Origin: a virus
Strand: one strand, 5' to 3'
IMG/VR virus record: IMGVR_UViG_3300037231_000129
Coordinates: 34,025-98,024 of that record
DNA length: 64,000 nucleotides
Shown here: piece after piece, positions 1 through 64,000 of the stretch
Position numbering within the stretch: the first letter of the stretch is position 1
How the letters are laid out: each line of letters opens with the position of its first letter
Translations under genes and position numbers: made by a program
Notes under the pieces: generated by a model
Databases searched by the model: none
The model's input: only the letters and a program-made list of their open reading frames with translations
What the model was told of the DNA's origin: nothing

Positions 1-540
1 CTGCTCCGGCGCCTCGATCTCGAGCACCTGGTTCTCCAGTCGGACCGCCCGGCCAACCGTGATCGTCATCATGCCGGTCCCCAGGGACTTCAGCGCTGGA
101 TCCTTCGCGTCGATCGGTTTCCACCACTTCACGATGATCCAACCCCGTTTCGCTGCCATTTCGGGTATCAGATAGAGTTTTGCCGCCATATCCGGCGGTG
201 ACAACGGCCGCTGGTTGGTGTGAAGCACGGGAGTCCTCGATTTATGCTCGGCCATGACGGTCACTTCCTTTGCGGGTAAAGCGGTTGGATATCGATGATG
301 CAGGCAATCGGGATGATCGTCCTGCGCTGGGGGTTGAGACGCATCTGGATGACGTTCATGCGCACCTCTTCCGGCAATCCCGTTGCCCGCCAGACCTCGG
401 TGAAGACGGCGTTCAGATAGGTCACCACGACGGGGCGACGATGCGGGATGGTGAGCCGGAACCGTTCGACCAGTCGCCGCTGTACGTTCGGCGCGGCGGC
501 CGGCGGCGGCAGCATATCGAGCCTGGCCTGCTCAGGAGTA

Positions 541-918
541 TCAGCCGGGCTCATCAGACCGCTCGCCAGTGAACGTACCCGCCTCGATGTCGCCTTTCTC
601 CCGGATGATGCTGGCGAGGTAGCCGACAGCGATGGCGTTGCCGTGTTTGGCCTCCGTGTTCAGTACATCCCAGAGTTCGATCAAGCACATCCCGCGCAGC
701 TCGTTGTCGCGGTCCGCCGGCAGATTTTTCGCATAGCTCAGCATCTGGCTACGAAAGCGCTGCACGCCGGCCGCCCGGCGCCAGTCATCCAATTGGGCCG
801 CGGTTTCGCGAAGAATTTCCGCCAACGGCTTATCCCCCAAAACCCGAGCAGCGGTTCGCAAAAAATCTGTCGTCGGCCACCACGGCTGTGGAAAACGAGA
901 TGGGTTCTTGCGCGTCAT
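541..918 (-). CDS. hypothetical phage protein
   Basis: 125-aa ORF overlapping the ndk stop codon (ATGA coupling). Confidence 0.55.
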   Translation of the reverse strand: MTRKNPSRFPQPWWPTTDFLRTAARVLGDKPLAEILRETAAQLDDWRRAAGVQRFRSQMLSYAKNLPADRDNELRGMCLIELWDVLNTEAKHGNAIAVGYLASIIREKGDIEAGTFTGERSDEPG

Positions 919-1406
919 CGCCAGCTCAGCACGATGCGCGGGAAGAACAGCGCGATCTCGCGCCTAGCCGCGGTGGCATCCTCCGAGCCATGCGCGACGT
1001 TCTCGGCCACCAGGTTGACGTTGCCGTATTCCGCCCGCAGCGTACCTTTGTCGGCGAAGCCTGGATCCGTGGCGCCCAACACCCCGCGCCACGCTTTCAC
1101 TGCATCGCGGCCGCCGATCACCATGGCGACCACCGGGCCCGACACGCTGTCGACCAGCTGCGGCCAGTAGCGTTTTTTCCTGTGCTCGGAGTACAGATCG
1201 AGGATCTGCTCGCTGGTGAGCGTCGCCGCCACCGCGGTCATGATGATCAGCTTTTCCCGCAGGATACGAGAGAGCACGAGGCCGACCAGATTGGCCCTGA
1301 CGGCATGGCTTTTGATCAGGGCGAAGGTGGTTTCCAGAGCAGCTTCACCGGCCGGCGGCTGCGGGATAAGCAGGTTTGGGATCATGACGATTTCCTTATG
1401 ACGCAA
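915..1406 (-). CDS. ndk: nucleoside diphosphate kinase (divergent)
   Basis: ETTFALIK, GPVVAMV, GATDP..GTLRAEYG, NVAHGSE..A.REIALFF motifs; catalytic His present. Confidence 0.9.
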   Translation of the reverse strand: MRHKEIVMIPNLLIPQPPAGEAALETTFALIKSHAVRANLVGLVLSRILREKLIIMTAVAATLTSEQILDLYSEHRKKRYWPQLVDSVSGPVVAMVIGGRDAVKAWRGVLGATDPGFADKGTLRAEYGNVNLVAENVAHGSEDATAARREIALFFPRIVLSWR

Positions 1407-2608
1407 CGGCAGTTGGGAGGGGTAGAGGCGGTGGGGTCGACCAGGATCGCGAGATACAGCGGCCCTTCGTCAACGAATGGCCGGGGCATCGGCGCACCGG
1501 TTCGATCATCGCGCCAGACCTTGCCGATCCCGCCGCAGGGATCACACCGCTTGGCCGATAACCGATCCCAGTTGCGGAGCAGGCGCATAGACTCAGGAAC
1601 GAAGGCACCGAGGCCTTGGCAGACCGGGCAGACGAAGACCGCGACGTTCATGTTCCGTAGATCTCTTTGAGCCGCTTTTCGCTGTAATTGTCCGGATGCT
1701 CGCGGTTCAGTTCTTTCAGCTCTGCGACCGATTTGTTGACGACCCCGGCTATGTCCGCGTCGTCGCACATGAAGTCCCCATGCCAGCAGCATGCACACAA
1801 ACACCTTGAGCATACGATCACCATTCGGTCGTCGTTCATCGCCGGAATTGCTCCGGAATCGGGGTGCCGTCGGGCATCTGCCCGTTGCGGTACCAATCAG
1901 GGGTTTTGTTGGTGGATTCCAGCCGGCCGGGCGGGTAGCCCGCCTGGGTCAGGCGCCTGTTAAAATCGCCCATTTGCTCGCTTTGGTTCTGGAACACCCA
2001 GGCGACCTCGTTGCGGAATTGCTCGTAACGAGCAGTCAGCTTGAACAGCATGACGATCAGGAGGGTCTCGAGCATGACGGACGCGACGATGACAGCGATC
2101 AGGACGATCCAATCGAATAAGGTCATGTCACACCCCCTGTGCTGTGCTGATCTGCGGGCAATCGATCACGATCGGCGCCGGCCGGCCGAGGCAAGGCGCG
2201 TTGCCCTCGGTTGACCAGGGTCGCTCGTAGCAGCGCATGCACCGTCCCATGTAGCTGTGCAAATCGCCCCATAAATGGCCGCTTTTGTCGGACGTTAGGG
2301 CGACAGGGAACCGGGGAAACTCGGACGCGAGTGAATCTTGGCTCATCACCCGCTGACCCTTGTCTGATTGTGGTAGATATCGAGCCTGATCTGATTTGCC
2401 GCGATCTGCTCTTCGAGGTTGGTTATCGCCCGCTCAAGCCGCTCCACGATTGCTGGGAAATAACCGATAAGCTTAACGCCATCGCAGATCGTTTGCAGAT
2501 CGATCAGCACCAGGTGGTCTTCCATGATCTGGAATGTGAGATCACGGATCATCCGGAATCGCCACATTTCGTCTGCGCGAGCGCTGTGTGGGTAGAGCTG
2601 AGTGACCA

Positions 2609-2872
2609 TCAACCCGTGACCTCTTCCGGGGCGTCGTCATCGATGTGGCGCTCATTCCAAGTTGTGCGCCCCAACGCCAACGTTTCAGCAGCTACGTGAG
2701 GTGCTACCAAGCAAAAATCCGCCACACACGAAACCATGACCTTCTCTGGACCACCCCCATGCCAGGATTCGACCTGGGGAATTTCACCGCACCAGGGACA
2801 CCCTTTGAAGCCTTCGACGACGAAGATCGCCATGTCACTCTCCTGCCTTGAACGGCACACGGTCATAGACAC
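2609..2872 (-). CDS. Lar-like (restriction alleviation) zinc-finger protein
   Basis: CPWCG ... V.C...C ... WNER pattern. Confidence 0.55.
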   Translation of the reverse strand: MSMTVCRSRQESDMAIFVVEGFKGCPWCGEIPQVESWHGGGPEKVMVSCVADFCLVAPHVAAETLALGRTTWNERHIDDDAPEEVTG

Positions 2873-2887
2873 CTTTTCGAACCCGGG

Positions 2888-4459
2888 TCAACGGTTGCCC
2901 CGCGGGCCAGTGACCGGCGCCAGCCCCATCGCCTGCCGCAACGCGTTCTCCGATTCCAGCACCTTCTCGGCCTGCGCCTTCAGGAATTCAAACAGTCCGT
3001 CGGTGCCGTTGATGAACATCGCGAAGCCGGACGCGACCGCGTCGACCTGGTCGTCATGCGCGCCGGTGGGGAAGCTCTGGATTTCTTCCAGGAAGTCCTC
3101 GTTCCAGCCCGCCCGGTAGTAGAAGACATTGCCGGCGGAGGCCTGCGACGCCAGCGGCGAGGCGCGAACCGACTTCGAGCCGGTCGCCGGTTCCCATTTC
3201 ACGGTGTAGCCGGCGAGCTGCTTGACCAGGTAAGCGATCTGGTATTTGCCCGCCTGCGCCGGATCCTGCGGAATGAAGATCGGGATCGATTTACCATCCT
3301 GCGCGGCGGTGGTGCTGATCAAGGTCTCGACGCCGCCGGGATCAAACCGTTCCCGAGTAATGTGGCCGATGATGTAGGTCTTGGTCGCCGGATGAAAACC
3401 GAACTTGCAGCCCACCGTCCAGTCCGGATCGGCGCTGCCCATCTTCTCGGTCGCCGCGAGATCCCATGCCCGTACCCAGATAACGCCGTGCGGGATCGCC
3501 TCGAGCGGCTTGAACCAGGCCCGCTTGAATAGACCACCCTCACGCGGCTGCGGCCGCTGCTGCTGCTGTCCGGCCACCGCATAGCCGTCCTGGCCGCCCA
3601 GGTTCTTCCACAGGCCGTCCAGCACCACCTCTGAGAACTTCTCCGGCCACAACGGCTCGCCCTCGGTGGTGCGCCAGTCGAATTCATGGCGATTGGGGTG
3701 CTTGAGCTCAAATCGCGCCGGCAGCACGACGGTGTAGTAACCGCGGCGGATGCACTCGCCGGCGACGTCTTTGTCATTGATCCGCTGCTGCACCACCATC
3801 GACACGCCGCGCTCGGGGGCGTTGAACCGGCCCGACATGGTTTCAAACCAGAAAATCCGCGCCATGGTGATTTCGGCGGGGCTATCTCCCGAAGTGATGT
3901 CGTGCGGATCATCGAAGATATTGAAATCGCTACCATGTCCGGTTACACCGGTGCCGGGCGACCCTACGAAACGAACCCCGCCTTCGGTGGTCTGGTAGTG
4001 CGTCTTGGTGTTCTGATCGCGCCGGAATCGCACTTCCGGCCATCGGGCCTGATACCAGGGGCTTTCGATCAACCGCCGCGACGCGCTGGCATCCCGGGTG
4101 GCGAGCGGCTGGGCGTAGCTCGCGGTGATGAACTTCGCGGACGGCCACCAGGTCCATACCCAGGCGGGAAACGCCACGCTGCAAAGCAGGGACTTCGAAT
4201 AGCGTGGCGGGATGCAGATGACGATTTGCTGGATGTCGCGACGGGCGGCACGCTGCAGGTGGTAGCAAATGACCCGGATATGCCGGCCGTCTTTGAACGG
4301 CTCTGGATCCATAATGGGCCACGCCATCTTGTAGAAATCGATGAACGATCGTCGGCCGAGCTCGCGTTCGACGTCGATCCGATGGCTCAGGAAATCGATG
4401 GTGTCATTGTCAGTGGCGAGCATTGGGTCTACGGTAATGGACCAAAGAGGGGTATCCAA
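2888..4459 (-). CDS. terL: terminase large subunit
   Basis: IPPRYSKS Walker A-like, VTGHGSDFNIFDDPH Walker B, AWDLA nuclease motif, FPTGAHDDQVDA C-terminus. Confidence 0.95.
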   Translation of the reverse strand: MDTPLWSITVDPMLATDNDTIDFLSHRIDVERELGRRSFIDFYKMAWPIMDPEPFKDGRHIRVICYHLQRAARRDIQQIVICIPPRYSKSLLCSVAFPAWVWTWWPSAKFITASYAQPLATRDASASRRLIESPWYQARWPEVRFRRDQNTKTHYQTTEGGVRFVGSPGTGVTGHGSDFNIFDDPHDITSGDSPAEITMARIFWFETMSGRFNAPERGVSMVVQQRINDKDVAGECIRRGYYTVVLPARFELKHPNRHEFDWRTTEGEPLWPEKFSEVVLDGLWKNLGGQDGYAVAGQQQQRPQPREGGLFKRAWFKPLEAIPHGVIWVRAWDLAATEKMGSADPDWTVGCKFGFHPATKTYIIGHITRERFDPGGVETLISTTAAQDGKSIPIFIPQDPAQAGKYQIAYLVKQLAGYTVKWEPATGSKSVRASPLASQASAGNVFYYRAGWNEDFLEEIQSFPTGAHDDQVDAVASGFAMFINGTDGLFEFLKAQAEKVLESENALRQAMGLAPVTGPRGNR

Positions 4460-4972
4460 ATGTCACACTATACCGGTCCTAATCCGGCGGCGATTAAGTT
4501 CGTGGAAAACGTCCCCGATGAATTTGCGGAGATGTGCCGTATTTCCAATGGGATACTGTATTTGCACATTTGGGTGCCCGGACCGGATTCTGAGAAGCGA
4601 TTTGCCGACACAACCGATCGAGATGCTCAAGTGGACCGCTATCTCGTTGAAACCTTCTTCAAATCTCTCGCCAGCCACGAAAACCCGTTCTGTATGCTTT
4701 GCGACACCCGTTTCCATATCGCGGCACCATCGCTTGAACCACCGCCGCTCGTAAATCCGAACATCTATCCCGTCGCCATTGCGATTTTGCGACCCGATCT
4801 CGATGTCGGAAAGAAGCATCGTGAAATGCCCGCCATTATCAGTGGGATATGCGACGATTGTGCCGGGCGTCATCCCGACCTCTACCAGACTCTGGCCCTT
4901 TTTTATGGTCGCTATTACCTTGATGGGGTCCGGCTGATCGACCGCTCGACACACGAGCCCGGTCATGCCTGA
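4460..4972 (+). CDS. hypothetical protein, first of a + strand cluster of small genes (4460-6671)
   Basis: AGAGGGG SD before ATG 4460; CxxC pairs; followed by tightly coupled small ORFs. Confidence 0.55.
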   Translation: MSHYTGPNPAAIKFVENVPDEFAEMCRISNGILYLHIWVPGPDSEKRFADTTDRDAQVDRYLVETFFKSLASHENPFCMLCDTRFHIAAPSLEPPPLVNPNIYPVAIAILRPDLDVGKKHREMPAIISGICDDCAGRHPDLYQTLALFYGRYYLDGVRLIDRSTHEPGHA

Positions 4973-5211
4973 TTCACCTATCCGCACAACACAAGAGACG
5001 ATCGCGATCTACGAGCAAGATTGGCGGGATACGCTTGGCCGCGAAATGACCTTCGAAACATACGTTCAGGGAAGGGTCGATCAAACGATGCTCGATCTTC
5101 AAAAAATCCAGGAAATCCTGAAATGGCTGAGAGCAGGCCCATCAAAGCGATCGCGTATCGAGCACGAAAACAGGCTATTTAGCCGCCACATCGTATTTCC
5201 CGAGGTGAACG

Positions 5212-5514
5212 ATGGCTGACCGACAATTCTTAGAACAGCTGACCAAACAACTCGCCAACGATGGCAAGCTGATCGAATCCGGCTACGTCGCGATGCGGCT
5301 TCACTGCATGGATCGGGACGCGCCGCCCGACCAGGTGCGGGAAATGCGCATGGCGTTCATGGCCGGCGCGCAACATCTGTTCAGCAGCCTCATGGTTACG
5401 CTGGATCCCGAGCATGAGCCGACGGAGGCGGATATGCGGCGGATGGACCTGATCGACAAAGAGCTTCGCGCGTTCATCCCAGAGTTGAACAAGTGGGTGG
5501 CCGCTCATGGCTAA
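5212..5514 (+). CDS. hypothetical phage protein
   Basis: GAGGT SD; Q.REMRMAFMAGA motif resembling small phage proteins. Confidence 0.6.
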   Translation: MADRQFLEQLTKQLANDGKLIESGYVAMRLHCMDRDAPPDQVREMRMAFMAGAQHLFSSLMVTLDPEHEPTEADMRRMDLIDKELRAFIPELNKWVAAHG

Positions 5515-8500
5515 ATTTGGGAGCATCTTCGATTACGCTGAGCAGGTCACAATCGATGGCGACCACAGTCTCAAAGCGGTGGTAACTGGCTTTCACTTCG
5601 GTCCGCCGGGCTACGAGATGATCGATGTAGCCTGGATTCACAACGGCGAGCAGAAGACCGCGACGGTCCATGCCTGCCGATTGAAATCGACGCTCAATAA
5701 GCCGCTGCCGCCGGGATACCTCAAGCCATGAACGAACCCCTCTACGGCTGGTTCGACAAGGCTGACGCACCACCGGTCTACGAGCCGCCCCTCGACACGC
5801 CCTGCCCCTATTGCGGGCTTCCCTGCACGGACGACGATGTCCGCACCCACAGCTTCGTCAGCCTGGAGCGCCGCGCCGGCAGACGGTCGTATTTCTACCG
5901 CACGCACCAGACCTGCGACGACCAGGCCTCGGAGGGAGAGCAGGAATCCATTTTCAACGGCGTGGTCGAGCAGATCGCCGTGATCGAGGGCGAAGAGCCA
6001 TGACGCAATCCATTCCTCCCGCAAGGCCGGCCAACAACAACGATCGGATTCCCAAGAATTTCATAAGCTTCAGCGATCTCGCGACAGGCATGGGACTAGA
6101 TGAAGACGTTCTTCTGCAACGGCTCGCAAAGATTTTCAGCAAGCGAGACATCCCTGCAGCCGAGGGTGAACCGCCGTAACCGAACAGGAGACAAACCCAT
6201 GGATTACACGGCCTCCCAGCAGCTTGTCGTCGATGAACGCAACGCGCTGGAAGCAAAGATGACGACGCTGGTGGAGTACATCGCGAACTCGGAAGAATTC
6301 GCGCTGCTGCCTGTCGAAGACCGCGGCCGGCTGCGGATCCAGCTGTCGATCATGCGCCAGTACAGCGACATTCTGTTCGTCCGGATTGACCATTTCGCCA
6401 AGCCATGAGCCGCGCATCTCACCCTGAAGCCACCGCCGACGAAGTCTTCATCGGCAACATCTGGCGCAGCGATTTCTCGAAGATCGGTTGGAAAACCAAG
6501 CGACTTGGCCGGATCGCTTATGCGAGCGATGGCCGGGAAATTCCCAAGCACCAGGCATTCTCGCCTGTCTTCGCGAGTCGCGAAGAGGTTGAGGCCGCTG
6601 GTGTGGCAATCCCCGATACCGGCGTCATCGATCACTGTTGGCACGGCAAACTGAACTCTCGACCCCTCTGAAACGGCACGCGGGGATGACGCTGATCACG
6701 CCTGCGACGACGCGCCATCTGATTGCCGAGCTGCGCGCTCAGTGCCGGGAAATGCCGGCGCTGGCGTAGCCGGAATGGGCGTAAGCGGTTCATCGCGCGC
6801 CATGTGGCCGTGTCGACCACGACCATCGTTTCCGGCCATGGGACCTTCCACTGATCCCAGAACGCGTGCAGCGCCGCGTCGATCTCGATGATCATCTGGC
6901 TATCTGGCATTCTGGCTATCTGGCTTTCCGTCTCAATGGTTCATCGACGGCCGCGCAGCGCGTCCTGTCGGCGTCAGGCGCACCATTGGTCGCGGCCAGT
7001 TAGAGACCTCGATCAAGCTGTTCATGAGAAGCTCCTGGAACGATCTCCACTCAATAAGCCCATAATCGATGGGCTGCCATTCCGGCGTGATCAGCGCCAG
7101 CACGCGACGCCCCGCCGGCGAGATCAAATCTTGCGATGACTTAGGTGTCAGCTTTGCTCACGGGAAGCAGAGACACTGACATAGAATCGATCCCGTAGGC
7201 CTTGAGCGTCGTGCGTGCCTCGATCAGCTGCTCGACCACATCCCGCATCTGGTTGTCGGTCCATTCAGGCCGCGTATCAGCGCCAGGCCGGTCTTTCGGC
7301 CCACAGCTTTGCAGCAAGTCTTCCAGCTCGGCGGAGGTAGCCCGCGGTAGCCGCCAATTGAGCCGCGATCGCCGGCGCGAAGTTTCCCTGCTTGCCGCCA
7401 TGCGCCGCAGCTTGATGAGCTGCTCGAGCACGTCCCTCATTTGACCATCGAGCAGCTCTAGGTCGAGTAGTCTGCGGAGTGTTCGGGCATAACAGAGCCA
7501 CGTGTCGCGACTGATGTGCAACGGCACCTCGAGGCGGGAATTGACCGCGAAATGCCAGAGCAGGAACTGAGGATTGTCGAGTTCTGATGGTCTGCCTGCG
7601 TTCTCGGCTTCGATCTGCCAGTGCTCGGCCCCGTCGGTGATATTGGGAACGTGCAAATTGTCGCTCATGTGAGCGGCCACGCGAGGCCCAGCGCGGCCGC
7701 GACCTCCATCGACGTGATCTCCCATCCCTCCTCGGTGTCGCCCTCCTGGCGCATGACGTGAAACGCCGGCAGGGCGTCCTCAGGAAACAGGTCGGCGGCG
7801 ATCGGCGTCTCGTCCACCACCTCGACACCGCCATGAAAGCCTTCCACGGGCTCGACGGTGATCGGCGCGTCGTCACCGTTGGGATTGTGGACGATGTGGC
7901 GCAGCTCGCCGCTGAGCAGCGTGACGTCGAACGGTGGTGGCCCGAAGCCGCCCAGCATGAGCGTCACTTTCGGAATTTCGCGCCAGGTGCCGTTTTCGAT
8001 CCAGCCCCAGGCGCGCCCGTCGTCGAGATTGTCGAACTTGGCCATTTAGCGCTCCAGCCCTTTAGCGTCGGGCACCTCCAGCCGAAAGTTGATGATCGTG
8101 CCGAGGACAGCCTCGACTGGCTGCATAACAAGAACCACAGGCGCCAACCGATTACAGGCTACCCACCCAGACAAAAATGCCCGGCGATGCATGCCTTCCT
8201 CGCGCACGGTCAGGGTTCCAAGGTGTTGCCGATAGGCCGCATAATCTGCGTACATGGCTTTACGCTTTTCGTCATCAGTCATGAGGAAGATCCTGCCAAG
8301 CATGTTCGACAGCTTCGACCCGCTGCCATCCTTCGAAGTGGATCAGCGTCTCGGCATCGACCTTGCGCGCGAAACGGAGAGCCTTGCTTGCGTCGTTCGT
8401 CCACAAATCGGGCGTCACCAGCGCTTGCTGCCATTCCCATCGCGACGCCGGCCCAGCTGCATACCAGGACGGTGATCCTACTCCTCGTCGCTCGATGAGC

Positions 8501-8604
8501 CAGCCGGTTTCAGCAACCGCTGGCGTCGTCTTGCCGAGATCCCCCATGACGCACCGCTTTCCAGTTGCGGCGGCCCCCGAGCAGCAACGCGAGGGCCGCG
8601 TTGA

Positions 8605-10185
8605 TCATGCCGCGGCTGCGATGGCCCCGGTGACCGTCGCAAACCCGCTGATCGTCGGCGCCACGGTTCCCTTATGGGTGCAACCAACCAACACCAGTTT
8701 CGAAGTCGGCATATAGCTGCCAGCCTGGATTTCACCAGCAACACCACCGCCGTCGAAAATGACATCTGTCATTGTAACAGTGGCACCCGTCGCCTGGTTT
8801 AAGGCGCTCTCCATGCTGTATCCGAAGAACAGCGTATTCGCCGCATTGGCTCGCAGCGCGATCGTGGTTCCGGTGATCGACACCAGGCCACCGTCAGGGA
8901 TGTCGACGACACTTCCGGAAACCGCGCCGCCGTCGGCCGCGCCGCCCGTCAGCACGCCGCCGGTGATGGTCGTTGTTCCCGCCCGTGATTTGACCGCGTG
9001 TGTGGAAAGCGGACCGGTCGATACAGTCGATGTCCCCAGCACGAATTTTGTGGTCGGACTGCCGCCGACATACATCTCGTGCGTGTAACCATCGCCAGCA
9101 CCATTGCCGTGGATGTTGCTGCCGTTGACCGTGATGTTGCTGGCGAAGGTCAGAATTCCGTCCTGACAGCCGGTGATCTCGACATCGGTCAGCGTGAAGC
9201 CGATCCCGGCCGCGCCGTCTCGCACTCCCGCCGCGTTGTTGCCCAAGGACGCTGGCACCGCCGCACCTTGAATCGTCAGCTTCTCGATCGTCACGCCGGC
9301 CACCGTTGGGACCAAGACGGCCTTGTTCTCATATGGCGGCAAATCGGTGGCGTTGATCGTTGTCACCCCCGTCCCGGCGCCAGTCACGATCCCGGCCACA
9401 TTGATCGCGCCGGTACCGACAAACGTCCCGGCGCCCAAGGTCAGCGTCTGGCCTGTCGCCAGATCCGTTAGAAGCGTGGCAAGCGTTCCCGATTTGGCGA
9501 CACCAGCGATTGTGCCGGCGACGGTGGTCAGCGCGGGCGCAGGCACCGGGATCGGAGCCGCTGGGACGGCACTTTGAGGCAGGAACGTCATATTCGAGCC
9601 GTTCGAGTTGAAAATCGACGTGGCATACGAAGCACTCCCGGTGCCCCGCGAGTTCGCCGCGTCCTGATTACACCACCACGGGATCAGGCCGACGGTTGCC
9701 GCGTTGATCCACAGTCCATTCAAGCCTGGCCCGGTTGCATTGATCTCGAAGCCGGTCATGCCCGTGAAATCGCCGTTGATAGTGAAAACCTGCGATCCGG
9801 TCATGGTCTCGCCAACGTCCGAGGTCACGGTCAGGGGGCCGGCGAGCGCCGTTTGCTCGGTTCCCTGATTCATGATGAGCACGAATTCGCAGCTGCCCGC
9901 CGTGCCCGGGTTGTTCGAAAGGGTGAGCTGGATGCTGTTGGGGCCTTTGCCGAGAGTGACTGGCGCTCCGGCTGCAATTCCCGTCGGCATTGCGAGGGGA
10001 TAAGCGTTGGTGCTGCCGGTGACGACCGGCGTCGTGCCGCCTCCCGTGGTGCCACCTCCCGTGGTACCGCCTCCCGTGCCCGTCCCGCTGCCTGTTACGC
10101 TGGCACCGCCGCCTGTTAAGACGGTGGTCTCGACGGTGGTCGATGAAAGGGTCGTGGTCTTCGTGGTGGTGTTGTTGCCGCTCAT
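8605..10185 (-). CDS. Gly/Thr-rich protein with C-terminal right-handed parallel beta-helix domain
   Basis: GGAG SD; GGGTT repeats; GNNAAGVR..CQDGILT..HGNGAGDGYTHEMYVG..HAVKSRA beta-helix pattern. Confidence 0.7.
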   Translation of the reverse strand: MSGNNTTTKTTTLSSTTVETTVLTGGGASVTGSGTGTGGGTTGGGTTGGGTTPVVTGSTNAYPLAMPTGIAAGAPVTLGKGPNSIQLTLSNNPGTAGSCEFVLIMNQGTEQTALAGPLTVTSDVGETMTGSQVFTINGDFTGMTGFEINATGPGLNGLWINAATVGLIPWWCNQDAANSRGTGSASYATSIFNSNGSNMTFLPQSAVPAAPIPVPAPALTTVAGTIAGVAKSGTLATLLTDLATGQTLTLGAGTFVGTGAINVAGIVTGAGTGVTTINATDLPPYENKAVLVPTVAGVTIEKLTIQGAAVPASLGNNAAGVRDGAAGIGFTLTDVEITGCQDGILTFASNITVNGSNIHGNGAGDGYTHEMYVGGSPTTKFVLGTSTVSTGPLSTHAVKSRAGTTTITGGVLTGGAADGGAVSGSVVDIPDGGLVSITGTTIALRANAANTLFFGYSMESALNQATGATVTMTDVIFDGGGVAGEIQAGSYMPTSKLVLVGCTHKGTVAPTISGFATVTGAIAAAA

Positions 10186-11445
10186 GGGTGTCTCCTCTGA
10201 AATCATAGAAAAATTGCAATTATTCAGTCGGCGTCGCGATCTGGCCCTTGACCATATCGAGTAGAAACTTGTTTAGCCTGTTTTGAGCTATCACGGCTGG
10301 ACCAATTAAAGTGTTGACCTCGGCCTGCGCCGCATCGAGCCGCATGCGAGCGGCCCTTAGCTTCGCCTGATATCGCGCGGCGTCAGCGACCAACGTACGG
10401 ATCTGAGCAAGATCATCGTCAGCCACGACGAACGGCGCGCCGCAGAGCTGCTTCACGTTGGAGACGCTCCGCCGCGTTTTTCAACTGCTCGACCTGGCCG
10501 GGCGTGACTCGAGCATGCACCAAATCGTCGAGAACCTCGTCGACGCGTTTGGCGACCTTACGAGCCGCTTCGATTTCCTCGGCCTTTTCCACGGCTGCCC
10601 GCGCGACGACGATCTCGCCAGCGACGGATCTGAGTCGTTCTCGACCTGATTGCTGGAGGACCAGTGCGGGATCGTTGTAGATCCCCTCCTGCATGGGATG
10701 ACCTCCCATCGGCACGATCCCGACGCTTTTGCCGTCCGGCGCCATCTCGGCGTGCGTCCCATAAAGGTCACCCGCGCGCAACATACGTTCCGCCTCCGCG
10801 ATCATTTCGTCGGAGAAAGCCTTATCGGTCTCGGAATTACCGAAACGACCGAAACCCTTGCACGATATCGAGTATCTCGGCACAGCGTCAGTGCTCGGCG
10901 GAAGCCGCGCCACCGGATGATCGCTCGCCAGGAAACGTCGTTCGCAGCGCAGCCACGCCTCCGCCGGCTTCGGACTGGGTTTCTGGGACGTGATTCCCGG
11001 TCCAAATGGGTCTGCCGAGGCGATCTGCGACGTTTGGCCGGCGAGAGGCTTGGTGATGACGGCTTCGATCTGCGCCCGCAGCTTCGTCTCCTCATCCTCG
11101 AGATCGTCGAAGATCATCATGCTCGCGCTCAAGCCTGTTAGGCTCGCCGCCGGCGATATCTTCGTCGTCTTCCAACGATACCCGACCGGGATTGGCACCG
11201 TATTGTCCTCTGGGTGAAACACGGAAACGGGCCCATGCTCGAGGCCGACCTCGACGTCTGCGACTCGGAACACGGGCTCGAGCGCTTCCAGTGGGATGCG
11301 AAAATTCTTCCGCAAAACACCGAATCCCTGCGATTTCCCACAATTTAACAAAGCCTGCATCTCGGCCAAAGTCGGGAGAACCTTCGGTGGATCGCCGCAT
11401 GCCATTTGCCTGCCTCCATTCCTGATCCCAGCATCATAGGCGCAT

Positions 11446-11521
11446 TGGTGCCCAGGGATGGAATCGAACCACCGACTCCCGCGTTTTCGGCGCGGAGCTC
11501 TACCAACTGAGCTACCCGGGC
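11446..11521 (-). tRNA. tRNA-Phe(GAA)
   Basis: 76-nt cloverleaf GCCCGGG/CCTGGGC, D-arm GCTC/GAGC, anticodon loop CC-GAA-AA, TTCGATT T-loop, encoded CCA. Confidence 0.9.
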
Positions 11522-11525
11522 AACG

Positions 11526-11625
11526 AGCCTGGTGAGGGATTCGAACCCCCGACCTCTCTACAGTCCCACAGCCGTGAAGCTGACCCTGCTTGAGTGCTCT
11601 GACCGAATAACTGAGCTACCCAGAC
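11526..11625 (-). ncRNA. tRNA-like RNA with greatly extended anticodon arm
   Basis: acceptor GTCTGGG/ACCAGGC, TA-GCTC..GAGC D-arm, AGGTC variable loop, GGGGG-TTCGAAT-CCCTC T-arm; 39-nt stem-loop in place of the anticodon arm; no CCA. Confidence 0.7.
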
Positions 11626-11658
11626 CCGACGCAACCTTGATCGGCCCATGATCGTGTG

Positions 11659-12783
11659 TCAATCAGGCTTCGGCACTTCCTCCTCCGGATCCATAACTCG
11701 CCGCAGATCCTCAAGACTGTCCGGCGGCGGCGGCCGCGGCGGCTCACTCTCGCGCCGCACCTCGCCGGCGAGCAGCAACTGCCCCGCGCGCACGATGCGC
11801 AGCTCGTCGCTGCGCAGCTTCGACATATCCGCCTGTGGCAGCAACGCCGGATCCGCCGGCGGCACCGTGGGCCCGCGACCACCACCCCCGCCCAGCGCCA
11901 GGCCGGCGATCGCGCGTTCCAGAGTGATTGTGTCCTTCAGCGAGTTGGTGAGCGCCCGCAGCGTCCCCGCCAGCGTGTCGCCCTCGGTCGGCAGCAATAG
12001 CGTCAGCGCAGCCCGCTGCACCTTCAACAGCTTCTCCTGCGCGTCCTCCTCCTCAAGGCCCTCGGTTTTCACGTAATCATGCGGCGTCAGGTAAACCGAC
12101 AATAAATGCGTCACTTCCGCCAAGATCCGCTTATGTCGCTCCACCTGCTGGAGCTGCTGCAGCGACATCATCCCGCGCAGCGTTGAAAGGTGAACCTGGA
12201 GCTCCGCTTGCTCCTCTTTCGACCGCGTTGGGAATATAGTCGCTTCGGGTGGTTTAGGCGGTGGTTTCGCTCCCGGAAACGGGATTACGTGCGCACCCGG
12301 CGCTTTGCCGGCCTTCGCTGGCTTGGCGGAATCCCCGACGGGCTTGGCTGGTTCTTCGGGAGGGGTCTGCTGGGGTGCCGGCGGAACGGGGGGTGGGAAT
12401 GGCGTCCCAGGCCGAACAGCCGGTGGCCCATGCGGCCCTGCCTGCCGCTTTGCGATCCGCTGGGCCTTCTTTGGCATGGGTGGACCGCCGAGGCTCTTGG
12501 CCAGCCCCTGCGCCAGGACTTCGTCGTGCGCCTCCGCCGCGGCATCCTTCACCTGGCGATCGAATTCCGCGGCCTGCTGCTTGGTGAGCTTCTTCATCTC
12601 GCCGGGAGAGGTGTATTTGAGCCAGCCGCCGACCTCGATCCAGTACTCGATGGCCCCCCGGTGAACACCATATTTCCTAGCCAGGTAGCGCTGGGAGCAG
12701 GCGGAGTTTTCGTATTCCCAGCGGCAGGCTGCCAGGTGTGCGTCGGTTAACTTCCGGACAATCCGGGTTGGATGCTTAGCCAT
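11659..12783 (-). CDS. putative terminase small subunit (N-terminal HTH)
   Basis: WEYE..SQRYLARKYGVHRGAI..W..GGW HTH typical of TerS; same strand as and upstream of terL. Confidence 0.55.
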   Translation of the reverse strand: MAKHPTRIVRKLTDAHLAACRWEYENSACSQRYLARKYGVHRGAIEYWIEVGGWLKYTSPGEMKKLTKQQAAEFDRQVKDAAAEAHDEVLAQGLAKSLGGPPMPKKAQRIAKRQAGPHGPPAVRPGTPFPPPVPPAPQQTPPEEPAKPVGDSAKPAKAGKAPGAHVIPFPGAKPPPKPPEATIFPTRSKEEQAELQVHLSTLRGMMSLQQLQQVERHKRILAEVTHLLSVYLTPHDYVKTEGLEEEDAQEKLLKVQRAALTLLLPTEGDTLAGTLRALTNSLKDTITLERAIAGLALGGGGGRGPTVPPADPALLPQADMSKLRSDELRIVRAGQLLLAGEVRRESEPPRPPPPDSLEDLRRVMDPEEEVPKPD

Positions 12784-12943
12784 GGCAACAATTCAACATT
12801 TTTGTAAGAAAAACGCAACGAGACCTTGAAATTATCATTGATTTTGCACCGAAAAACACCACATACTTATAGACCGAAACGCTCGGTCGGCCCAGCCGGG
12901 ACACCCCCGTTGCTGGGTCTTTGCATATCTAAGGAACACCACC

Positions 12944-13309
12944 ATGTTCAAAAAGTTCTTCCGCAAAATCGTCCCGGCAGTTCCTGGCTCCCCAAGGGGT
13001 CCTTTGGTTCTTGTCGTGACACCTCCGACGGCTCTTGCCGAGCCTGTCGTCGATTTCCTGACCCCGTTCATCCAGTTCTCTCGGATGCGGATCAATTCGC
13101 TTCGGATGTCCAGTTGCTGTCCCACCTCTGTGGTGGCACGGAAGCTGCGAAGGATCGAAGCAAAAATCGATAATTTCCAAAGACTGGTTATCTGCCCAAC
13201 CGGTCTCGATCTTGAACTCTCGATCATCATGGTCGTCGAGCTCATCAACGGGATTACCGCCGATTTGGACCAGGTCGTCAGTGAAATGGGAGTTGTCGAA
13301 ACCGTCTAG
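12944..13309 (+). CDS. hypothetical early protein
   Basis: AAGGA SD plus ACACCACC spacer; first gene of the + strand cluster. Confidence 0.6.
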   Translation: MFKKFFRKIVPAVPGSPRGPLVLVVTPPTALAEPVVDFLTPFIQFSRMRINSLRMSSCCPTSVVARKLRRIEAKIDNFQRLVICPTGLDLELSIIMVVELINGITADLDQVVSEMGVVETV

Positions 13310-13324
13310 CGCCGCGTGAGCGGC

Positions 13325-13381
13325 GTGCCTTCCCTGTGATCAAGCAGGGCAGAGAGCTGGCTGCGCTCCAGCGAAAGGCAC
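13325..13381 (+). ncRNA. hammerhead-like ribozyme, type III, CAGAGA core (A1)
   Basis: stem III GTGCCT/AGGCAC, N17=T, stem I CCCTG/CAGGG, CAGAGA, stem II GCTGG/CCAGC, GAAA. Confidence 0.7.
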
Positions 13382-13387
13382 ACCCCA

Positions 13388-13756
13388 ATGTTCAACGCAA
13401 TCCTCCCCGTCGTTCGTCCCGTCGCCATTGCTGGCGCCCGGGTTGCCGGCGGCATCGCCATTGACGTGACCAAGACCGCTGCCGGCGTCGTTGTCGGTAT
13501 CGCGCTCGCGGTCGGTCTGGTTCGTGGTCTCAACAAAATCGAAACCACGTATCAGACGGTCAAGACCCGCCGCCAGGCGCGGCAGATCGCCAAATCGGTG
13601 GCTCAGGAAATCGCAAAACGCAATCTCCTGGCCTCCAACGGCTTTCTGCACCGCGACCAAGTGGCTCCTCAGCTGCACGCTGAGATCCAACGGATGATCG
13701 ACAATGGCCGTCTGGTCCTTGTCGCCGATCCGATCTCCGATGAGCTCGCCGCGTAA
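13388..13756 (+). CDS. hypothetical protein with hydrophobic N-terminus
   Basis: ATG 7 nt after motif A1. Confidence 0.65.
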   Translation: MFNAILPVVRPVAIAGARVAGGIAIDVTKTAAGVVVGIALAVGLVRGLNKIETTYQTVKTRRQARQIAKSVAQEIAKRNLLASNGFLHRDQVAPQLHAEIQRMIDNGRLVLVADPISDELAA

Positions 13757-13801
13757 GCGGCGTGCCTTCGGGCCTCCTAAGACCACGCCGCACCATGCGG
13801 C

Positions 13802-13860
13802 GTGCCTATCCAGCACCGCTGGACAGAGAGCCGAGACCTGTCCGTCTCGGCGAAAGGCAC
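13802..13860 (+). ncRNA. hammerhead-like ribozyme, type III, CAGAGA core (A2)
   Basis: GTGCCT-A-TCCAGC acc GCTGGA-CAGAGA-GCCGAGAC ctgtcc GTCTCGGC-GAA-AGGCAC. Confidence 0.75.
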
Positions 13861-13868
13861 ACCCCAAT

Positions 13869-14138
13869 ATGCCCACCCCCACAGAAGAAATCCTCGATCC
13901 CTCCGATGAAGAGCTGGTCGAGACCCTACGCTGCATCAACAGCCTGGCTCGGCTCCGTGAAATCATGGGCGGCCGCCTCGGCAGCTCTGATCCAACGGTC
14001 GCACTCTTGGTAGCGGTCATCTTCCGTCTCGAGCGCGACTACCAAACGGATTCGAGCGAGGCTCAGCGTGACGAAATCAGACGCCTGGTGGCTTCGGAAA
14101 AAAGACACGAAATCACCAGCCTGCTGAATTCGCTATAA
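13869..14138 (+). CDS. hypothetical protein
   Basis: ATG directly after motif A2. Confidence 0.6.
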   Translation: MPTPTEEILDPSDEELVETLRCINSLARLREIMGGRLGSSDPTVALLVAVIFRLERDYQTDSSEAQRDEIRRLVASEKRHEITSLLNSL

Positions 14139-14155
14139 GAACCTGGCGCAAGCCA

Positions 14156-14214
14156 GGGCCTTCCCCACCCCGTGGGGCAGAGAGCCGGGACCTGTCAGTT
14201 CTGGCGAAAGGCAC
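14156..14214 (+). ncRNA. hammerhead-like ribozyme, type III, CAGAGA core (A3)
   Basis: GCCT-T-CCCCAC/GTGGGG-CAGAGA-GCCGGGAC/GTTCTGGC-GAA-AGGC. Confidence 0.7.
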
Positions 14215-14220
14215 ACCCCA

Positions 14221-14541
14221 ATGACTTTCAAATCCTTCCTGTCGGCGACCGGCAGCGCGATCGGTGCCACGGCAAAGATCATGAACGACGTCGCCATGAC
14301 CAATGCACGTGGCAATCTCCTGTTGAGGCTTCCGACCGAGATCGACAAGATCGATACCGCATTCGGAACCTTGACAACCGATCTTCACATGCTCGCCGCC
14401 TACGGCAAACCGAGCTCTTCCGAGCAGCTTCGCGCTACGCGGGAGATCTCTGACAAACTGGCAGCTTTGGCCGCCAAGCTTGTCGCAACATCCTCCGAAC
14501 TCGCGGCTTTGGCCGGGGCCAAGAAGATGAGCCCCGCATGA
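14221..14541 (+). CDS. hypothetical protein
   Basis: ATG directly after motif A3. Confidence 0.65.
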   Translation: MTFKSFLSATGSAIGATAKIMNDVAMTNARGNLLLRLPTEIDKIDTAFGTLTTDLHMLAAYGKPSSSEQLRATREISDKLAALAAKLVATSSELAALAGAKKMSPA

Positions 14542-14545
14542 CGGG

Positions 14546-14603
14546 GCGCCTTTCCAGCACCGCTGGACAGAGAGCCGAGACCTGTCGTCTCGGCGAAAGG
14601 CAC
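14546..14603 (+). ncRNA. hammerhead-like ribozyme, type III, CAGAGA core (A4)
   Basis: GCCT-T-TCCAGC/GCTGGA-CAGAGA-GCCGAGAC/GTCTCGGC-GAA-AGGC. Confidence 0.7.
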
Positions 14604-14608
14604 ACCCA

Positions 14609-14731
14609 ATGCTCAAAACTCTTACCCGAAAACTCCTGGTCACAGGCGTTGCGCTCCTATCGGGCGCCACGGTGGCCGGGATCACTCTCGCGATCATCTC
14701 CGTCAAGGGCGCGAAAGGCGCACCCGAATAA
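14609..14731 (+). CDS. 40-aa predicted membrane microprotein (not in ORF track)
   Basis: MLKTLTRKLLVTGVALLSGATVAGITLAIISVKGAKGAPE; ATG directly after motif A4. Confidence 0.6.
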   Translation: MLKTLTRKLLVTGVALLSGATVAGITLAIISVKGAKGAPE

Positions 14732-14753
14732 CCAAACTGCCCCTCTCGTAGGG

Positions 14754-14809
14754 GCGCCTTCCCCGCACCGCGGGGCAGAGAGCATCCCTGCAATGGATGC
14801 GAAAGGCAC
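14754..14809 (+). ncRNA. hammerhead-like ribozyme, type III, CAGAGA core (A5)
   Basis: GCCT-T-CCCCGC/GCGGGG-CAGAGA-GCATCC/GGATGC-GAA-AGGC. Confidence 0.7.
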
Positions 14810-14815
14810 ACCCCA

Positions 14816-15202
14816 ATGAGTTTTGCTTCATCCTTCGGCCAGCCGCTCGCGCGTACTGGCCTTAATTTGCTTCGTGGGTCCACGATCCAGGCCATCGCCC
14901 GCACTGTGGGCGTTGTCGCTGCCGCGGGTCTCCTCGGAGCAGTCTACCACGTCGTCAACGACGAGGCCCGCAACGTCGTCCAGCTCGCCCGCTTGCGAGG
15001 CCAGTACCGCCGGCACCGCCACGATCGAATACTCGTAGCGACGCTCGGCACGGCTCTGGATCCGCAGCTGCAATACCAGCTGCTCTCGTCGCGGGATGCA
15101 TTCAAACGCATCACACGCCTGCTGGTCGATCCGGCCGTCGACGACGTCTCACGTAACCAGCTGCGCCAAGCCATTGTCATGGCCTGCTCGCAGCCGGTTT
15201 AG
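14816..15202 (+). CDS. hypothetical protein with one hydrophobic segment
   Basis: ATG directly after motif A5. Confidence 0.65.
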   Translation: MSFASSFGQPLARTGLNLLRGSTIQAIARTVGVVAAAGLLGAVYHVVNDEARNVVQLARLRGQYRRHRHDRILVATLGTALDPQLQYQLLSSRDAFKRITRLLVDPAVDDVSRNQLRQAIVMACSQPV

Positions 15203-15251
15203 AACGGGTATCATACCCTTTCTCGTTCCCGCTTTGGTCCACCAAAGCGGG

Positions 15252-15316
15252 CGGGATACCCTCTCGACTGAGAGGGGAGTCCAGCCGGCCGCTCTGAAAG
15301 CGCCGACGAAATCCCG
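15252..15316 (+). ncRNA. divergent hammerhead-like motif, type III, GAGTCCA core (A6)
   Basis: CGGGAT/ATCCCG stem III, CCCTCTC/GAGAGGG stem I, G3-C8 swapped core, CGAAA. Confidence 0.45.
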
Positions 15317-15329
15317 AAAGGCACACCCA

Positions 15330-15746
15330 ATGGCCAAATCCAAGCTGTCCGAACGCATGCTTCCTGTGCGAGGTTCCAAGCAATCACATGAATTGCTGAT
15401 AGAGCTGGTCGCCGAACTTAAAATGGCGGCCGAAGAAGGCACTGTCTTGCATTATGCGCCTGTTTTGGACGCTTACGTGTCAAAGCGTAAAGCCAAACAG
15501 ATAAACAAATGCTTTGAGGAAATGCTCGACGAAGTTTTGCTTCGAAAATTGACGACCCTCGAATTTTTGTTTGTTGCGGCTAGACTCTGGCATTTCGCCA
15601 AGCTAGAAACAAATATGACGATGCCGATCCAAGCACGTCCATACTTACCCAAGCTGTTCGATCTCGCCGAAGAATTCGGCGTCGCGGCAGCGGATATCGC
15701 ACAAATCGAAATCGACCATGTCGTGAACCCGCCGCCCGATGATTGA
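15330..15746 (+). CDS. hypothetical protein
   Basis: GAAAGGCACACCCA-ATG leader shared with cluster. Confidence 0.65.
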   Translation: MAKSKLSERMLPVRGSKQSHELLIELVAELKMAAEEGTVLHYAPVLDAYVSKRKAKQINKCFEEMLDEVLLRKLTTLEFLFVAARLWHFAKLETNMTMPIQARPYLPKLFDLAEEFGVAAADIAQIEIDHVVNPPPDD

Positions 15747-15752
15747 TCGGGC

Positions 15753-15811
15753 GGGCCTTCCCCGCACCGCGGGGCAGAGAGCCGAGACCTGCACGTCCCG
15801 GCGAAAGGCAC
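15753..15811 (+). ncRNA. hammerhead-like ribozyme, type III, CAGAGA core (A7)
   Basis: GCCT-T-CCCCGC/GCGGGG-CAGAGA-GCCGAGAC/GTCCCGGC-GAA-AGGC. Confidence 0.7.
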
Positions 15812-15816
15812 ACAAA

Positions 15817-15942
15817 ATGCCGTTCCTCCTCGCCCTGGCATTCATTTACCTGCCGGGTTGGGTCTGGCCCGCGCTCATCATTTTCGCGTTGATCGCGCTG
15901 CTAGTGCCCGGCCTTGCACCCCCCAGAACCGGCGGTAAGTAA
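15817..15942 (+). CDS. 41-aa membrane microprotein
   Basis: MPFLLALAFIYLPGWVWPALIIFALIALLVPG..; ATG directly after motif A7. Confidence 0.6.
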   Translation: MPFLLALAFIYLPGWVWPALIIFALIALLVPGLAPPRTGGK

Positions 15943-15978
15943 CCGCCGGCGCCGGCATTCAACCGGCTTGAGAAAGGG
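15922..15978 (+). ncRNA. hammerhead-like motif, type II, TTGAGAA core (B1)
   Basis: GAA-CCGGCGGT/ACCGCCGG-C-GCCGG/CCGGC-TTGAGAA; weak stem II. Confidence 0.5.
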
Positions 15979-15984
15979 ACAACC

Positions 15985-16260
15985 ATGACCATAGACCCCA
16001 ACCTCCTCCGACCTGGTCATCGTCTGCGGTTCACCCAATCGCTGGACGTCTTCACCCTGGACCACATCTTTCCCAAAGGTGCGGCGGGCACGATCGAAGA
16101 CGCCGAACTCGACGCCCTCCCGGGTCTGCCAATCCTGTATCTGCGCATGGATGACGTCTTTCCCTGCTTGAGCAGCTTCAAGAATGTTCTGCAGATCTTC
16201 CGGTCTAATGACCTGGGTGCGGAGGTGACCGACGCTGAATTCGAACCATGCGGCTTCTAA
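15985..16260 (+). CDS. hypothetical protein
   Basis: AAGGGA SD within motif B1. Confidence 0.65.
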   Translation: MTIDPNLLRPGHRLRFTQSLDVFTLDHIFPKGAAGTIEDAELDALPGLPILYLRMDDVFPCLSSFKNVLQIFRSNDLGAEVTDAEFEPCGF

Positions 16261-16297
16261 GCCGCCTGGTGCCAGGACACCCCTGGCTTGATAAGGA
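16240..16297 (+). ncRNA. hammerhead-like motif, type II, TTGATAA core (B2)
   Basis: TTC-GAA-CCA.GCGGCT/AGCCGC.TGG-T-GCCAGG/CCTGGC-TTGATAA-GGA. Confidence 0.6.
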
Positions 16298-16304
16298 CAT
16301 CCAC

Positions 16305-16910
16305 ATGTTACTCACCGACGACCAGGCCACACGCATCAACGGCCTTCTCCGTGCCACGCGGCCGTTCGCCAAATTGCCGGCGACGAACCAGCGACCCATG
16401 AACACCACGTGGCAAGCACTGAACGACACGTTGATGTCGATGCGGCTCCCCCTCTATCACAGATCCCTGCGCAAGCCGGTTCCCACGGAGAAGGTCTACG
16501 AGGCCGCCGTGCAGAATGGGCTTGCACTCCTCGGCGCGTTCGCGGCGACGCTTGGCACCAAACAGGCCATCGTCAGCAGCCGCGGCCGCTGGATCGACCG
16601 CATCAGCTTTCAGCCCCGTCCCGACGGGATGAACTGGAATGCGGCGCATGCCATCTCCCCGGAGTATCTGGTCCAAAAACGGGCCAGTGATCCGAACCAA
16701 GCTGTCTCGTTGGAGGATTTCCTGTTCATGGCCGCCAAGACTACCTACGTGGTAGCCCGGCGGTCCGCAGGCGCGATCCCCGACATTACCGCTACCTTCG
16801 CCTTCGACGTCGCCTCCGATGGTGCGCCGACGGTCGATGGGGTGGTGCGAGAACACGGCGCCCAGACGCATAACGCGAGCTTGCTGCCGCTTTCTCCTTT
16901 CCGCCTTTGA
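16305..16910 (+). CDS. hypothetical protein
   Basis: TAAGGA SD within motif B2; ATG 16305. Confidence 0.65.
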   Translation: MLLTDDQATRINGLLRATRPFAKLPATNQRPMNTTWQALNDTLMSMRLPLYHRSLRKPVPTEKVYEAAVQNGLALLGAFAATLGTKQAIVSSRGRWIDRISFQPRPDGMNWNAAHAISPEYLVQKRASDPNQAVSLEDFLFMAAKTTYVVARRSAGAIPDITATFAFDVASDGAPTVDGVVREHGAQTHNASLLPLSPFRL

Positions 16911-16965
16911 GAAAGGCGCGCCCTTCGGGGCCGCTTATCCATGCACATCATCATGGACTGAAGAC

Positions 16966-16994
16966 TTGATTTCCCGCCTGATCATTACCATATC
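16966..16994 (+). promoter_or_regulatory. putative sigma70-type promoter for the large ncRNA
   Basis: TTGATT-N17-CATATC in an AT-richer stretch just upstream of the structured region. Confidence 0.5.
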
Positions 16995-16999
16995 AGTTG

Positions 17000-17815
17000 G
17001 GTCATTAAAATCCGAATGATCTGGGCCCGGTTAGCGCCCTAGAGTGCGGCGCTTCTGCGCGGCTTGAGACGATCCTGGTGCGACGGTCGCACTTGCAATT
17101 TAGCAGGCGAGATGTTGAGGAAGACATCAATAGAGATTCCGCATCGTTGTGGTACTTGCAAGAACGCGGAAAAGGCCAATGCTCGACTGTAAGGCCAGTT
17201 GGGATTTGAGTACGGCAGCACTTGTAACCCTGCCCGAACACGGGGGCGCCACCCTCCAAGCCTAAACCTCTTCTATTTCGTCCAATGAGTATCGACCAAA
17301 ATGGCTCCGCTATAGTCCATCGGCATGCCGGTCATCCGGATTGATGCCAGTTAGAATGCGGTTCCGAGTGCCTGGGGTCTATGGCCCCCAGGCCGCCATG
17401 AGTAGTCGAGCCATCCGTAGTGGTAGAAGTTGGTTTGACTATGGAAATCAAACTGATGGAATTCACCGCGGAGATCCTATCCGGCAAGCCATTGGCGACC
17501 GCAAGGGCGCCGAGAATGCCGAGAGTTCATGCAGGCCCATGAGCAGGATAGGATCTGGTTTCCGTCGCATAACGCGGCGGGCTGAGAACTCGCCCGGGGC
17601 CTGGTCGCAATCCAGTAGCCAGAGCCCCCGGGCGGCAGAAACCAGATATCATTCCCATAGCATAGCGGTCCGAGTAGCTTAGTGCGCTCGACTGCTAAGG
17701 CCGGCAGCTTCTGCTGTGTTTCGAAAGGAACCCGCGTTGGGTGTGCGCGGCGGCCGGCATCTCACCCACCACCCAACTTCCCCCCTGACAGGACCCCCTG
17801 TCAGGGGGTTTTTTT
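17000..17815 (+). ncRNA. large (~800 nt) highly structured non-coding RNA, GOLLD/ROOL-like in size and style
   Basis: no credible ORF; many local hairpins, long-range 10-11 bp helices, GNRA loops and AGTA/GAA loop-E-like motifs; bounded by promoter and terminator. Confidence 0.75.
17781..17815 (+). terminator. intrinsic terminator
   Basis: CCCCCTGACAGG-accc-CCTGTCAGGGGG followed by T7. Confidence 0.9.
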
Positions 17816-18238
17816 GTGCCTTTGACGCCAGCTCGCCAGTCCGTGCAACGCGGCGCGGAGTAATGGCTGCTGGGTGGCCGTGGGCGGGTTTTCCCACACC
17901 ACGCAATTTACCAGCACATTCCAGGAATCCGGGCCGATCGCGTCGTAGGCATGCGCCAGCTGGTGCAACGCGGCTGCCTGCTCAGACGCGCGCGTTGCGT
18001 CTGCTTCAGTGAACGAGGAGCGGCTCAACCGCCCGCGGAGGTTGCCTGTCGTCGCCATTTCGCCAAACCAGGCGGCCGCGCCCAGCAGTTTGGCGACCTC
18101 GTCGCCCAGCTCGCCGGCGTGCGCCATCACCTCGAGCGGTGTGAGCATGCGGCCCGGAATGACGGTTTTCACGACCATCCGGCCATCTTTGATCGTGACG
18201 TCGGCGAATGCCGCCTTGACACGATGTTGATACGCCAT
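17801..18238 (-). CDS. DUF6456-like putative late-transcription regulator
   Basis: A...L..AYDAIG....VLVNCVVWE...LLRAALHGLA.W pattern resembles the GafA C-terminal family. Confidence 0.4.
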   Translation of the reverse strand: MAYQHRVKAAFADVTIKDGRMVVKTVIPGRMLTPLEVMAHAGELGDEVAKLLGAAAWFGEMATTGNLRGRLSRSSFTEADATRASEQAAALHQLAHAYDAIGPDSWNVLVNCVVWENPPTATQQPLLRAALHGLASWRQRHKKTP

Positions 18239-18304
18239 GGAAAACCCCTCTATCGTGGACCATGATCTTGCCTACGACTCTAGGAAAGCGGTTAACATCC
18301 GGCC

Positions 18305-18841
18305 ATGAAAGCCCCGACCAGCCTCCCCGTTCTGCCATTAAAAGCCGATATCACGAGCGAGGTGGGTCAGATCGCGATCGCGATCCCACTGGCCACGACG
18401 TATCTGCTTTCACTGATCGATCCGGCCGACAAGAAAGGTAAACGGCATCTGTATAATCAGCGGCACTTGCGAAATTTGACCGGCGGTGGCGACAAGAATG
18501 GCAAAGGCGGCAACGAAGAAGACCGGCTGCACAAGAATTCGATCCTGAAAATCTGGGACCTGCGCAAGATATGGGCGGTCCCTCAGCCAATAAATCCCAC
18601 TTTGGGGAGAGCCTATCGAAAAGCATGCTCAGTGGCTGGTGGTACGCCCACCATGAAGAAACCGAAAATGCACTGGATCGAGGCGAAAGAGGGTGCATCC
18701 GGCTTCATGGGCGAAAGCGGGCGCTACCAATGGCTGTGGAACCCTGAGGTTTCCACCTTCGAGAAGCTGGAGCTGATCCTCGCTGAAGCCCGCCGGCGGG
18801 GGTTTGACGCCGAGGTGGTCAAGATGCGGCAAGCGGCGTGA
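18305..18841 (+). CDS. hypothetical protein
   Basis: 178-aa ORF divergent from the preceding gene. Confidence 0.6.
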   Translation: MKAPTSLPVLPLKADITSEVGQIAIAIPLATTYLLSLIDPADKKGKRHLYNQRHLRNLTGGGDKNGKGGNEEDRLHKNSILKIWDLRKIWAVPQPINPTLGRAYRKACSVAGGTPTMKKPKMHWIEAKEGASGFMGESGRYQWLWNPEVSTFEKLELILAEARRRGFDAEVVKMRQAA

Positions 18842-18853
18842 GGGATCCCCCGC

Positions 18854-19477
18854 GTGAGCCCCGAAAACGCCCCATCCTCGCTCACCATCCCTGTTGCGTC
18901 TGCGCCTCTCGATTTGCTCCCTACGGCGTCGGAAAAAGCTTTCCTTGGATCTTCAGTCAGGACTGGGAAACCTACTTCAAATCCATGCTCTGGTACTGTC
19001 CGAAGCACAATCCAGACACCGCGGCGTCGCAACCATTACGAACGCCGGCTGCAAATCTACCTCGTGCGTCAGTTCCGCCGCCTGGTCGATCCACTGGACG
19101 CGAGCCTGATCGCGATCGAGAACGGCGAAGACCGTAGCCCGGAGACGCTCGAGCTGCTCGATGCCATGGGGTTGGAGGCCGGTATCACCGACCTGGTGCT
19201 GCTCGCCACAGGCGCACGGGCGCACTGGATCGAGATCAAGCTGGCCAAGACGGATCTGCATGCAGCGACCGACGTGCGGCCCAACCAGCAGGTGATCCAC
19301 AACCTGCTCCGCTATTATCGCTTCCAGGTCAGCGTGGTGCGGACGGCGGACGAATTCTGGGCAATCGTGGATGCGATGCAGATCCACCATTTGCCGCGGC
19401 CGCCGGTGCATGAGCAGCTGCACCTGCCGGTGATGCGCCGGCGGCGGCTGAAGCGCCCGACGGCCGAGGCGGCCTAG
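18854..19477 (+). CDS. VRR-NUC domain nuclease
   Basis: MGLEAGITDL...WIEIK...RPNQ...VVRT PD-(D/E)xK pattern; start uncertain. Confidence 0.75.
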   Translation: MSPENAPSSLTIPVASAPLDLLPTASEKAFLGSSVRTGKPTSNPCSGTVRSTIQTPRRRNHYERRLQIYLVRQFRRLVDPLDASLIAIENGEDRSPETLELLDAMGLEAGITDLVLLATGARAHWIEIKLAKTDLHAATDVRPNQQVIHNLLRYYRFQVSVVRTADEFWAIVDAMQIHHLPRPPVHEQLHLPVMRRRRLKRPTAEAA

Positions 19478-19968
19478 CCGATCGGCTTAGCCGGCGGCCG
19501 CGATTCCATCAGTTGTCCCGTTTTTCCATGCGAGAGAGTCGGCCGGGACGGTTTCCCCTGAGCCTGCGGCCTGCATCCGTCAGCCAAAGCAACCGGTTCT
19601 CCGTCCTGGTGACGAGGCCGGCTGACGTCGCGGCGGCGACGATCGCCCGGTCATCCGGCAGGCTACGCGATTCCCACCATTCGGCGAACAGCGTGCTGTC
19701 AGCGATGACGGCCTGGGGCGTCGGATCTTGCGTCATCATGGCAAATCCGTATTCGAGGCGCTGGACAGCGAGCACCATCCGTCCCACTCGGTCATCGTCG
19801 ACGTCGTCCAGAGCATGCAGCCATCCGCCAGACACCGTGTCGCGACGATGACGTTCGCCGTCTGTTGGCTGCTCATCGTCGGTCCTGGCCGGTTGATGGC
19901 TGGCCCCTCATCCTGCATCGACAGGGTGCGCGACCATGGGCACCATTTCTTCTTTGCTTCGTCGGGGC

Positions 19969-20520
19969 TCATTCTTCGGTTTCCTCTGGTTCTGGAGCGT
20001 CGGCGGCGAGCACCTCTTCAGGGTGCTTTTGCGCCATGTGGGCACTGAGATCAGCGAAGCTGGTATCGCAGTGCAGGCAGATGCCGTGAGCCGCCTGCTT
20101 CTCCGCTCGCCGCAGCGCCTTGTTGGCGTCGCGGGCCTTGCGACGCGCCCGATCGCGCGCCTCGATCGCCACGCTGAAGGCTTCTACCGCGCGGAATTGG
20201 CGGCCCTGCGCCTCGGTCGCAATTCGCTGGAGGCGCTCGATCTCTTCCGCCTGGCGGGCGGTCTCCTGCTTCAGCCGATCACGCTCGCGGCGCGTCATCT
20301 CGTCCTGGCAGTTGTCTTTGTCCCAGCCCCAGCCGTGCCCATTCGGACAGTAATTGTAGCCGCCCTTGTTGTGCCGGTGGTCATAAACCTTGATCGGAAC
20401 GACATAGAGAACGCCACAGCTGCCGCATTCGGTGATCCGGTAGGACTGGTCGCGGATCTCGATCAGGTCGCAGCTAAGAGATCGTGTCGGCGGGATCACC
20501 GCCAGATTTTGCCGTCCCAT
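19969..20520 (-). CDS. zinc-binding coiled-coil hypothetical protein
   Basis: CGSCG, YCPNGH, coiled coil, C..C...F..L..HM..KHP. Confidence 0.6.
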   Translation of the reverse strand: MGRQNLAVIPPTRSLSCDLIEIRDQSYRITECGSCGVLYVVPIKVYDHRHNKGGYNYCPNGHGWGWDKDNCQDEMTRRERDRLKQETARQAEEIERLQRIATEAQGRQFRAVEAFSVAIEARDRARRKARDANKALRRAEKQAAHGICLHCDTSFADLSAHMAQKHPEEVLAADAPEPEETEE

Positions 20521-21286
20521 ATTGCACCTCCCTGGTGATCGGGAATGTCTGCCACCGCTGGAGCGTCACATGCTCGGGCGGCGCGGTGCGGCCGCGCCCA
20601 GCCGGCGGCAGGGGCCACCCTTCATCGGTGCAGCCGATACAGTACCACCGCGTCTTGCGCCGCTTGCGCGCGGTGCGGAACCACGCAAGCCAGTCGTCGA
20701 AATCGCTGACCTCCGCATCAGTCAGCGGGCCGGTAGCGACAACGATATCGGTGCAGTGGGTGTTTTTCGAGGCCACCCCAGCGAGAGTGGCCGCGTTTAC
20801 CACCAAGTTCCACATATTGGGGCCACTGGCCCGCCAAACCTGCACGTGGCCACGATCTGGCATCATCACCGGATAGAGGCTGACGATCATCAGGCCGCCG
20901 TAGCCCAGCCGATAACTCCACCGAATCATACGCTTGACCGCCAAATTACTGACGTCAGCGGTCGACGGGTCGGCGTTGTAGGTAACCCAGCAAAGCTTCG
21001 GACCTGACCCCCAGGTATGGATCAACAGCTCGCGCCAGCGGGTCATATCGCTATCGTCCCAGCGTGGCTCCTCGTTGTCGTCACGCCACCGTCTCATGCC
21101 ACCACCATGAAATACCACGTGGCGCATCACTGGCTTGACCGGCCTATCGCGAGAACGAACCACGGGCGGCAACGTCACGCCGCTGCGTTTCAGCATTTCC
21201 TCGATGTCAACGATCGCGTCCATGCCGCCTCCTGCCACGGATGTGTCCATGATCATAGACCAAAAATCCGGATGGTCCAGCCTCAA
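20474..21286 (-). CDS. DUF1643-like protein
   Basis: R..L...WG.GP..CWV..N.DPSTAD..KR....GYGGLMIVSLYP. Confidence 0.7.
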   Translation of the reverse strand: MRLDHPDFWSMIMDTSVAGGGMDAIVDIEEMLKRSGVTLPPVVRSRDRPVKPVMRHVVFHGGGMRRWRDDNEEPRWDDSDMTRWRELLIHTWGSGPKLCWVTYNADPSTADVSNLAVKRMIRWSYRLGYGGLMIVSLYPVMMPDRGHVQVWRASGPNMWNLVVNAATLAGVASKNTHCTDIVVATGPLTDAEVSDFDDWLAWFRTARKRRKTRWYCIGCTDEGWPLPPAGRGRTAPPEHVTLQRWQTFPITREVQYGTAKSGGDPADTIS

Positions 21287-23214
21287 TCATCGTAGCGATC
21301 CTGCCATGACTGCCCCACCGGCTCGCGGAGAGCGTCAACCGACACCAGCTGCGGCGTGATCCGGGTATTGCTGAGGTTGTAGCGCATCATCGTGTCGCCC
21401 ACGGTCACGTAGTAAGACTCCTTTGACTTCCAGCTTCGCACCAGCATGTCGGAGTTTTCAAAGTTCGGGCGATGAATTGTCAGGCCGAAATCGCAGCGCG
21501 AATAGAAATTCTGTCCCCCACCGATGTCGTAACCGACGGGCACCGGATAACTGCCATCCTTGTTTTTCTCGCGCATGGTATGCGGGTGCACGATCAATAC
21601 GATATTAGTGCGAAGCTCTACCGCGAGCCCGACGCAGCCTTGCAAGACAACGCCCAGCCAATCGGTTTGCGTCTTGCGCCAGCCCTGTGGCATTTCGTCG
21701 TCGATTTCCTGCCACGGATCCCAGATTACCAGCTTGGCCCCGGTGCGCTTCACCGCTGAGCGTGTTGTTTCTTTCAACCAGGTGAGCGGGGCCGGTTTGC
21801 CGCGTTCCGGCCATGCGATGAAGCTCCAATATTTGTGGACCCATTCCTGATTGGTCATCAACGCGGTGGCGCGATCCATACGCTCGAGATGGGCATTGCT
21901 GAAAAATGGCTGTTGGGTGCGTTGGGAAATCAAATCGACGCTGACGCGTTTGTTGCTGACCTCGGCCGAGAACATGATCGTGTGAAACGGCCGGGCGAAT
22001 TGATTGACCTGCATCTGATCAATCGCATGTTCGGTCACCATGGTGCTGTAGGCTGTCCAGAATGCCGATTTGCCATGGCCTGGAATCCCCGTAGTGACCC
22101 AAAAACGTCCGTCGTCCGCCAGACTTATCCGTTGATCCAACGCCGCAACCCCGGTGATGAACCGCCCGCGTCCGATCCCGTCGTAGAGATTGCCGACTTC
22201 CTCGTCGGTGACGACTTCGATGCCCTCAAGCGGGTAAGGCTCGGCATGGTCGATCGCGAACCGCACGGCGTCACGGCCACGCTTGGACAAGGTATCCTTG
22301 GCGTCCTTGCAGCCTTCGGGCCAGCGGACCAGCCAACAGCGCTCCTTGCCCAGCCGGCGGGCGATCTCCTCGTGATGATTGGATCCGGCCAAATCCATGT
22401 CACCAGCGAGAATGATCTGCTTGAGGCGCTTCAGCTTTTGGTTGCTATGGAGGCAAATATACCTCTGATCGTCATCCGTGACCGGATCGTAGACCTTCGA
22501 CAGCTTCGCCGGGCTGCCGTCTGGCAAACTCGTGGTCTGGCGAAAGCCGGCCTCGACGCATGCCGCAACGTCGTCCTCGCCCTCCACGATGATACCGGTT
22601 TCATCGCTGACGAAGCTGTCGACATTGTAGAGCGATTGCTCGGCGTCCGGTTCCTGGCTGAACCGCTTCACCCCGCTGCTGTACACCGCCTTGTATTTGA
22701 CGTTCAGCAACGCGCCATCTTCGCGGTAGGGATAGGCGATCACCGGGCGCATGCGGCCGGCGCCGTCGATCTGCTTGCCGGCCTTGTCGATCGCCGGCAT
22801 GAAGCGCTGGCTCCGGTAGATGCCGAGCATCTGCACGGTAGCCTCGGAGATCCCGAACTTCGCGAACCAGGTCAGCAGCGATGCCGGGCGATCGATATCT
22901 TCCGGTGGTACCGGCCGCCGATAGACCTTCGGGGCCTGCTGGCGGCGCGGTGGTGATCCGGAGAGCCGGCGGCCGCCGGTGATGCCGCAGTTGTTCGCCC
23001 GGTGGCATACCCAGGTGAAGCCCTGCCCATCATCGTCGATCCGGACGTAGAAATTCTTCTCCCGCTGCTTGCCACCACCGCATTCGGGGCAGAACAGCTT
23101 GGAGCGACCACCGCCGTGGTTCTTGCCGGGTCGCGGCGCTTCGTGAAGCTCGATCCGCTCATCGTCGAGTAGCTCCTGCAGCGTTTCGCACGGCTGCTCG
23201 CCCTTCCGCGCCAC
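21283..23214 (-). CDS. bifunctional DNA primase-helicase (T7 gp4/Twinkle-like)
   Basis: CPECGG zinc-binding domain, TOPRIM IVEGEDD and DMD, CKDAKD, TGIPGHGKS Walker A, IWDPW, IVHP. Confidence 0.92.
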   Translation of the reverse strand: MARKGEQPCETLQELLDDERIELHEAPRPGKNHGGGRSKLFCPECGGGKQREKNFYVRIDDDGQGFTWVCHRANNCGITGGRRLSGSPPRRQQAPKVYRRPVPPEDIDRPASLLTWFAKFGISEATVQMLGIYRSQRFMPAIDKAGKQIDGAGRMRPVIAYPYREDGALLNVKYKAVYSSGVKRFSQEPDAEQSLYNVDSFVSDETGIIVEGEDDVAACVEAGFRQTTSLPDGSPAKLSKVYDPVTDDDQRYICLHSNQKLKRLKQIILAGDMDLAGSNHHEEIARRLGKERCWLVRWPEGCKDAKDTLSKRGRDAVRFAIDHAEPYPLEGIEVVTDEEVGNLYDGIGRGRFITGVAALDQRISLADDGRFWVTTGIPGHGKSAFWTAYSTMVTEHAIDQMQVNQFARPFHTIMFSAEVSNKRVSVDLISQRTQQPFFSNAHLERMDRATALMTNQEWVHKYWSFIAWPERGKPAPLTWLKETTRSAVKRTGAKLVIWDPWQEIDDEMPQGWRKTQTDWLGVVLQGCVGLAVELRTNIVLIVHPHTMREKNKDGSYPVPVGYDIGGGQNFYSRCDFGLTIHRPNFENSDMLVRSWKSKESYYVTVGDTMMRYNLSNTRITPQLVSVDALREPVGQSWQDRYDD

Positions 23215-23217
23215 CGG

Positions 23218-24537
23218 TTAGAACTCGGATCCCGCCCAGTCTGGAGGAGGATCCCCGGCATTGCCGCTATGCCCGTTATTTTGCCCGTACAGCGGGTCTG
23301 GCGTTTTCCCCACCTGCTGACCGGCGAAATCGTCGGACCGTGCTGAGGCGCCAAAAATCTCTGCCCGCAGAACCGGATCACGCTCGACCGCCTGCCACAT
23401 AAACGAGCCTGGTTTGCTGGGATCGTATCCCCAAGCCTCTTTGAGGGCGGCATTCTGATCACTGACGAACGTGATCTTCACCATCGAGAAATCGCTGCAA
23501 TGAAGGGGATCAATGCCCGGCGGTATGTCAACCAGGATCGCTGGATTACGCGAAAGATCGACCAGGTTGGCGTAATTGTCGCGGATCAGAGCGTAGAGAT
23601 CGAGCTGGCGCAGCCGTTCCTCCGACACGTTGGCCAATGTTTTCAGCGGCAAGCTGGCCCACCACCGGCTGATGTTTTCGCTGGTGGCGATTTGGCGAAT
23701 TGACGCTGGATAGCCGCCTCGACGATCGCCGCGGAAGAATGGGTCCTTCGCAGCCCAGCGACAGCAGCGTGCCCAACGATCAAGCTTGTTCTCGATGCTG
23801 GTATGTTTCATCGCCTGCTGGAGCATGATGCACTCGCCGCGGGTCGGCGTTCCCACCATCGGGATCAGCGGCGATCCTGCGATTTCGCGATTCCAGACTT
23901 CGATGATCTCGGCCGGGCTCGGCATGCGGGGTGCTGGAGGTGGCGGCTCGACCCCCGGCAGCGACGGCTCGGCGATCGGAGCGGTGGTCGCATCCACCGG
24001 CGCTGGGCGCGCCCCCTGCCCGTCCGATGGATCGACAGGCCCTTCATGCACGAAGGAGCTCTTCGGGGGGGCCGCCGGCGAAGCCGGTGGCGGCGCGGTG
24101 GCGCAGTCCGGATCGGCCTCGAAAATTGGTCGCGCGCTCTCTTTCTCTTTCTTGTTTATTTCCTTGATTGATTCGTAGGACTCTGTGACCGGTGCAAACG
24201 TCGTTCGAGTCCAGTCGGTCCTGTCGTCGGAGTCCGTTTTCACCGGCCGGGACGTAAACCCGACGATTTGGTAAGTGCTGGCAGTGCGGCGTCCCTGCCC
24301 ACTGACCAGAATTCGTAGCAGACCCATTTCGACCAATTGATCGATGGTGCGCCGGACGCTGCGCTCGTTGGCATGGACCATCTCGGCCAGCCGGTTGATC
24401 GTTGGATAACTGATGCCCTGGCAATTGGCGTGCTGACCAAAGGCTTGCAGGAGGTAACCTTGCAGCTGTGTTCGCACCTGTTGTGCCCATGCCCATTGAG
24501 CGCCCGCTACGTTGACGTAAGTCGTGGTGCAGCTCAT
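23218..24537 (-). CDS. replication initiator-like protein with N-terminal winged HTH
   Basis: WAW...HAN..G.SYPTINRLAEM..ANERSVRRTIDQLVEMGLL; adjacent to primase-helicase. Confidence 0.7.
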   Translation of the reverse strand: MSCTTTYVNVAGAQWAWAQQVRTQLQGYLLQAFGQHANCQGISYPTINRLAEMVHANERSVRRTIDQLVEMGLLRILVSGQGRRTASTYQIVGFTSRPVKTDSDDRTDWTRTTFAPVTESYESIKEINKKEKESARPIFEADPDCATAPPPASPAAPPKSSFVHEGPVDPSDGQGARPAPVDATTAPIAEPSLPGVEPPPPAPRMPSPAEIIEVWNREIAGSPLIPMVGTPTRGECIMLQQAMKHTSIENKLDRWARCCRWAAKDPFFRGDRRGGYPASIRQIATSENISRWWASLPLKTLANVSEERLRQLDLYALIRDNYANLVDLSRNPAILVDIPPGIDPLHCSDFSMVKITFVSDQNAALKEAWGYDPSKPGSFMWQAVERDPVLRAEIFGASARSDDFAGQQVGKTPDPLYGQNNGHSGNAGDPPPDWAGSEF

Positions 24538-24905
24538 GGGACGAGCTCCTCGCTTGAGGAGTCGGGTGGAAAACCGATTATTTGGTAGATGATGATTTGC
24601 TCCGCGTCGCCGCGGCGCTCACCCGTATCGGCAATAAAGTTGCCGGCTATGAGACGTTCTGGAATTCTGGTGAGAGTTTTCTCGCTCACATTTGTGACGC
24701 TGCCTAGCATCTGGTTTTTATCCGGTGCGCTGATGCCATTTTCATCGGCCCAAGAAGCGAGGCTGAAAAGGATGAATTTTTCCTTGTGATTGCCCGGTTG
24801 CTTGGGAATTACGTATGCTATCGCATCTGCGTTGATCGGACGTTCCTTAGCAGGGAGTGCCAAAATGGCTGTTTGGTCCACGTTCATGTTCCGCCCCTTC
24901 ATCAC
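24534..24905 (-). CDS. winged-HTH protein, paralogous to initiator N-terminus
   Basis: KFILFSLASWADENG...TNVSEKTL.R...L...FI.DTGERRG...IIIY. Confidence 0.6.
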   Translation of the reverse strand: MMKGRNMNVDQTAILALPAKERPINADAIAYVIPKQPGNHKEKFILFSLASWADENGISAPDKNQMLGSVTNVSEKTLTRIPERLIAGNFIADTGERRGDAEQIIIYQIIGFPPDSSSEELVP

Positions 24906-25376
24906 AATCGATTTGCGACGCGGCGTGAAACTGAAACGAGGGCTTGCAGCCCAGACATATAACCACTAATTTGCCAGACGAGGTCATGGCAGACCAGGTG
25001 CTTCAACGCGGACGAGGGCCCGCGAAGTGTCTGAGCGTCGAATCCGTCGCCACGGTTTCCCGCTTCGTCAGTCAAGTCAGGGGCGGTCGGGTTAGCTGGC
25101 CGACCGCCCCACCTCTTCATCAAACTCCAGACTGTAATCAGCGAGTCCCAATCACGCAATATCCATGATTCCAGCTGCGACACATTTGCTGTATTTTCAA
25201 TACCTAAACGATTCCAGTCGCTTGATCGCCAGAGTCGGCATCACCATATCTATTGGGCAATAACCACACGCAAAAATTTACCACCGGGACTCGGTTTTTT
25301 GTGCCGATCCATAGAACGGCCGGTCTGCATGCACGCATGCGAATCGTCTGTGTTCCCGTTTTGAACGTGGTTTTCA

Positions 25377-25460
25377 TATCCGAAACCGCTCCGTGGCCGT
25401 GCCTCCCTCCCATGACCACGGGACGATCCGCCGGCGATCAAGCCGGCACTGATGAGGATA
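25377..25460 (+). ncRNA. hammerhead ribozyme-like, type II, CTGATGA core (B3)
   Basis: stem II TATCC/GGATA, GAAA, stem III CCGTGG/CCACGG, ATC site, stem I GCCGGC gatcaa GCCGGC, CTGATGA. Confidence 0.8.
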
Positions 25461-25464
25461 CCCC

Positions 25465-25698
25465 ATGACAACACGCATCCCGCAGGTCGTTCTGGACGCT
25501 TACGTCGCGCGTTGGTCGCATCTCGGGATATTGGCCGGGAAGGTCAATGATCCTGCTGTCACCGGCCTGCGCGCCGCACGCACATTCGCCCAGACGGTTT
25601 GCTGTCTCGAATCACCTCCCACGGTCACCATCAACCAGGTTCGCGGGCTTGCCCGCGTGGCCAATGGCGAACCCTGGGAAGCGATCCCCGACGTTTGA
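25465..25698 (+). CDS. hypothetical protein
   Basis: GAGGA SD within B3. Confidence 0.65.
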   Translation: MTTRIPQVVLDAYVARWSHLGILAGKVNDPAVTGLRAARTFAQTVCCLESPPTVTINQVRGLARVANGEPWEAIPDV

Positions 25699-25751
25699 AA
25701 CCCCGGCCCGCCGGGTTCCCGGCGCAATCTGGCGCCGGACTGATGAGGAAC
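25693..25751 (+). ncRNA. hammerhead ribozyme-like, type II (B4)
   Basis: GAAAC-CCCGGC/GCCGGG-TTC-CCGGCGC/GCGCCGG-A-CTGATGA-GGAAC. Confidence 0.7.
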
Positions 25752-25756
25752 ACCCC

Positions 25757-26002
25757 ATGCCACCAAGAAGACGCGTTGAATGGCTCGCGGCGAAAGCCGA
25801 GGGTCAATGCAACGACGTGCCCTACGACACCGAGCTGGTGAACAGCAACGGCGTCTCCATCCATTTTTGGCTGGGCGACCGTGAACCCACCGACGAACTG
25901 CTCGACGATCTCTCACGACGTGCCTGCAATCGGCGGGACATCGTGCGGATCCAATTCTCCGAGGGTCAGCCCACCGGCTTCTGGGCTCACTCCGATTTCT
26001 GA
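25757..26002 (+). CDS. hypothetical protein
   Basis: ATG after B4. Confidence 0.6.
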   Translation: MPPRRRVEWLAAKAEGQCNDVPYDTELVNSNGVSIHFWLGDREPTDELLDDLSRRACNRRDIVRIQFSEGQPTGFWAHSDF

Positions 26003-26062
26003 CGAAACCCCGGCTCAGCCGGGTTTCCGGCGCAATCCTGCGTCGGGCTGATGAAAGGAATC
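25994..26062 (+). ncRNA. hammerhead ribozyme-like, type II (B5)
   Basis: GATTTCT..CGAAAC-CCCGGC/GCCGGG-TT-TCCGGCGCA/TGCGTCGGG-CTGATGA-A-AGGAATC. Confidence 0.65.
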
Positions 26063-26064
26063 AC

Positions 26065-26577
26065 ATGCCCCTTACCGTCCTTCGCGACGGTGCAGCACCG
26101 GTCATTCTTTCCAACCGGACTGTCTTTGATCAACTTCCCGACGAGATTGACGTAGCCGAGCTGATGAGCTCGATCCGCGCCGGCGACACCGTGCCCGTTA
26201 CCTTACGGGAGATCGGTGCTGTCCGGCTGACGTCGCCAGGCATGGTGCCAACGCTGGATTACAATCCGCCCCAGCAATCGTTGGCTCTGTCCACGGCGCA
26301 TCCCATGCCCGTGGATCGGCCGTTCGAACTCGAATGCCGGATCCTGGTTCCAATCGATGCCATGATCAATTGCCATGCCCCCTCCAAAAAGGAGGCTATG
26401 GAATTGGCCAACAAGGTTTTCGATGGTGTCAGGCAGGCGCCTTCGAGTTTCCAGGTGGTGGTGAACCGCGATGATATAGCGGAAATCTTCCACGATCTGG
26501 AGAACGGCATGTCGCGCAGACGCTTCGACCTGATTGGCGCCCACAACCTGGTGGTCAATCGAACGGAAGAACGATGA
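26065..26577 (+). CDS. hypothetical protein
   Basis: AAGGA SD within B5. Confidence 0.65.
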   Translation: MPLTVLRDGAAPVILSNRTVFDQLPDEIDVAELMSSIRAGDTVPVTLREIGAVRLTSPGMVPTLDYNPPQQSLALSTAHPMPVDRPFELECRILVPIDAMINCHAPSKKEAMELANKVFDGVRQAPSSFQVVVNRDDIAEIFHDLENGMSRRRFDLIGAHNLVVNRTEER

Positions 26578-26590
26578 AAGAATCCAGCCC

Positions 26591-27166
26591 ATGGCAAATC
26601 TGACTGTTTACCGCCAGCAAGAGCCACCGTTTTCAATGACGATGGCCAACTGCCTGGCGGCCGCTGCCACCCAGGAAGACACCGATCTGATTGCCCTGTC
26701 CATGCGCACCAAGCGCCCTGCTCTGGTGGGCCTCGACAGCCGGTCGTCGATCATTCTACCCGGTGGAGACCTCGACGGACGTACCACGTTCGAAGATCTC
26801 TACGACACCTGCCTGACATTGGTCGACCTGCAGCACATGCGGGAGGCCAATGTTAGCAACCCTGAGGATGTGCCACTGCGAGCCTACAGGCTCGAAGTGT
26901 TGTTTGCGATCGATGGCACCTGCCAAATACCGATTGCTCTTCTCGCCAGTTCTATCGGCGATGCACGCCCCCGTTTGCGTACTCTCCTCGCCAAGGATGT
27001 TATGTTCCGCGAAGCCCTGTTTGACGCTGTCATTCAGGCTATCGACCGGAACTTTCGGGCTGAGGAGGATATCGTATTCCGGGTGCGGGAGAGCAGCATG
27101 GACGATCGCTCCATCATCCCGCCCCTGCTCCCAGGGGCCGGGCCAGAGTGGCGCATTCTTGAGTAA
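26591..27166 (+). CDS. hypothetical protein
   Basis: ATG 26591, follows previous gene. Confidence 0.6.
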   Translation: MANLTVYRQQEPPFSMTMANCLAAAATQEDTDLIALSMRTKRPALVGLDSRSSIILPGGDLDGRTTFEDLYDTCLTLVDLQHMREANVSNPEDVPLRAYRLEVLFAIDGTCQIPIALLASSIGDARPRLRTLLAKDVMFREALFDAVIQAIDRNFRAEEDIVFRVRESSMDDRSIIPPLLPGAGPEWRILE

Positions 27167-27168
27167 GT

Positions 27169-27231
27169 GAAAACCCCGTAGCGGATACCGCCGCGGGGTT
27201 TTGCTTGCATTCAGCAAGCATTGATAAGGAA
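27169..27231 (+). ncRNA. hammerhead-like, type II, TTGATAA core (B6)
   Basis: GAA-AACCCCG/CGGGGTT-T-TGCTTGC/GCAAGCA-TTGATAA-GGAA; weak stem II. Confidence 0.65.
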
Positions 27232-27239
27232 CACACCCA

Positions 27240-27482
27240 ATGTCTGACGAACCCAAGATCCTTGACGGGATCGCTATGCCCCCGATCCACCCCTCGATCA
27301 CCATGGACTTGGTTCTCGAAGCCATGGATCGCTCACCAAGCGAGACAGACGCCCTCGGCTTCTGCCTGGCGTGTGGCGAGAGCGTGCGAGAGATCGCTAC
27401 GAGCACCAGGCGCGAGACATGCGGCTTCTGCGGTTGCCCTGCCGTCTTCGGCGCCGAGGAAATCATGTTCATTCTCGCCTGA
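27240..27482 (+). CDS. small zinc-finger protein, paralog 1
   Basis: GFCLACG..CGFCG.PAVFGAEE. Confidence 0.7.
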   Translation: MSDEPKILDGIAMPPIHPSITMDLVLEAMDRSPSETDALGFCLACGESVREIATSTRRETCGFCGCPAVFGAEEIMFILA

Positions 27483-27533
27483 TCCGAACCTGGGCCACGC
27501 CCGGGCGCGGGCATTTCGCCCGCTTGAAAAGGA
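27483..27533 (+). ncRNA. hammerhead-like, type II, TTGAAAA core (B7)
   Basis: TCC-GAA-CCTGGGC/GCCCGGG-C-GCGGGC/GCCCGC-TTGAAAA-GGA. Confidence 0.65.
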
Positions 27534-27540
27534 ACACCCC

Positions 27541-27786
27541 ATGTCGAAAACCGCTCAGGAGATCCTGGATGCCCTGCCCCTGCCGCCGATCCATTCGAGC
27601 GTCACGCCCGAGCGGCTCACCGAGGCGCTCACCCGCTATCAGCAGACCTTGGATAACCCAGGGTTTTGTTTGAGTTGCGGCGCCGAGGCCGAGGGCTGCG
27701 AACCCGATGCCCGTCGCTACCACTGCGACGAGTGCGGACAGCCCGCCGTCTTCGGCGCCGAGGAACTCGTGCTGATGACGATGTAG
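27541..27786 (+). CDS. small zinc-finger protein, paralog 2
   Basis: NPGFCLSCG..GCEPDARRYHCDECG.PAVFGAEEL. Confidence 0.7.
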   Translation: MSKTAQEILDALPLPPIHSSVTPERLTEALTRYQQTLDNPGFCLSCGAEAEGCEPDARRYHCDECGQPAVFGAEELVLMTM

Positions 27787-28017
27787 GAGGCAGCCATGGC
27801 AGCGCGTCTCTGGAATCCTCACATTGGCACCCTGAAAGGCGGCCTACATCATAGTGTGGCCTACATCATTCAGATGCGGGTGCCACGCGATGAAGGCTAT
27901 GGCTCGCCCATGGTCGCCCTGTCCGATTACACCACTTCCCGCCGTACGGCGGATAGCTGGTTGGCGGATGCTCGGGTGAAGGCCGGCCGCTATCTCAGGG
28001 ATACCCGAAACAAATAA

Positions 28018-28066
28018 CCGAACCCGGGCTACACCCGGGTGCGAGCATCCCGCTCGCTTGAAAAGG
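28018..28066 (+). ncRNA. hammerhead-like, type II, TTGAAAA core (B8)
   Basis: CC-GAA-CCCGGG/CCCGGG-T-GCGAGC/GCTCGC-TTGAAAA-GG. Confidence 0.6.
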
Positions 28067-28075
28067 AAACACCCC

Positions 28076-28669
28076 ATGGCTTCCTATCGTGAACTCGCGG
28101 CCGCCATCGAGGCGCTCTGCCGCGCTATTCGTGCTCGAACGATATCGCCTGCCTCGGCGTTGCTCACGTCATGTGAAGCGCTTGCCGCGGCCGCTCGCCG
28201 TGGCATCGTTGCTCAATCGCCCTGGACGCCCTTCGAGCCAGCGACAGCGCCGCCGATCTCCGAACGGGCACTGCAGCTCACCGCTGAAAGACTGAACCTG
28301 CCCCTTGAGGACGTCCGTCGTGAGTTGACCGACGAAATCCAGGGACCGCAGATCTTCATCAACAGCCGCTACCAGGTCGCCATGCGGCTTTGGGAACCCG
28401 GCGTCATGTATCTGTCGATCAAGCGTCTGGACCAGCAACCCATCCGGTCCTGGCGCGACCTGCAGCGGATCAAGACCGAACTGGTTGGCCCCGAAAACGA
28501 AGGGGTCGAACTGTTCCCCGCGGAATCGCGGCTCATCGATCGGGCCAACCAGTTCCACCTGTTCATTTTGACCGATCCAGCGGCGCGGTTCCCGTTCGGT
28601 TACAAGCACACCCGCGACGTCGGCCCTCCCGTTGGCCTTGGCGAGGCGCAGGAACCATTCGAGGCATAA
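28076..28669 (+). CDS. phage hypothetical protein
   Basis: YLSIKRLD..PIRSWRDLQRIK.ELVGPE.EGVELFPAESRLID.ANQFHL motif resembles a recurrent phage family. Confidence 0.7.
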   Translation: MASYRELAAAIEALCRAIRARTISPASALLTSCEALAAAARRGIVAQSPWTPFEPATAPPISERALQLTAERLNLPLEDVRRELTDEIQGPQIFINSRYQVAMRLWEPGVMYLSIKRLDQQPIRSWRDLQRIKTELVGPENEGVELFPAESRLIDRANQFHLFILTDPAARFPFGYKHTRDVGPPVGLGEAQEPFEA

Positions 28670-28670
28670 T

Positions 28671-28715
28671 CCGAACCCCTTCGGGGGTGCGAGCAATCAA
28701 GCTCGCTTGAAAAGG
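28671..28715 (+). ncRNA. hammerhead-like, type II, TTGAAAA core (B9)
   Basis: CC-GAA-CCCC ttcg GGGG-T-GCGAGC aatcaa GCTCGC-TTGAAAA-GG. Confidence 0.6.
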
Positions 28716-28723
28716 CTACACCC

Positions 28724-28926
28724 ATGTCGAGGCACCCTCAATTCAGAATGGGATTTAAGACCGGCAACAATGCTTTCGATTACGGTCTGGGCATCCTGGA
28801 ATCCATCGCATTTTGACCGAGATCAACGCCAAAATCGCTGATGGCGATCGAATAGGTAAGATCATGGACAGCAACGGCAATTCCATCGGCCAGTGGTCAC
28901 TGGAATTGCCGGACGATAAAGATTGA
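28724..28926 (+). pseudogene. small phage gene with apparent 1-nt frameshift near 28800
   Basis: MSRHPQFRMGFKTGNNAFDYGLGILE continues in another frame as HRILTEINAKIADG..GKIMDSNGNSIGQW. Confidence 0.55.
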
Positions 28927-28927
28927 G

Positions 28928-28979
28928 CCGAACCCGCGGCGCAAGCCCGGGCGCGAGCGATCAAGCTCGCTTGATAAGG
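28928..28979 (+). ncRNA. hammerhead-like, type II, TTGATAA core (B10)
   Basis: CC-GAA-CCCG.GGC gcaa GCC CGGG-C-GCGAGC gatcaa GCTCGC-TTGATAA-GG. Confidence 0.65.
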
Positions 28980-28988
28980 AAACACCCA

Positions 28989-29423
28989 ATGGGATACACA
29001 CATTTTTGGTTTGCACCCGAAGCAATCAGACCCCGCATCTGGTGGGTCGTGATGGCCGACGCGCTTAAGTTGGTGGAAGCATTCCCAGGCCCTGGTGGCC
29101 TCTGCATGGGCATCGAGAACCAAGCCCAGCGAGCCTTCGTCTCACGCGAGGAAATCCGCTTCAATGGCGGACCAGGCGCGCAGGCGGAGGATTTCAGGCT
29201 CACCCGGGAAGCCGGCAAACGGTATAGCTCCTGCAAGACCCAGCATCAGCCCTATGAACGGCTGGTCTGTGCTATACTTGCCTCCACCGCTGATCGTACT
29301 CGGCTCATTCGCGTCACCAGCGATGGCAATCATCACGATTGGTTACCATATATAGAGTGGGCGTCCACGGTGTTGCGGCGTCCACTCCCGATGCCGATCC
29401 ATACCAACGAAATCACAGGGTAA
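28989..29423 (+). CDS. phage hypothetical protein
   Basis: MGYTHFW..IRFNG..EDF..CKT...PY...VCAIL..V.SDG motif resembles a recurrent phage family. Confidence 0.7.
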   Translation: MGYTHFWFAPEAIRPRIWWVVMADALKLVEAFPGPGGLCMGIENQAQRAFVSREEIRFNGGPGAQAEDFRLTREAGKRYSSCKTQHQPYERLVCAILASTADRTRLIRVTSDGNHHDWLPYIEWASTVLRRPLPMPIHTNEITG

Positions 29424-29480
29424 CGAACCCCACCGCCCGGTGGGGACGCCGGCGATCAAGCCGGCACTGAGGAGTAACCC
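29418..29480 (+). ncRNA. hammerhead-like, type II, CTGAGGA core (B11)
   Basis: GGGTAAC-GAA-CCCCACCG/CGGTGGGG-A-cGCCGGC gatcaa GCCGGCa-CTGAGGA-GTAACCC. Confidence 0.7.
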
Positions 29481-29481
29481 T

Positions 29482-30303
29482 ATGGCAGATCTCGACATTA
29501 TCGAACTCATGCGGAGCCCGCTGACCCAAAGCGGGAAATCCTCGAACTTCCTGCGCCTGGTGCTGTCCGAAGCCGCAAGCTACGGCATGCCGGCGCAGGT
29601 GGTTGCTACACTCGACGACATAGCGGCGATGCTCGGCTACTACCGGCCCCTGCCAGAGGGGCAGGCCGTGCATCTGGCGGGTCCTCTTGTGCAATGGCGT
29701 ACCGACCGGCAACAGCCGGTGCTGGAACGCATCACGGAAATCGAAGGCCTGGCGCTCAAACAGCGTGCCCTCGTTGCTTTCGGCGGCGCACCACCCGACC
29801 ACCGGGTAGGCACCGCGGAGATCATCGTCGCGCTGTCCAACTGCCATAAGAGCTTCATGCCAAAGCCCTATTATGAGATTTGGGCATGGGCTTGTACCAC
29901 CGTCATGGCGCATCTGACCGGCGAAAACCCCGAGAAGATCCGCAAGACGAATGAGTGGCCGCAAGTTTTCGACAACGATGTGCTCCGCCCCGGCGGCCGT
30001 CTGCACCCCACTTACACGGAGATCGCCACCTCTATTCGTCGCGTCAGCATTGATTCGATGCGAGGCGATGAAGAAAACCCACGGGTCCGGCTGCGGCCCC
30101 TTGCTCTGGTGTTTCTCCACGCGCATCAACGGTATCTCAACGAAGCCAAGCACGAAGCTGGTTCCGTCGAGTTGCTACAGGTTGAGGCGGTGGAAAACGC
30201 GATCAAGTCGATCCACAGCATGTTTCCCGATATCACTCAGGACGAGATCAACGCCGTTGATTTCACTGAGGAAGTCTCAAAGCTCGCAGAGCTGAGCATT
30301 TAG
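29482..30303 (+). CDS. hypothetical protein (probable remote paralog of 33192-33779)
   Basis: GAGGAG SD within B11. Confidence 0.7.
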   Translation: MADLDIIELMRSPLTQSGKSSNFLRLVLSEAASYGMPAQVVATLDDIAAMLGYYRPLPEGQAVHLAGPLVQWRTDRQQPVLERITEIEGLALKQRALVAFGGAPPDHRVGTAEIIVALSNCHKSFMPKPYYEIWAWACTTVMAHLTGENPEKIRKTNEWPQVFDNDVLRPGGRLHPTYTEIATSIRRVSIDSMRGDEENPRVRLRPLALVFLHAHQRYLNEAKHEAGSVELLQVEAVENAIKSIHSMFPDITQDEINAVDFTEEVSKLAELSI

Positions 30304-30365
30304 CCGAACAACCGCCCGGGCCCAGCGCCTGGGTGGTTTAGCGCCAACACGGCGCCAGACGAGGC
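30303..30365 (+). ncRNA. hammerhead-like, type II, CAGACGA core (B12)
   Basis: GCC-GAA-c-AACCGCCCGGG/CCTGGGTGGTT-ta-GCGCC/GGCGC-CAGACGA-GGC. Confidence 0.55.
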
Positions 30366-30394
30366 AATTCTGCTCGCTGCACCGGGATATCCCG

Positions 30395-30703
30395 ATGGCT
30401 GATCACAAACGAAAACCCGCCAAAACCACGAAATTTCCGAAAAAGTTTCGCATGAAACTGGAAAAAATCGTGGAGGCCAAAGCCGGGCGGGCATCGGAAG
30501 CGACGAGAGAAGAGGCATTCGACAAGATTGCCGACGTTCTCGGCCGCGAACTGCTGACGCCCGGCTCGGTCTACGCGACGCACACGGTGATCGACGAAGC
30601 GAATTTTCGTCTAACCTCGCGTCACTGGATCCAGCCGATCGACAAGCTTCGCTACCTGTCGGTTCCTGCTCCCTGGCTTCCCGAAACCCCGGCCTCCTCG
30701 TGA
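30395..30703 (+). CDS. hypothetical basic protein
   Basis: 102-aa ORF in cluster. Confidence 0.55.
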   Translation: MADHKRKPAKTTKFPKKFRMKLEKIVEAKAGRASEATREEAFDKIADVLGRELLTPGSVYATHTVIDEANFRLTSRHWIQPIDKLRYLSVPAPWLPETPASS

Positions 30704-30744
30704 GGCCGGGATATGCCGGCGATCAAGCCGACACTGATGAGGAA
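30678..30744 (+). ncRNA. hammerhead ribozyme-like, type II (B13)
   Basis: CC-GAAAC-CCCGGCCTC/GAGGCCGGG-ATA-TGCCGGC gatcaa GCCGACA-CTGATGA-GG. Confidence 0.75.
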
Positions 30745-30750
30745 CACCCC

Positions 30751-31074
30751 ATGAGATACTGCAAAATCATCAACGGATTGCTCTACGACACCGAGACTGC
30801 CGACCTGATCTGCGACATAACTCCGAAAGAGGCCGGCCAATCTCGCAGCGATTTCAACTACGATGACACTGGGCTCTACCGCACCCCCGGCAAGAGGTTT
30901 TTCATCGCCGGGGAAGGAGGTCCCACTTCCCGCTGGAGCACGCCTGTGAACAACGGTCTTTTCGAAGGCAATGGCCTGAGAGAAATTACCGAAGAAGAGG
31001 CAAAAGCGTTCGTCGAGGAATTCGCCTCGGTCGAGATGTATATCGCAGTTTTCGGCGAGCCCGATTCTGCTTAA
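30751..31074 (+). CDS. phage hypothetical protein
   Basis: KIING.LYDTETA..LYRT..GKRFFIAGEGGP.SRW motif. Confidence 0.7.
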   Translation: MRYCKIINGLLYDTETADLICDITPKEAGQSRSDFNYDDTGLYRTPGKRFFIAGEGGPTSRWSTPVNNGLFEGNGLREITEEEAKAFVEEFASVEMYIAVFGEPDSA

Positions 31075-31136
31075 GCGAAACCCCGGCCTCCTCGTGAGGC
31101 CGGGATATGCCGGTATTTCGCCGGCGCTGATGAGGC
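31075..31136 (+). ncRNA. hammerhead ribozyme-like, type II (B14), at end of cluster
   Basis: 38 nt identical to B13, then stem I TGCCGGT/GCCGGCG, CTGATGAG; no downstream + ORF. Confidence 0.7.
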
Positions 31137-31137
31137 C

Positions 31138-31923
31138 CTAAGCCGGCAACGATGCCACGTCCGCCGAGAGCGACGCCCAATCCAGGTCGGATGGAGCGAG
31201 CCCCGTGGTGGTGATCCAGAACCGCGACAGCGCGACGTCGGTGGCGAGCCAATACCTGGAGAGAAAATCAGGGTGCATCCACACCTGCTCCGCCCACGTC
31301 TCGCCATTGAGATAGCCGTCGCGCTGGCCGCCCACGGCAATGCTGTGCTGACCCCAGCCACCAGGCTCCCAGCCTGTCCCGGTGCCAGGCGCATCCCCCC
31401 AAGCACTCACCGGGGCCTGCAGCAGCGCCTCGGGCAGCGCCAGGGTGATGCGGACCGGGCCGGCCAGATCGATCGCCACCGGGGTGTCCGCCAGGTCAGC
31501 GTGCGTCCAGCCGATGACGTCGAGGTCGTTGGCCGGATTGCCGAGCGGCAACCCTTGCGTCGCCCACCAGGCCATGAACTCATTGGTGTTGGTGCCCGAG
31601 CCCATACCGGGTGGCGTGTAGCCCGTGCGCTGGGTGTACAGGCCGAGACAGCCGGCCGTCGTCGGCAAGTAGCTGTTCGGTCCCCAGGCATGATGTGCCC
31701 GGGCGCGGGCGATCTGGAAGGCGCTCACCTCGACGCAATTACCGGCGTCATTGTTGCCCAGCATGGGATCGGGGCCGCTAGCGAAATCGATCCCGTCGAA
31801 CCAGTCGGTTTCCGGTTTGGTCTGGGGCAGCTGCAGCAGTGAAGCGAAAGCGCGAATCACGGCGGGCCGGGGCGTATGGATCGCCCCGGTGCAACGTTCG
31901 ATCATCTTACTGTACCGAAGCAA
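31138..31923 (-). CDS. papain-like cysteine peptidase family protein
   Basis: MLGNNDAGNCV (Cys), GQHSIAVGG (His), ETW. Confidence 0.55.
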   Translation of the reverse strand: MLRYSKMIERCTGAIHTPRPAVIRAFASLLQLPQTKPETDWFDGIDFASGPDPMLGNNDAGNCVEVSAFQIARARAHHAWGPNSYLPTTAGCLGLYTQRTGYTPPGMGSGTNTNEFMAWWATQGLPLGNPANDLDVIGWTHADLADTPVAIDLAGPVRITLALPEALLQAPVSAWGDAPGTGTGWEPGGWGQHSIAVGGQRDGYLNGETWAEQVWMHPDFLSRYWLATDVALSRFWITTTGLAPSDLDWASLSADVASLPA

Positions 31924-32443
31924 CTTGCAGGTAAGCCAGACCCAGCAGGCTGAACATGCTGGCTTCGGTGGGATTCTTGTCGATGCCGGCGAGGTGGGTG
32001 ATGTGGTTGATCATCTCCGCCTGCTTGTTCGCGGTGGCGACGTCGGCCTTCAATTTCTGGAAGTCGAACATCGCCTTGGCATCGACCGGCGCGGTCACGG
32101 TGCCAGGCATTGGCGCGAGAACCGCAACCAATCCCAGGATCGAGGGCAGGAAGCTGCCCAACTGGCTGATCGTGTTGGTGACATCCGTCAGCACGGACGA
32201 AGCCGTGGTGCCGGAGGTTCCCAAGTTCAGCGCTGCCACGTCCGTGGACAGTTTCGACGTGGCCGCGGCGACCTGCTGGAGCTCCGTCGTGGTGAGCGGC
32301 TGGCCGTTGGCGTCGGCCTCGATGTCAGTGATCAGCGTCGCGGTGTCGCCGGCGACGGCGCTGATTGCGGTCGAGCTGGTCGAGCTGCAAGACGCGACCA
32401 GCAGCGCGGCCGTGGATGCGCCGACGAGGAGAACTTTTTTCAT
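31907..32443 (-). CDS. lipoprotein
   Basis: MKK + hydrophobic stretch + LVASC lipobox. Confidence 0.7.
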   Translation of the reverse strand: MKKVLLVGASTAALLVASCSSTSSTAISAVAGDTATLITDIEADANGQPLTTTELQQVAAATSKLSTDVAALNLGTSGTTASSVLTDVTNTISQLGSFLPSILGLVAVLAPMPGTVTAPVDAKAMFDFQKLKADVATANKQAEMINHITHLAGIDKNPTEASMFSLLGLAYLQVASVQ

Positions 32444-32479
32444 CCGAGTGGCCTTTCTACGATGTGGCGATGGGTCGCC

Positions 32480-32791
32480 TTATGAGCCGGTGGCGGGTGC
32501 CGGCGACGGTGCGGGTTGCGAGAGCGAAGCGGCAAACGCGGTTGCGGCGGCCAGGACCGTCTCGCCGGCGTTCTCGATCTGCACCACGGGCACGCCGTGT
32601 GCCTCGGCCGACGCAATGCCGGCGGCCAGGGCCTCCGAGATCAGCGGCGAGCTTGCCGTCAGGGTCGTCAGGCTCTCCTCGGCCACCGCGACCTTGCCGA
32701 CCAGCCAAACCGCCGCGTGTTCGACCGCGGTCAGCCCTTCGTGGCCAATTTGTTCAAGCTTCTGGACGATTGTCATCGAGGGATCGGACAT
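32480..32791 (-). CDS. hypothetical Ala-rich protein
   Basis: GGAGG SD. Confidence 0.65.
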   Translation of the reverse strand: MSDPSMTIVQKLEQIGHEGLTAVEHAAVWLVGKVAVAEESLTTLTASSPLISEALAAGIASAEAHGVPVVQIENAGETVLAAATAFAASLSQPAPSPAPATGS

Positions 32792-32897
32792 GGGAATCCT
32801 CCAAATATATTAGGTTTATCCAGCGGATTGTTCATGCGCGCATTTTTGGTTTGCGGCGAGTCACAAAATCACAGGGTAGTGTTTCAATTTGATCTGT

Positions 32898-32953
32898 GAA
32901 AGCCCCGCATTTTACTAGGAGCTCTGCCGGCACCCCGCCGGCGCTGATGAGGA
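32898..32953 (+). ncRNA. hammerhead ribozyme-like, type II (B15)
   Basis: GAA-AGC..GCT-C-TGCCGGC/GCCGGCG-CTGATGA-GGA; weak stem II. Confidence 0.65.
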
Positions 32954-32957
32954 CACC

Positions 32958-33125
32958 ATGAAATACGCTGTGATTCCCAGCTCCTGGCTCACCACCGGCT
33001 GGGGCTGGAGCGCCCGCCGTCTCATTGTCCTGCAACGGATGGCGATGCGATACGAACTGCCGTTGGACGATCCAACGCGGCTGGAAGGCCTGTATCGCCA
33101 CGTCTGCTTTGAGATATGGCCTTAG
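32958..33125 (+). CDS. 55-aa hypothetical protein (not in ORF track)
   Basis: MKYAVIPSSWLTTGWGWSARRLIVLQ..; fills the gap between B15 and B16. Confidence 0.6.
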   Translation: MKYAVIPSSWLTTGWGWSARRLIVLQRMAMRYELPLDDPTRLEGLYRHVCFEIWP

Positions 33126-33187
33126 TGCGAACCCCTGCCTCCCGATCGGCAGGGGTCCGGGACAATCAAGTCCCGACTGATGAGCAC
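33125..33187 (+). ncRNA. hammerhead ribozyme-like, type II (B16)
   Basis: GTGC-GAA-CCCCTGCC/GGCAGGGG-TC-CGGGAC aatcaa GTCCCG-A-CTGATGA-GCAC. Confidence 0.75.
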
Positions 33188-33191
33188 CCCC

Positions 33192-33779
33192 ATGAAAAAC
33201 CAACCCTGCTACGTCTCCGCGGACGACAACAACATCAAATTGTTCCGGACCATGGCCGCCGTCGGTTTACCGATGAGCCTGCTGGGCCAATTGATCGCAA
33301 CGCTCCGCGTCGACCTGAATATTCCGATCGCGATGCTACGCTACGTGTTCGGACCGCTGGTCATACATGTGCCACCCGGCACCCCAAGCGGCGATATGGC
33401 ATGGCTTGACCGCAAAACCATCGATCGCTGGAAACCACGGGTTTACGTCGAACGACTGGAGATCCTGTGTGGCGAAGTACCAGACATCGTCTCGGCGACG
33501 GAAATCTGGCTGGTCACCACGAACGCACTTCATGAAGCACCACCGCGGCATCAGCTGGCGGAGGTTGTTCTATGGGCCGCGAATCGTGCGCTGATCCGCT
33601 CCGGTCAGGAGAACCCCTTGACCAAGGCCGACAACACCTATCGGCTGGCGTCGGATGAAGATGTCATCGAGGGCAACTATTCGATGGAATATCGCGAATT
33701 GTCCCGTCAGATCATCGCCAAGGTGATTGCACACAGCCAGATCGAGCGACGACCGCGCCGCGCCGCCGCGGCGGAATGA
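33192..33779 (+). CDS. hypothetical protein
   Basis: ATG after B16. Confidence 0.65.
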   Translation: MKNQPCYVSADDNNIKLFRTMAAVGLPMSLLGQLIATLRVDLNIPIAMLRYVFGPLVIHVPPGTPSGDMAWLDRKTIDRWKPRVYVERLEILCGEVPDIVSATEIWLVTTNALHEAPPRHQLAEVVLWAANRALIRSGQENPLTKADNTYRLASDEDVIEGNYSMEYRELSRQIIAKVIAHSQIERRPRRAAAAE

Positions 33780-34130
33780 GACAAGCCCCTACGTTTTCAA
33801 CGTGGGGGCTTTTCCTCTTGCGCGATCGGTGTTTATATGGTCCATGATAGTGTGATAAAACTGGAACCCGGGGGAAAGCTGCCCATGTTAGGGAGTGGCC
33901 ACGCAAGGCTCTTGGAGGTTGTCATGGCCGGTAAGACCCGCAAGACAGCCGGGAGGGAAGAGTATCGCAAGGCTCGACGCGATCTGGCGAGCAGCATGTT
34001 TGAGCCGCTGCTGCTGGCTCTCGTCCTCTACCTGCTAGCGCGGTGGCTTTTCTCCGCGGTTTTCTAGGCGCCGTCTTCCGTCCGGAAGGCGGCGTTTGCG
34101 TATGAGCTGTCTGCAACGAGGAGATTGTCG

Positions 34131-35285
34131 ATGAGCGATCACGGAATTCCGTCCGGCTATAACGACCGCCACGACGTCGCCACGCGCGATCCCGAGATTC
34201 TTCGCCCCAAACCGGCCAGCTTGGTCTCGGTCAGCCCGGAGCTGGTCCAGGAGATCATCCGCAAGCTGACCGAGGGCGGCGCGGACGCGACGATCGTCAA
34301 GGCGATGATGGCCGCGTTGAACGCCGCCGGCGGCCAGTCCGAGCCGCTGCCGATCATGACCAACCCGGAGCTCGTCGCCAAAGCGATCATCGGTGTGATG
34401 GGGAAGGTCAAGGAAGTTGCGAAGAGCGGATACAACAAGGAAGGCAAGTACGGCTACGTCTACTTCGGTGATGTTAGAGCGTTGTTACAAGACGCTTTTG
34501 TCTCGGTCGGGCTTACCCTCAACCAACGGCAGGTCGGTAATCCCCGCGTCGTCGGCAAGACGTTGATGATCAAATACACCTTCGACGCTTTCACAGCGGA
34601 CGGCGGCATTATTCTCGGGATAACGACCACGACAGGCGCCTGTCGTTTCGAGTTCAAGAGCGGCACTTTTGACGACAAAGCGCCGAACAAGGCCTTCACG
34701 GCGGGTGAAAAATCGGCCATGACGGCGCTGTTCAAGATCGCGCCGGACGATAATCAAAGCGAACGAACCCTCGACGCGGATCCCGACACGCAAGGCATGT
34801 ATGACGAAGAGCCGGCCGAGCGTACCAACTTTCGCGGTCCGGATGATCGAGGTCGTGATCGTGGTCGTGATGAGCCCCGGCGGGGGGGCGATCGCCCGCG
34901 CGATGAACCGCGTGATCGCGGCCGGCGCGACGACCCACCGCGGGATGACCCGCCTCGAGGTGGCTACGATAATCGCGACGATCCGCCGAGCGATCGGGGT
35001 CGTGGCAGTCCCGATCGCGGCCGAGGCGGCGGCAACGCCGATGAACCGCCGGACGGACGATGGGATGACGGCCCTCGCGAGCCGCCGCCGTCCGACGTCA
35101 CCGCCGGCCACCGCGACCTGGTAACCGATTTCCAGCGCAAGCAGGATGCCTGCAGCTCGGAGGAGGATGCCGCCGCCTTGTGGCGGGATGATGCCGCATT
35201 GCTCACCGAGACGAACGACCGGACCTACACTCACCTGGTCGACACATACGAAAAACGGTGGGGCATTCGCCCGCCGGCAATCTAG
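34131..35285 (+). CDS. ERF-family single-strand annealing protein with R/D/P-rich tail
   Basis: KSGYN...YGYV..GDV...GL...DDKAPNKAFT..K..LF.I..DD..D.D; next to ssb. Confidence 0.8.
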   Translation: MSDHGIPSGYNDRHDVATRDPEILRPKPASLVSVSPELVQEIIRKLTEGGADATIVKAMMAALNAAGGQSEPLPIMTNPELVAKAIIGVMGKVKEVAKSGYNKEGKYGYVYFGDVRALLQDAFVSVGLTLNQRQVGNPRVVGKTLMIKYTFDAFTADGGIILGITTTTGACRFEFKSGTFDDKAPNKAFTAGEKSAMTALFKIAPDDNQSERTLDADPDTQGMYDEEPAERTNFRGPDDRGRDRGRDEPRRGGDRPRDEPRDRGRRDDPPRDDPPRGGYDNRDDPPSDRGRGSPDRGRGGGNADEPPDGRWDDGPREPPPSDVTAGHRDLVTDFQRKQDACSSEEDAAALWRDDAALLTETNDRTYTHLVDTYEKRWGIRPPAI

Positions 35286-35309
35286 CCCTCGATCACAAGG
35301 AAACATGCC

Positions 35310-35948
35310 ATGGCTTCCAGCGCCGCGAATATCACTGTCGTCGGTTACGTCGGACAGGATCCGGAAATCCGTAAACTCGATGGTGGTCGCGAGGTCTGCA
35401 CGATCTCGATTGCCGTCTCCGGTAAGACCGGGGGCGATGAGTGGACCAATTGGTACCGCTGCTCAATCTGGCGCGAAAACGACATAGATTTTATCGATAA
35501 ATACATCAAAAAAGGCGCCTACGTCGCGGTGTTCGGCGAGTTGCACAGCCGCGAATACCGCGACCGCGAGGGCTACGACAGGACGTCGATGGACGTCAAC
35601 GCGCAACGATTTATGTCGCTCGACAAGGGCGATGGCGGCGGCCGGAGCGGCGGCGATCGCGATCGCGGGCGCGGCGGTGACGATCGGACCCGGTCTGGCG
35701 GTGGGCGCGGCGACACCCGTGGTGCTGATCGGGGCCGGGGCGGTGATGACCGAGGCGGCGGGCGTGGTGATGACCGTGGCCGCGGCGACACCCGTGGTGC
35801 TGATCGGGGCCGGGGCGGTGATGACCGTGGCCGCGGCGGCGACGCGCGTGGCGCCGATCGGGGTCGCGATACCGGTGGCCGTGGCGGCGATACCGGGCGC
35901 CCGAATGCGCAGCGGGATGCTGACCTGGACGATGAGATTCCATTTTGA
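35310..35948 (+). CDS. ssb: single-stranded DNA-binding protein
   Basis: VGYVGQDPEIR..T.WYRC..W..KKG..V.V.GEL..REY.D; C-terminal DDEIPF. Confidence 0.95.
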   Translation: MASSAANITVVGYVGQDPEIRKLDGGREVCTISIAVSGKTGGDEWTNWYRCSIWRENDIDFIDKYIKKGAYVAVFGELHSREYRDREGYDRTSMDVNAQRFMSLDKGDGGGRSGGDRDRGRGGDDRTRSGGGRGDTRGADRGRGGDDRGGGRGDDRGRGDTRGADRGRGGDDRGRGGDARGADRGRDTGGRGGDTGRPNAQRDADLDDEIPF

Positions 35949-36490
35949 CCGTTCTAATAGTTACGGTCTAGGAACTATCTGAGGGAGGTATGTCATGTCA
36001 GTATCTGCAATACAAGTGAATTCGGCTCGGCGCGCGTCGAAGCTGGTGAAAACCAATGACTGACGAAGATCTGCGCAACCTTCGGGCAATGCTGGAAACC
36101 CGACGTTCCAGCAGTATCGAAATCATCCAAAAGTTTCCGTCGCCAGCACGGTTCGGCAGCAGTTCCGAGGAACTTCTCGTCGTCGTCCGTGAAGCCATGG
36201 CTTGGCGGGCGGCGGTGCGGTCGCAATCGCACGAACCGTTCACCACAATCCATGTTCTGCCGGGGGCCGCGCTGCGCCTGTTGCTCGAACCGACAGAGCT
36301 GGTCAGTGAAACCACCGGTCCAGTCGAGGTTCGGCTCTGGAAAGGCCTGACGAACCGCGGCACCGACGTGGCGGCCTTCATCATGGCCATCGGCTCGCAG
36401 TCGCCGGAATTCGATGCCGAGGTCGGTGCCCTGCTGCGTTCGACCGAGCCACCACCGATCGTGGAGTCCCCGCTCTGAAGGAAAGCCCTG

Positions 36491-36892
36491 TTGGCTGATC
36501 GTCGTCCAACCTACCGCGATGTCGAGCCCGTCCGCCACGCGGTGACGTACGAGGAAATGCAGGAAGCCAAGGTCTTTGTCGATCGCACGGCCAACGAGTT
36601 CGGGCGGCTGAAGGCGCGGTCAAAATACGAGAAGCTGGTGCTGGATGCCCTCCTGCACCGGCTCATCCGCGATTCAGACGCCAAGACGTACAAAATGCGC
36701 GAAGACGACGCCGAGGCCTCGCCGATCTATTTGCGCCAGGCCGAGCAATGGCTCGCGGTCGAGACACAGTGGAACCAGCTCGAGGCGAAGACCAAGGTCG
36801 AGTACACGAAAATCGAGATTTGGCGGACGATCAGCGCCAACGAGCGGATCCGCGAGCAATCGCCTGATTCAACCCGCGAAAGGAGATCATGA
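36491..36892 (+). CDS. hypothetical coiled-coil protein of the recombination module
   Basis: C-terminal KIEIWRT.SANER motif. Confidence 0.55.
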   Translation: MADRRPTYRDVEPVRHAVTYEEMQEAKVFVDRTANEFGRLKARSKYEKLVLDALLHRLIRDSDAKTYKMREDDAEASPIYLRQAEQWLAVETQWNQLEAKTKVEYTKIEIWRTISANERIREQSPDSTRERRS

Positions 36893-37615
36893 ATGCCAGG
36901 ATCAAAATCCCCGCGATCACCGGAATTCGTCAAGGAATTCACGCAATTATGGGAGGCAAAGACTGGCCCGAAGTGGACCTATACGACCTCCGATATGGGC
37001 CACCGACTGGGCATCACCAAAAATACCGTCTGCGGCCTGCGCAAGCGTTTGGACCTTCCGGAACGCGGGACCCCTCTGAGAGGAAACCTGACGTTCGTGA
37101 ACGGGAAACTGGTGCGCGAAAAAATGCCGCCCAGGCCACGAAAACCACCGCTAACCGTTGAAATCCCTGGCGAACCGATCCAAATCCCAAGAGCGCGGTG
37201 GCTTGAATGGTTCAACCGCCTCGAGTCTCCCCAGAAACAGCGAATAGCCGCCGCGATCCATCCCAGAGGCTGCGCCATGCTGGCGTCCGGTGGTGGCATG
37301 TGGGAATGCACCTGTGGCCTGTCGCTGCCCGGTACCGCGCTGGCGCGCACCGCATCGAAGCGCGAATGCGTGGCCGATGTGCCGGCGGAAGCGATCGCCG
37401 GGCTGGCATCGTCACCACCGTCTAAACGCAGGTCTCACACCGTCGCCGCAACTAGGCCGAGTCCCTTCCGGCGAACGGAGCCATGCTGTTGGCCGAATGG
37501 CCCCTGCGACGCCGAGGCGGTGCCAGGCAAGCCCTACTGCGTTGAACACTGGGAGCTGACCCACCAGAAATCGAGGCAGCCTGAGCGGCAGGAAGCTGCT
37601 CACGAGTCGGCGTAG
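36893..37615 (+). CDS. GcrA-family cell-cycle regulator homolog
   Basis: LW...SDMGHRLGITKNTVCGLRKRLDL HTH and CCWPNG..C.....GKPYC.EH C-terminus. Confidence 0.75.
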   Translation: MPGSKSPRSPEFVKEFTQLWEAKTGPKWTYTTSDMGHRLGITKNTVCGLRKRLDLPERGTPLRGNLTFVNGKLVREKMPPRPRKPPLTVEIPGEPIQIPRARWLEWFNRLESPQKQRIAAAIHPRGCAMLASGGGMWECTCGLSLPGTALARTASKRECVADVPAEAIAGLASSPPSKRRSHTVAATRPSPFRRTEPCCWPNGPCDAEAVPGKPYCVEHWELTHQKSRQPERQEAAHESA

Positions 37616-37931
37616 CCATGCCCGGGCGCTGCGCTAGCTGCCGCTCATGGGACGGTCATACGCAGGCTCGGTTGCGGCAGATGGGCAGTTGCGATCTCGA
37701 TGGCCAGCTCGTGCATGCTGGCTACGGCTGTCCATCGCACAGGCCCAGCGTGCGATCCCTCCAAGTTATTGTCGGCATGACCCTCACCGACCTGGTGCGT
37801 CTACGCCAAGACCACGGCGACGCGGCCGACCAGCTGCGCGAAGCGTGGCTCATCCTCTGGAAAAAACCTGACGACGATCCGACACGCTGGATGTTCGAAC
37901 GGCTGCTACGCGACTACCGCAACATACCGCC

Positions 37932-37981
37932 CTCCTGAAACAGCAATGTCCGCCGGTGATCAAGCCGGCACTGACGAGGAG
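37932..37981 (+). ncRNA. hammerhead ribozyme, type II, canonical core (B17)
   Basis: CTCC(T)-GAAA-CA gcaa TG-TC (GUC site, predicted cut after 37950)-cGCCGGT gatcaa GCCGGCa-CTGACGA-GGAG. Confidence 0.8.
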
Positions 37982-37989
37982 CACATCCC

Positions 37990-38292
37990 GTGCATCATCT
38001 TATCATCCACAATCCAGAAGGGTTCGCAGCGTTCACCGCCGCGGCCCACGAACGCGGCAAGTCAGCCGATTTCGCGCTGGCCTGGACGCGCTTGACCTGT
38101 CTGTTATTTGGCTATTTCGACCCGGACAATCCGGGGCGATCCATCGAGATCACATTTCCCGTGGATCAGACCCGCTCGATCCTCTGGGCGGTCTTCGATC
38201 CCTCGTACACACGCGGCCCCCGGCCGGGCATTCGGCTCGCCGGGGCCATGCTCTTTCACGAATCCGATCAGACCTGGGGGATCCACACATGA
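37990..38292 (+). CDS. hypothetical protein
   Basis: GAGGAG SD within B17, GTG start. Confidence 0.65.
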   Translation: MHHLIIHNPEGFAAFTAAAHERGKSADFALAWTRLTCLLFGYFDPDNPGRSIEITFPVDQTRSILWAVFDPSYTRGPRPGIRLAGAMLFHESDQTWGIHT

Positions 38293-39268
38293 ATTCCACG
38301 GTCATCGGGCTCGATCATCCGGAGGTCATCAAACTCCGGACCGAGTTCAAAAACATCTGCACAAACGCTGCCGGTAAGGGGGCCGAGGCCATGAAAGCCG
38401 AGCTCATTCGAAAACCGGCGCTGTACTGGCCCTCGAGGATGACAGCCGCAAATCGCGACCGTCTCATCGAAATCTACATGCGAGCATTCGACGCCGAAAT
38501 GCAGCGTCGCCTGCCACAGCTCGCAAATATCGACCATGACCTGCATGCGCTCTGTGCCGAATGGCCGCTCCACAGCATCGAGGAGCTGCTCAAACGGCCC
38601 GATCCGCCGAAAGTCGGAGGTTTCGGATGAGACGCATCACACGGGCCATGCACGATCGCTGCCTCCGGCTCGCCATCGAGAAGAAGACGAGCTTGACCGA
38701 GGCCGATATGCGGACGCTCAACCTGGTCGCTTCCGGCTGGGCGGCCGATCTCGAAGTGACCGCGCTCGAATACGACGCGGCCAAAGCTATTCTCAAGCGA
38801 AATGAAGGGACTACCCCATGACCGAAACCTACGCTGAACACCTGGCCTGGGCGAAAGCCCGGGCTCTGGAATACATGGACCTTGGCGAGCTCGAGATGGC
38901 CGTCTCGTCCATGACGAACGACATGACCAAGCATATGGACAGCGACCAGGCCGTTGCCCAGGCCATGGCAGGCACCCGCCTGCTGCTGGCCGAGAGCCTC
39001 TCGGAAAAGGCGATCCGCGCTTGGATCGAGGCATTCCGATGAACGACAATTCCGACGGCGGCTACGTTTTCGGTCTGTCTGACTGCCTGATCTGCCAGAA
39101 GTCCTTCCCCTACAACCCACATCGGGTCCCGAGTTTTCGGATCGATGGGGTGAAGGAACCGGTCTGCGGATCCTGTATGGTCGAGGTCAACGCCGAGCGG
39201 GAGAAGCTGGGTCTCGAAGCGTTCGTCATCCCGACGGACGCCTACGAGCCGATCCCGGTGGGCGAGCT

Positions 39269-39670
39269 ATGAGGAAACGCAATTACGATGGTTGCCTTCG
39301 CGGTCGCATGACCGTGGCGGAAAAAACAGCCATCGAGGATCTGGCCGACCAGGGATGGAAGGCCGCTCGCATTGCTCAGCGGCTCAACCGTCATCCCGGC
39401 ACCGTTTCCCACCATATGACGGTGAACGGGTTTCGCCTGGTCATCATGCGGCCGCTCAAACCTTACGTCCGCAACGGCTCGACCGTTGTTTCCTTCACGA
39501 AGGTTGAAGACACCTTCATTGAGGAACGCGCACTCGCCGGCCTGAAAAACCGTCAGATCTGCGCGGAAATCTACCGGCGCTTCGGCCACACGCGCAGTCC
39601 TCATACGATCGCCTATCGGCTTCGTATGATCGCGGCGACGGCCGAATTCGAAGCGGAGCATGCAGCATGA
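39269..39670 (+). CDS. helix-turn-helix protein
   Basis: MT..EK..IE.L..QGW.AARIAQRLNRHPGTV. Confidence 0.6.
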   Translation: MRKRNYDGCLRGRMTVAEKTAIEDLADQGWKAARIAQRLNRHPGTVSHHMTVNGFRLVIMRPLKPYVRNGSTVVSFTKVEDTFIEERALAGLKNRQICAEIYRRFGHTRSPHTIAYRLRMIAATAEFEAEHAA

Positions 39671-39850
39671 CCGAAACCGCAACTCCGAAGCCTCAGTTGA
39701 GAGAAGCCTTAGACGATCTGGACGAAGTGTTCGGTGCCGTCTTCGGTCACAACGCAGGCGATGAGCCCAATCTCTTTGCTGACTATGATCGGGCCGTCGA
39801 AATGCAAGGCAAGATGCGGCGGGCGATTGCCACGCTGCGGGGGGCCGAGC

Positions 39851-40684
39851 ATGGTTGATGCTCCGAAACTGCCGTTCAATGACGCCCTGGAAAAGGTCGA
39901 GGTCAGCTATGACCTCGGCAATGGCACCGTCATAACCATGACGTTGCTTCAAGGCGACACCCCGGCCGGTGGCCGGCGCTGTGGCAGCTGCTCGCTATGC
40001 TGCCGCCTGGTGCCGGTCGCCACGCTCGGCAAACCGGGCAACACCAAATGTCGCTTCAGCCGCCAGCACCCGAAAGGGTGCTGCTCGGTCTATGCGACAC
40101 CTCAGCAGCCCATGGCCTGTCAAACCTGGTCCTGCCGCTGGTTGATCGACAAGGCGATCGACACGTCACGCCCCGATCGCGCCCACTACGTGATCGACGT
40201 GATGCCTGATCTCATCAAATCGGTCCGTGAGGACGGTGAGGTCAGGGAAGCGCCTGTGGTGCAGATCTGGCTCGATCCTGCCTATCCACTGGCACATCGC
40301 GATCCCAGGCTACGCGCCTGGGTCGAGGCCAACGCCCGGGAAACCGGGATGGCCGCGATCGTTCGGGTCAGTGCGCGAGACGCGTTTTTGCTGATCCCGC
40401 CGTACCTGCATTCCGATGGGGTGTGGGAGGAACGGGGCGCGAAGATTGTGGCAAAGACCGGCATGTGGAGCGAGGAATCCGGCGTCCTCACCAGGACCGA
40501 GGAAGCCTTGACGGAAGGATCCGTCTTGTTCCCGGTGCTGGATGAGGGCCGCAAGGACTTCAAACGCGCCGAGACGCTTTACCGCGACGACAGCTGTCTT
40601 GAACGAGACTGCGATCGTTGTGGCAAGCGGTATCGAGGCCCGGCGGTCTATTGCTGCCTGGCCTGCGCACTCGCCGACGCATGA
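39851..40684 (+). CDS. CxxCxxCC cysteine-cluster protein
   Basis: RCGSCSLCC...KP....C.....GCCSVY..P.AC..W.C.WL. Confidence 0.65.
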   Translation: MVDAPKLPFNDALEKVEVSYDLGNGTVITMTLLQGDTPAGGRRCGSCSLCCRLVPVATLGKPGNTKCRFSRQHPKGCCSVYATPQQPMACQTWSCRWLIDKAIDTSRPDRAHYVIDVMPDLIKSVREDGEVREAPVVQIWLDPAYPLAHRDPRLRAWVEANARETGMAAIVRVSARDAFLLIPPYLHSDGVWEERGAKIVAKTGMWSEESGVLTRTEEALTEGSVLFPVLDEGRKDFKRAETLYRDDSCLERDCDRCGKRYRGPAVYCCLACALADA

Positions 40685-40900
40685 CAATCCCAACCAAAGG
40701 AACGTCACCATGAAACCGTTGGAAATTTATGCGGTGCTTGAAGAAGTCTATGAGAAAGTGCGGACGTTGTCCGGCAATTTCGAAAACGTCTCAGCTAATA
40801 GTGCCTTCGCGATAGGCGAAGCTTTGCGGCGTGCTCAGCAAAGCGAAAGCTCTTGTCGGGCGTGACATCGAAGACATACGCGAGCGCGACGCCTAAGACG

Positions 40901-40933
40901 AAAAGCCCCCAGGTTCGCGCCTGGGGGCTTTTT
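40901..40933. terminator. bidirectional intrinsic terminator between convergent early and virion operons
   Basis: AAAAGCCCCCAGG-ttcgcg-CCTGGGGGCTTTTT. Confidence 0.85.
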
Positions 40934-41327
40934 CGCGTCCATGTCGATTTTTGCCACCACAAATGAGGGGGCAAAACCGGAAGTAGCGCCCTATTTGAGC
41001 GCGCGAAGCCCGGCGGCGATGGCCTCGAGCGACGCGATATGTGTTCTGAATGTCGGCTCCAGACCGGCGATCTGGGTCAGGATCGCCGCCCGCGTCGGCG
41101 TTCCGGCGGCCGTCTGGGCCGTTGCACCGGTGATGGTGGAAGCGGCGGCCGGCATCGTCAGCGAGATGCGGATCGTGGCGAGCAGCTGGGTGAGCTGCTT
41201 CATCAGGAGAGCGCCCTGCATGGCTTGCCCGGCGAGCATCGTCGGCGTTGTGGCGGGTGCTGGCAGCAGGGCCCTGACCAGGTGCGGCGGCCGGCGCGGC
41301 AGTGGTGGCACGCTCATTGGGCACTCC

Positions 41328-42239
41328 TTACGTGATGACGCTGACGGCGGTCTCGATCAAAGGTGGAACAATGCTAGTGACCGTGAAAGTCTGCGATGTG
41401 CCGGCAACCCACGGCGCCGAGACGAAGGACGTAACCGTGGTCCATGTCGTCCCATCGGGCGAACTTTGCAGCGACCAGGCCTCAGGGGCCTGCGGCGGGG
41501 TGCCCGACGGTGGCGTAACGGGTAGTATGGTGACTTCAGCGATTGAGACGGATGCGCCAAACCCATAGGCCCACCAATTTGGTAACAAATTTCCAACCCA
41601 AGCGGTGGTCGTGTTGCCGTCGGAGGCTTGGGACGGCGGATAGAAGGTCGGCCAGCTGCCATCGTAAATGTCCTGAGCAAATGCAACACCACTGCCGATC
41701 AGGTTGGGACCTCCCACAGAAGCCGCCATCGAAACTTCAGCAAGGGCCGGGTAACTTCCGTAGACACTGCTTGTGAAGTAAATGCGCCAGAAACTATCGG
41801 CTAGAGGGGCAGCATTGAAGAGTGAATTGACTTCGAAGGTTTGTGTTGTTCCAGCAACCCATGTCGCGGATTGGAAAAATCCGATGGCCACCCAGTTAGT
41901 GTTATCGTCGGAATACTCAAGTTCCCAGACTTTTGGTGTTGTCGACGGGGTATCGGCTCGAGGCAAGATGACAACCTCAGCCACTGCCACCGCCGATCCA
42001 AAATCGTATGCCCACCATTGTTGCGTCACGGAACTCGACGCATTCCAATAGGTGGTGCCGTTACCGTCGCAGGCCTCCGCTGCCGTGGTGCCACCGGCGA
42101 AACTGGAAGCGGACGGCGTGCCGCTGCCGATCTGGTTAGCGCCTCCAACGGTCGCGGACATGCTTACTTCGGCGAGGCAAGGATAACTGCCGTAGTCATT
42201 GCTCTCGATGTAGATGCGCCAGTACCGGTGCGCGGTCAT
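41328..42239 (-). CDS. tandem discoidin (F5/8 type C)-like domain protein, putative receptor-binding
   Basis: two repeats of YWRIY..YP.LAEVSM..A.DGN.TT.W..WWAY.FG..P..W.L..S.D...W. Confidence 0.75.
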   Translation of the reverse strand: MTAHRYWRIYIESNDYGSYPCLAEVSMSATVGGANQIGSGTPSASSFAGGTTAAEACDGNGTTYWNASSSVTQQWWAYDFGSAVAVAEVVILPRADTPSTTPKVWELEYSDDNTNWVAIGFFQSATWVAGTTQTFEVNSLFNAAPLADSFWRIYFTSSVYGSYPALAEVSMAASVGGPNLIGSGVAFAQDIYDGSWPTFYPPSQASDGNTTTAWVGNLLPNWWAYGFGASVSIAEVTILPVTPPSGTPPQAPEAWSLQSSPDGTTWTTVTSFVSAPWVAGTSQTFTVTSIVPPLIETAVSVIT

Positions 42240-43984
42240 GCCCGTGTGCCCGCCAGCGTCGCACCGAACAACGCCAGCGTCGTATCCGGCGTCGTAGGGC
42301 CAATCCAGCGCATGAAATCGCCTGTGGCAAAGGCGGGTGTGCCGCCGCCCACGGTGGCGAAGGTCGCGGTGTGGCCGCCGGCGGCCATTGTCATCGTGCC
42401 CACCGTGGTCCAGGAGCCGGACACCGTTGGGTCGTCGGCGGCCGGGCAATGGTCGATGTTGATGACGGCACTCGCCGTGGCGTCGATGAAGCTACCGCCC
42501 GAAGAGGCCGGACCCATTGGCGTGGCGCCGAAATTGACTGGAAACGTCACAGCGATGCCGAAACAATGGGCCAGAATGATCTGGCTGGCGGTGAATGGCG
42601 TGGCGCCGGTCGAGCCAGCCACGATGTAGGGCTGTTGGGCGATATGACCAGCAACGAGCGTGGTTATATTTGCAATATCTATAGTAGCTCCGCCGACGAC
42701 CTGAAGATTATCTAAGCCATTTTGAACGGTCGTGCCAATCATGACCACATTGCGAATTGACAGCTTCGTAGTGGCAACAGTAGTTCCGGTGTTAATGGTA
42801 TTAAAATTCAGTCCGGAACCGTTGTTGGTCGGCGTCCAATTCTCTGTTGCCAGCATATTAAGACCTGTGCCACTTACCCAAGCCGTTCCATTATAGCCTG
42901 CTCCAGAATATTGAAATAGATTATTACTATTGGATGTGGCCGTTGGCGCAGCTTGAGTTCCTCCCGATTGATATCCAACTAGCCGAGCGTTTGAGCCGTA
43001 GCCGTGTATGACTATCTGAGCAAGTTCCCCATCTTTGCCGAAAATCTCCTCGACCGATCCGGTCAAACCTGAAAGTGCAACTACGCTGTTGGCATTGATA
43101 ACCAGTGGCGCCGTAGTCGCTACCACGGCGAAGGTCGGCGACGGTTCGATAACAAGGCTGCCCCCGGAGAAACCAAGGTTGCCACCAACAGGAATCAAGC
43201 TTGCAGCGGCGGCGGTGCCTCCTGGATTGCCGATCAAGCTTTGCGCGGCAATCGTCGGCGACGAGATCGTGCCGGGGTTGCCGATCGAGCCGCCATTGAG
43301 AAACACGCTGGCAAGAACATCGATCGCGACCGTACCGGCTGGGCCAATTGAGCCGGGCGCGCCGGGGGTCCCGGGGGTGCCGGGTGGCCCGATGATGTTG
43401 CCTTCCAGATCGTAAGTGCCGGCGGCGTTCTGGTAGACGTTGCCCGTATTTACGTCGAGGTAGAGATCGGTATTCACCCCCAGCGTACCGGGCGGAACGC
43501 CGGTCCCGGTGTGCCACAACGAACCGGCGAGGCCTGTTAGACCGGTGGAACCCGTGAGACCGATGGAGCCTGGAACGCCAATCGATCCCTGCGGCCCCGG
43601 GCCGCCCGAGGCGAAGACGATGCAATTGGTGCCATCGCATTCGATCTGACCAGTGCTGCCGGCTGCCAGGACAACCGTCAAACCGGTGGGACCACCAACG
43701 GTCAGGCTTTCCGACGAGGAATTGTTGCGCACCGTGAAGACGCGCTGCGTCAGCGGGATCGTCAACGTGCCGGCTGCCGTCTGACCCGAACAAACAAAGA
43801 CCGCCGCGCGGGTGTACTGCGCCGCGCTGAGCGTTACCTCGTTGCTAATGGCGAAGCTGACCGGGATCTGTCCCTGGGTCGCAGCCTCGAGTGCCAGAAT
43901 CCCGTCGTTCTGGGTCGTCGTCTTGTTGGTTTGATCCGGCGCGGTCAGCGGAATGGCCAGGATCGGGGATACGGTGAGCGACAT
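42236..43984 (-). CDS. tail fibre protein with collagen-like repeats
   Basis: Q.NK..T.NDGI..LE N-terminus, G-X-Y repeats, position after tail tip. Confidence 0.75.
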   Translation of the reverse strand: MSLTVSPILAIPLTAPDQTNKTTTQNDGILALEAATQGQIPVSFAISNEVTLSAAQYTRAAVFVCSGQTAAGTLTIPLTQRVFTVRNNSSSESLTVGGPTGLTVVLAAGSTGQIECDGTNCIVFASGGPGPQGSIGVPGSIGLTGSTGLTGLAGSLWHTGTGVPPGTLGVNTDLYLDVNTGNVYQNAAGTYDLEGNIIGPPGTPGTPGAPGSIGPAGTVAIDVLASVFLNGGSIGNPGTISSPTIAAQSLIGNPGGTAAAASLIPVGGNLGFSGGSLVIEPSPTFAVVATTAPLVINANSVVALSGLTGSVEEIFGKDGELAQIVIHGYGSNARLVGYQSGGTQAAPTATSNSNNLFQYSGAGYNGTAWVSGTGLNMLATENWTPTNNGSGLNFNTINTGTTVATTKLSIRNVVMIGTTVQNGLDNLQVVGGATIDIANITTLVAGHIAQQPYIVAGSTGATPFTASQIILAHCFGIAVTFPVNFGATPMGPASSGGSFIDATASAVINIDHCPAADDPTVSGSWTTVGTMTMAAGGHTATFATVGGGTPAFATGDFMRWIGPTTPDTTLALFGATLAGTRA

Positions 43985-43995
43985 GTTCAATGACC

Positions 43996-46900
43996 TCAGA
44001 AGGGCGCGAGGGCTGCGTAAGCCTGGAATCCGCGACCGATCGCAGCGGAAATCTGGTAGCCGACCAGGTAGAGCGTCTCCGTCGCCGGCGTGAAGCCGTC
44101 CGCGGTCATCATCGCCGCGGTATAGGTGACCGTGGGCCCCGGAATTGCCAGGAAGCTCCGGACATAGGTCGCAGGTACTGTCGGATCGAACGCCGCCAGC
44201 GCCGCGGCATTCGCCAGCAGGTAGACCTGATACTGCTCGCTTTCCTCGCTCAGCGGCACCGTGTCGATGCCGTCCTGCTGCAGGCCTCCGATCCGGGTGC
44301 GCCGAACCCAGCTCAGCACCAGGTCGGCACCGCTCGCTGCTCGGGCGAACTGCACCGGGGCATACGGCTTCAGATCGTAGCCCTGGTAGACGAAGCTCTC
44401 GGTCGGGGTCTGTCCGGGCGTTCGGCCGGCCGGCGTCAGCTTCCAGAATTCGCCGACATTGAGTTGGGCCAGCGGCAGCTTGTTGCCGTAAACCGGGCCT
44501 GGCGCCAGAAACAGCACGGTTTCGCCCTCGCCATGGTCAGCGGCCGCCCAGTCCGTGCCGCGCACGCCGCGCAGCAGCGTCGAGAGGGTGAGTGAGCCGT
44601 CGGTGTTTTCGGTGACCGTTTGGAACTGGATGATCTCCGAACCGACCAGCGCCGGATTCACACCGTTCATCAGGTCGAGGTAGGCGCAGCTGCTGGGCGG
44701 CATCGCTCCCGGTGGCAACACCACCGTCAGGGTGCTGACATAATCGGTGGCGAACACCGCCGGCGGCGCGGCGAGGATGTTGCGCGCGCGGCCCCAGCTG
44801 ATGAACTGGGTCAGCGTGTCGAACGGCGGGAACGTCGAGCCATCGGTGCTTTTGTAGAGGTATTCGGCGGTGCCGGCCGCCAGGATCGTGCCGGAGCCTG
44901 CGGCGTAGTAGATCCGCGAGGCCGTCCCACCCAGGTCGTCGCTGTCCTCGAGCAGCGGCACGTTGAACAGGAACAACTCGCAGAAGACACCCGGGGTCAG
45001 CGTCTGGTTGGTGAAACTGACCGATGCGCCTGGCAGGGCTGACGGTTGGTAGACCGTGGAATTTTCCGACATCAGCGACAGCTGCATCGAAAAGTCGGCG
45101 CCGATCGCGTTCTCCTCGGCCCGCACGGTGTAGCTGTTGCCGTTGTCCAGCACGACAGTGATGACGTCGGTGGGATCGAGCGCCAGGTATTTCGGACTTA
45201 GAACAGTCGAGTACGTCTTGCGCTGGGCCCATAGCGTATAGAGCCATTTTTCGGCGATTTGCATCGCTTCGAGGTTGGTGGCGACGACCGGTAGATCGAC
45301 GGACTTCACCCGGCGGGAGAACTGCGTCGGTACCGGCAACGCGGTGCGCTTGGCGTAAGCCCCGCCGGGCTGGTAATCGAGATCGGGATCGGTATAGCGA
45401 ATGTTGAGCTGGAGCGGCAGCTCCTGCTCCTGCGCATCCTTGCCCTGCCAGAACTTCGATGGGTCGGCGGCATCGGTCGAACCCAGATCATCCTGGGTAA
45501 TGGTGAGAATCGAACCCTGACCTTTCGGCACGAATTTCAGCGTGTAGTCGCTCTCCACCATGTCGATTTGGTAGACGTTTAGCAGATCGGCGATGCATGC
45601 ACCGGCCGATTTGTTCTCGGTGATCGCGTAGCCGATGGTGGTCGCGGTGACCAGGCTGACGTCGATCTGTTCGGGGGAGAGGCCTGCCTTGGTGCATTGA
45701 TCGACGATGATCGAGGCGACCGGGTATTCGGCCCCGCTGTTTCGTTGCAAATAGATCAGATACAAGTTACCGCTGCCCGCGGCATTGATGATCGCGGAAC
45801 TGGAATTGCTGGAATAGGCGAAGGTGAAGGCGGGCAGGATCAGCGGATCTGGTCCGTCAAAGGCCGTGACAGCGCCGGCGTTGAGGTCGCCCTGCCAGTA
45901 GCCGCCGCCCGCGGTGCCCAGGTCGGTTTCGAAGTACTGGCCGCTAATCGGGGTCATCGGGAAACCGGCCGACGACCATTCAACCCCGCCGCCCGTGTTG
46001 AGCTTGATGGTGCGTCCCAGGGTCAGGTCAGTGATGAGCATGGTGTTGTCGGCGGCGTCGTAGACAGCGACGGTGCTCGGCCGCCATCCATACGGTGTTT
46101 CCACGCCGAAATCCGCAGCATGGTATGTGCCAACCGGGACCAGGGAAGTGTAGAAGGGAACGCCTCCCAGGGTCAGTCCAACCGAGGCGGCGACGGCGGT
46201 CACGGTCGAGATATAGACGTTGAGCTGGGGTCCATCGAGACCGATCTCCAGCGCACTGCCGCACATCCACCAAATATCGACCGTGCCCGCCGTCGGGTTT
46301 TGGTTGCCGACAATGGCGTCAGCCCAGCCACCTGCCCCCGAGTAAGGCATCGGCAGCGCAATTCCGGTGCCGTTGCTGAAATCGACGACCGAGAGATAGG
46401 CAAAGACCGATACGCAGGCGATGATCTCGAGCGAATTGCCGGTCGCGCTGGCCAGAGTCACGGCCGTCATTCTATCGATGTAATCGCCGCTTCCGGTTCC
46501 GGAAACGATGCTGACGCCTTCGCCGTTGGTTGGCGCGATGGTGGTGTGAACTTCCAGCGAATTCGGATCGACCAACGAAATTGTCGGCTGGGACCAGCCG
46601 ATGCCTTCGAAAGCGTCGCCGCCATAGAGGCTGACCCCGAGCTCGAGATCAACCGCAGCAATCGCTACCGAGGGAAACAAGGGATCGCCGGTGGAAAAGT
46701 AAGCTAACTCGACGCTGCTACCCGATACATAGACATTCCCGCCCTGGGCGCATGCCATGGTTTCCAGCGTGGGAAAGATGACGGAGTAGCCGACCATCAG
46801 CTGGGCGGTCTGTTGCGCTATGGCGCCGAAACAGATGCCGGTGGACATCGTAAAGCCGCGGATCGTGCCGTCGCCCGACAGCTGATAAACCACGCCGCGC

Positions 46901-47619
46901 ACCCAGTCGGTGACCACCGACTGCAAGCCGGTGTCCAGGGAGACATCCGGACTGGGCCGCACCAGCGGCGTGACCAGGGTGATATTGGCGACATTGCTCG
47001 ACACCGTTGCCGTGACGTTCGGGAACCGGTTGCCGAAATGGATCAGGTTGATCCCGGAAAACACCACGTACATCAGGCCGCGATAGGCCGGGCATGAGTA
47101 CGGCGGGCTGACGTGCTGGGCGACCCAGGCCGCCATCTCCACGTCCTGCATCTGATCTTCGCCGCCCTCGTAGATCCGCATCGGGAAGCTGTAGGACACC
47201 AGCTCTATCGGGTTCGCCGCGGTGCCGTCGTAGAACAGGTTCCCGTCGGTCCAGATCTGCAGCAGCTTGGCCGGCCCGACGCAGAATCCCAGCGCCGCGC
47301 TCTGGTAATAGTTGTAGGTCGAGGCCCCCATGCCCTTGCCGGCCTGCGGCGACGTGGTGATGGTCGATTCCCAGAAGATCGTCGCCGGAAGCCGCACGGT
47401 GCCGTAGATGATCGGAATGATGTGGCCGTACGAGCTGCCGGCGAATTGCATGTCCGGGATCAGCGGCTTGAGCGAGCGGTTGAACAGCATCGAGCCGACC
47501 AGGCCGCCTGCCATACCGCCGATCGCGCCACCGATCGGACCGCCGAGGAACGAGCCGGCAATGCTGCCGACCAGGCTTAGCGCGGTGGTTGCCAGTGAGC
47601 CGCCGCCGCCCTGCCCCAT
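43996..47619 (-). CDS. tail tip / host-specificity protein (GTA-like)
   Basis: SSYG..IPIIYGTVRL, PAYRGL.Y.VF, QEQELP, GSEIIQF, LLRG.RGT, LSWVRRTRIGG. Confidence 0.9.
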   Translation of the reverse strand: MGQGGGGSLATTALSLVGSIAGSFLGGPIGGAIGGMAGGLVGSMLFNRSLKPLIPDMQFAGSSYGHIIPIIYGTVRLPATIFWESTITTSPQAGKGMGASTYNYYQSAALGFCVGPAKLLQIWTDGNLFYDGTAANPIELVSYSFPMRIYEGGEDQMQDVEMAAWVAQHVSPPYSCPAYRGLMYVVFSGINLIHFGNRFPNVTATVSSNVANITLVTPLVRPSPDVSLDTGLQSVVTDWVRGVVYQLSGDGTIRGFTMSTGICFGAIAQQTAQLMVGYSVIFPTLETMACAQGGNVYVSGSSVELAYFSTGDPLFPSVAIAAVDLELGVSLYGGDAFEGIGWSQPTISLVDPNSLEVHTTIAPTNGEGVSIVSGTGSGDYIDRMTAVTLASATGNSLEIIACVSVFAYLSVVDFSNGTGIALPMPYSGAGGWADAIVGNQNPTAGTVDIWWMCGSALEIGLDGPQLNVYISTVTAVAASVGLTLGGVPFYTSLVPVGTYHAADFGVETPYGWRPSTVAVYDAADNTMLITDLTLGRTIKLNTGGGVEWSSAGFPMTPISGQYFETDLGTAGGGYWQGDLNAGAVTAFDGPDPLILPAFTFAYSSNSSSAIINAAGSGNLYLIYLQRNSGAEYPVASIIVDQCTKAGLSPEQIDVSLVTATTIGYAITENKSAGACIADLLNVYQIDMVESDYTLKFVPKGQGSILTITQDDLGSTDAADPSKFWQGKDAQEQELPLQLNIRYTDPDLDYQPGGAYAKRTALPVPTQFSRRVKSVDLPVVATNLEAMQIAEKWLYTLWAQRKTYSTVLSPKYLALDPTDVITVVLDNGNSYTVRAEENAIGADFSMQLSLMSENSTVYQPSALPGASVSFTNQTLTPGVFCELFLFNVPLLEDSDDLGGTASRIYYAAGSGTILAAGTAEYLYKSTDGSTFPPFDTLTQFISWGRARNILAAPPAVFATDYVSTLTVVLPPGAMPPSSCAYLDLMNGVNPALVGSEIIQFQTVTENTDGSLTLSTLLRGVRGTDWAAADHGEGETVLFLAPGPVYGNKLPLAQLNVGEFWKLTPAGRTPGQTPTESFVYQGYDLKPYAPVQFARAASGADLVLSWVRRTRIGGLQQDGIDTVPLSEESEQYQVYLLANAAALAAFDPTVPATYVRSFLAIPGPTVTYTAAMMTADGFTPATETLYLVGYQISAAIGRGFQAYAALAPF

Positions 47620-47620
47620 C

Positions 47621-48052
47621 TCAGTCTTCCACGCCCGGGAAGGCGAACAGCCCGATGAGCCGCAGCGAATCTTTCAGAACCGCGTTCCACGGCTCCTCGA
47701 CCACGCGGGCCGGGATCATGCGGGCATGCACTAGGTGCAGCATGCCATGCTTGACGGTGAAGATCCCGACATGGCCTGGCAGCCGCGCCTCGGCGAACAC
47801 GCCGACCGTGCCGGGCAGCGGCGTGTCGGTGTAGGCGATTGGGATCAGATCCTGGCTGAGACGACGCAGGATCAGCAGATCAGCGCTGGGCGTGCTCTTG
47901 TAGCCCGGTTCGTCGACATGCGGGACGGCGAGCGCCCGGCCGATCATCACCAGAAGCCCCAGGCAATCGACCCCGCGCATGCTGCGGCCCTGATCGCGAT
48001 ACCGGACGCCGTCCCACTTGCGCGCCTCGGCGACGATTTGGTCGCGGGTCAT
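47621..48052 (-). CDS. NlpC/P60 tail-associated peptidase
   Basis: IVAEARKW.G..Y..QGR...GVDCLGL ... HVGI ... VHA. Confidence 0.9.
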   Translation of the reverse strand: MTRDQIVAEARKWDGVRYRDQGRSMRGVDCLGLLVMIGRALAVPHVDEPGYKSTPSADLLILRRLSQDLIPIAYTDTPLPGTVGVFAEARLPGHVGIFTVKHGMLHLVHARMIPARVVEEPWNAVLKDSLRLIGLFAFPGVED

Positions 48053-49449
48053 TGCGACATGTCCGGATAGGACAGGATGGCATCCATACCCGGCATGTCG
48101 GGCTCGGAGCGATTATTCAGGATATTGCCGTATTTCTCCTGGCAGGTGATCCGCGTCTTGTCGCAGCCGGCGTCGAAGAAAAATGTGTCGCCGGCCTGGA
48201 TCGGGAAGTTCATCGCCAGCCAGAGCGTGACTTGGCTGCTGCTCGAATTATAGAGCTTCAGCTCCATGGCGGTGCCGGCATTTGCGCCGGTGATCCAGAC
48301 GATGGTGGAACTGGTCAGCGGCGAAGTGCCGAAATCCTGGATGGTGAAGCCGCCCAGATAATCGCCGGTTTTGAGGATGCTGCCCGGCTGGCCCGAGTTG
48401 TTGGTCAGATAGATGGCGTCGCCGACCAGCGCATAGGTCATGTCGAGATCGGAGGCCGGATACAGGCCACCGGAATACTCGCCGCCGGCGAGCTGCGCAT
48501 ACAGCGACGACAGGGCGTTCTGATTGCCCTCGTTGGCCTTCAGGTCGGAATAGGTGTGCCAGGCGAAGGTGTTGATCCCGTCGGAGATCTCGAGGCTGGT
48601 GCCGGCCGAGATGTTGTTCCAGACGGTGATGATGGCGCTGGTGGTGGAAACCGAGGCCACGCCCGGGAGCGTCAGCGGTCCGGAGACGAAGTTGGACTCG
48701 TCGGTTACCGAGACGACGGTGCCGATGCCGCGGAAATACGGCATCGACAGCCAGGTGATCGATCCATCGACGGTGGTGGCGCCGATCGCGGTGTTCCAGA
48801 CCGGTTCGGTGGATCCCGAGGTGCCGCTGTTCTGCGCCTGGAAGATCGCCACCTGCAGCGCCCCCGATGACGCCACCAACGGCCGCACAAAGGGCAGCGT
48901 GGTGTCCACCGCCGGCTCGTAGAGAGTGTTGGGTTGCCATTGCTGCGGAAAAACCGGGATCTTGCAGAGCGTGTCGCCGAAGTCGGCGCGGCAGGTCGGC
49001 GAGTAGACATTCCCGAATTCCTGCACCAGCGCCTGGGTCAGCCCGCGCAGCTCGGCGATGAACATGCCGTCCGGCGCGAGGATCGTCTCACCGAGCCAGC
49101 CGTGCCGCAACCGGCAAATGCCCTGGGTCAGATCCATCCAGTTCACGGCGAAGATGTAGACGGACGCGTAATAATAGAGCCCGTTCTCCATGTCCTGCTG
49201 GGTAATTGCGTCGTCGGAGAAGAAGCCGATGCATTCGAGGTTGTCGACCGAGCCGCGCGAGCCGGTCGAGATCGCGGACCGCGAAAAGCCGACGGTGGAC
49301 TGATAGGTGACGCCGCTGACGACGAGATCTTCGTCGAACGAGGTGAACGCGAAGGTGACGCCGTCGGTTCGCACCACCATCCAGCATACGGTCATGGTCG
49401 TCAGCGGTTGTGCCAGGTGGGCCGCGAGTTCCGCGGTGATTGTTTTCAT
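48049..49449 (-). CDS. DUF2163/BR0599 baseplate hub protein with internal insertion
   Basis: CW.V.RTDG..F.FT.FD.DL, F.AELRGL, CRADFGD..C, AGCDK...C..KY.N..N.R.EP.MPG. Confidence 0.9.
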   Translation of the reverse strand: MKTITAELAAHLAQPLTTMTVCWMVVRTDGVTFAFTSFDEDLVVSGVTYQSTVGFSRSAISTGSRGSVDNLECIGFFSDDAITQQDMENGLYYYASVYIFAVNWMDLTQGICRLRHGWLGETILAPDGMFIAELRGLTQALVQEFGNVYSPTCRADFGDTLCKIPVFPQQWQPNTLYEPAVDTTLPFVRPLVASSGALQVAIFQAQNSGTSGSTEPVWNTAIGATTVDGSITWLSMPYFRGIGTVVSVTDESNFVSGPLTLPGVASVSTTSAIITVWNNISAGTSLEISDGINTFAWHTYSDLKANEGNQNALSSLYAQLAGGEYSGGLYPASDLDMTYALVGDAIYLTNNSGQPGSILKTGDYLGGFTIQDFGTSPLTSSTIVWITGANAGTAMELKLYNSSSSQVTLWLAMNFPIQAGDTFFFDAGCDKTRITCQEKYGNILNNRSEPDMPGMDAILSYPDMSQ

Positions 49450-50105
49450 CAGAGGATGTCCCTGATCTCGACAATAGGAATTGGTCCCCAAGCGAAATTA
49501 TCGGTGGTGGTGGTGGTGACCTTCATGTCGTCCGTGTCGAACCGCACGGGCGTGTCGAACTCGGTATAGCCGGCAATGGCATGTCCGGTCGTCGCGGCGA
49601 GCGCGAAGCTCAGGTGGACTATTCCCTGGGTCAGATCCACAGAGTAGTCCGGACCTTCAACCATTGGCTCGCCATTGTTGAAAAAGGCGTAGCTGCCCGC
49701 CACCGGCTTCTGGATCAGCCGGACGTAGGAACCGCCGACGTCGGTATAGATCTTCACCAGTTGGAACGTCACGGTGGTTCCATCGGTGGTGAGAAAGACC
49801 GGGAACGGGAATAGATCGCCGGGGACCGCATACCACCGTGGCAGCCGATAATCCGACCAGTCCTTGAACCGGAAGCCCCATGCTTTGCCGTTGCGGGCAT
49901 GGAAGAAGTCGAGCAGCTCCTCGATCTGCTGCTGGGTTTTCAGGCCGGTTGAGACATCCCACTCGCCGCGGCGGTTGGCCCAGTTGATGTTGCGATGCTC
50001 GTAGCCGGACGACAGGGTTTGCACGGTGGTGCTGAACCTCGGGCCGCCGACGGCGCCCTGGCTGATAAAGGGCGGAAATTGCACTTCCTGGAAGGAGATC
50101 CCCAT
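49449..50105 (-). CDS. DUF2460 distal tail protein
   Basis: F.EV.FP..IS.GA.GGP.FST, FF.AR.G...GFRFKDW.DY, FDTPVRFDTD. Confidence 0.92.
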   Translation of the reverse strand: MGISFQEVQFPPFISQGAVGGPRFSTTVQTLSSGYEHRNINWANRRGEWDVSTGLKTQQQIEELLDFFHARNGKAWGFRFKDWSDYRLPRWYAVPGDLFPFPVFLTTDGTTVTFQLVKIYTDVGGSYVRLIQKPVAGSYAFFNNGEPMVEGPDYSVDLTQGIVHLSFALAATTGHAIAGYTEFDTPVRFDTDDMKVTTTTTDNFAWGPIPIVEIRDIL

Positions 50106-53100
50106 TACCCTGACCGTCCCTGATTCCGCTGCAATTGCGCGGACGCCTTCGCATGCAGCTGGGATTGCGTCGCCATGAAGCTGTTGGCATCCGGCGTGGT
50201 GATGTTGAAATTGACCACGGGCGCCGCGCCGCTGCCACCATGCGCGGTGACCCCGAGCTGGCCGCTGGGACCGCGTTTCAGCGGCATGATCGCCTCCGAG
50301 CCTGCCTCGCCCATAAGGCCGACCGAAGCACCGTTGGCGAAGCGGAAGAACGTCGGAAAATGCACGACCTGGTTCTCGTAATCGGCGATGCCGCGGCCTT
50401 TGCCCGGCCGTCTCGACGAGTAGACGTTGCCCATGGCGCTATCGAACACGTCGTCCAGTGCGCTGGCATCCACGCCACTGGCGCCGGCGCCGGTGGCCGC
50501 ATCGCCGACCGCGCCCGCATCCCAGGCCCCGCTGTCGATCCCGTTGTCGGCCGCGCTGGATGCGACGCCGCTGCCGTCATCCCAGGATCCGCTGTCGATG
50601 CCGCTGTTGGCATTGTTGCCTGATCCGCTGCCGCTGCCTTTGAACAGCGAGCCGATCAGGCCACCGCCTTTGTAGTAGCCCTGGCCGGCGATCGCATCGA
50701 CCAGGCTGCCGGTCAGACCACCGGCATGGGAGAAAAGGCCAGCGAGGCCACCAGACGAACTACTGCTGCCGCTTCCGCTTCCACCACCGCCTGAGCCACC
50801 GCCTGAGCCGCCGCCGCCTCCGCCACCACTGCCGCCACCGCTTGCCCGGCCACCACCGCCACTGTCAGCCCCTGACCCGGTCTGCGCATCGTAGGCGGCG
50901 CTGTCGGCCGCCGCAGCGGTAGGGTCATCCCATGATCCGGTATCGACGCCACCACCGCCGCCGCCGCCTCCACCACCACCGCCGAACAGACGGCCGAGAG
51001 CACCGAATATACCGCCGCTGGAGCTGCCGCCGCCCGATCCGCCTCCACCACCGCCGGATCCACCCCCGCCGCCCCCAGCGAGGCCCTTGGCGGCCGCTCC
51101 GATGTCCGAGCCGACACCACCGCCGCCCGAGCCACCGCCGCCGCCTCCGCCGCCTCCGCCGCTTTTGGTGCCACCCGCCGGATCGCCGCCACCGAACAGC
51201 GACGAGATCATGTTCTCGAAGGGCTTGTAGACCACCGCCTTCAGGGCGATGCCCTCGAGATCCTTGGCGAGTCCCTGCAAGGCTTGATGACCATGCTCGC
51301 CGCCGATCGCCACCGCCGAGAACATGGATTCGAAAGCGCCTTCCGTGCTGGCGATCGTGTCGCGGGTCTGGGCCAGCTGCTTATTCTGAGCGGCCAGCGC
51401 ATCGGCGGCCTTGTTGTCGCTCAACATCTGCTGGCCTTCCGGCGTTTGCTCGAGTCCGGGATTTGCGTCGAATTTCTGCTGGGTGGTGATGCTGCGTTGC
51501 GCGGAGGCCTGCTGCTCGGGAGAGGCGAAGGGGCCCAGGCTGTTGACGCCGCTCTGCACCGCCTGGCTGTTTTCGGTGGCGACGTTGGTCTGGGCCTGCT
51601 CCTTACGCGCGGCGGCGAGCTGTTCGTTGAACAGCTCCTGACTGCGCGCGGCGGCATCCACCACGCCAGAGCCACGCGCCAGGGTCTCCTGATGCACCTG
51701 CAGCTCTCGGTCGAACGCCGCCAGCGCGGCTTGACCACGGCCGTAGCCGCTGCTGAGGGCGTCGGCCTCGCCGGCTGAAGCTGCGGTGCGGCTGGTGGTT
51801 TCATACGAGGCGACGCCTTGTTCGCCCTGCTGGCCGGTGATGATGCCCTGTTGCTGTCGGGCGCCTTCTCGTGCGCCGAGATCAGTAGGCAGGTTGGGAT
51901 TGAGCTCGATGACCCGCGCGGCATTGCCGGTTTGGCCCTGGGCGTTGAACGCGTTGCGCCGGATCGCGGCACTCTGTTGCACGTCAAATCGTTCCCGTGC
52001 CTGCTGGTCAGTGTATTCCTGGTCGGTGCGGGTGTTCGACTGGTTCTGGTTCACGAGGCCAGTCTGCGCGTCGACTTCGCCCGGGGTTTGACCGGGCATC
52101 GCCACTGGCTGTCCGGAAGCCATGTTGGCAGCCAACAACGAGGCGGCGACCTGCTGCTGACGTGCCGGTGATCCGGTGACGGTACCGTAGGACCGCCCGG
52201 CTGCCACAACATCGCCGCCGGCGGCCGTCAGGCGAGCGCGATACTCGCGGGCGGCCGCCTCGATCGAGGTTGCCGGATCGTATTTGTCGCCACCGCCCAG
52301 ATAGACATTCCCGTCGATCTGCTGGCCCAGCCCGCCGGCGGTGCTCGCCGGCGCACCACCGGGGCCGGATCCGTTGCGCACATTCCGAAAACTGGATTCA
52401 TTCCCGATGATCTCGGCAAGCATCGTCGGCGTGAGGTTGTTGTTGGCGGCCGATTTGTTGATATCTCCCATGTAGGGCTGTGCCGCGGGATTATTGATCC
52501 AGAGCGGGCTGCGGGCCGCGCCGGCGGTCGGCACCGGCGCCTGGGAGGCCGTCATAGACTGGACGTAGACCTGGCGGTTGGCCTCGAGGGCGGCGCGCTG
52601 GGACGGCGGCGCGGCCATCAGCATGCGGGTGAAGGTCTCATTCATCGCGCCGGTTCGCGTGGCGTCCACATTTTGCGCCGCCTGAGCCGTGAGATCCTGC
52701 TCGCGGCGCAGCTCCTTCATGACTTGCAGCTTGCTTTCGAGGATTCCCTGGTCCCGGGTGTTGGCGTCGGCGATCGCCGCCGTCAGGGTTTTCTGGTCCT
52801 GCAGGATCTGCGCGGCCTGCCCGGCTGTCGCATTCTGATCGTGCATGATCTTCAGCAGATCGTCGGCGTCGGTGACCTGACCGCGCAGCGCGGTTTCCGC
52901 GCCGGCGGCGGTGACGGCGGTTTGGTTATGCTGCGCGGTGGTCGCGGCATGTGCGGCGTCCTGGCGCACCATTTGCGACTGGATCGACCTGTCACTGGGC
53001 AGTTGGCCGCCTCTGACCTGGCCCGCAACTTGTTGCCTGACCGCCAGTTGCTGCTGTGCAATCAGCCGCGTCGCATCGTTGGCGCCACTGGTGTTCAGCC

Positions 53101-54994
53101 GCCGGGCGAGATCGATCTGTTCGGCGATGTCGCTGTTCGCGCTCTGCGTTGCATCGTTGGTCGATCGGCCCTGGGTGATGCGCTGGGCAATCGTCAGCAC
53201 GCCGGCCTCGATCGCCGCCTTCGCCGCCTGGTCGTCGGTAGCGCCGATCCGCAACGCTTGATTGCGTGCATTCCACGCCCGGGTGAAATCTTCCGCTGCG
53301 CTACGGCCCTTCTGCACCGCAACGGCGAGGCCTTCTTGCAGCTCGATCTGCTTGTCGGTGTCTTCGGACTCGCCTTGCAGCTGGCCGGCCACCTGTTGGC
53401 GGAAGGCCCCCTGGCCGACATCGGCTTCGCCGCGCGACAGCTGGGCGCTGCGGGTGATACCCCCCAATGGCGTATCAACCGGCATGTTGGTGGCAGCCTC
53501 GCCACGGATCTGACCGAGATAGCGCAGCCCGAATTCGGCCGCGGCCCGGTCATTCGGCGATTGCGCCATGAGCAATGCCTGGCGGCCGGTTTCGTCGGCC
53601 GTCCGCATTTGAGGGGCGCGGGCGTAGATACTGTCCTGTTGCAGCGTGCCCAGCTGCGCGGCGGCGCGGCGCGTGCCCTGGGCATCGCCGAACGCCTGGC
53701 GGTACCGCCGCAGTGTATCGTCGGTGGCAAAATCGGTTACCCGCTGGTCGGCCTGGTTCATCGCTTCCAGCGAGCTGTCGCCCAGGTTCGACAGGATCCC
53801 GCCGGACTGCTCGCGCAAATAGCGCTCCTCGGACGGCGAGCGCCGCCGGTTATCCTGCAACAGCATCGGGTTGTAGCCGCCGAACAGGTTCTCAACCCGG
53901 CGTCCGGCTGCATACAAGGTCGCCCGGCCGCTACCATATTCCACGGCATCCATCTGCCGGCGGGCGGCGATTTCGTTCTGATTCGAGGAAAAGGTGCCGG
54001 AGGTGAAATTCCGTAGCATGTTCATCGGGCCGCTGTTCTCGATGCCCCGGCCGATGGTGCTCAAATAGGTCCGGTGCGCCTCCGCGTTGGGACCGGCGGC
54101 GATCGCCTCCGACGCGCGGCGTTGCGCGTTGTCGGTCTGGAACAAGCCGCCGGCAAAGGGATTGAGGCCAAGCCGGCTGAGGAAGCCTGTCCCCTGGGTG
54201 AACTGGGAACTGAGATCCTGCCGGCGTGCCTCGTTGCGGCTCAGATCGGTCAGCGCGCGGGCGATCTGCATCTGCTGGGAATCGATCTGCGCGGCCGCGC
54301 CGCTGCTCCGATCGGTCTGCCGGCGCTGAAAGTCGGTGATGTAAGGCTGGCTCTGCAACGCCGTCAGCTGCTGCGCGCCGAACGATGGCCCGAAGATCTG
54401 CTGGGCCGCCATCACGGTGCCCTGGTCCATGCGGTAGCCACGCAACTGGTCGGCGACGCGCTGCATCAGCTGGTCCGGCCGGTTTTGCGTGATGCCCTGC
54501 ATCGAGACGCCGAGCTGCGTCAGCGCCGTACGCGCTTGCAGGCCTTCGACCGTCTGGTTCTTCAGCGCCGCGGTGATCCGTTCGAAGCCGGTGCCCAGAT
54601 CGGCGATCGTCACGCGCAGCTCCCGCGCCTTGCTCATGTAGCGATCGAGCCCGTCGACCGTCGCGTTGAACGTCGTGGCGGCCGAGGCCGCGGCGACCAT
54701 GGTGACAGTGTACGCGGCCAGCGACTGTTGGCTGTCGTTCATCGCCTGGCGCTGCGCGTTCAACCGGACGTTCAAGCCGGTCAGCGTGCCGTCGAAGGTC
54801 CGCGTGGCGTCGACCAATTTGCCGATCCGGTCGCGCTGCTGGTCGTAGGCCTGCGACAGGTTGTTGGTCGCCGCGGTCTGCTGATTGACCTGCTGCTGGA
54901 CGCCGGCGGAGGTGGCTTTCAGTGATTCAAGGATCGCGATCGCCCGCTGCGCCTGGCTGGAATCAACCGCGAATTGGAGAGACGCGTCAGTCAT
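50105..54994 (-). CDS. tape measure protein with lytic transglycosylase-like domain
   Basis: 1629 aa Ala/Gln-rich; IIGNESSF..AGGLGQ SLT-like motif; C-terminal GLMGEAGSEAIMPLKR. Confidence 0.9.
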   Translation of the reverse strand: MTDASLQFAVDSSQAQRAIAILESLKATSAGVQQQVNQQTAATNNLSQAYDQQRDRIGKLVDATRTFDGTLTGLNVRLNAQRQAMNDSQQSLAAYTVTMVAAASAATTFNATVDGLDRYMSKARELRVTIADLGTGFERITAALKNQTVEGLQARTALTQLGVSMQGITQNRPDQLMQRVADQLRGYRMDQGTVMAAQQIFGPSFGAQQLTALQSQPYITDFQRRQTDRSSGAAAQIDSQQMQIARALTDLSRNEARRQDLSSQFTQGTGFLSRLGLNPFAGGLFQTDNAQRRASEAIAAGPNAEAHRTYLSTIGRGIENSGPMNMLRNFTSGTFSSNQNEIAARRQMDAVEYGSGRATLYAAGRRVENLFGGYNPMLLQDNRRRSPSEERYLREQSGGILSNLGDSSLEAMNQADQRVTDFATDDTLRRYRQAFGDAQGTRRAAAQLGTLQQDSIYARAPQMRTADETGRQALLMAQSPNDRAAAEFGLRYLGQIRGEAATNMPVDTPLGGITRSAQLSRGEADVGQGAFRQQVAGQLQGESEDTDKQIELQEGLAVAVQKGRSAAEDFTRAWNARNQALRIGATDDQAAKAAIEAGVLTIAQRITQGRSTNDATQSANSDIAEQIDLARRLNTSGANDATRLIAQQQLAVRQQVAGQVRGGQLPSDRSIQSQMVRQDAAHAATTAQHNQTAVTAAGAETALRGQVTDADDLLKIMHDQNATAGQAAQILQDQKTLTAAIADANTRDQGILESKLQVMKELRREQDLTAQAAQNVDATRTGAMNETFTRMLMAAPPSQRAALEANRQVYVQSMTASQAPVPTAGAARSPLWINNPAAQPYMGDINKSAANNNLTPTMLAEIIGNESSFRNVRNGSGPGGAPASTAGGLGQQIDGNVYLGGGDKYDPATSIEAAAREYRARLTAAGGDVVAAGRSYGTVTGSPARQQQVAASLLAANMASGQPVAMPGQTPGEVDAQTGLVNQNQSNTRTDQEYTDQQARERFDVQQSAAIRRNAFNAQGQTGNAARVIELNPNLPTDLGAREGARQQQGIITGQQGEQGVASYETTSRTAASAGEADALSSGYGRGQAALAAFDRELQVHQETLARGSGVVDAAARSQELFNEQLAAARKEQAQTNVATENSQAVQSGVNSLGPFASPEQQASAQRSITTQQKFDANPGLEQTPEGQQMLSDNKAADALAAQNKQLAQTRDTIASTEGAFESMFSAVAIGGEHGHQALQGLAKDLEGIALKAVVYKPFENMISSLFGGGDPAGGTKSGGGGGGGGGGSGGGGVGSDIGAAAKGLAGGGGGGSGGGGGGSGGGSSSGGIFGALGRLFGGGGGGGGGGGGVDTGSWDDPTAAAADSAAYDAQTGSGADSGGGGRASGGGSGGGGGGGSGGGSGGGGSGSGSSSSSGGLAGLFSHAGGLTGSLVDAIAGQGYYKGGGLIGSLFKGSGSGSGNNANSGIDSGSWDDGSGVASSAADNGIDSGAWDAGAVGDAATGAGASGVDASALDDVFDSAMGNVYSSRRPGKGRGIADYENQVVHFPTFFRFANGASVGLMGEAGSEAIMPLKRGPSGQLGVTAHGGSGAAPVVNFNITTPDANSFMATQSQLHAKASAQLQRNQGRSG

Positions 54995-55232
54995 CTGCTT
55001 CGTCTCCGGCCAGATCTTCCTGGCTGATCGTCTTCTTACGCACTATCGCCAGCCAAATGTCATCCAGTGCGGTGATCGCTTCGAGTTCCCATGGCCGCAA
55101 CGGCGTTCGGTAGAGGCGCGACCACGATTCGATGTCCGTCCAGCGCAGCGGCAGGAAATTCGCCCCGTTGATCGGCCGGTGCCGGCTGACCTGGACGAAC
55201 ATATTCCAGATGTAGCGCATCTCCGGCGGCAA
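54987..55232 (-). CDS. tail assembly chaperone, frameshift-extension part
   Basis: PL.WTDIESW.RL....L.PWELEAI..LD; frame is open upstream to the slippery site. Confidence 0.75.
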   Translation of the reverse strand: MPPEMRYIWNMFVQVSRHRPINGANFLPLRWTDIESWSRLYRTPLRPWELEAITALDDIWLAIVRKKTISQEDLAGDEADD

Positions 55233-55288
55233 TACCGGAGCTTCTCGGTCATGCGGCAGCCGCTTGCCCTTGGTGGCCTTGCGGTAGG

Positions 55289-55828
55289 CTACGAAGAGAT
55301 CGTGGAGTGTTCCGCCGGTCGGGAGGGGTCGTCTGACAAGGAACTGATATCGGGCGAATTTTTTGAGGTTCCGAAGACGGATGGCAAAAAATTTGCGTCA
55401 CCCAGCATGAAATCGAGCCCCTGCTGGCGGAAGAACGGCCAGCGCTTGCCGATCCAGAAGGTCCGCATGTTCTCGGGCGAGCAGTGAAACGGCTTGCCGT
55501 CGAGCACGGTGATCGTCCATTCGCGGGTGCAGGCGCAGAGCAGATCGGTGTTCTCGCGGTCGATGCGCTCCTGCGGAACCGGCGGGATCGGCATTCCGGG
55601 GTATTGTGCGGCAAACGTTTTTTGGTCGGTGGCGCGGACTTCGTTGATCGTCTTGATGGCAGCGGCGAACGCGGTGCTGTGGCGTCCCAGCAAAGTCACG
55701 GTCCAGGGGGTTTTTTCCTCGCTGTCCTCGTCGCGCAGCGCCACGCCGGTGAAGGGATGCCGCAGCGGCATGGCAACGCCCTTCTCGGATAGCGGCAAGA
55801 TATCGAACGAAGCGAGATCAGTTGCCAT
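55289..55828 (-). CDS. tail assembly chaperone
   Basis: G....LRHP.TG..L, position between tail tube and tape measure, D.ANF near slippery site. Confidence 0.8.
   Translation of the reverse strand: MATDLASFDILPLSEKGVAMPLRHPFTGVALRDEDSEEKTPWTVTLLGRHSTAFAAAIKTINEVRATDQKTFAAQYPGMPIPPVPQERIDRENTDLLCACTREWTITVLDGKPFHCSPENMRTFWIGKRWPFFRQQGLDFMLGDANFLPSVFGTSKNSPDISSLSDDPSRPAEHSTISS
55385..55394 (-). other. -1 programmed frameshift slippery site
   Basis: GCA AAT TTT TTG contains in-frame A-AAT-TTT; the -1 frame is open to 54987. Confidence 0.7.
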
Positions 55829-56327
55829 GCGAATCGTCTCCCTGAATGGGCGGGAGCCTATGAGCATGGACTATCGATAACAATGGCTTGGTATCCGGCG
55901 CTTGTTCATCGACGAAAAGATGACAGGCGCCGCAATAGCGTTCGCGGGCGTCCACAGGGTGGTGGCTGGTGCGCCCGCAATAGGGACAGGTAAACGCCAT
56001 TAATCCGTGGCGACGCGCGCACCCGGGATCGATGATGCGCCGCCGATGCTGCTGGCGCCGGCGATCGTGGTTTTCTGCTCCAGCGGCGCCGCAGCAGGTA
56101 CTGAAGCGGCGCCGGCGAGCGTTGCCCCGCCGATCGTGGAAGCACCACCCACAGAGGCCGCGCCGGTGACCGTGCTTGGCGCTTCCAGGTTGAAAGCCAT
56201 GATGGCGGTGACAGTGGCCGTCTGGAGATCCTTCGCCCCGACATGCGCCTGGATCTGCTTGAGCCGAGTGAACTGAGCTTCGGTCAGCGTGGTGGTAAAC
56301 AGCATGGCAATCTCCTCGGGATGAAGG

Positions 56328-57521
56328 TCAGGCGGCACTGTCTTGAATGACCAGGGTGGTCATGTCGATAGTGTCGTCCGCCAGGTTCAGCAGCGCCGTA
56401 TAGGTGAACGACTGCACCAGGCTCATTTGCCCATCGGATTTCTGCTGACCCATCAGCTTCACCCGCGGCAGGGTGAACCGCATGAAGTCGTCGGTTTCGT
56501 CGCCCATCGTCAGCATGATGCTGATGCCGACTTCGATTTCGTTGTAGAATGTGTCGGCGATCACCTGGTTTTCGAACAGCGCGGTGAAGCTTCCGGTCAC
56601 GATCATCGTACCGAGGAAGATCCAGGGCACCACATTCGAGCCGATGACCGGGGGCGCCTCCATCGCCGGCGCGATGCTGATGGTGGCGCCGGTGATGATT
56701 ACCTCGTCGACGTTGTTGTAGCTCATCGAGCCATTGACCGCGGCCAATGCGCTGGTGGTAGTTGGACCGGTCGGATCGGTGAGCTGCTGCGACACCCCGC
56801 TGGTCATGTTCTGCCCCATCATTTGCGAGGTGAACGTGACCAGGCCGGTGGCCGGCAGCTGGATCGTCGTCTGGCCGATCCGGCAACCGGTGAAGAGTTC
56901 GGAGACCTCGATGTCGGAGAACCAGTGCTCGATCGCGTAGCTGGCGTAGATCTGGCCGCTGGTTGGCATGATCAGCTTCTTGCCCACCACCGTCACTGTC
57001 AGGCCGACCAGCGCGCCCAGGGTCAGCCCCTCGGGCAGGTCGCGGGTGGTGATGACGGTGTCCGACAGGCCGTTGATTCGCAGATTGACGCCGTTCAAGG
57101 CGGTGTTGGGCGCGATGGCGCCGCTGATCTGAACGACGTCCTCGCGCAGCAGCCCGGCCGCGAGCAGGCCGCCGCCGACCAGTGTCAGCGTGCCGGCGAT
57201 GACGTTCAAGGTCAGATCGACGGTCGACAAGATCGAGCCGGTGGCGAACGTCCCGCGCAGCAGCCCCTGCCAGAAGGCGTCGAAGCTGCCCGGGCTCATC
57301 TGGCCTGAGAAGGTGCCGGCGGGCCGGCGAACGCCGTGGCGGGCGTCCTCGATCTGCTGGGAGGGCAGGATTTCCTGGCTCTGGTAGCTGTCGATGTTGA
57401 GCACCAGGTCGGAACTGGTGCGCCGCAGGTAGACGCCACCGGTGACCGGGCTCGTTCCGAAGACTTCTTCCAGAGCGATCGCCACCTTTTTGGCGACGCC
57501 TGTAGCGAAAGTGCCAGACAT
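56328..57521 (-). CDS. major tail (tube) protein
   Basis: E..FG..P, S.EI....Q..D.RHG.R, Y.IEHWFSDI..SELFTGC; AAGGAG SD at the ATG. Confidence 0.85.
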   Translation of the reverse strand: MSGTFATGVAKKVAIALEEVFGTSPVTGGVYLRRTSSDLVLNIDSYQSQEILPSQQIEDARHGVRRPAGTFSGQMSPGSFDAFWQGLLRGTFATGSILSTVDLTLNVIAGTLTLVGGGLLAAGLLREDVVQISGAIAPNTALNGVNLRINGLSDTVITTRDLPEGLTLGALVGLTVTVVGKKLIMPTSGQIYASYAIEHWFSDIEVSELFTGCRIGQTTIQLPATGLVTFTSQMMGQNMTSGVSQQLTDPTGPTTTSALAAVNGSMSYNNVDEVIITGATISIAPAMEAPPVIGSNVVPWIFLGTMIVTGSFTALFENQVIADTFYNEIEVGISIMLTMGDETDDFMRFTLPRVKLMGQQKSDGQMSLVQSFTYTALLNLADDTIDMTTLVIQDSAA

Positions 57522-57541
57522 GTTCGTCTCCTTAAAAGGCG

Positions 57542-57958
57542 TTACGGGGCTTCCGTCGCGAACCAGTGGATCTGCACGGGCAGGATCGACCAGTCGCCGA
57601 AAGCGGTAGGCATCGGCGCCGTGCTGTATTCGATCGTCAGGACGTTGCCGCCGAACGTCGGCAGGTTGGCGCCGCGGGCGAAGGTGTTCATGACCCTCTG
57701 CGCCCAGATTTCTTGCGATCGTGTGCCGGCGTCGCGCGGCACCGTCACGCCGACCTGGTAGATGCCGACCCACTGAATGATGCCGTCGGCGCCGATGCCC
57801 AGCGGGGTCTTATTCCGGCCGGCGTTTTCGACGCCGAGATAGGGAATACCCTTCTTCGGGGTATAGATCTTGTTCGGCCACGCGATCTCGTTGGTGATAC
57901 CCGCCTCGGTCAGCGCGGTGTTCAGTGCATCGGTGTAATAGCGGAGATCAACGCTCAC
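57542..57958 (-). CDS. tail terminator protein
   Basis: IAWPN....P..G..YL ... GIYQV.V.VP...G; synteny. Confidence 0.75.
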   Translation of the reverse strand: MSVDLRYYTDALNTALTEAGITNEIAWPNKIYTPKKGIPYLGVENAGRNKTPLGIGADGIIQWVGIYQVGVTVPRDAGTRSQEIWAQRVMNTFARGANLPTFGGNVLTIEYSTAPMPTAFGDWSILPVQIHWFATEAP

Positions 57959-58380
57959 GGCTGCACCGCCGATCCGCCGCCGAGCACGCGCTGTTTCGCC
58001 TTTTCAGCGATCTCGGGCATTTCGGTCATGGTCTGGGTCATCATGTGCCGACCCTGCTGATTGTAGTAACGGCCGAGGCTGTCTTCGCCGACGAAGCCGA
58101 ATTCTATGCGGCGGGCGTAGGCCACCGGGTTGATGATCAGGATGACGTCGCCCACCTCGGCGTCAGCGATCGCCACACCTGGCGGCGACACGCGGCCGGC
58201 CACCGGCTCGGCATCGCCCTTGCGGATGGCGGTCCAGTTCGACCGCAGGAATCCGGTTTTGACTGGGGTCAGCTCCTGCACCCGCATGACTGCGTCGAAG
58301 GCGATTGCCTGGAAGACGTCGGAAGCGAGCCCCTTGGCCTCGTTGCACCATTTGCTGACGTCTGAGGTGAAATCGGCCAT
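57955..58380 (-). CDS. HK97 gp10-like neck/tail completion protein
   Basis: TPVKTGFLRSNW, N...YARRIEFG. Confidence 0.8.
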   Translation of the reverse strand: MADFTSDVSKWCNEAKGLASDVFQAIAFDAVMRVQELTPVKTGFLRSNWTAIRKGDAEPVAGRVSPPGVAIADAEVGDVILIINPVAYARRIEFGFVGEDSLGRYYNQQGRHMMTQTMTEMPEIAEKAKQRVLGGGSAVQP

Positions 58381-58381
58381 C

Positions 58382-59131
58382 TCAATGGCACTGCAGCGAA
58401 TAGAGGAAGTTCACGCCGTTGCGGAAGATCGGACCCACCGCCATGATCGAGCGCTCTTCGCCGTTGACGTAGATCAGATCGTCCACCGCCGGCAGCGCGA
58501 CCGGTACGCCGTTGGCCATGGCGGCGATGTTGAGGCCGAGCGTGTTGACCTGGGTCCAGCCTTTCTGGGTCATCTCCTCGAGCGTGAGCACCCGGCCGAA
58601 AACCTGCTCATCTGCCAGGAAATCGAAGGTGACCGGCTGGCCTATCATCTGCACCGGAAGCAGCGGTCCCGGTGAGGTGACACATATCACCGGAAAGGCG
58701 TTGTTCGCGGCCAGCGTGTCGGCATTGTAGATCGTGGGGACACCAAACGACGGTTGGCTGCCGCCTCTGCCGGTGTTGAATCCCAATGGAATGCCATCGC
58801 TGTCGGTCAGGACATCAGTCGGCATTGTTTGCACTGTCCAAGCCACGCCGTTGACGAGGATCTGGTCGCCGGCGACCAGACGTCCGCTGAGCGTCGTCGC
58901 GGCCAATCCGAGGTAGGTGTTACTGTCGGTGCCGGTGACTGCCCCTGTGACGGCTATGTCGGTGCTGTAGGAGGGCGGGTTCGAATAGGGGACGGCCCCA
59001 CCGCCGGCGAGCAGACTGACACGGCGCAGGGTCATCGGTTCGCCGCGGGCAAGCATTCGTGTCGCCACCCGCTGCTGGACGTAGCCGTTACGGGATCCCT
59101 GCGCGCCACCGGGCCAGAGGGGGGCTGCCAT
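58382..59131 (-). CDS. putative head-closure protein with insertion
   Basis: synteny; G..MTLRR N-terminus and P.VDD.I...G......V.P C-terminus. Confidence 0.5.
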   Translation of the reverse strand: MAAPLWPGGAQGSRNGYVQQRVATRMLARGEPMTLRRVSLLAGGGAVPYSNPPSYSTDIAVTGAVTGTDSNTYLGLAATTLSGRLVAGDQILVNGVAWTVQTMPTDVLTDSDGIPLGFNTGRGGSQPSFGVPTIYNADTLAANNAFPVICVTSPGPLLPVQMIGQPVTFDFLADEQVFGRVLTLEEMTQKGWTQVNTLGLNIAAMANGVPVALPAVDDLIYVNGEERSIMAVGPIFRNGVNFLYSLQCH

Positions 59132-59148
59132 GGCTTACCCGCGGCATT

Positions 59149-59757
59149 TCATGGTGCGGTCCTCTTGTAGTTCCGCAGCAGTGACTGAGCGCCGCGCGGG
59201 ACCCCGCCGGCGCCTTGGTCGTCGTACGTTCCTGAAAACACGCCAGCGGTCGATTCGGAACGCAGGTTGGTGTCGGCCGCCTGGGCGTTGTAGATCGCGT
59301 TCGCGGTCAATTTTAACGCCAGGTAGATGTTGGCTGGCATCGCCGGCGGCACCCCGCCGGGGGCCAGCGACATGTCGTAGCCGGCCGTGTAGCTGACCGA
59401 AATGTTTAGAATGCCACGCGGAAGCCTGCCGTAGCCGGCGAACACCAGCTTGCGCGGGTTTTCCGGTGCGATCCGATAGCCGGGTTTGTTCGGGCCGGCT
59501 GGCACCAGGTTTGATCCGAAGGGCCAATCCGAGATCGTCACGCTGCTGACCGATTGAACCGGCCAGTTGTTGAGCAGGATATAATCGGTGCCGTTGCTGT
59601 TGTAGAGCTCGCCGGTATAGGTCTGCAGCGCGAGATCACGTTCGATATGATCCCGGACCGCATCCGAAGCGGCATTCGCGATGACGCCGGCGGAGATGTC
59701 ATCGATCCCCGGCCCGAGCCACGTTTCCACATCAGCGATCGATACCCAGAGCGCCAT
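59149..59757 (-). CDS. head-tail adaptor (gp6-like)
   Basis: L..WPV.SVSSV, PRG..NI.VSYTAGY...P..I..A. Confidence 0.8.
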   Translation of the reverse strand: MALWVSIADVETWLGPGIDDISAGVIANAASDAVRDHIERDLALQTYTGELYNSNGTDYILLNNWPVQSVSSVTISDWPFGSNLVPAGPNKPGYRIAPENPRKLVFAGYGRLPRGILNISVSYTAGYDMSLAPGGVPPAMPANIYLALKLTANAIYNAQAADTNLRSESTAGVFSGTYDDQGAGGVPRGAQSLLRNYKRTAP

Positions 59758-59758
59758 C

Positions 59759-60127
59759 TTACCGGATCGACTCGTTCAGCACGGCGCTGGCGCCGGATGT
59801 CCGTGCCTGGCGTTCGCTGTAATCGGCCCACATGCCGCGCAGCTGCTTCAGCGACCGGCGTCGGTCGACCTTGGGACCCACCGCGTCCAGTTTGGTGAAG
59901 AGGGTCTGGCGTTCGGTCTCGTCCATTTCAGAGTTGGCGCGCATTTCATCCATGGCGACCTTGTCCGTCGGATCGATCGCCCTGCAGCCATGCTCGGCGA
60001 GGGCCTTTTTCAGCCCGGGCGAGAAGGCATGGACCTCGAGCACACCATCGGCATTGACCTTGTGCTCGATCCCATCGACGGAAAGCGATGTCATGCCCGG
60101 ATTTCCGAGCGCGTAATGCATCGGCAT
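59759..60127 (-). CDS. hypothetical virion-associated protein
   Basis: GAGGAG SD; directly after major capsid. Confidence 0.6.
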   Translation of the reverse strand: MPMHYALGNPGMTSLSVDGIEHKVNADGVLEVHAFSPGLKKALAEHGCRAIDPTDKVAMDEMRANSEMDETERQTLFTKLDAVGPKVDRRRSLKQLRGMWADYSERQARTSGASAVLNESIR

Positions 60128-60183
60128 TGGCTGTCTCCTCAGCGGTTGCGGGGAGACCACAATGGCCTCCCCCACGCCGAACG

Positions 60184-61695
60184 TTAGCCCGGCGCGATGT
60201 TGGTGATAAATCCAAGCGACGGCGGGAAATAATGTTGCAATACCTGATCGGCGTAGACACCGTATTCGTACTTGCGGGTCCTCAGCGGCCACTCGATCTG
60301 GTAGTACTCCTTCCGGCTTTTGATCTGGTACACGTTTTGCACATCGTTCAACGCGTACGGCAGCTCATCCGTCAGGAACATGATGTTGCCCGGCGGCAGG
60401 TTCGGATGGAGTTTGATCGGCAGATCCTGCGACGGGCCCATTCCGAACGGGTTGGTGTAGCCGGCGATGCGGCTGCCGCCTTTCAGGCCGTCCCGATCGG
60501 TGGTGACGGTGAACCGCGACAGCGGCACAGCGCCGGCGCTGGGCGAAGTCAGCACCTTCCTACGCATGTAATTTTGTTCCTGAGAGCTCACCCACATGGT
60601 GGTCGGCGACAGCCGGTAGTTGTTCCAGAAGGACTCGAGCGCCGCATCCAGCTCGATGATGCCACCGGTGCCGTCGGGCGTCAGTGGAGTCCCAATGCCG
60701 TTCGGCCCGGTGGGCTGCGCCGCCCAGTAGGAGCCGGAACCCGGTGTCGCGGCGATCGAGGAGAACCCGTTGAACACCAAGTGGTTCACCGAATTGTCGC
60801 CCGACAGCGCGGAGAACAATTGGCCGCTGACCGGCAACGCGGTGATCGAGATCGAATTGATGTTGGTGACGGCGTACATGTACACGTTCGCGCCGACGCC
60901 GACATACCAGGCATAGCCGAAAGCGCCGATCACCGGGGCCACCGAGGCGGTGACGGTGGACGACGCCGCGGCGGTGAGCACGCTGGCGGTTGCTGACGGA
61001 CCAGCCGCGCCGCAGCCATAGGTCTCGACAGAGCCGTCCGCGTTGGTGCGGGTCAGGATGCCGGCGGGAGAACCGGGAATGCCGCCGGCAACGGTGACGT
61101 TGCGCAGGCCTTCCATGGTCAGCGCGACGCAGCCGACGACCACGGTGGTGGCGTTGGCAATGGCGCCGCCGGAGCCGATCGCCGCGACAACCGGGGTCGG
61201 CGTGGTGCCGAGTCCGGTGATGCCGCTGCCACCCAAAATAATGAATTCTTCCTCGATCATCAAAGCGCGCAGCAGTGATTGCACCGCGGTCGCCTTCAGA
61301 TCCTGGAAGCCCTCGGCGGACATGTCCGCTTCGAACGTGACGTAGTTGTCAAAGCCGATCCCGGCGAACGCCGCCAGGTAGCTCATCACGGTTTCCTGGA
61401 TGACAGCGCCACGGTTGCCCTGGCCAAGACCACCGGAAAGTGAGGTGGTGTTCACCCCGGTGATGGCCCGCCAATTCGCCTGGATGCCGCGGCCGCCGCC
61501 GACTCGCGGGATCATGTTCCGCAGTGGAGTCAGGACCGGGTAGAGCAGTTTGGCAGGGGCTTCGAGGTCATAAACCTGTAGGCCGGTGGTGGCTGAGCCG
61601 GGTTGCACCCAGGCTTTCGCCAGATCGCCCATTTGGCCAGAGTTGGCCGCGATCGTCTCGCGGATGAGCCGCAAGGAGTCCGAAGTTACACCCAT
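60184..61695 (-). CDS. major capsid protein
   Basis: YDLEAPAKLLYPVLTPLRN.IPRV, YYQIEWPLRTR.YEYGVY, G.ITNI; upstream of neck genes. Confidence 0.85.
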   Translation of the reverse strand: MGVTSDSLRLIRETIAANSGQMGDLAKAWVQPGSATTGLQVYDLEAPAKLLYPVLTPLRNMIPRVGGGRGIQANWRAITGVNTTSLSGGLGQGNRGAVIQETVMSYLAAFAGIGFDNYVTFEADMSAEGFQDLKATAVQSLLRALMIEEEFIILGGSGITGLGTTPTPVVAAIGSGGAIANATTVVVGCVALTMEGLRNVTVAGGIPGSPAGILTRTNADGSVETYGCGAAGPSATASVLTAAASSTVTASVAPVIGAFGYAWYVGVGANVYMYAVTNINSISITALPVSGQLFSALSGDNSVNHLVFNGFSSIAATPGSGSYWAAQPTGPNGIGTPLTPDGTGGIIELDAALESFWNNYRLSPTTMWVSSQEQNYMRRKVLTSPSAGAVPLSRFTVTTDRDGLKGGSRIAGYTNPFGMGPSQDLPIKLHPNLPPGNIMFLTDELPYALNDVQNVYQIKSRKEYYQIEWPLRTRKYEYGVYADQVLQHYFPPSLGFITNIAPG

Positions 61696-61923
61696 GATTT
61701 TGGTCTCGCCGCCGCGCCCTGTTGCAGCGTAACGGGAATGTCAGCCTGATGCTGATCATGCGGGCCGGTGCCTGGGCGGCAGTCTCGGCAACGCTCCGGA
61801 TCGAAACCGGAGTCGGGTAGCCACTCAGAAAGCGGCCACCCGTGTCATCTCATAACTAAGACACCGGCGCAAGCGGTTTCGGCTCACGCCGGCGCAGCCG
61901 GTTAGTACCCCTGACGCGAAATA

Positions 61924-62598
61924 TTAGGCCCGGCGACGATGCCGAACCAGTCCGAGAGAAATCAGACCAAAGCCCAGCACAGCCAGCGAAACCGGCTCAG
62001 GAATCGACGAAATGTCGATCGTGTCGTTTGCCGTGCAAGGATGGCCGACGGAACAAGCTCCCATTGTGAGCGCGTATTCCACCGTTTCGCTGTACGGTGA
62101 CGACAGCGCCGACGACGTGTTGATTATGTTCATCGCGTCTGTTTCATGGGTGAACGTAGCCGTCGCCAACTGGGCACCGGCAAATAGAAGATTGCCGGTA
62201 GACAGATAGGTGGTTTCCACCACCGACACGACGTCGTTCGTCCACGTATTCGACGTGAAGCCGCTCAAAAACGAACTGACTCCGAGCGGTGACGAAAGTC
62301 CTTGCTCCGTCACCCATACATACAGCGTTGAGCCAGCGTGAGTTGTTGAGACATTGACCGATGTCGTGTCCAGGTTTGCCTCCGGGAAACCGAGTGCCGG
62401 AAAACCTTGTGCGCTGACGTTGTACGAAGTGTCAGTCGGGCTTGAGATGTAGTCGACAAAGCCACTGCCGCTATCCGTTGCCACCGTCGAAGGCGTCGAA
62501 CCGATGCCGATCGAAATAAGGCTCGCTTCGGCGAACCCGGCTGACAACCCGATACCGAGCGCCGCCAAGGCAACCATTCGCAAAAGATGCTTTTTCAT
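61924..62598 (-). CDS. PEP-CTERM sorting domain surface protein
   Basis: signal peptide MKKHLL..AEA; Ser/Thr-rich; C-terminal IPEPVSLAVLGFGLISLGLVRHRRRA. Confidence 0.92.
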   Translation of the reverse strand: MKKHLLRMVALAALGIGLSAGFAEASLISIGIGSTPSTVATDSGSGFVDYISSPTDTSYNVSAQGFPALGFPEANLDTTSVNVSTTHAGSTLYVWVTEQGLSSPLGVSSFLSGFTSNTWTNDVVSVVETTYLSTGNLLFAGAQLATATFTHETDAMNIINTSSALSSPYSETVEYALTMGACSVGHPCTANDTIDISSIPEPVSLAVLGFGLISLGLVRHRRRA

Positions 62599-62651
62599 AC
62601 CCCTGTATCCTTTCGTAGGAGCACACCTTGCACTCCCGAAAAGATTGCAGA

Positions 62652-62666
62652 GCAATCTTCGTGCCA
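62652..62666 (-). promoter_or_regulatory. sigma54 (-24/-12) promoter
   Basis: TGGCAC-GAAGA-TTGC, consensus match ~55 nt upstream of the PEP-CTERM ATG. Confidence 0.8.
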
Positions 62667-62730
62667 AAAACGAAAATGAATATATGTCAATCTGTTATGC
62701 TGACTTTGGTCGAACCCGTGACAACCGACC

Positions 62731-62747
62731 TGTAAAGAATTCCGACA
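62731..62747. promoter_or_regulatory. putative enhancer-binding-protein site (PEP-CTERM box-like)
   Basis: TGTAAA-gaatt-CCGACA (TGT-N11-ACA) ~65 nt upstream of the sigma54 site. Confidence 0.6.
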
Positions 62748-63153
62748 CCTTGGAAACCAACTGGATGGGTTATCACGGTTTCGGTCAGCCGATGGTTTCA
62801 GCCGATGGTTTGCAGCCGTTCGACTTTCTCGTCCAGCCGGCTGACAGCTTCCTCGAGCGCATCCAGATCCATATGCAGGTTGGCCAGCACGCCCTCTTTG
62901 GAGACCATCGCCATTTGTCCGGCTTGCAAAGTGGCCCCTTCGTTATGCACCCGGCTGATGATACTCTGAGCGGCGTCAGCGGTATTGTTGATACGCGTGG
63001 TCAGCGCCGAAATGCGATTCCGGATGTATCCGAGATCCGTGTCCCTGGGTGAGGCACTCGCTCTGCCTGAGACTTGAGTCGAACGACCTAATGTGGCGGT
63101 TTCCATTTGATGGCCTTTCCTGTGATGCAGGCCAATCAGCGGAGGATTCCCCA

Positions 63154-63798
63154 ATGACCTACCCAGACATGTTGCCGGTGTTTCTGCTCACCGAGCAACC
63201 ACTGCGCCGACGCTGGTTGCGCCGGCTCAGCGCCGGCCTCGCGAAATGCGATATTTGCGAGCGCGGCTATCACCAGGCAAAAAATCTGATCGGCGATTTT
63301 GCCAATGATCTGCGCAAACATAGCAACGGAGGCAAAGTCTATCCCGATCCGCCACCACGCTCAGCCTATGAGCTGGATCCGCGCTGGCCCATGCGGGCGG
63401 CGTGCGGCTACATCTTCGAGGCGACCGACAATTGGCAGGTTTTCGAACGCGCGCTCTACAGCACGCCGACCGGCGAGCTGATCACTTTGGACGAGGCGGC
63501 GATCGGCGCCTGCTGGGATGCCTGGTGGTACAAGCGCAAAGGGCCTGACGGCCGGGCGCTGGTGGTGAAATGCCCGGATGGCTACGAATGGGCCGTCGAT
63601 CAGCGCTGCCGGGCCTGCACGCTACCGACTGAAAGCCACCACCATTGTTGGGTACGGCACGGCAGCCCGGAAGACGGCTCGCTGCACATCGACAAGGACG
63701 GCCTTACCTGCGGCGCCGGCGCCGGCTCGATCATGACCGGCAAATGGCACGGCTACCTCGACCACGGCCTGCTACGCCTCGAGCGCGCGCTCGTTTAG
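63154..63798 (+). CDS. hypothetical Cys/His-rich protein
   Basis: GGAGG SD; C-terminal C.AGAGSI...WHGYL.HG.L. Confidence 0.6.
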   Translation: MTYPDMLPVFLLTEQPLRRRWLRRLSAGLAKCDICERGYHQAKNLIGDFANDLRKHSNGGKVYPDPPPRSAYELDPRWPMRAACGYIFEATDNWQVFERALYSTPTGELITLDEAAIGACWDAWWYKRKGPDGRALVVKCPDGYEWAVDQRCRACTLPTESHHHCWVRHGSPEDGSLHIDKDGLTCGAGAGSIMTGKWHGYLDHGLLRLERALV

Positions 63799-64000
63799 CG
63801 GTGATGGCAGGATCGAGCCGTCCTGCCGGGTGCGTCTGTCCACATCGTCGCGGAATTCATGCACCACGTACGAGTTTTCACCCGGACCGTGCAGGGGCGC
63901 GAAGGGTTTCTCACCATCGACGTTGAACCATTCGCCCAGTTCATGATTTTCCACGCCGCGGCAGCATTCGAAGATCCAGCGCCGCCAGGTCTTTTCGTTG

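Follow-up and report, generated by a model that had tools for sequence, protein, structure and literature searches.

Perreault et al. 2011 (PMC3088659) described hammerhead ribozymes clustered in prophages and proposed that they process long phage RNAs to gene-length mRNAs. Cleavage of tandem prophage hammerheads has been shown both in vitro and in vivo (PMC3088659), and published work has documented cleavage by type II hammerheads inside D. vulgaris cells. Natural variants of the core include U3-A8, A6C, U15.1-A16.1 and U10.1-U11.1, some of which were shown to be active (Perreault 2011, Fig. 5, PMC3088659); the U3-A8 covariation and stems II of 2 bp are both known from active natural hammerheads (PMC3088659), and alteration of the 15.1-16.1 pair has been reported to reduce activity at least 10-fold. 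In RNA viruses, ribozyme cleavage enables translation (PMC13725137). Since 2011 it has been an open question which function the hundreds of hammerheads in bacteria and phages serve.

The 98-kb genome of the uncultured phage considered here carries about 25 small hammerhead-shaped RNAs, one ahead of most of its small early genes. The window, by which we mean the whole stretch of 64,000 nucleotides that was analysed, holds 25 three-helix elements on its + strand, spread over one gene array at 13.3-17.0 kb and another at 25.4-38.0 kb, and divided into 18 of type II and seven of type III topology. All 24 elements that an earlier note had listed were recovered in position and strand, and one more, at 16908-16967, was added. 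The elements, with the evidence for each in brackets, are as follows.

13322..13381, + strand: class A element 1, core CAGAGA, predicted N17 = U13331, ATG 13388 (R1, 59.2 bits; fold)
13799..13860, + strand: class A element 2, N17 = A13808, ATG 13869, loop II CUGUCC complementary to GGACAG (R1; fold)
14153..14214, + strand: class A element 3, N17 = U14162, ATG 14221 (R1; fold)
14543..14603, + strand: class A element 4, N17 = U14552, ATG 14609 (R1; fold)
14751..14809, + strand: class A element 5, N17 = U14760, ATG 14816 (R1, 68.5 bits; fold)
15252..15324, + strand: divergent element of type III topology, 7-nt core GAGUCCA (G3..C8 swap, A4, U6), stem III CGGGAU/AUCCCG, N17 = A15258, ATG 15330; not found by the R1 search (fold, z = -4.2)
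15750..15811, + strand: class A element 6, N17 = U15759, ATG 15817 (R1; fold)
15923..15977, + strand: type II, core UUGAGAA, C15.1-G16.1, predicted cut after 15950, ATG 15985 (structural parse)
16240..16297, + strand: type II, core UUGAUAA, 15.1/16.1 C-G, predicted cut after 16270, ATG 16305 (structural parse)
16908..16967, + strand: possible type II, core CUGAAGA, 15.1/16.1 A-U, no stem II, competing fold; ends array 1, before a gene-free stretch of ~800 nt (parse; fold)
25379..25458, + strand: canonical type II, core CUGAUGA, GAAA, 15.1/16.1 A-U, 5-bp stem II (UAUCC/GGAUA), predicted cut after 25428, ATG 25465 (RF02276, 17.5 bits)
25693..25759, + strand: type II with canonical core, predicted cut after 25718, ATG 25757 (RF02276, 25.8 bits, the best Rfam match of the window)
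25994..26061, + strand: type II with canonical core, stem II of 7 bp set back from the core and including the Shine-Dalgarno sequence AAGGAA, predicted cut after 26026, ATG 26065 (structural parse)
27166..27230, + strand: type II, core UUGAUAA, 15.1/16.1 A-U, predicted cut after 27201, ATG 27240 (structural parse)
27483..27533, + strand: type II, core UUGAAAA, 15.1/16.1 C-G, stem II UCC/GGA, predicted cut after 27506, ATG 27541 (structural parse; fold)
28017..28067, + strand: type II, core UUGAAAA, 15.1/16.1 C-G, predicted cut after 28040, ATG 28076 (structural parse)
28670..28716, + strand: type II, core UUGAAAA, 15.1/16.1 C-G, UUCG tetraloop on stem III, predicted cut after 28688, ATG 28724 (structural parse)
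28927..28980, + strand: type II, core UUGAUAA, 15.1/16.1 C-G, predicted cut after 28952, ATG 28989 (structural parse)
29418..29481, + strand: type II, core CUGAGGA, 15.1/16.1 C-G, stem II GGGUAAC/GUAACCC, predicted cut after 29446, ATG 29482 (structural parse)
30303..30365, + strand: type II, core CAGACGA (A4), C.U at 15.1/16.1, stem II GCC/GGC, predicted cut after 30340, no start codon directly downstream (structural parse; fold)
30679..30746, + strand: type II with canonical core, predicted cut after 30713, ATG 30751 (structural parse)
31073..31142, + strand: type II with canonical core, predicted cut after 31107; closes a + strand block, with no start codon behind it (RF02276, 21.4 bits)
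32894..32956, + strand: type II with canonical core, predicted cut after 32924, ATG 32958; opens the next + strand block (RF02276, 21.6 bits)
33125..33189, + strand: type II, core CUGAUGA, 15.1/16.1 C-G, stem II GUGC/GCAC, predicted cut after 33156, ATG 33192 (RF02276, 22.2 bits)
37933..37987, + strand: canonical type II, core CUGACGA, predicted cut after 37950, GTG 37990 (RF02276, 21.5 bits)

The proximity to start codons claimed earlier is borne out by the gene map, where 22 of the 25 elements have their 3' end 4-9 nt before an ATG or GTG (counting those that open an ORF of >=30 codons), and the 5' end of each lies at the upstream stop codon or within ~25 nt of it. Helix sequences differ freely among the elements, and the conserved letters are those of the unpaired junctions; several copies do share identical stem I arms and loops (GCCGGC-GAUCAA-GCCGGC). 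Predicted cut sites were also compared with contig ends, and no coincidence was seen. What emerges are two conserved three-way-junction RNA families, situated at gene junctions on the coding strand, whose helices covary and whose junction nucleotides are conserved.

In the type II elements, the structural parse and folds of 18 copies place hairpin-closed stems I and III and an open stem II around one junction. Pairing is kept while stem sequences change, as had been proposed: 199 of 216 stem and core-pair cells are paired, a value matched by none of 2000 shuffles, and stems I and III are 92% paired (0/2000 shuffles). The core pair 3-8 is C-G in 11 copies and U-A in seven, with no mismatch. G5, A6 and A9 are invariant, GAA is found in every copy as the criterion that defined the set, and N17 is C in seven, U in six and A in five, never G. 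The canonical A-U pair at 15.1-16.1 is present in nine copies, C-G in eight and a C.U mismatch in one, and the part of stem II adjacent to the core has 0-2 bp in most of them. With a strict descriptor we found eight type II copies on the + strand, versus 0.45 per dinucleotide-shuffled genome with both strands counted. In sister phages, the A4 cores CAGAAGA and UAGACAA also occur in copies of type II.

Comparison with the Rfam hammerhead models, which the earlier note had suggested as a check, brought none of the 25 window elements to a gathering score; six type II copies match RF02276 at 17-26 bits, all below threshold, the best at 25.8 bits against a gathering threshold of 37. A pseudoknot between loop I and the 3' tail, which is typical but not obligatory in the published type II consensus, is not present in these copies, the complementarity of the two segments averaging 2.8 nt versus 2.6 nt for shuffled loops (p = 0.17). 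The canonical copies conform to every sequence rule for self-cleavage, and we consider their self-cleavage likely. About half of the elements look like ordinary self-cutting hammerheads, and the cuts predicted earlier after 37950, 32924 and 13808 agree with our structural parse.

The description of the junctions as CUGANGA-like fits 17 of the 18 type II copies, which read YUGANRA with matching positions 3 and 8, but it does not extend to the copy at 30303 (CAGACGA), to the element at 15252 (GAGUCCA) or to the remaining six of the seven type III copies, where a six-letter CAGAGA takes the place of CUGANGA. The copy at 16911 (16908-16967) lacks stem II and has an alternative fold.

The six CAGAGA copies belong to what we call class A, in which stem III is open, stems I and II are closed by hairpins, and the core consists of C3, A4, G5, A6, G8 and A9, without U4 and N7. 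Class A is a real family and is common in soil phages. At least 111 distinct copies were collected from three sister phages of ~100 kb, two Alphaproteobacteria MAG contigs and many other metagenome contigs. Stem positions are paired in 92-94% of cases. Together with its G001 relatives, class A has 94.4% of its cells paired, and both sides have changed in 10 of 15 pairs (equalled by 0 of 500 shuffles); across the seed and metagenome sets such double changes affect 10-12 of the 15 pairs, and the covariation extends from the seed set to 57 independent copies from metagenomes. N17 is U in 91 of the 111 copies, C in 12, A in eight and G in none, the A15.1-U16.1 pair is invariant (A1 and A4), and G8, A9, G12, A13 and A14 are conserved in the manner of hammerheads. 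GAA is retained in 97 of 111 copies and replaced in some by GCA.

The CAGAGA core itself is found in 94 of the 111 copies. The same scaffold carries two copies of UAGAAA (U3..A8), further cores such as CAGAUGA and CAGUCGA, and, in only one instance, the canonical CUGACGA, in a sister phage (L205:13072-13134), where it scores 23.7 bits with Rfam Hammerhead_3 against a gathering score of 48.5. It is the UAGAAA and CUGACGA members that tie the family to hammerheads. A search of 2.5 kb gave no Rfam hammerhead match to class A at E <= 10, the canonical-core sister copy being the only one with a hit, and the family is absent from Rfam 15. A second peculiarity is a pseudoknot of 3 bp, in which the first three core nucleotides (C3-A4-G5) pair with the first three nucleotides of loop II. 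The pairing reads CAG:CUG in 94 of 103 copies, and four compensatory changes back it (CGG:CCG twice, UAG:CUA and CUG:CAG). This pairing is incompatible with the canonical active site, because there C3 pairs with G8 and G5 contacts N17. We read class A as a hammerhead-derived variant whose pseudoknot may represent either an alternative state, masked or post-cleavage, or part of a modified active fold. Self-cleavage of the variant copies, class A included, is at present putative.

The open helix of either form consists of the Shine-Dalgarno purines paired to an upstream strand of CCU type, a mimic of the anti-Shine-Dalgarno sequence. The Shine-Dalgarno strand is (GA)GGA or AAGGA directly after the core in type II, and AAAGG, within the 3' strand of stem III, in class A. 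In type II, the long early transcript would cut itself 3' of position 17 in each element, which would leave the upstream message with a stem III hairpin end and a 2',3'-cyclic phosphate, while the downstream message would begin with the stem I hairpin and a 5'-OH. Afterwards the open helix, which is short, would dissociate, and by falling apart it would free the ribosome site. The same logic could apply to class A, where a separate GC-rich hairpin abutting stem III (a hairpin abuts 30 of 53 copies upstream, versus 14% of control positions) would cap the upstream product. For the set as a whole, the probable role is to divide long messages into pieces of one gene each and to release every ribosome-binding site.

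Taken together, we hold with moderate confidence that the elements belong to or derive from the hammerhead ribozyme family, serving as a per-gene cassette for RNA processing and translation in the early operons of a lineage of ~100-kb siphovirus-like phages, with two related records located in Alphaproteobacteria MAGs. The earlier proposal of RNA-processing hammerheads is supported in part: type II topology, canonical or known-active U3-A8 cores, an N17 that is never G, one element per gene junction and no excess of promoters or terminators inside the arrays all agree with ribozyme processing of polycistronic RNA. Half of the type II copies lack A15.1-U16.1, however, and the six CAGAGA copies are not canonical hammerheads, given their A4, their missing N7 and a pseudoknot that would occupy C3-G5, so that any catalytic activity of theirs is putative. 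More tentatively, and with some doubt, we entertain class A as a new hammerhead-derived self-cleaving architecture, having a 6-nt core without U4 and N7 and using its pseudoknot as a switch or as a rebuilt part of the active site; cleavage may then license the translation of every early gene, since it takes away the anti-Shine-Dalgarno strand.

The most serious competitor, which we regard as unlikely, is that some or all copies, chiefly class A and the C-G variants at 15.1/16.1, are structured leaders of hammerhead descent that lack catalysis. Such leaders could act as a translational gate holding the Shine-Dalgarno sequence, as a binding site for a phage or host protein, or as a 5' stabiliser whose three-way junction and pseudoknot would stack as a rod and keep RNases from entering at the 5' end. 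The shortened class A core, unmatched by Rfam hammerhead models, would fit this, as would the removal of C3-G5 from a hammerhead-type active site by the pseudoknot, the C that stands in place of A13 in several copies and the Shine-Dalgarno sequence in the closing helix. However, a three-way junction as stable as that of class A (about -35 kcal/mol) hiding the ribosome site would block most early genes unless it were opened, and no opening factor has been identified. The exclusion of G from N17 and the hammerhead-like retention of G8, A9, G12, A13 and A14 are likewise hard to reconcile with an inert leader, as is the presence of canonical-core and U3-A8 members on the same scaffold, and the abutting upstream hairpin suits a cap for a cleaved 3' end.

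Less probable still is that a protein ribonuclease of host or phage (RNase III, E, P or a comparable enzyme) recognises the elements and cuts the polycistronic RNA at each junction, with no catalysis by the RNA itself. Hairpins cleaved by RNase III serve this purpose in phages such as T7, the elements stand at every gene junction, and the variant cores are perhaps too degenerate to self-cleave. Against this, the single-stranded nucleotides that are conserved match the hammerhead core exactly, its covarying 3-8 pair included, helix sequences are free to vary, no long, perfect RNase III-type duplex occurs, and the canonical copies comply with all the sequence rules of self-cleavage. Signals acting in DNA or transcription (repeated promoters, terminators or REP-like palindromes) without RNA-structural function are very improbable, for although the repeated intergenic sequences have GC-rich inverted repeats and several identical stem I arms and loops, all lie on the coding (+) strand, their three helices show compensatory changes, their hairpins are not followed by U-tracts, promoters and terminators are not in excess, and the conserved letters sit in unpaired junctions.

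The phage lineage offers an unusually clean test system, with dozens of copies per genome that form a graded series from canonical to strongly altered cores, at defined positions between stop and start codon and with the ribosome-binding site built into the very helix that a cut would dissolve. Cleavage of the copies would give the phage a protein-free form of operon processing, linked to translation as well as to the protection of mRNA ends; and cleavage-licensed translation of early genes, if true, would be the first defined physiological job for bacterial and phage hammerheads. Should class A cleave, the accepted rules for the hammerhead core need revision; should it not, soil phages possess a widespread and uncatalogued leader RNA with a pseudoknot. 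Either way, the family merits a model of its own.

Among known systems, class A resembles H-type pseudoknots and leaders that combine a three-way junction with a pseudoknot, for example exoribonuclease-resistant RNAs, in that an upstream strand pairs with a hairpin loop beside the junction, and H-type geometry accommodates its loop lengths. This is an apparent resemblance of topology only, without any relationship of sequence or family (none from Rfam). With HHphage of the haloviruses HF1/HF2 (PMC3088659) and the RNA-virus ribozymes (PMC13725137) the elements share a hammerhead a few nucleotides before a start codon, a position at the head of early transcripts and a link between cleavage and expression of the downstream ORF; those, however, are single elements, whereas here an array carries a bacterial Shine-Dalgarno sequence in the ribozyme helix. 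Like the natural core variants, our elements include rare departures from consensus that keep the fold (U3-A8 in seven type II copies, UAGAAA in class A), and among the published core variants found there is no CAGAGA (A4, N7 lost), CGGAGA, CAGUCGA, C15.1-G16.1 or pseudoknot from core to loop II. Closest are the prophage clusters of Perreault 2011 (RF02276 and RF00008, clan CL00010), which have in common with this locus the three-helix topology, CUGANGA, GAA, H17, the U3-A8 covariation, very short stems II, the coding-strand position between small phage genes and the same proposed processing role. They differ in that a published cluster comprises two or three elements, versus ~25 per 98-kb genome here, where both topologies coexist in one operon system, half of type II has C-G at 15.1/16.1, the pseudoknot from loop I to tail is missing, the open helix is made from the Shine-Dalgarno sequence and Rfam thresholds are unmet. 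To take the arrangement as unprecedented, as the earlier note implied, is too strong, given that clustered phage hammerheads were already described in 2011; the number per genome, the core form of class A and the built-in ribosome site are new.

We interpret the elements that punctuate the two + strand gene arrays of this phage as hammerhead-type RNAs, and the best reading, which we consider reasonably probable on the sequence, is that a long early transcript would cleave itself at each of them. All 24 elements listed in the earlier note were recovered in the window, and one more was added at 16908-16967. They belong to two classes:

13322 to 15811, + strand: class A, type III topology, six copies and a divergent one at 15252
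15923 to 37987, + strand: class B, type II topology, 18 copies

Each class B element runs from the 5' strand of stem II through GAA, the stem III hairpin, N17 (the nucleotide 5' of the predicted cut), the stem I hairpin, an optional nucleotide and a 7-nt core to the 3' strand of stem II, an order that, as read from the sequence, is the type II hammerhead topology. In our structural parse, used because a MAFFT alignment of the type II copies is out of register, pairing holds in 199 of the 216 cells for stems and core pairs, a count reached by 0 of 2000 shuffles, with the reservations that the parse selects the best-pairing split and is thus biased toward pairing, and that shuffle tests, here and below, overstate independence, copies within a genome being paralogues. 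The 3-8 pair is C-G in 11 copies, U-A in 7 and mismatched in none; G5, A6 and A9 are invariant; and N17 is C (7), U (6) or A (5), never G. At 15.1-16.1 there is A-U in 9 copies, C-G in 8 and C.U in one, and the C-G form occurs in six of the seven copies with U3-A8. A strict descriptor found 8 copies on the + strand versus 0.45 per dinucleotide-shuffled genome (both strands counted), and the Rfam model Hammerhead_II matches six class B copies at 17-26 bits, the gathering score being 37. A permissive Rfam search returned sub-threshold type II matches only, and none for the twister, twister-sister, pistol, hatchet or hairpin ribozymes. The canonical copies, roughly nine in number, are likely to cleave themselves; for those that combine U3-A8 with C-G at 15.1/16.1 self-cleavage is plausible, if probably slower, and for class A it is no more than possible. 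Published 15.1/16.1 mutants are reduced in activity at least 10-fold.

Separately, a (G/A)AUCAA motif recurs in loop I of type II copies (for example at 25437, 28959, 29455, 30722, 33165 and 37959) and of the class A copy at 13340, and the complementarity of loop I to the adjacent core (UGAU, UUGAU) amounts to 3.17 nt versus 2.61 nt for shuffled loops (p = 0.001). Given the linker of 0-1 nt, loop I can pair with the core only if stem I is open. In type II copies, a test for a loop I-3' tail pseudoknot gave no support.

For class A, the type III topology proposed in the earlier note stands, whereas the CUGANGA core does not: these elements consist of GCCU, N17, a stem I hairpin, the six-letter core CAGAGA, a stem II hairpin that opens with G-C and C-G, GAA and AGGC. 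When the class A elements are taken together with 12 copies from one sister phage, pairing holds in 94.4% of cells and double-sided changes are seen at 10 of the 15 pairs, which none of 500 shuffles equalled. Over 111 distinct copies, N17 is U in 91, C in 12, A in 8 and G in none, the core is CAGAGA in 94, and GAA separates stems II and III in 97; the U16.1-A15.1 pair is invariant. Rare core variants tie this family to hammerheads. One copy on the class A scaffold has the canonical core CUGACGA and matches Rfam Hammerhead_3 at 23.7 bits; two have UAGAAA, equivalent to U3..A8 provided that the core is numbered C3 A4 G5 A6 G8 A9; and CAGAUGA, CAGUCGA and, in window copy 15252, GAGUCCA (G3..C8) also occur. 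In several copies of the sister phages G002 and G003 (L198-L209) and G001 (L079-L080), GCA or GCU replaces GAA, and position 17 is mostly A in a UAUC or UACC context; the two may represent a coupled change.

Relatives of class A were traced with DNA patterns derived from it, the early ones matching viral contigs mostly by chance, such that a 22-base pattern was needed. The sister phages are of about 100 kb (G001, 91.5 kb; G002, 104.6 kb; G003, 102.6 kb with terminal repeats). R1, the class A covariance model, finds 6 copies in the phage itself, about 14 in G001, 18 in G002 and 16 in G003, on a single strand per genome; lone R1 matches of 20-28 bits in genome and metagenome scans were counted as chance. 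A few type II copies in the sister phages have the A4 cores CAGAAGA and UAGACAA. Contigs of two uncultured Alphaproteobacteria MAGs carry five and two copies of the class A pattern, and these two bins are the basis for assigning an alphaproteobacterial host. The pattern search also yielded about sixty further distinct class A copies on metagenome contigs; 57 distinct metagenome copies, none of them used in R1 training, are 92.6% paired with changes on both sides at 12 of 15 pairs, in an alignment that was fitted to R1 and so leans toward the model. An identical 46-nt stretch on Bacteroidales and Alistipes contigs (L210, L215, L216, L229 and many human-gut metagenome loci, e.g. L277, L278 and L281) fits the class A pattern and was treated as unrelated to the phage family, its R1 score being just 26-27 bits.

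Class A has one trait that is foreign to hammerheads, namely pairing between the core and loop II. Loop II begins with CUG in 94 of the 103 copies with a CAG core, and in the pooled class A set core and loop change together as CGG:CCG (twice), UAG:CUA and CUG:CAG, two CGG:CUG copies being wobble-compatible. Strand order and loop lengths fit an H-type pseudoknot. By geometric reasoning, uncomputed, this pseudoknot and the canonical active site are mutually exclusive, and where stem II is long the pseudoknot also strains an intact three-way junction, so that it may represent an alternative state. A fourth pseudoknot pair (2.1 with the nucleotide after CUG) proved inconsistent by eye, and a permuted CUGA turn supplied from loop II was rejected, the fourth loop letter being A, C or U.

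Every element starts at or just past the stop codon with which the preceding ORF ends, and in 22 of the 25 the 3' end lies 4-9 nt ahead of an ATG or GTG; the exceptions are 30303 and the elements at 16908 and 31073, with which + strand blocks end. The earlier note had counted roughly one element per gene, which is only partly true: array 1 has an element at each of its nine gene junctions between 13.3 and 16.3 kb, whereas several junctions in array 2 are empty, for example 27786/27796 and the entire stretch of 33.8-37.6 kb. Sequence scans revealed no excess of sigma-70-type promoters or intrinsic terminators within the arrays, which, together with the placement of the elements, would be consistent with long polycistronic transcripts. 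Downstream of the last element of array 1, about 800 nt carry no gene (16966-17815), and at the end of this stretch lies a strong terminator (17781-17808; 12-bp stem and T7).

In type II elements the core is followed by GGA(A), about 7 nt of spacer, in many copies ACACCCC, and AUG; with G8-A9 or A8-A9, GGA(A) forms GAGGA or AAGGA, which makes up stem II together with a (U)CC strand lying upstream. The corresponding purines of class A belong to stem III, whose 3' strand reads AAAGGC, about 7 nt ahead of AUG, and is paired with GCCUU(U). Since the Shine-Dalgarno strand is paired in the open helix, a cut after N17 would, in either topology, part it from the strand that masks it. The long early RNA would be converted into single-gene mRNAs, the downstream products bearing a 5'-OH, a 5' hairpin and an unmasked ribosome site, and the upstream products ending in a hairpin and a cyclic phosphate. 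For type II this hairpin would be that of stem III; class A, with stem III open, would need a separate hairpin abutting on the upstream side if the design is based on cleavage, and of 53 copies examined, 30 have an adjoining hairpin of at least 5 bp, versus 14% of control positions. Metagenome contig ends did not coincide with predicted cut sites. That the elements are instead non-catalytic leaders of hammerhead descent is possible, albeit rather doubtful; that they are targets of a protein RNase is improbable, and that they act as DNA-level signals is highly improbable.

The source record comprises 98,024 bp (CheckV completeness 96%, GC 0.62), and since the window encodes tape measure and tail proteins, a primase/helicase, a replication initiator and an Erf-like annealing protein, the phage is siphovirus-like. 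The elements are confined to the two arrays, which consist of small genes and are separated by a minus-strand replication block; we infer the label "early" from gene content alone. Nine of ten element-led genes had no match in PHROGs, and the tenth belongs to a family of unknown function. RtcB was not found in the four phages. The only Rfam match at gathering thresholds is a tRNA gene at 11449-11521 on the minus strand (64.1 bits), probably tRNA-Phe from the GAA anticodon loop in the alignment. Three minus-strand ORFs at 31138-32791 split the + strand array between elements 31073 and 32894; their third-codon-position GC is 0.81-0.84 versus 0.70-0.78 in most surrounding candidate ORFs, and they may be an inserted module.

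Among the full texts searched and in Rfam 15 we found no description of the CAGAGA core, of the core-loop II pseudoknot, of recurrent natural C-G at 15.1/16.1, of a Shine-Dalgarno sequence forming part of the open helix, or of about 25 hammerhead-type copies in one phage. Type II hammerheads cleave in D. vulgaris cells (PMC8782182), and in some RNA viruses translation is enabled by hammerhead cleavage (PMC13725137). In prophages, multiple hammerheads surround single genes, cleavage has been demonstrated for three tandem sets, and U3-A8 covariation has been reported in natural copies, as have stems II of 2 bp (Perreault et al. 2011, PMC3088659). The role proposed for those prophage hammerheads, the cutting of transcripts into gene-length mRNAs, is the same as that which we propose here, and U3-A8 covariation is common to both.

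Follow-up and report, generated by a model that had tools for sequence, protein, structure and literature searches.

Why would a phage carry some 24 hammerhead-like elements within 25 kb, set upstream of its small early genes, and what would self-cleavage do for the genes that follow? We analyzed a window of 64,000 nucleotides from a 98-kb phage and found 23 hammerhead-shaped three-way junctions and one degenerate copy on its + strand between 13323 and 37992. The preliminary description had given a range of 13325-37992, which fits these limits: the elements begin at 13323/13325, and the final start codon is a GTG at 37990-37992. We propose that hammerhead ribozymes and close variants punctuate two early operons, each fused to the translation start of the next gene, and that the phage is an alphaproteobacterial-type siphophage; we give this joint reading about an even chance of being correct. 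Co-transcriptional self-cleavage would cut the long early RNA up into mRNAs of one gene each. Every such mRNA would begin with a 5'-OH on the stem I hairpin, followed by a core remnant, the Shine-Dalgarno (SD) sequence, a spacer and AUG, and would end in a hairpin with a 2',3'-cyclic phosphate. That 3' hairpin would be stem III in type II elements or a conserved accessory hairpin in a second family with a CAGAGA core. The main pay-off would be a standardized, insulated and possibly stabilized leader for each gene. This layout gives phage hammerheads a testable job.

Element architecture and layout

A descriptor scan with constrained folds recovered 17 type II elements, all on the + strand, that share one order: stem II 5' strand, GAA, stem III hairpin, H17, stem I hairpin, 7-nt box and stem II 3' strand. 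Nine have a CUGANGA core, seven (C1-C7) have a UUGANAA core and one, B10, is doubtful. The boxes of B1-B10 read CUGAUGA, CUGAGGA, CUGACGA or CUGAAGA and keep the C3-G8 pair. In C1-C7 this pair has covaried to U3-A8, a documented natural and active hammerhead variant (Perreault 2011, PMC3088659).

Below, each element is given with its extent, the first base of its predicted 3' product and the first base of its start codon. C1 (15917-15987, UUGAGAA; product 15951, ATG 15985) and C2 (16234-16307, UUGAUAA; 16271, 16305) precede B10 (16902-16973, CUGAAGA), a type II-like element that ends the first array and lacks stem II. The second array opens with B1 (25373-25467, CUGAUGA; 25430, 25465), whose stem II has 5 bp (GGAUA/UAUCC), followed by B2 (25688-25759; 25719, 25757) and B3 (25995-26067; 26026, 26065). 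Next come C3 (27160-27242, UUGAUAA; 27202, 27240), C4 (27477-27543, UUGAAAA; 27507, 27541), C5 (28011-28078, UUGAAAA; 28041, 28076), C6 (28664-28726, UUGAAAA; 28689, 28724) and C7 (28921-28991, UUGAUAA; 28953, 28989), with a stem II of only 2 bp in C5 and C7. B4 (29416-29484, CUGAGGA; 29448, 29482) has seven of eight stem II positions paired. B5 (30674-30753; 30714, 30751) precedes the terminal B6 (31068-31142), which lies after the last + strand gene of its sub-array. B7 (32889-32960; 32925, 32958) has a weak stem II, B8 (33120-33194; 33158, 33192) has one of 4 bp (GCAC/GUGC), and B9 (37928-37992, CUGACGA; 37952, GTG 37990) is the last element.

The closing helices are short: those of the CAGAGA family have 4-6 bp and those of type II elements 2-5 bp. 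Roughly half of the type II copies have a stem II of just 2-3 bp, and nearest-neighbor folding predicts this stem in eight of 17 and not in the other nine. Position 10.1:11.1 is paired in 12 of 16 copies, gene-preceding or terminal, with B10 left out. At 15.1-16.1, nine copies have A-U and eight have C-G (B4, B8, C1, C2 and C4-C7); A15.1-U16.1 is near-invariant in hammerheads. The 1.1:2.1 position, which adjoins the core, is C.A in B1, B2, B4, B8 and B9. No copy reached the Rfam gathering threshold (37 bits, RF02276): B2 was the top match at 25.8 bits, six copies scored 17-26 bits and the remaining copies went unreported by the search.

Six further elements have type III topology and an invariant CAGAGA core: A1 (13323-13390; GCCU strand 13327-13330, product 13332, SD GAAAGG, ATG 13388), A2 (13800-13871; 13809, 13869), A3 (14154-14223; 14163, 14221), A4 (14544-14611, with 1.1:2.1 as U:A; 14553, 14609), A5 (14752-14818; 14761, 14816) and A7 (15751-15819; 15760, 15817). 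The degenerate A6 (15250-15332) retains only the GAAAGGC-spacer-ATG part (ATG 15330) and has no CAGAGA junction. The preliminary description had called these elements type III hammerheads. The topology bears this out but the core does not: none of the six copies between 13323 and 15819 contains the CUGANGA box characteristic of type III in RF00008. Instead U4 has become A and N7 is absent. Judged by its sequence, the family thus fails a defining hammerhead feature, and it matched no Rfam ribozyme model, hammerhead models included, even at E up to 10.

Across 20 copies of the family from four genomes, the six core nucleotides, GAA, G10.1:C11.1 and A15.1:U16.1 are invariant, and position 17 is U in 18 copies, C in one and A in one (A2), but never G. 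The three helices of the type III hammerhead fold covary: 93.7% of cells are paired, compared with 76.3% after shuffling, and the covariation score is 0.40, compared with 0.11 for shuffles and 0.12 or less for slid controls. Moreover, loop II always opens with CUG, complementary to the junction CAG, and in 13 of the 20 copies the fourth base of this loop pairs with position 2.1.

Are these elements ribozymes at all? Many of them, most notably the CAGAGA family and the copies with C15.1-G16.1, could be former ribozymes or a distinct fold that serves as a structured translation leader, a protein- or RNase-binding site or a 3'-end stabilizer. Although it differs from CUGANGA at two positions, the CAGAGA core does not vary, which implies selection for something specific. 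The CUG/CAG pseudoknot would be hard to fit into a hammerhead, the family has no Rfam match, and some variant cores are known to be inactive (Perreault 2011, PMC3088659). However, the other hammerhead hallmarks are kept, including an H17 that is never G, the very short closing helix suits product release, and the accessory hairpin conserved just 5' of the CAGAGA elements would cap the upstream product. Additionally, hammerheads with a canonical core lie in the same operons as the family, a genomic setting of the kind that has led to new ribozyme classes (Eckert 2023, PMC10085705). We consider it distinctly improbable that the elements are mostly non-catalytic leaders. Even on our preferred reading of operon-punctuating ribozymes, a sizeable share may be slow or inactive, given the sub-threshold scores, the C15.1-G16.1 and C.A pairs and the departures of the CAGAGA core.

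The arrangement of the elements exceeds chance. Twenty-one of the 23 directly precede ORFs, and GC3 coding periodicity is present in 21 of 22 ORFs after elements (these 21 and the ORF after A6). No ORF is truncated by a predicted cut, and every predicted type II cut falls 9-36 nt after the upstream stop codon. Similar prophage arrays cleave in vitro and in vivo, and clustered hammerheads flank single genes in prophages of Agrobacterium tumefaciens, Azorhizobium caulinodans and Clostridium scindens (Perreault 2011, PMC3088659). The phage resembles those prophages in having type II and III hammerheads interspersed among small phage genes, with one element to each gene or short block, in its U3-A8 covariation and very short stems II, and in the alphaproteobacterial hosts; processing of long transcripts into single-gene mRNAs was proposed there as well. 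It differs in its higher element density and in the CAGAGA sub-family, which that paper does not list. The paper also contains no occurrence of Shine-Dalgarno or ribosome binding, whereas in 21 elements here, nucleotides of the core and the closing strand make up the SD.

A Shine-Dalgarno sequence within the fold

How is the SD built into these elements? In both topologies it consists of the purines that end the core on its 3' side and the bases that open the 3' closing strand, with the start codon 7-14 nt beyond the SD-bearing segment. The preliminary description had made the SD part of the ribozyme fold, and our analysis confirms this. For type II it had specified the core end plus the 3' strand of stem II. 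This holds, although that stem is short and often unpredicted. The type II SD comprises G8/A8-A9 and positions 10.1-10.3 and reads GAGGA or AAGGA; B4 carries GAGGAG inside its core and B8 only a weak GAG. The start codon lies 7-12 nt past the box in 15 of the 17 elements.

All six CAGAGA-family copies in the window end in GAAAGGC followed by the spacer and ATG, and the AGG of the SD is paired in all 20 members from the four genomes. A 6-bp AGGCAC/GTGCCT pairing, as first described, is present in only two of the six window copies; the conserved helix is 4 bp, NCCU/AGGN. By topology, the cut equivalent to that of hammerheads falls 3' of the SD partner strand, and the predicted 3' product opens with the stem I hairpin, both as originally claimed. 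The product starts at the first base of stem I, or within 0-1 nt of it in the five B copies with C.A at 1.1:2.1.

Every one of the 12 16S genes sampled from the class has CACCTCCTTTCT at its end, to which GAAAGG and AAGGA are complementary, and the same SD forms stand in front of the ribozyme-free genes of the phage. Of the 15 type II copies that precede a gene, 12 open the 3' strand with an SD-like GGA or AGG, versus none of four with no adjacent start codon, two of them terminal in the window and two from other genomes (Fisher p ~0.009), again more than chance would give. We found no gene and no SD after B6 or B10; B6 has no start codon at SD spacing, and neither has an SD-like 3' strand. 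In two Rfam-grade type II hammerheads of other alphaproteobacteria, the SD lies outside the ribozyme.

Cleavage and access to the Shine-Dalgarno sequence

Does the cut release the SD? On our main reading, the SD lies in a closing helix kept to a minimum, so the 5' product would leave at once and the SD would be single-stranded afterwards. A folded ribozyme could hide the SD until the cut removes its partner, making cleavage a requirement for switching the gene on. This topology is that of engineered SD-masking switches, which include twister P1/P3 constructs (Felletti 2016, PMC5052635) and a hammerhead design cited there (ref. 13). Engineered and natural elements alike place the SD in a ribozyme helix, lose the opposite strand through self-cleavage (predicted here) and leave the freed SD on the 3' product. 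In addition to the pairing of the SD in every CAGAGA-family copy, the closing helix is present in the minimum free energy fold of A1, A5, B1, B4 and B8, and that of B4 extends to the base before the ATG.

The computed masking is absent for type II elements and modest for the CAGAGA family. Engineered anti-SD helices mask strongly by design, with 5- to 100-fold effects of cleavage on expression (Felletti 2016, PMC5052635), whereas the natural helices of 2-6 bp mask little or not at all in our calculations, and ligand control is not evident. In type II elements, opening the SD costs ~2-3 kcal/mol in precursor and 3' product alike. In the CAGAGA family, the cost falls from 5.1 to 3.8 kcal/mol on cleavage (mean ~1.3 kcal/mol), with zero unmasking in two of the six copies. 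For the type II copies, the probability of an unpaired SD in an unconstrained ensemble is 0.42 versus 0.46 between precursor and 3' product. These values come from nearest-neighbor models, which ignore tertiary and non-canonical core pairs that would also hold A8/G8 and A9. In these models, the earlier suggestion that cleavage frees the ribosome binding site finds no support in the type II elements and little in the CAGAGA family.

The position of the upstream genes also bears on this question. Fourteen type II copies follow an upstream gene, and in 13 of them its stop codon ends within about 20 nt of G12. It overlaps G12-A13 in B2 (TGA 25696-25698) and B9 (TGA 37936-37938), lies in the stem III loop in C1 (15940-15942), C2 (16258-16260) and B5 (30701-30703), and ends 1-3 nt before G12 in the other eight. 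The anti-SD strand in these 13 copies is the last codons of the upstream ORF, and therefore a terminating ribosome would melt it and expose the SD with no cut, contrary to the idea that cleavage is needed. Moreover, the degenerate A6 retains SD and spacer without a junction. Overall, the folding models lend weak support to cutting as a translation switch, and we regard cleavage-gated translation as unlikely. On our main reading, cleavage dependence is probably modest, with some in the CAGAGA family, B1, B3 (where the AAGGA of the SD pairs with an upstream UUUCU), B4 and B8, and little elsewhere.

The same geometry could work in the opposite direction, with translation controlling cleavage. Terminating or initiating ribosomes would block folding, so that only poorly translated RNA is cut and the ratio of polycistronic to monocistronic message is set. 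The first ribozyme strand is the end of the upstream ORF, with the stop codons placed as above, and the last strand transcribed is the SD. Since the SD is made of core residues (GA/AA of the box in type II; GAA and A15.1 in the CAGAGA family), pairing with 16S rRNA and the catalytic fold would be mutually exclusive. However, this argument is purely structural. In four of the six CAGAGA-family window copies, the upstream stops lie 18-48 nt before the GCCU strand, beyond the footprint of a terminating ribosome, and B1 has no upstream ORF. Such competition seems to us quite unlikely as the main explanation.

A proposed uniform leader for each gene

If cleavage is neither a strict switch nor a readout of translation, what would punctuating ribozymes provide? 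Downstream genes would share a uniform leader: a stem I hairpin at the very 5' end, then the 7 nt left of the core, the SD, a spacer of A and C only, and AUG. The spacers after elements are 92% A+C and 3% G, compared with 57% A+C in control spacers and 50% A+C and 30% G in the window. B1 lies upstream of the gene that opens its operon, within the 5' leader, so cistron separation cannot be its job, and the elements that lack an SD are the terminal, geneless ones. On these sequence features, a standardized leader for each gene, as the preliminary description had envisaged, is better supported than cleavage-gated SD release. Its further proposal of a stabilized leader is possibly correct by analogy with E. 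coli, where protection by a 5'-OH and a 5' stem-loop is established RNase E biology. In hosts that have RNase J, RNA with a 5'-OH end might be handled differently, glmS in Bacillus being an example.

RiboJ-type insulators (Lou et al. 2012) reportedly place the sTRSV hammerhead and a hairpin upstream of the ribosome binding site. There, as predicted here, self-cleavage strips variable upstream RNA and leaves a fixed leader with a 5'-OH and a hairpin. RiboJ is synthetic and its binding site lies outside the ribozyme, whereas in this phage the ribozyme and the binding site overlap, and stem I itself provides the hairpin. Ribozymes immediately 5' of an ORF and tied to translation also occur elsewhere: HDV-like ribozymes of R2 and L1Tc promote eukaryotic translation initiation (reviewed in PMC6765202), and hammerheads are found in 5' UTRs of RNA viruses (PMC13725137). 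Unlike the phage elements, these act in cap-independent, IRES-like eukaryotic initiation without SD pairing, and outside DNA phage operons.

Ribosome-binding sites within hammerhead-type elements

At the Rfam gathering score, a tRNA was the only match in the window. Relaxed thresholds added type II hammerheads, all of them sub-threshold, and left the CAGAGA-core family unmatched. Scanning with a type II descriptor (GAA, hairpin, 1-3 nt, hairpin, NUGANNA) followed by constrained folding identified 17 type II elements in the window, all on the + strand, of which ten carry a CUGANGA box (B1-B10) and seven carry UUGANAA (C1-C7). The UUGANAA box is the U3-A8 covariation of the C3-G8 pair, a variant that is natural and active (Perreault et al. 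2011, PMC3088659). Six more elements, at 13323-15819, follow the type III order: GCCU, one base, a hairpin, CAGAGA, a hairpin closed by G...C, and GAA-AGGC. The degenerate copy of this family, A6, retains the 3' part alone, which is exactly the Shine-Dalgarno (SD) sequence, the spacer and the ATG.

The preliminary description held that the SD is built into the ribozyme fold, and our analysis bears this out; the layout is real, is not random and has been conserved. In type II elements that precede a gene, the start codon comes 7-12 nt past the 7-nt box; the SD there is formed by G8 or A8, A9 and positions 10.1-10.3 and reads GAGGA or AAGGA. B4 has G at the free position N7, which gives GAGGAG within the core. 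For the CAGAGA family, the start codon follows GAA by 9-14 nt in all 20 copies aligned from four genomes, and the SD is GAAAGG, made up of G12, A13, A14, A15.1 and two stem III bases. These SDs are credible because they fit the 16S 3' end, which is CACCTCCTTTCT in 12 of 12 sampled genes of the alphaproteobacterial class, and because ribozyme-free genes of the phage use the same motifs, lengthened by AG or AT.

SD embedding is not automatic in hammerheads, since in two type II hammerheads of Rfam grade from other alphaproteobacteria the stem II strands are not SDs and the SDs come 15-45 nt further downstream, and the two terminal elements of the phage, which have no gene behind them (B6, 31068-31142, and the doubtful B10, 16902-16973), lack an SD-like strand. 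GGA or AGG opens the 3' strand in 12 of 15 gene-preceding copies versus 0 of 4 others (Fisher p ~0.009 by our own arithmetic). RF02276 matched twice across 151 genomes of the class, too few matches for a general rate of SD embedding. Convincing type II copies were not found in the related phages G001 and G002.

Perreault et al. (2011, PMC3088659) described hammerhead clusters that flank single genes in prophages of Agrobacterium, Azorhizobium and Clostridium, demonstrated cleavage in vitro and in vivo, reported U3-A8 covariation and stems II of 1-2 bp, and proposed processing into single-gene mRNAs; their text does not mention the SD or ribosome binding. Why hammerheads cluster between small phage genes has been an open question since 2011, and their purpose was still called unknown in 2019 and 2023 (PMC6765202, PMC10085705). 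We found no description of natural SD embedding in phage hammerheads in full-text searches of mostly open-access literature. Judged from sequence, the best interpretation of the elements is as hammerhead-type processing sites that have been joined to the start regions for translation.

A hammerhead-like family with a CAGAGA core

Public viral and bacterial contigs were scanned for the CAGAGA pattern. A loose scan returned mostly chance singletons, and a tighter two-gap pattern combined with a structural filter kept four genomes. Outside the window, the family is present in three records: 11 copies in a 91.5-kb viral contig, two in a 104.6-kb viral contig and one in an alphaproteobacterial MAG. 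Across the 20 copies, the proposed helices contain 93.7% standard-pair cells compared with 76.3% in shuffles, and the covariation score is 0.40 compared with 0.11 in shuffles and at most 0.12 in slid controls. GAA, G10.1:C11.1 and A15.1:U16.1 are kept in every copy. One unpaired base follows U16.1 (U in 18 copies, C in one, A in one and G in none), the outermost conserved pair of the closing helix occurs in all four Watson-Crick combinations, and the 1.1:2.1 pair is U.G, C:G or U:A.

The junction of stems I and II is always CAGAGA, in which, relative to CUGANGA, A replaces U4 and N7 is missing. Rfam ribozyme models did not match the family, even in a sensitive 2.5-kb scan, and we did not find the CAGAGA core in two published hammerhead surveys. 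We call the family hammerhead-like because the hallmarks are kept but the core deviates, with no match in Rfam or these two surveys. The family is real, on the evidence of these alignments, yet it is not a consensus hammerhead, and its catalysis is putative. Twister-sister, pistol, hatchet and hairpin ribozymes were rejected as identities given the lack of an Rfam match; the family presumably also fits the consensus features of these classes poorly. A tRNA-like RNase P punctuation signal was rejected because a T-arm-like hairpin is absent.

All 20 copies (13323-15819; loci L278, L279, L284 and L213) have CUG at the start of loop II, complementary to the CAG of the junction. The fourth base of the loop can pair with position 2.1 in 13 of the 20, including the two copies with A at 2.1, where the loop base is U. 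The base pattern suggests a pseudoknot between loop II and the junction, or an alternative fold, that would be hard to reconcile with a standard hammerhead.

Cleavage, ribosomes and access to the Shine-Dalgarno

With the cut placed after position 17 by hammerhead geometry, the predicted 5' product of a type II element comprises the stem II 5' strand (the anti-SD), GAA and the stem III hairpin, and the predicted 5' product in the CAGAGA family carries the GCCU strand. The strand that pairs with the SD was thus correctly placed 5' of the predicted cut, with the 3' product opening at the first base of stem I, as a matter of topology. All predicted type II cuts come after the upstream stop codon, by 9-36 nt, and would leave every ORF with its stop. 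A G+C-rich hairpin lies 0-12 nt upstream of the GCCU strand in 18 of the 20 CAGAGA-family copies and would close off the upstream product at its 3' end, like stem III in type II elements. Cut placement and upstream hairpins are compatible with a processing role.

Does cleavage free the ribosome-binding site, as had been proposed? Stem II has 2-5 bp and forms in 8 of 17 type II elements under nearest-neighbour energies with the core held open; in folds of whole elements, B1, B4 and B8 form it, C4 does so marginally, and C5 and C7 do not. The closing helix of the CAGAGA family has four conserved base pairs and 0-2 extra ones. We calculated the cost of opening the SD from structural ensembles, using a uniform 5-nt SD definition. 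For the B copies the cost was 2.3 kcal/mol in the ribozyme-constrained precursor, 2.8 in the unconstrained precursor and 2.8 in the 3' product; the corresponding values were 1.8, 2.5 and 2.1 kcal/mol for the C copies and 5.2, 5.1 and 3.8 kcal/mol for the CAGAGA family. Two of the six CAGAGA-family copies in the window gained nothing on cleavage in this calculation. Mean P(unpaired) of the SD was 0.42 before and 0.46 after cleavage in a separate unconstrained run. All these models omit tertiary structure and non-canonical core pairs, and their results are a minimum estimate of masking rather than a disproof. The modelled evidence that cleavage unmasks the SD is weak: the predicted gain is modest in the CAGAGA family (5.1 to 3.8 kcal/mol), and no unmasking is predicted for type II. 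A need for cleavage would apply to a minority of copies at best.

The upstream ribosome offers another route to the SD. Fourteen type II elements follow another gene of their array. In 13 of them, that gene's stop codon is found across G12-A13, within the stem III loop or with its end 1-3 nt short of G12, which makes the anti-SD strand the last part of the upstream ORF. On this arrangement, a ribosome terminating there would melt the anti-SD; the SD would become accessible and the ribozyme fold would be prevented, with no cleavage needed.

The other part of the earlier proposal, a defined leader for each gene that is capped by a hairpin and otherwise unstructured, fits the sequence evidence better than the form in which cleavage is needed. 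A and C account for 92% of the spacer that separates SD from start codon, with G at 3% and T at 6% (270 nt from 35 elements in four genomes), compared with 50% A+C and 30% G in the whole window and 57% A+C in control spacers. This A/C spacer is common to families of different topology. A tract of A and C only cannot pair with itself. A leader role is also supported by the degenerate copy A6, in which SD, spacer and ATG are what has been retained. In view of the folding results, the effect may be to standardise leaders rather than to act as an on/off switch. In array 2, B1 occupies the 5' leader of the opening gene, downstream of an AT-rich divergent intergenic region; separating cistrons is therefore not its job, and it could replace the primary 5' end.

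Loop I reads RAUCAA(G) in nine elements from all three families (B1, B4, B5, B8, B9, a C1-like copy, C6, C7 and A1), at 13335-13346 and in type II copies within 15917-38000. A pseudoknot between loop I and the 3' tail, as in type II hammerheads (Perreault et al. 2011, PMC3088659), was dropped as a candidate, since loop I, mostly RAUCAA, has no complement in the A/C-rich tails.

A more ambitious reading, which we consider unlikely, is that the ribozyme-RBS cassettes are a natural expression device in which cleavage and ribosomes gate each other, together with an active CAGAGA core variant that uses a pseudoknot. The same nucleotides would be contested by the catalytic fold and by 16S pairing, and through this competition self-cleavage and ribosome loading (termination upstream, initiation downstream) would gate each other, setting mRNA form, stability and translation gene by gene. 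CAGAGA would then be an undescribed hammerhead core variant, active and held by the pseudoknot of loop II and junction. 

The layout itself, in which ribozyme and RBS share nucleotides about two dozen times in one phage and which is kept in relatives, provides a concrete hypothesis for the clustering. Engineered switches with the SD in a ribozyme helix show 5- to 100-fold dependence on cleavage (PMC5052635). The phage layout would also be the naturally occurring equivalent of such RBS-masking switches and of the RiboJ-type insulators built in synthetic biology, and could supply compact parts ready for use.

Genome setting and cassette history

The window corresponds to bases 34025-98024 of a 98,024-bp viral record rated 96% complete. 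By protein family matches, the elements belong to the early region of a tailed phage, that of replication and recombination; the matches include a primase/helicase (21283-23214, - strand), a replication initiator (23218-24537, - strand), an Erf-like annealing protein (34131-35285) and SSB (35310-35948). Two tail proteins were matched as well, a tail tube protein and an Rcc01698-like one, the latter typical of alphaproteobacterial phages. The genes behind the elements are nearly all ORFans; GC3 is the top codon position in 21 of 22 ORFs that follow elements, as in annotated genes, and these ORFs are thus coding-like. A megablast search of INPHARED phages with 13300-38000 found nothing, and no related loci were found via the Erf-like protein. 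A tRNA gene lies just upstream of array 1 at 11449-11521 on the - strand (Rfam, 64 bits), with a putative GAA (Phe) anticodon as the loop reads in the alignment.

Neighbouring cassettes have long identical stretches in common at 27240-27786 and 30682-31113, B5 and B6 have an identical stem III, and C4 closely resembles C5. The identical stretches suggest that units of gene plus element were duplicated. Between the gene at 13388-13756 and A2 lies an orphan 5' half-element (13749-13775), consisting of a hairpin with a stop codon in its loop followed by GUGCCUU, which resembles what is left of a duplicated cassette. Ahead of array 1's first gene (ATG at 12944), an AT-rich promoter-like tract precedes GAAACG, G+C-rich hairpins, UAAGGAAC and an A/C spacer at 12866-12946, which may be a decayed type II element.

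Follow-up and report, generated by a model that had tools for sequence, protein, structure and literature searches.

An uncultured 98-kb phage carries six small folded RNAs, one in front of each of six early genes, which on sequence comparison belong to a distinct RNA family that derives from the hammerhead and occurs in a clade of ~100-kb Alphaproteobacteria phages and prophages. Among small ribozymes the hammerhead has been studied most, and the 11 bases of its core are held to be nearly fixed. The natural family described here numbers at least 96 members; it retains half of the hammerhead core, drops N7, and has made the 'invariant' U4, along with C3 and G5, part of a helix that covaries with loop II. 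Should these RNAs cleave, the required parts of the hammerhead core would be redefined, and the elements would constitute a ribozyme with a built-in switch coupling RNA cutting to the opening of a ribosome-binding site. Without cleavage, they would be a clear example of the exaptation of a ribozyme fold for the role of translational leader. We consider it about as likely as not that the elements are hammerhead-derived cistron separators that cleave themselves and carry a novel pseudoknot.

Six elements in an early gene array

The window, the whole stretch of 64,000 nucleotides analyzed, contains exactly six CAGAGAG heptamers, all on the + strand and within 13350-15781. The frequency of the heptamer alone is not above chance (6 observed, 6.7 expected); its context is. 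Each copy belongs to one of six intergenic elements (13325-15811, +) shaped as type-III hammerhead three-way junctions (Table 1). In a pattern scan, all six CAGAGA copies matched a strict type-III descriptor made up of the stem III 5' strand, one unpaired non-G base, the stem I hairpin, CAGAGA, a stem II hairpin with G-C closure, GAA and the stem III 3' strand. The GAA strand, the A15.1-U16.1 pair and the non-G position 17 are intact in every copy, and the minimum-free-energy (MFE) fold is the three-way junction in six of six.

The sequence-only reading of this DNA had assigned a CAGAGAG core to copies A1-A5 and A7, and it was found in all of them, as were all the stem pairs quoted there (TCCAGC/GCTGGA, CCCCGC/GCGGGG, CCCTG/CAGGG, GCCGAGAC/GTCTCGGC and GCATCC/GGATGC). 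Loop II begins with CTG in all six copies and loop I is ACC in four, in line with the same reading, and its type-II copy with CAGACGA (B12) is present at 30356-30362.

Table 1. Coordinates of the six elements, their parts and neighboring features in the window.
Feature	Span	Strand	Position 17	Core	Loop II CUG	GAA	Next start codon	R2 score (bits)	Basis and remarks
Copy A1	13325..13381	+	U 13331 (putative cleavage 3' of U)	13350-13355	13361-13363	13373-13375	13388	56.4	Descriptor, MFE fold; stem III 5' strand 13325-13330, stem I hairpin 13332-13349, stem II hairpin 13356-13372, stem III 3' strand with ribosome-binding site 13376-13381
Copy A2	13802..13860	+	A 13808	13824-13829	13838-13840	13852-13854	13869	70.1	Descriptor; MFE fold, z = -4.9
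Copy A3	14156..14214	+	U 14162	14178-14183	14192-14194	14206-14208	14221	67.3	Descriptor, MFE fold
Copy A4	14546..14603	+	U 14552	14568-14573	14582-14584	14595-14597	14609	67.2	Descriptor, MFE fold
Copy A5	14754..14809	+	U 14760	14776-14781	14788-14790	14801-14803	14816	60.5	Descriptor, MFE fold
Copy A7	15753..15811	+	U 15759	15775-15780	15789-15791	15803-15805	15817	67.2	Descriptor, MFE fold
Gene array	12944..15942	+							Eight short genes (121, 122, 89, 106, 40, 128, 138 and 41 aa)
Hairpin upstream of A1	13310..13325	+							G+C-rich, without U-tract, between the upstream stop codon and A1
Equivalent hairpins upstream of the other elements									G+C-rich; 3' ends at ~13801, 14157, 14547, 14755 and 15754

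An element stands before seven of the eight genes in the array; six of these elements are of the CAGAGA type and one is a divergent copy (A6). The ribosome-binding site AAGG sits within stem III of the element, where it is paired with CCUU. Across the family, the distance from A15.1 to the downstream start codon is 5-16 nt (mode 10) in 84 of 88 members, and a strong hairpin abuts most members, with a mean of -18.8 kcal/mol over the 48 nt upstream. No intrinsic terminators were found on the + strand between the genes of the array.

The regular placement of one element per gene, the flanking hairpins and the lack of terminators would fit any processing signal, including a recognition structure at which a host or phage protein ribonuclease processes the polycistronic RNA, with the RNA playing no part in catalysis. 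Functional analogues are the RNase III sites found between genes of phage T7, which are intercistronic signals for cutting polycistronic RNA and leave stabilizing end hairpins. The T7 sites are protein-dependent duplex substrates, whereas the element here is a putative self-cleaving RNA that contains the ribosome-binding site. A ribonuclease site is very improbable in our view, as it is the letters of the hammerhead core that are kept, rather than a long duplex, and the elements are interchangeable with canonical hammerheads, which need no protein.

Family distribution and core conservation

Covariance models R1 and R2 were built in this analysis. A covariance-model search, as the sequence-only reading had proposed, returned 96 members in 21 loci with R2, which sets the minimum size of the family. 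Four related ~100-kb phages contain members, as do three alphaproteobacterial MAG contigs and nine metagenome contigs, and R1 matched nothing in a control set of unrelated phage loci totaling 1.2 Mb. The number of members, the covariation of their stems and the empty control search together rule out chance motifs and decayed relics. In the alignment, 92% of 1787 cells in the three stems are paired, compared with 33-43% when the partners are slid, and double changes number 285 against 74 in shuffles (0/500). The compensatory variation noticed among the window copies thus holds strongly across the family.

Other searches yielded less. A blastn search of the GenBank phage collection returned no similar phage, and in a loose pattern scan of viral contigs nearly all matches were due to chance, G001 being the only real one. 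The element was found in none of 80 loci of primase-helicase relatives, and the primase is not common to the phages carrying the family. A metagenome scan with a single protein gave nothing, whereas an alignment-based scan did find relatives.

In searches of the whole window and of the region, none of the Rfam hammerhead models matched the six copies, whether above the gathering score or with E<=10, and no match to the hammerhead clan was obtained in 13250-15850 at E<=10. The Rfam hammerhead model, which is insensitive here, also misses a relative with a canonical core (L340:13273-13333), so the absence of an Rfam match is uninformative. The elements had been suspected to be a new group that consensus searches would overlook, and a conserved, selected and hammerhead-derived family without an Rfam match is what emerged. 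Since it was missed by both consensus and Rfam searches, phage ribozyme counts are too low, whether or not the RNAs cleave.

In place of the CUGANGA box, the core reads CAGAGA in all six window copies and in 73 of the 96 family members. The register originally proposed, with position 4 altered and N7 absent, is the best alignment of CAGAGA to the hammerhead core, because 7-nt intermediates and canonical cores share the arrays and the first and fifth bases of the core covary as C3 and G8 do in hammerheads. In this register, position 4 is A in 83 members, U in 8 and G in 5, and 86 of the 96 members lack N7. The remaining core is strongly conserved (G5 96/96, A6 94/96, A9 95/96), as are the GAAA box (G12 95/96, A13 89/96, A14 95/96) and the A15.1-U16.1 pair (96/96), giving a junction of the form N3-N4-G5-A6-(N7)-R8-A9 / G12-A13-A14. 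The unpaired position 17 is U in 76 members, C in 12, A in 8 and never G. Positions 3 and 8 read C-G in 82 cases and U-A in 4 in the alignment designated A7, with one further G3/C8 copy (GUGAUCA). Exceptions include seven copies in which C3 faces A8 (CUGANAA in G055, and CAGAAAA) and six copies with C at position 13.

In related phages, CAGAUGA, CAGACGA and fully canonical CUGACGA type III cores occur in the same arrays and at the same position before the start codon, and canonical hammerheads precede the same genes. A gene of 287 aa (29440-30303 in the window) is headed in this phage by a type II hammerhead with a canonical core, and its orthologues in 11 related contigs are headed by CAGAGA, CGGAGA or UGGAAA elements. 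A strict type-II descriptor had no matches in the scan because the type-II copies carry mismatches adjoining the core; these copies were then examined by eye.

A pseudoknot between the core and loop II

Core positions 3-5 pair with the three bases that open loop II. In alignment A9 (columns 45-47 with 63-61), 98.9% of 278 cells are paired, compared with 15-37% when slid, and 17 double changes were counted against 1.1 in shuffles (0/500). The pairing is Watson-Crick in six combinations (CAG:CUG, CUG:CAG, CGG:CCG, UAG:CUA, UGG:CCA and GUG:CAC), so that a hairpin loop pairs with an outside strand under compensatory change, as in an H-type pseudoknot. At position 4, the pair with loop II is A-U in 79 cases, U-A in 8, G-C in 4 and G.U in 1. 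Since A is one state of a covarying pair, the change first described as 'U4A' is not a point mutation of a U-turn uridine. A contact between the loop II CUG and the loop I ACC, suggested at the same time, was not borne out either: the covariation of positions 3-5 with loop II places loop II against the core and not loop I, and the lengths of stems I and II vary independently.

Position 3 covaries both with position 8 and with loop II. A 3:8 pair and the pseudoknot would be mutually exclusive, which implies two conformations. A base triple that would cover both covariations was rejected on inferred geometry, because the AGA linker of an H-type knot follows stem II, away from the pair between position 3 and the loop. 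We tentatively propose, from these covariation patterns, either a bistable ribozyme, in which positions 3-5 would alternate between an active site with 3:8 paired and the pseudoknot and so gate cleavage and ribosome-binding-site release, or a pseudoknotted fold that would itself be a new hammerhead-derived catalytic architecture.

Taken on its own, catalysis within the pseudoknotted fold would make the likeness to the hammerhead core merely ancestral, with stem I, the pseudoknot and stem II coaxial and position 17 extruded at the helix junction. No other tertiary feature of the family is as well supported as the pseudoknot, which is kept even with near-canonical 7-nt cores (CUGANAA:CAG in G055, CUGACGA:CAG in L340); the G8-to-A copies of G055 break C3-G8 and retain the pseudoknot. 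This new active site is nonetheless improbable, as its layout is unlike any known ribozyme class, and G12, G8 and A9 would by geometric inference be 7-11 bp away from position 17, at the stem II base, which leaves their conservation and the 3/8 covariation unexplained.

The pseudoknot (RAGATH-1) hammerhead RF03152 also combines a hammerhead-type core with a Watson-Crick pseudoknot and occurs in phage intergenic regions, as here. By its description it is set apart from the present family, which has a full 4-8 bp stem II hairpin and a pseudoknot that consumes bases of the catalytic core rather than peripheral ones. The RF03152 model had no match at E<=10.

Possible self-cleavage or translational control, and known hammerheads

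In the proposed mechanism, the RNA would cleave itself 3' of position 17 in hammerhead fashion, in the conformation with 3:8 paired. Cleavage would sever the short 5' strand of stem III, thereby freeing the ribosome-binding site, and would convert the polycistronic message into single-gene mRNAs. The upstream fragment would end in the G+C-rich hairpin, and the downstream fragment would have a 5'-OH end followed by the stem I hairpin. In the second, mutually exclusive conformation, stem I, the pseudoknot and stem II would stack as one rod and pull AGA off GAA. The pseudoknot may lock the product, preventing religation and keeping the ribosome-binding site free, or alternatively may hold the ribozyme off before cleavage. 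The conservation of hammerhead-specific positions, the canonical and intermediate cores, the position before genes and the terminator-free operon favor self-cleavage, bringing it, on these sequence features, to roughly an even chance.

Several observations stand against it. With position 4 paired to loop II and N7 missing, the canonical uridine turn cannot form, and the phosphate 3' of A6, which U4 contacts in the hammerhead (PMC3088659), is displaced. The pseudoknot occupies C3 and G5, both required in the hammerhead active site, and excludes the active fold meanwhile. The C3/A8 and C13 copies likewise count against cleavage, and sequestration of the ribosome-binding site alone could account for the conserved GAAAGG/CCUU.

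These points would suit a structured leader that does not cleave, that is, a hammerhead-derived three-way junction with a pseudoknot that has lost catalysis and acts as a translational operator. The ribosome-binding site would be sequestered in stem III until a phage or host factor opens or binds the element, co-regulating ~6-20 early genes per genome; the element may also serve as an mRNA stabilizer. We regard such a leader as possible but doubtful. It is in keeping with the invariable pairing of AAGG with CCUU, with the poor conservation of U4 and N7, with the C13 and C3/A8 copies described above, and with a pseudoknot through C3-G5 that compensatory changes maintain and a canonical hammerhead would not permit. 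Predicted variants with highly disruptive core changes were inactive in an earlier study (Perreault 2011, PMC3088659). However, a simple operator would need neither an unpaired position 17 that is never G nor an invariant A15.1-U16.1, and it would have no need of near-invariant A6, A9, G12 and A14 or of covariation between positions 3 and 8. Furthermore, canonical hammerheads take the place of the element before orthologous genes, and no conserved candidate binding protein was found.

Compared with the type III hammerhead (RF00008, clan CL00010), the elements share three helices open at stem III, G10.1-C11.1 closing stem II, G12-A13-A14, A15.1-U16.1, a non-G position 17 and, with the exceptions noted, covarying positions 3 and 8. 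They differ in the 6-nt core CAGAGA, in a position 4 that is A, G or U rather than invariant U, in the frequent absence of N7, in the pairing of positions 3-5 with loop II, and in lacking a loop I-loop II contact.

Clustered prophage hammerheads that flank single genes cleave in vitro and have been proposed to process long phage transcripts (Perreault 2011, PMC3088659). As with the elements here, a phage carries several of them, one for each gene or short block of genes, in sense orientation and near integrase and early regions. Their cores follow the consensus, the variants described there being U3-A8, A6C, an insertion after A6, U13a, U15.1-A16.1 and U10.1.U11.1, and a U4C variant is cited there from a viroid study (PMC3088659). 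None of these variants lacks N7 and none has its core paired to loop II, whereas both traits are found in the present family.

Six CAGAGA elements and their family

The window spans bases 34025-98024 of an IMG/VR virus record with a length of 98 kb and a completeness of 96%. It contains a run of eight short + strand genes, and CAGAGAG occurs in six of their intergenic spacers and nowhere else in the window. The number of heptamers alone is not above chance; their structural context is. All six copies satisfy a strict type-III hammerhead descriptor. From the 5' end it calls for a stem III 5' strand whose last bases are CCU, then a single unpaired base (U in five copies, A in one), the hairpin of stem I, the CAGAGA core, a stem II hairpin with a G-C closing pair, GAA, and the stem III 3' strand AGGC(AC). 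In RNAfold the three-way junction is the minimum free energy structure of all six (z -1.1 to -4.9). The six-copy core described in the sequence-only reading is therefore real; its quoted stem sequences are correct, the type-II copy with CAGACGA is present, and consensus searches do miss the elements, as Rfam gave no hammerhead match on the window copies even at E≤10.

In pattern scans, this variant turned up in further virus contigs and in alphaproteobacterial metagenome-assembled genomes (MAGs). The covariance-model search of other phage and metagenome DNA proposed by that reading was run with two models, R1, built from the six window copies, and R2, built from 47 matches. R2 matched 96 members: 6 in the window, about 14-18 in each of G001, G002 and G003, which are related phages with lengths of 91-105 kb, and several each in prophage-like regions from three of the alphaproteobacterial MAGs (G008, G009, G055) and in nine metagenome contigs retrieved via a neighbouring 287-aa gene. 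R1 had zero matches at E≤1 over 1.2 Mb of unrelated phage loci.

Among 87 distinct sequences, 92.2% of 1787 stem cells are paired, compared with 33-43% when the partners are slid, and 285 cells are changed on both sides, compared with 74 in shuffles (0/500). Column statistics over the 96 R2 members give A15.1-U16.1 and G5 in 96/96; G-C at 15.2-16.2, C-G at 1.2-2.2, A9, C10.2, G12 and A14 in 95/96 each; A6 in 94/96; A13 in 89/96 (C in 6); and G10.1 in 85/96. Position 17, the putative cleavage site, is U in 76, C in 12, A in 8 and G in none. Core strings include CAGAGA (73), CGGAGA (3), UAGAAA (3), UGGAAA (2) and CAGAGAA (2). Ten are 7-nt forms, among them CAGAUGA, CAGUCGA, GUGAUCA, CUGACAA (four copies) and one fully canonical CUGACGA. 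Where position 13 is C, position 17 is mostly A; these copies may be decaying or under different regulation; in the one at L164:8284, a U at position 14 could pair with A17, lengthening stem III.

Features discussed in the text (window positions unless a locus is named)
Feature	Location	Detail
Eight short genes	12944-15942	+ strand
Divergent seventh spacer (A6)	15252-15333	Larger divergent three-way junction: GGGAU-A, 7-bp stem I, GAGUCCA, irregular stem II with loop CUGAA, GAA-AUCCC
Relic duplication upstream of A2	13755-13768	Second hairpin and GTGCCTT (stem III 5' strand)
Loop I motif examples	13815-13817; L159:3948-4006	
Type-II set	25377-37990	CUGAUGA or CUGAGGA boxes at 25449, 25740, 26048, 29467, 30734, 31127, 32944, 37971
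Type-II element upstream of 287-aa gene	29418-29481	Canonical CUGAGGA box
Type-II copy with A at position 4	30303-30365	7-nt CAGACGA box at 30356
Genes with type-II elements here, CAGAGA elements in related phages	16248-16910; 29440-30303	
Position-13 C copies	L164:8284-8341; L164:8984-9038; L164:7607-7661; L341:8204-8264	GCA or GCU for GAA
G055 prophage-like array	L374:17486-18819; L375:5486-6964	CUGANAA (C3 with A8) and GUGAUCA (G3 with C8) boxes; loop II CAG and CAC match them
Descriptor-perfect canonical type-III hammerhead	L340:13273-13333	CUGACGA, GAAA, A-U, A at position 17
Two adjacent tRNA genes	11449-11625	- strand
Second tRNA gene	11526-11625	30.5 bits; 33-nt insertion in anticodon arm

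A pseudoknot between core and loop II

Bases 1-3 of loop II match core positions 3-5 as their reverse complement. The combinations are CAG:CUG (75 copies, one of them a CAGAAAA copy), CUG:CAG (6), CGG:CCG, UAG:CUA and UGG:CCA (2 each), GUG:CAC (1), and the wobble forms CAG:UUG and CGG:CUG (1 each); the few copies left over have mismatches or misaligned loops. In alignment A9, 98.9% of 278 pseudoknot cells pair, compared with 15-37% when slid, and 17 double changes stand against 1.1 in shuffles (0/500). Covariation thus assigns loop II to the core instead of to loop I, the contact suggested earlier. The pair at position 4 is A-U in 79, U-A in 8, G-C in 4 and G.U in 1, with no mismatch. The A seen at position 4 is there, but because it covaries with loop II, "U4A" is one state of a base pair and not a plain change.

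Part of this evidence is the series of elements directly upstream of the 287-aa gene: core and loop are CAGAGA/CUG in G001, G002, G003 and contigs L234, L347, L348 and L350, CGGAGA/CCG in L352, and UGGAAA/CCA in L351 and L354. The near-canonical 7-nt cores of G055 still have the pseudoknot. Catalysis in a new, pseudoknotted architecture is improbable.

The first core position (position 3) also covaries with the fifth (position 8), as C/G in 82, U/A in 4 and G/C in one copy (GUGAUCA); seven C/A copies are exceptions, six of them in the G055 prophage. The C/G-to-U/A change is the C3-G8 to U3-A8 exchange known from natural hammerheads (PMC3088659). Position 3 is unable to pair with position 8 and loop II at once, and since it covaries with two mutually exclusive partners, the data suggest that selection maintains two different conformations. 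By geometry, the AGA linker of an H-type knot would have to span stem II from top to base, and AGA would therefore be kept from lying across from GAA where the helices meet.

Across the family, loop I commonly reads ACC, AUCC, AUCCC or ACCAAC, and type-II copies have GAUCAA in its place. These motifs look like fragments of the 16S rRNA 3' end (GAUCACCUCC); no partner was found for the loop I motifs.

Known natural hammerhead variants are catalogued in PMC3088659, and we found no description of this form in the literature searched on core variants (including U4A and CAGAGA). The family departs from the defining CUGANGA box and is thus hammerhead-like, not a proven hammerhead; a leader that does not cleave is a possible but less likely reading. 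Rfam hammerhead models also missed the canonical copy at L340 at E≤1; it seems that GC-rich type-III hammerheads of phages escape them. Newly brought out here are the 96 members, the quantified pseudoknot, the orthologous series and the near-canonical pseudoknotted members.

Gene context and possible function

The start codon of an ORF 30 codons or longer lies 5-16 nt (mode 10) after A15.1 in 84 of 88 members (ATG in 79). This makes A14-A15.1-G-G the ribosome-binding site, whose partner in stem III is CCUU. Most elements adjoin, on their 5' side, a G+C-rich hairpin without a U-tract, just past the upstream stop codon, and no + strand intrinsic terminators were found between genes. There is precedent in prophages for clusters of hammerheads on either side of single genes, with cleavage shown in vitro (PMC3088659).

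Self-cleavage through a hammerhead-like state has, in our estimate, about an even chance. Cleavage after position 17 would sever the 5' strand of stem III (4-7 nt) and release the ribosome-binding site, leaving an upstream mRNA ending in the hairpin and a downstream mRNA that opens on a 5'-OH followed by the stem I hairpin. Before or after cleavage, the pseudoknot could stack stem I, CAG:CUG and stem II as one rod, which would take the core apart, block religation and leave GAAAGG unpaired. It may instead hold the ribozyme inactive pending some signal. That the elements are instead cut by a protein RNase is very unlikely.

Phages G000-G003 have syntenic structural genes in common (40-70% identity), yet for the small genes that follow the six window copies no homologues could be detected in these related phages; the RNA element is thus conserved while its cargo genes turn over. 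The window also holds more than ten type-II hammerhead-like elements that likewise end at start codons, three of them sub-threshold Rfam Hammerhead_II matches (21-26 bits; cut-off 37 bits). That both kinds head orthologous genes interchangeably argues that they do the same job. In several type-II elements a base between stem I and the box is unpaired or mismatched, and C15.1-G16.1 is present in one. The CAGACGA copy has no loop II available for a pseudoknot, and it is separated from its downstream start codon by about 33 nt, where the others adjoin theirs.

R2 does not match A6, where the standard leader CGAAAGGCACACCCAATG appears a second time after the junction; its 5' half looks to have been replaced ahead of the leftover 3' end of a CAGAGA element. 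The relic near A2 directly follows a stop codon and precedes the real element by about 35 nt. Together, the two tRNA genes weakly match YrlA, a Y-RNA-like family, at 29.5 bits against a cut-off of 69.

What the first reader, a model, noticed from the sequence alone, without database searches (positions are those of the whole stretch)
15252..33187. Core covariation: U3-A8 and G3-C8 swaps, and replacement of A15.1-U16.1 by C-G
Seen: seven copies have TTGANAA (15968, 16288, 27221, 27524, 28058, 28707, 28971) and one has GAGTCCA (15277), so positions 3 and 8 always remain complementary. Eight type-II copies read GAA-C...G-N instead of GAA-A...U-H. Several have a C-A mismatch at 1.1/2.1, and loop I is often (G/A)ATCAA. 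Known: C3-G8 is a tertiary Watson-Crick pair of the active hammerhead and compensatory swaps retain activity; A15.1-U16.1 is normally required. Inference: the 3-8 covariation argues for selection on the catalytic fold. The C-G versions may be slow variants that tune expression gene by gene.
Basis: partly seen in the sequence, partly recalled or inferred. Interest (0 to 1): 0.7.

Follow-up and report, generated by a model that had tools for sequence, protein, structure and literature searches.

The report
Phage hammerhead array with core variants
A 98-kb uncultured phage separates its early genes with 16 small hammerhead-type self-cutting RNA motifs; seven carry a known compensated core variant (U3-A8), and eight replace the nearly universal A15.1-U16.1 pair next to the cut site with C-G, which laboratory rules say should block cutting, yet the rest of their core is fully kept.

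Summary
Mostly confirmed. I parsed 16 type II hammerhead motifs on the + strand (window 15.9-38.0 kb). Fourteen end 7-12 nt before a start codon.

- **Positions 3/8:** C-G in 9 copies and U-A in 7. None is mismatched.
- **Positions 15.1/16.1:** A-U in 8 copies and C-G in 8.
- **Linked changes:** six copies combine U3-A8, C15.1-G16.1 and G1.1-C2.1, so they form one subfamily. The 3-8 switch may therefore be a single ancestral event.
- **The "G3-C8" copy (GAGTCCA, 15277):** not a hammerhead core, because it lacks U4 and A6. It has the layout of a different type III-layout family (G-CAGAGA-GC...GAAAGG).
- **Known or new:** U3-A8 is already known (Perreault 2011), and this scan has reported it in other phages. 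The cluster of C15.1-G16.1 copies is the unusual part. Engineered hammerheads do not cut when 16.1 is G (NHH rule).
- **Signs of selection:** all eight C-G copies keep U4, G5, A6, A9, GAA, a paired 3-8 and H17 other than G, while stems, loops and N7 vary freely.
- **Related phage:** the one relative found (G156) has no type II copies. It has CAGAGA elements before two orthologous genes.

Whether the C-G copies cut was not testable here. Rfam does not recognise most of them.

The parts
15923..15977 (+). Type II hammerhead copy c15968: U3-A8, C15.1-G16.1, H17=C, G1.1-C2.1; A/A mismatch at 10.1/11.1; ATG at 15985
16240..16297 (+). Copy c16288: U3-A8, C15.1-G16.1, H17=U, G1.1-C2.1; ATG at 16305. 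The G156 ortholog of the downstream gene is preceded by a CAGAGA element.
25377..25460 (+). Copy c25449: C3-G8, A15.1-U16.1, H17=C, C1.1/A2.1 mismatch, long stem III, loop I GATCAA; ATG at 25465
25694..25749 (+). Copy c25740: C3-G8, A-U, H17=U, C/A at 1.1/2.1. Best Rfam Hammerhead_II score in the record (25.8 bits, below the gathering score of 37).
26001..26057 (+). Copy c26048: C3-G8, A-U, H17=U, U/G at 1.1/2.1; no convincing stem II
27166..27230 (+). Copy c27221: U3-A8 with canonical A15.1-U16.1, U1.1-A2.1; weak stem II; ATG at 27240
27483..27533 (+). Copy c27524: U3-A8, C15.1-G16.1, H17=C, G1.1-C2.1; ATG at 27541. The downstream gene is a paralog of the gene after c27221.
28017..28067 (+). 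Copy c28058: U3-A8, C15.1-G16.1, H17=U, G1.1-C2.1; ATG at 28076 (DUF7694 protein)
28670..28716 (+). Copy c28707: U3-A8, C15.1-G16.1, H17=U, G1.1-C2.1; stem III of only 4 bp; followed by a 30-codon ORF
28927..28980 (+). Copy c28971: U3-A8, C15.1-G16.1, H17=C, G1.1-C2.1, loop I GATCAA; ATG at 28989
29422..29476 (+). Copy c29467: C3-G8 with C15.1-G16.1, H17=A, C/A at 1.1/2.1. Stem I is identical to that of c25449. ATG at 29482. The G156 ortholog of the downstream gene is preceded by a CAGAGA element.
30680..30743 (+). Copy c30734: C3-G8, A-U, H17=A; stem III identical to that of c31127; ATG at 30751
31074..31136 (+). Copy c31127: C3-G8, A-U, H17=A; lies after the last gene of the block, with no start codon behind it
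32895..32953 (+). Copy c32944: C3-G8, A-U, H17=C; weak stem III; lies in the leader of the next + strand block; ATG at 32958
33126..33186 (+). Copy c33177: C3-G8 with C15.1-G16.1, H17=U, C/A at 1.1/2.1. The only C-G copy with a sub-threshold Rfam hit (22.2 bits). ATG at 33192.
37934..37980 (+). Copy c37971 (outside the given range): C3-G8, A-U, H17=C, 3-bp stem III with GCAA loop; GTG at 37990
30306..30364 (+). Degenerate type II-like element: GAA-C, 12-bp stem III, stem I, core CAGACGA (U4 replaced by A), 15.1/16.1 unpaired or an extra C; 31-nt spacer to the ATG at 30395
   Evidence: read by eye from the junction survey
15253..15315 (+). The 'GAGTCCA' element. It has a type III layout (GGGAU-A-stem I-GAGUCCA-stem II-GAAA-UCCC). 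It is not a hammerhead core and is an outlier of the CAGAGA family.

Best explanation
The region holds an array of type II hammerhead ribozyme motifs that punctuate the phage's + strand early operons. Each lies between the stop codon of one gene and the ribosome-binding site of the next, and the 3' strand of stem II (GGA, GG) is part of the Shine-Dalgarno sequence.

Inferred mechanism, from what is known of the family:
- The RNA cuts itself after H17.
- The upstream message is left ending in the stem III hairpin.
- The downstream message starts with a 5'-OH and the stem I hairpin.
- The short stem II falls apart and frees the ribosome-binding site.

U3-A8 is the known compensated form of the C3-G8 tertiary pair.

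C15.1-G16.1 is a true two-sided swap of the pair that closes stem III. It arose at least twice: once in the U3-A8/G1.1-C2.1 subfamily, and again in copies whose stem I matches canonical copies (29467, 33177).

My reading is that these eight copies are still selected for the hammerhead core. I think they most likely still cut, probably more slowly than the A-U copies.

- **Shown:** the anatomy, the covariation and the conservation pattern.
- **Inferred:** cleavage, its rate, and any effect on expression.

My odds:
- The copies are genuine hammerhead-derived elements under selection: about 0.85.
- The C-G copies cut at a biologically useful rate: about 0.45.
For: - **Anatomy.** All 16 copies show GAA, a stem III hairpin, one non-G base, a stem I hairpin, YUGANRA and a stem II strand in type II order.
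- **Stem I covariation.** It covaries in all six pairs. The stem I, stem II and 3-8 pairs counted together beat all 500 shuffles and all slid controls.
- **3-8 pair.** 9 CG and 7 UA, none unpaired. Ignoring relatedness, the chance is 1/11440.
- **H17.** Never G in 16 copies, although G makes up 30.5% of the window. Expected chance is about 0.003 for 16 copies and 0.05 for the eight C-G copies. My parse did not require this.
- **Conservation contrast.** U4, G5, A6, A9 and GAA are unchanged in all copies. N7, H17, flanks and stems show only 25-63% pairwise identity.
- **Old duplicates.** Tandem paralogous genes at 44% amino-acid identity are each preceded by a U3-A8 copy with unrelated stems, one A-U and one C-G. 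The core outlived complete turnover of the stems.
- **Junction survey.** Apart from the canonical-core copies, only one degenerate two-hairpin element was found. The other gaps are tight junctions or terminator-like hairpins.
- **Literature.** Clustered hammerheads around prophage genes cut in vitro and in vivo, and natural U3-A8 covariation exists (PMC3088659).
Against: - No copy reaches the Rfam Hammerhead_II gathering score (best 25.8 against 37).
- None of the U3-A8 copies, nor c29467, gives any Rfam hammerhead hit even at E<=10 in a 2.5-kb search.
- Engineered hammerheads do not cut when 16.1 is G (NHH rule; PMC3923133).
- A15.1 mutations reduce activity more than 100-fold, and U16.1-to-G was selected as an inactivating change (PMC4075628).
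- The natural U15.1-A16.1 variant cuts poorly (PMC3088659).
- The loop I / 3'-tail pseudoknot typical of type II hammerheads is absent, so fast cutting at cellular Mg2+ is not assured for any copy.
- Stem II is very weak or missing in several copies (26048, 27221, 15968, 32944).
- Copies were recognised through their core, so decayed copies are under-counted.
- The related phage G156 has no type II copies, so the conservation argument rests on paralogs within one genome.
Confidence: 0.6

Rival explanations
1. The C15.1-G16.1 copies, and perhaps others, are catalytically dead descendants of hammerheads. On this view they are kept only as structured intergenic punctuation. Two hairpins would protect message ends, insulate translation or serve as sites for a cellular RNase. 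Cutting by the RNA itself would play no part.
For: - The NHH rule and the mutational data predict loss of activity with G at 16.1.
- Rfam's model does not see most of these copies.
- There is no stabilising pseudoknot.
- Before two orthologous genes of the related phage G156, a different element (type III layout, CAGAGA, also off-consensus) takes the place of a C-G type II copy. So the job can be done by something that is not a consensus hammerhead.
- A degenerate copy exists at 30306-30364.
Against: - A purely structural role does not explain why U4, G5, A6, A9, G12-A14, the 3-8 pairing and a non-G H17 are all kept in eight copies whose stems and loops have turned over.
- N7, the one core position known to be free, varies as expected for a working core.
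Confidence: 0.3
2. The perfect 3-8 complementarity carries little information. On this view one C3-G8 to U3-A8 switch, possibly through a U-G intermediate, happened in one ancestral copy. It was then spread by duplication together with C15.1-G16.1 and G1.1-C2.1. It would therefore say nothing about present-day selection on the catalytic fold.
For: - Six of seven U3-A8 copies share C15.1-G16.1 and G1.1-C2.1.
- Four of them are neighbours with near-identical stem I, GCG(A/G)GC.
- Two U3-A8 copies precede tandem paralogs.
- The association of the 3-8 state with the 15.1-16.1 state (6/1 against 2/7, one-sided Fisher about 0.02) is what shared descent would give.
Against: - Even with one origin, both sides have been kept in seven copies that have otherwise diverged to unrelated stems.
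- No C-A or U-G combination is seen among 16 copies.
- This rival limits the number of events. It does not remove purifying selection.
Confidence: 0.5
3. The motifs are chance matches of short consensus strings in a GC-rich genome full of hairpins.
For: - The core strings are short. TTGANAA alone is not significantly enriched in the window (22 found, 15.8 expected).
- My descriptor gives about 3 hits per 100 kb of strand in unrelated phage DNA.
Against: - Thirteen strict hits lie on one strand within about 22 kb, against two doubtful hits in the rest of the record. Eleven of the thirteen end 7-12 nt before a start codon.
- All carry CG or UA at 3/8, against 23% of background hits.
- CTGANGA is enriched (55 found, 31.6 expected, 0 of 100 shuffles reach it).
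Confidence: 0.02

Closest known systems
Clustered type II hammerhead ribozymes flanking single genes in prophages (Azorhizobium caulinodans, Agrobacterium tumefaciens, Clostridium scindens; Perreault et al. 2011, PMC3088659; Rfam RF02276)
   Same: Type II topology. Several copies in one operon, one per gene or short gene block, on the coding strand. Short stem II of 2-4 bp. Phage early or accessory genes.
   Different: No loop I / 3'-tail pseudoknot. All copies score below the Rfam gathering score. Half of the copies have C-G at 15.1/16.1. The 3' strand of stem II doubles as the ribosome-binding site 7-12 nt before the start codon.
Natural U3-A8 covariants of the C3-G8 tertiary pair (Perreault et al. 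2011; in vitro Przybilski and Hammann 2007, as cited there)
   Same: Seven copies have UUGANAA with both sides changed. The rest of the core is intact.
   Different: Nothing new in kind. Here six of the seven also carry C15.1-G16.1 and G1.1-C2.1.
Natural U15.1-A16.1 hammerhead variant (Perreault et al. 2011, Figure 5 and S6)
   Same: The pair closing stem III next to the cut site is replaced on both sides by another Watson-Crick pair.
   Different: That variant keeps a non-G at 16.1 and so stays within the NHH rule. It was shown to cut slowly. Here 16.1 is G, the one base the rule excludes. It occurs in eight copies of one genome, and activity is untested.
Halovirus HF1/HF2 variant hammerhead (HHphage) 13 nt upstream of a helicase start codon (Perreault et al. 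2011, Discussion)
   Same: An off-consensus phage hammerhead placed just before the start codon of an early gene. A mapped transcript 5' end near the cut site suggests activity in vivo despite the odd core.
   Different: There the change is an insertion near C3 and stem I, in a high-salt host. Here the changes are base-pair swaps.

Membership tests
Hammerhead ribozyme, type II (Rfam RF02276) | Three helices around one junction, with stems I and III closed by loops and stem II open | tested here: met
   All 16 copies parse this way. Stem I covaries in 6 of 6 pairs. Stem II pairs in 69% of cells and is weak or absent in four copies.
Hammerhead ribozyme, type II (Rfam RF02276) | Core strand C3-U4-G5-A6-N7-G8-A9 and G12-A13-A14, with positions 3 and 8 able to pair | tested here: met
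   U4, G5, A6, A9 and GAA are invariant. 3-8 is CG in 9 copies and UA in 7. N7 is free. U3-A8 is an accepted natural variant.
Hammerhead ribozyme, type II (Rfam RF02276) | A15.1-U16.1 pair closing stem III | tested here: not met
   Met in 8 copies. Replaced by C-G in 8: 15968, 16288, 27524, 28058, 28707, 28971, 29467 and 33177.
Hammerhead ribozyme, type II (Rfam RF02276) | Cleavage-site nucleotide H17 is not G | tested here: met
   C in 6 copies, U in 7, A in 3, G in 0, in a window with 30.5% G.
Hammerhead ribozyme, type II (Rfam RF02276) | Score at or above the Rfam gathering threshold (37 bits) | tested here: not met
   Best score is 25.8 bits. Six copies give sub-threshold hits. The U3-A8 copies and c29467 give none at E<=10.
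Hammerhead ribozyme, type II (Rfam RF02276) | Tertiary contact between stem I and stem II, usually a loop I / 3'-tail pseudoknot of 4 bp or more | tested here: not met
   No loop I match to the 30 nt after stem II exceeds what shuffled loops give. A few 5-nt matches to the 5' flank are not significant.
Hammerhead ribozyme, type II (Rfam RF02276) | Site-specific self-cleavage after H17 | not testable with these tools
   This needs a bench assay.

The most novel reading that the evidence does not exclude
The combination U3-A8, C15.1-G16.1 and G1.1-C2.1 may be a co-adapted alternative hammerhead core that cuts efficiently after an N-G-H triplet. That would be a natural exception to the NHH rule. 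It would show that the A15.1-U16.1 requirement depends on context, here on the identity of the neighbouring 3-8 and 1.1-2.1 pairs.
Probability: 0.25. Interest if true: 0.7.

Novelty: new variant of a known kind. Interest (0 to 1): 0.45.

Why it matters
[quoted passage not shown] Eight natural copies with C-G at this pair sit in one genome beside eight canonical copies in the same operons. Some have identical stem I sequences. This is a ready-made panel for asking whether the requirement is absolute in full natural contexts.

- If the C-G copies cut, the target rules for hammerhead design widen, and the structural role given to this pair needs revision.
- If they do not cut, the phage shows that hammerhead-shaped RNAs can be kept with an intact core for a non-catalytic job.

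The U3-A8 part adds only further examples of a known variant.

Tried and rejected
**Searches for relatives of the type II copies**
- blastn against GenBank phages found nothing, neither for the 8-kb block nor for a single copy at E<=10.
- Three IMG/VR pattern scans gave none or only chance matches: stem I plus core, core plus ribosome-site tail, and a U3-A8/C-G descriptor (checked).
- Single-protein locus searches with the 273-aa, DUF7694 and ERF proteins gave one distant locus.
- An alignment of DUF7694 homologs fetched 173 loci from viral, metagenome and genome collections.
- My descriptor found no arrays in those loci. It found two plausible single hammerheads: L058:6890, and L091:430, which has G15.1/U16.1.

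- The genome search does not draw relatives for a virus record.
- An Rfam search of 151 genomes of one order scored too few candidates to be informative.
- A covariance model built from canonical copies alone was dropped because MAFFT misaligned them.

**Literature not held**
- Kore 1998, Nelson and Uhlenbeck 2008, Przybilski and Hammann 2007, and two reviews were not available.

**Rejected readings**
- GAGTCCA as a G3-C8 core.
- Loop I GATCAA pairing with the UGAU of the core. It does not covary with N7, and there is no linker to allow it.
- A register shift that would restore an A-U pair in the C-G copies. No such shift exists in the sequence.

Full report
**What the window is.** The window is bases 34025-98024 of a 98,024-base IMG/VR virus record. 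The region of the finding is a phage early block. It holds many small + strand genes without known families, plus an ERF recombinase, an SSB and a GcrA-like protein, so the host is probably an alphaproteobacterium. G+C is about 61%.

**Checking the observation.**
- Rfam at gathering thresholds finds only a tRNA.
- At relaxed thresholds, Hammerhead_II (RF02276) gives sub-threshold hits at six places. The best is 25.8 bits against a cut-off of 37.
- I wrote a descriptor that asks only for: GAA; a hairpin closed by any pair; one base; a second hairpin; N-T-G-A-N-N-A; and at least two stem II pairs. Positions 3, 8, 15.1, 16.1 and 17 are free.
- On the whole record, both strands, it returns 13 clean copies. 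All are on the + strand between window 15.9 and 38.0 kb. It also returns two doubtful hits.
- Three further copies fail only on stem II or on an irregular long stem III (25449, 26048, 27221), and c31127 was also added by eye. This gives 16 copies, parsed one by one.
- The same descriptor on about 1.35 Mb of other phage DNA gives 74 scattered hits. Their 3/8 letters look random: 17 of 74 are CG or UA.
- CTGANGA alone is enriched in the window (55 against 31.6 expected).

The motifs are therefore real and not chance. Fourteen of the 16 end 7-12 nt before an ATG or GTG.

**The pattern claimed.**
- Positions 3 and 8 read C-G nine times and U-A seven times, never anything else.
- Stem I covaries at all six pairs. 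The stem I, stem II and 3-8 pairs I specified beat every shuffle and every slid control.
- The C/A mismatch at 1.1/2.1 (five copies) and the (G/A)ATCAA loop I (seven copies) are also there.

The one claim that fails is the "G3-C8" copy. GAGTCCA at 15277 has A at position 4 and U at position 6. It also sits in a type III-layout element, not a type II one. It is an outlier of a different local family, described under "The related phage and the other family".

**How many events lie behind the covariation.** The states are strongly linked.

| 3-8 | 15.1-16.1 | 1.1-2.1 | Copies |
|---|---|---|---|
| U-A | C-G | G-C | 15968, 16288, 27524, 28058, 28707, 28971 |
| U-A | A-U | U-A | 27221 |
| C-G | C-G | C/A mismatch | 29467, 33177 |
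| C-G | A-U | C/A, U-A or U-G | 25449, 25740, 26048, 30734, 31127, 32944, 37971 |

- Four of the first group are neighbours with nearly the same stem I.
- c27221 and c27524 precede tandem paralogous genes of 80 and 81 residues, 44% identical.
- The U3-A8 state can therefore be explained by one ancestral switch. The raw 1-in-11,440 figure overstates the evidence.
- The 15.1-16.1 swap must have happened at least twice. c29467 has a stem I identical to canonical c25449 but a C-G closing pair, and the U3-A8 lineage contains both states.

**Is the core still under selection in the C-G copies?** Several observations say yes.
- U4, G5, A6, A9 and G12-A14 are unchanged in all 16 copies. N7, H17, stems, loops and flanks show 25-63% pairwise identity. 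N7 is the one core position known to be free.
- H17 is never G, although my parse did not demand this and G is 30.5% of the window. The chance is about 0.003 for 16 copies and 0.05 for the eight C-G copies.
- The paralog pair shows that core and topology survived while the stems were replaced completely.
- A survey of + strand gene junctions found only one degenerate two-hairpin element (30306-30364). It has CAGACGA and an unpaired 15.1/16.1. The other gaps are tight junctions or terminator-like hairpins.

The caveat is ascertainment. Copies are recognised through the core, so decay is under-counted. No close relative was available to check orthologous junctions.

**What the literature says.** Perreault et al. 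2011 (PMC3088659) report:
- type II hammerheads, clustered around prophage genes;
- cutting of such arrays in vitro and in vivo;
- natural U3-A8 covariation;
- a natural U15.1-A16.1 variant that cuts poorly.

They call A15.1-U16.1 the most conserved pair of the consensus.

Other relevant results:
- The NHH rule states that engineered hammerheads do not cut when the first H (16.1) is G (PMC3923133, citing Kore 1998).
- A15.1 mutations cost more than 100-fold in activity, and U16.1-to-G was recovered when an RNA phage was selected to lose ribozyme activity (PMC4075628).
- A comprehensive double-mutant study found rescue for the G3-C8 swap (PMC9901934).
- I found no paper in the library that mentions a natural C15.1-G16.1 hammerhead. 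The library is partial.

So U3-A8 is ordinary, and this scan has already reported it in other phages. The C-G cluster is the unusual part.

**The related phage and the other family.** A pattern taken from the neighbouring type III-layout family found one related phage, IMGVR_UViG_3300027821_000007 (G156, 91.5 kb).
- It is syntenic with this record over most of its length, at about 30-68% protein identity.
- It has 12 copies of the G-CAGAGA-GC...GAAAGG element and no type II hammerhead by either of my scans.
- Two genes that follow C15.1-G16.1 type II copies here (after c16288 and c29467) have full-length orthologs in G156. Those orthologs are preceded by CAGAGA elements instead.
- The two element types therefore fill the same slot.

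This does not settle activity. It does show that the slot needs some three-way-junction RNA with a hammerhead-like core, and that the type of element turns over between relatives. Its CAGAGA elements are invariant at the corresponding C and G.

**Mechanism, and what is shown against inferred.**
- **Shown:** the position of every copy between a stop codon and the next ribosome-binding site; the overlap of the stem II 3' strand with the GGA of that site; the covariation; and the conservation pattern.
- **Inferred from the family:** cutting after H17; hairpin-capped products; and release of the ribosome-binding site when the 2-4 bp stem II dissociates.
- **Absent:** the loop I / 3'-tail pseudoknot that speeds most type II hammerheads. 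All copies may therefore be slow by laboratory standards.

One further thought is untested. Because A8-A9-G10.1-G10.2 is part of the ribosome-binding site, the G8-to-A8 change alters that site from GAGG to AAGG. The driver of the U3-A8 switch could then be translation, with C3-to-U3 as the compensating change for the ribozyme.

**Verdict.** The 3-8 covariation is real but known, and possibly a single event. The eight C15.1-G16.1 copies are a genuine and unusual variant whose activity cannot be judged without an assay. I file the finding as a new variant of a known kind, of moderate interest.

Noticed in passing
window 13327-13379, 13804-13858, 14158-14212, 14548-14601, 14756-14807, 15755-15809 (+); G156 = IMGVR_UViG_3300027821_000007, 12 copies on its minus strand (L223, L224): A type III-layout three-way-junction RNA with invariant G-CAGAGA-GC ... 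GC-GAAAGG. It resembles a hammerhead core with A in place of U4 and no N7. There are 6 copies here and 12 in a syntenic related phage, each a few nt before a start codon. Stems I and II differ freely but stay paired, and the outer stem III pair covaries (G-C, C-G, U-A, A-U). Loop II always holds CUG, complementary to the CAG of the junction strand. No Rfam family matches at E<=10. It may be an unclassified hammerhead derivative or a separate RNA class.
   Followed up: partly
window 16305-16910 and 29482-30303 against G156 genes starting at 19157 and 6610 (minus strand): Orthologous genes (38.5% and 42% identity, same lengths) are preceded by type II C15.1-G16.1 hammerheads in this phage and by CAGAGA type III-layout elements in the relative. 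The two element types replace each other at the same junctions.
   Followed up: yes
window 30306-30364: Degenerate type II-like element after the 273-aa gene. It has GAA-C, a 12-bp stem III, a 5-bp stem I and core CAGACGA (A at position 4, as in the CAGAGA family). 15.1/16.1 is unpaired or there is an extra C. A 31-nt spacer separates it from the next ATG.
   Followed up: partly
window 30686-30712 and 31080-31106: The stem III hairpins of c30734 and c31127 are identical (27 nt). They flank a single 107-aa gene (30751-31074) as a direct repeat.
   Followed up: no
3' tails of most copies, e.g. window 25747-25759, 27531-27543, 30741-30753, 13380-13390: The stretch between the element and the start codon is conserved in both element families as (GGA)ACACCCC(A)ATG. 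This suggests a shared translation-initiation signal or a binding site beyond the Shine-Dalgarno bases.
   Followed up: no
window 16911-16964: At the end of the left + strand operon lies a hammerhead-like string: GAA-A, a GC-rich hairpin ending in UU, stem I, then CTGAAGA. It has no stem II. It may be a terminator that mimics the layout, or a copy without stem II.
   Followed up: no
L091:375-445 (soil metagenome contig Ga0310811_10145461): A lone, otherwise canonical type II hammerhead 11 nt before an ATG, in a contig that encodes a distant DUF7694 homolog. It has G15.1/U16.1, a wobble pair, at the stem III closing position.
   Followed up: no
window 33783-33811 and 34067-34100: Two + strand junctions in the same block carry terminator-like hairpins followed by T runs instead of ribozyme motifs.
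   Followed up: no
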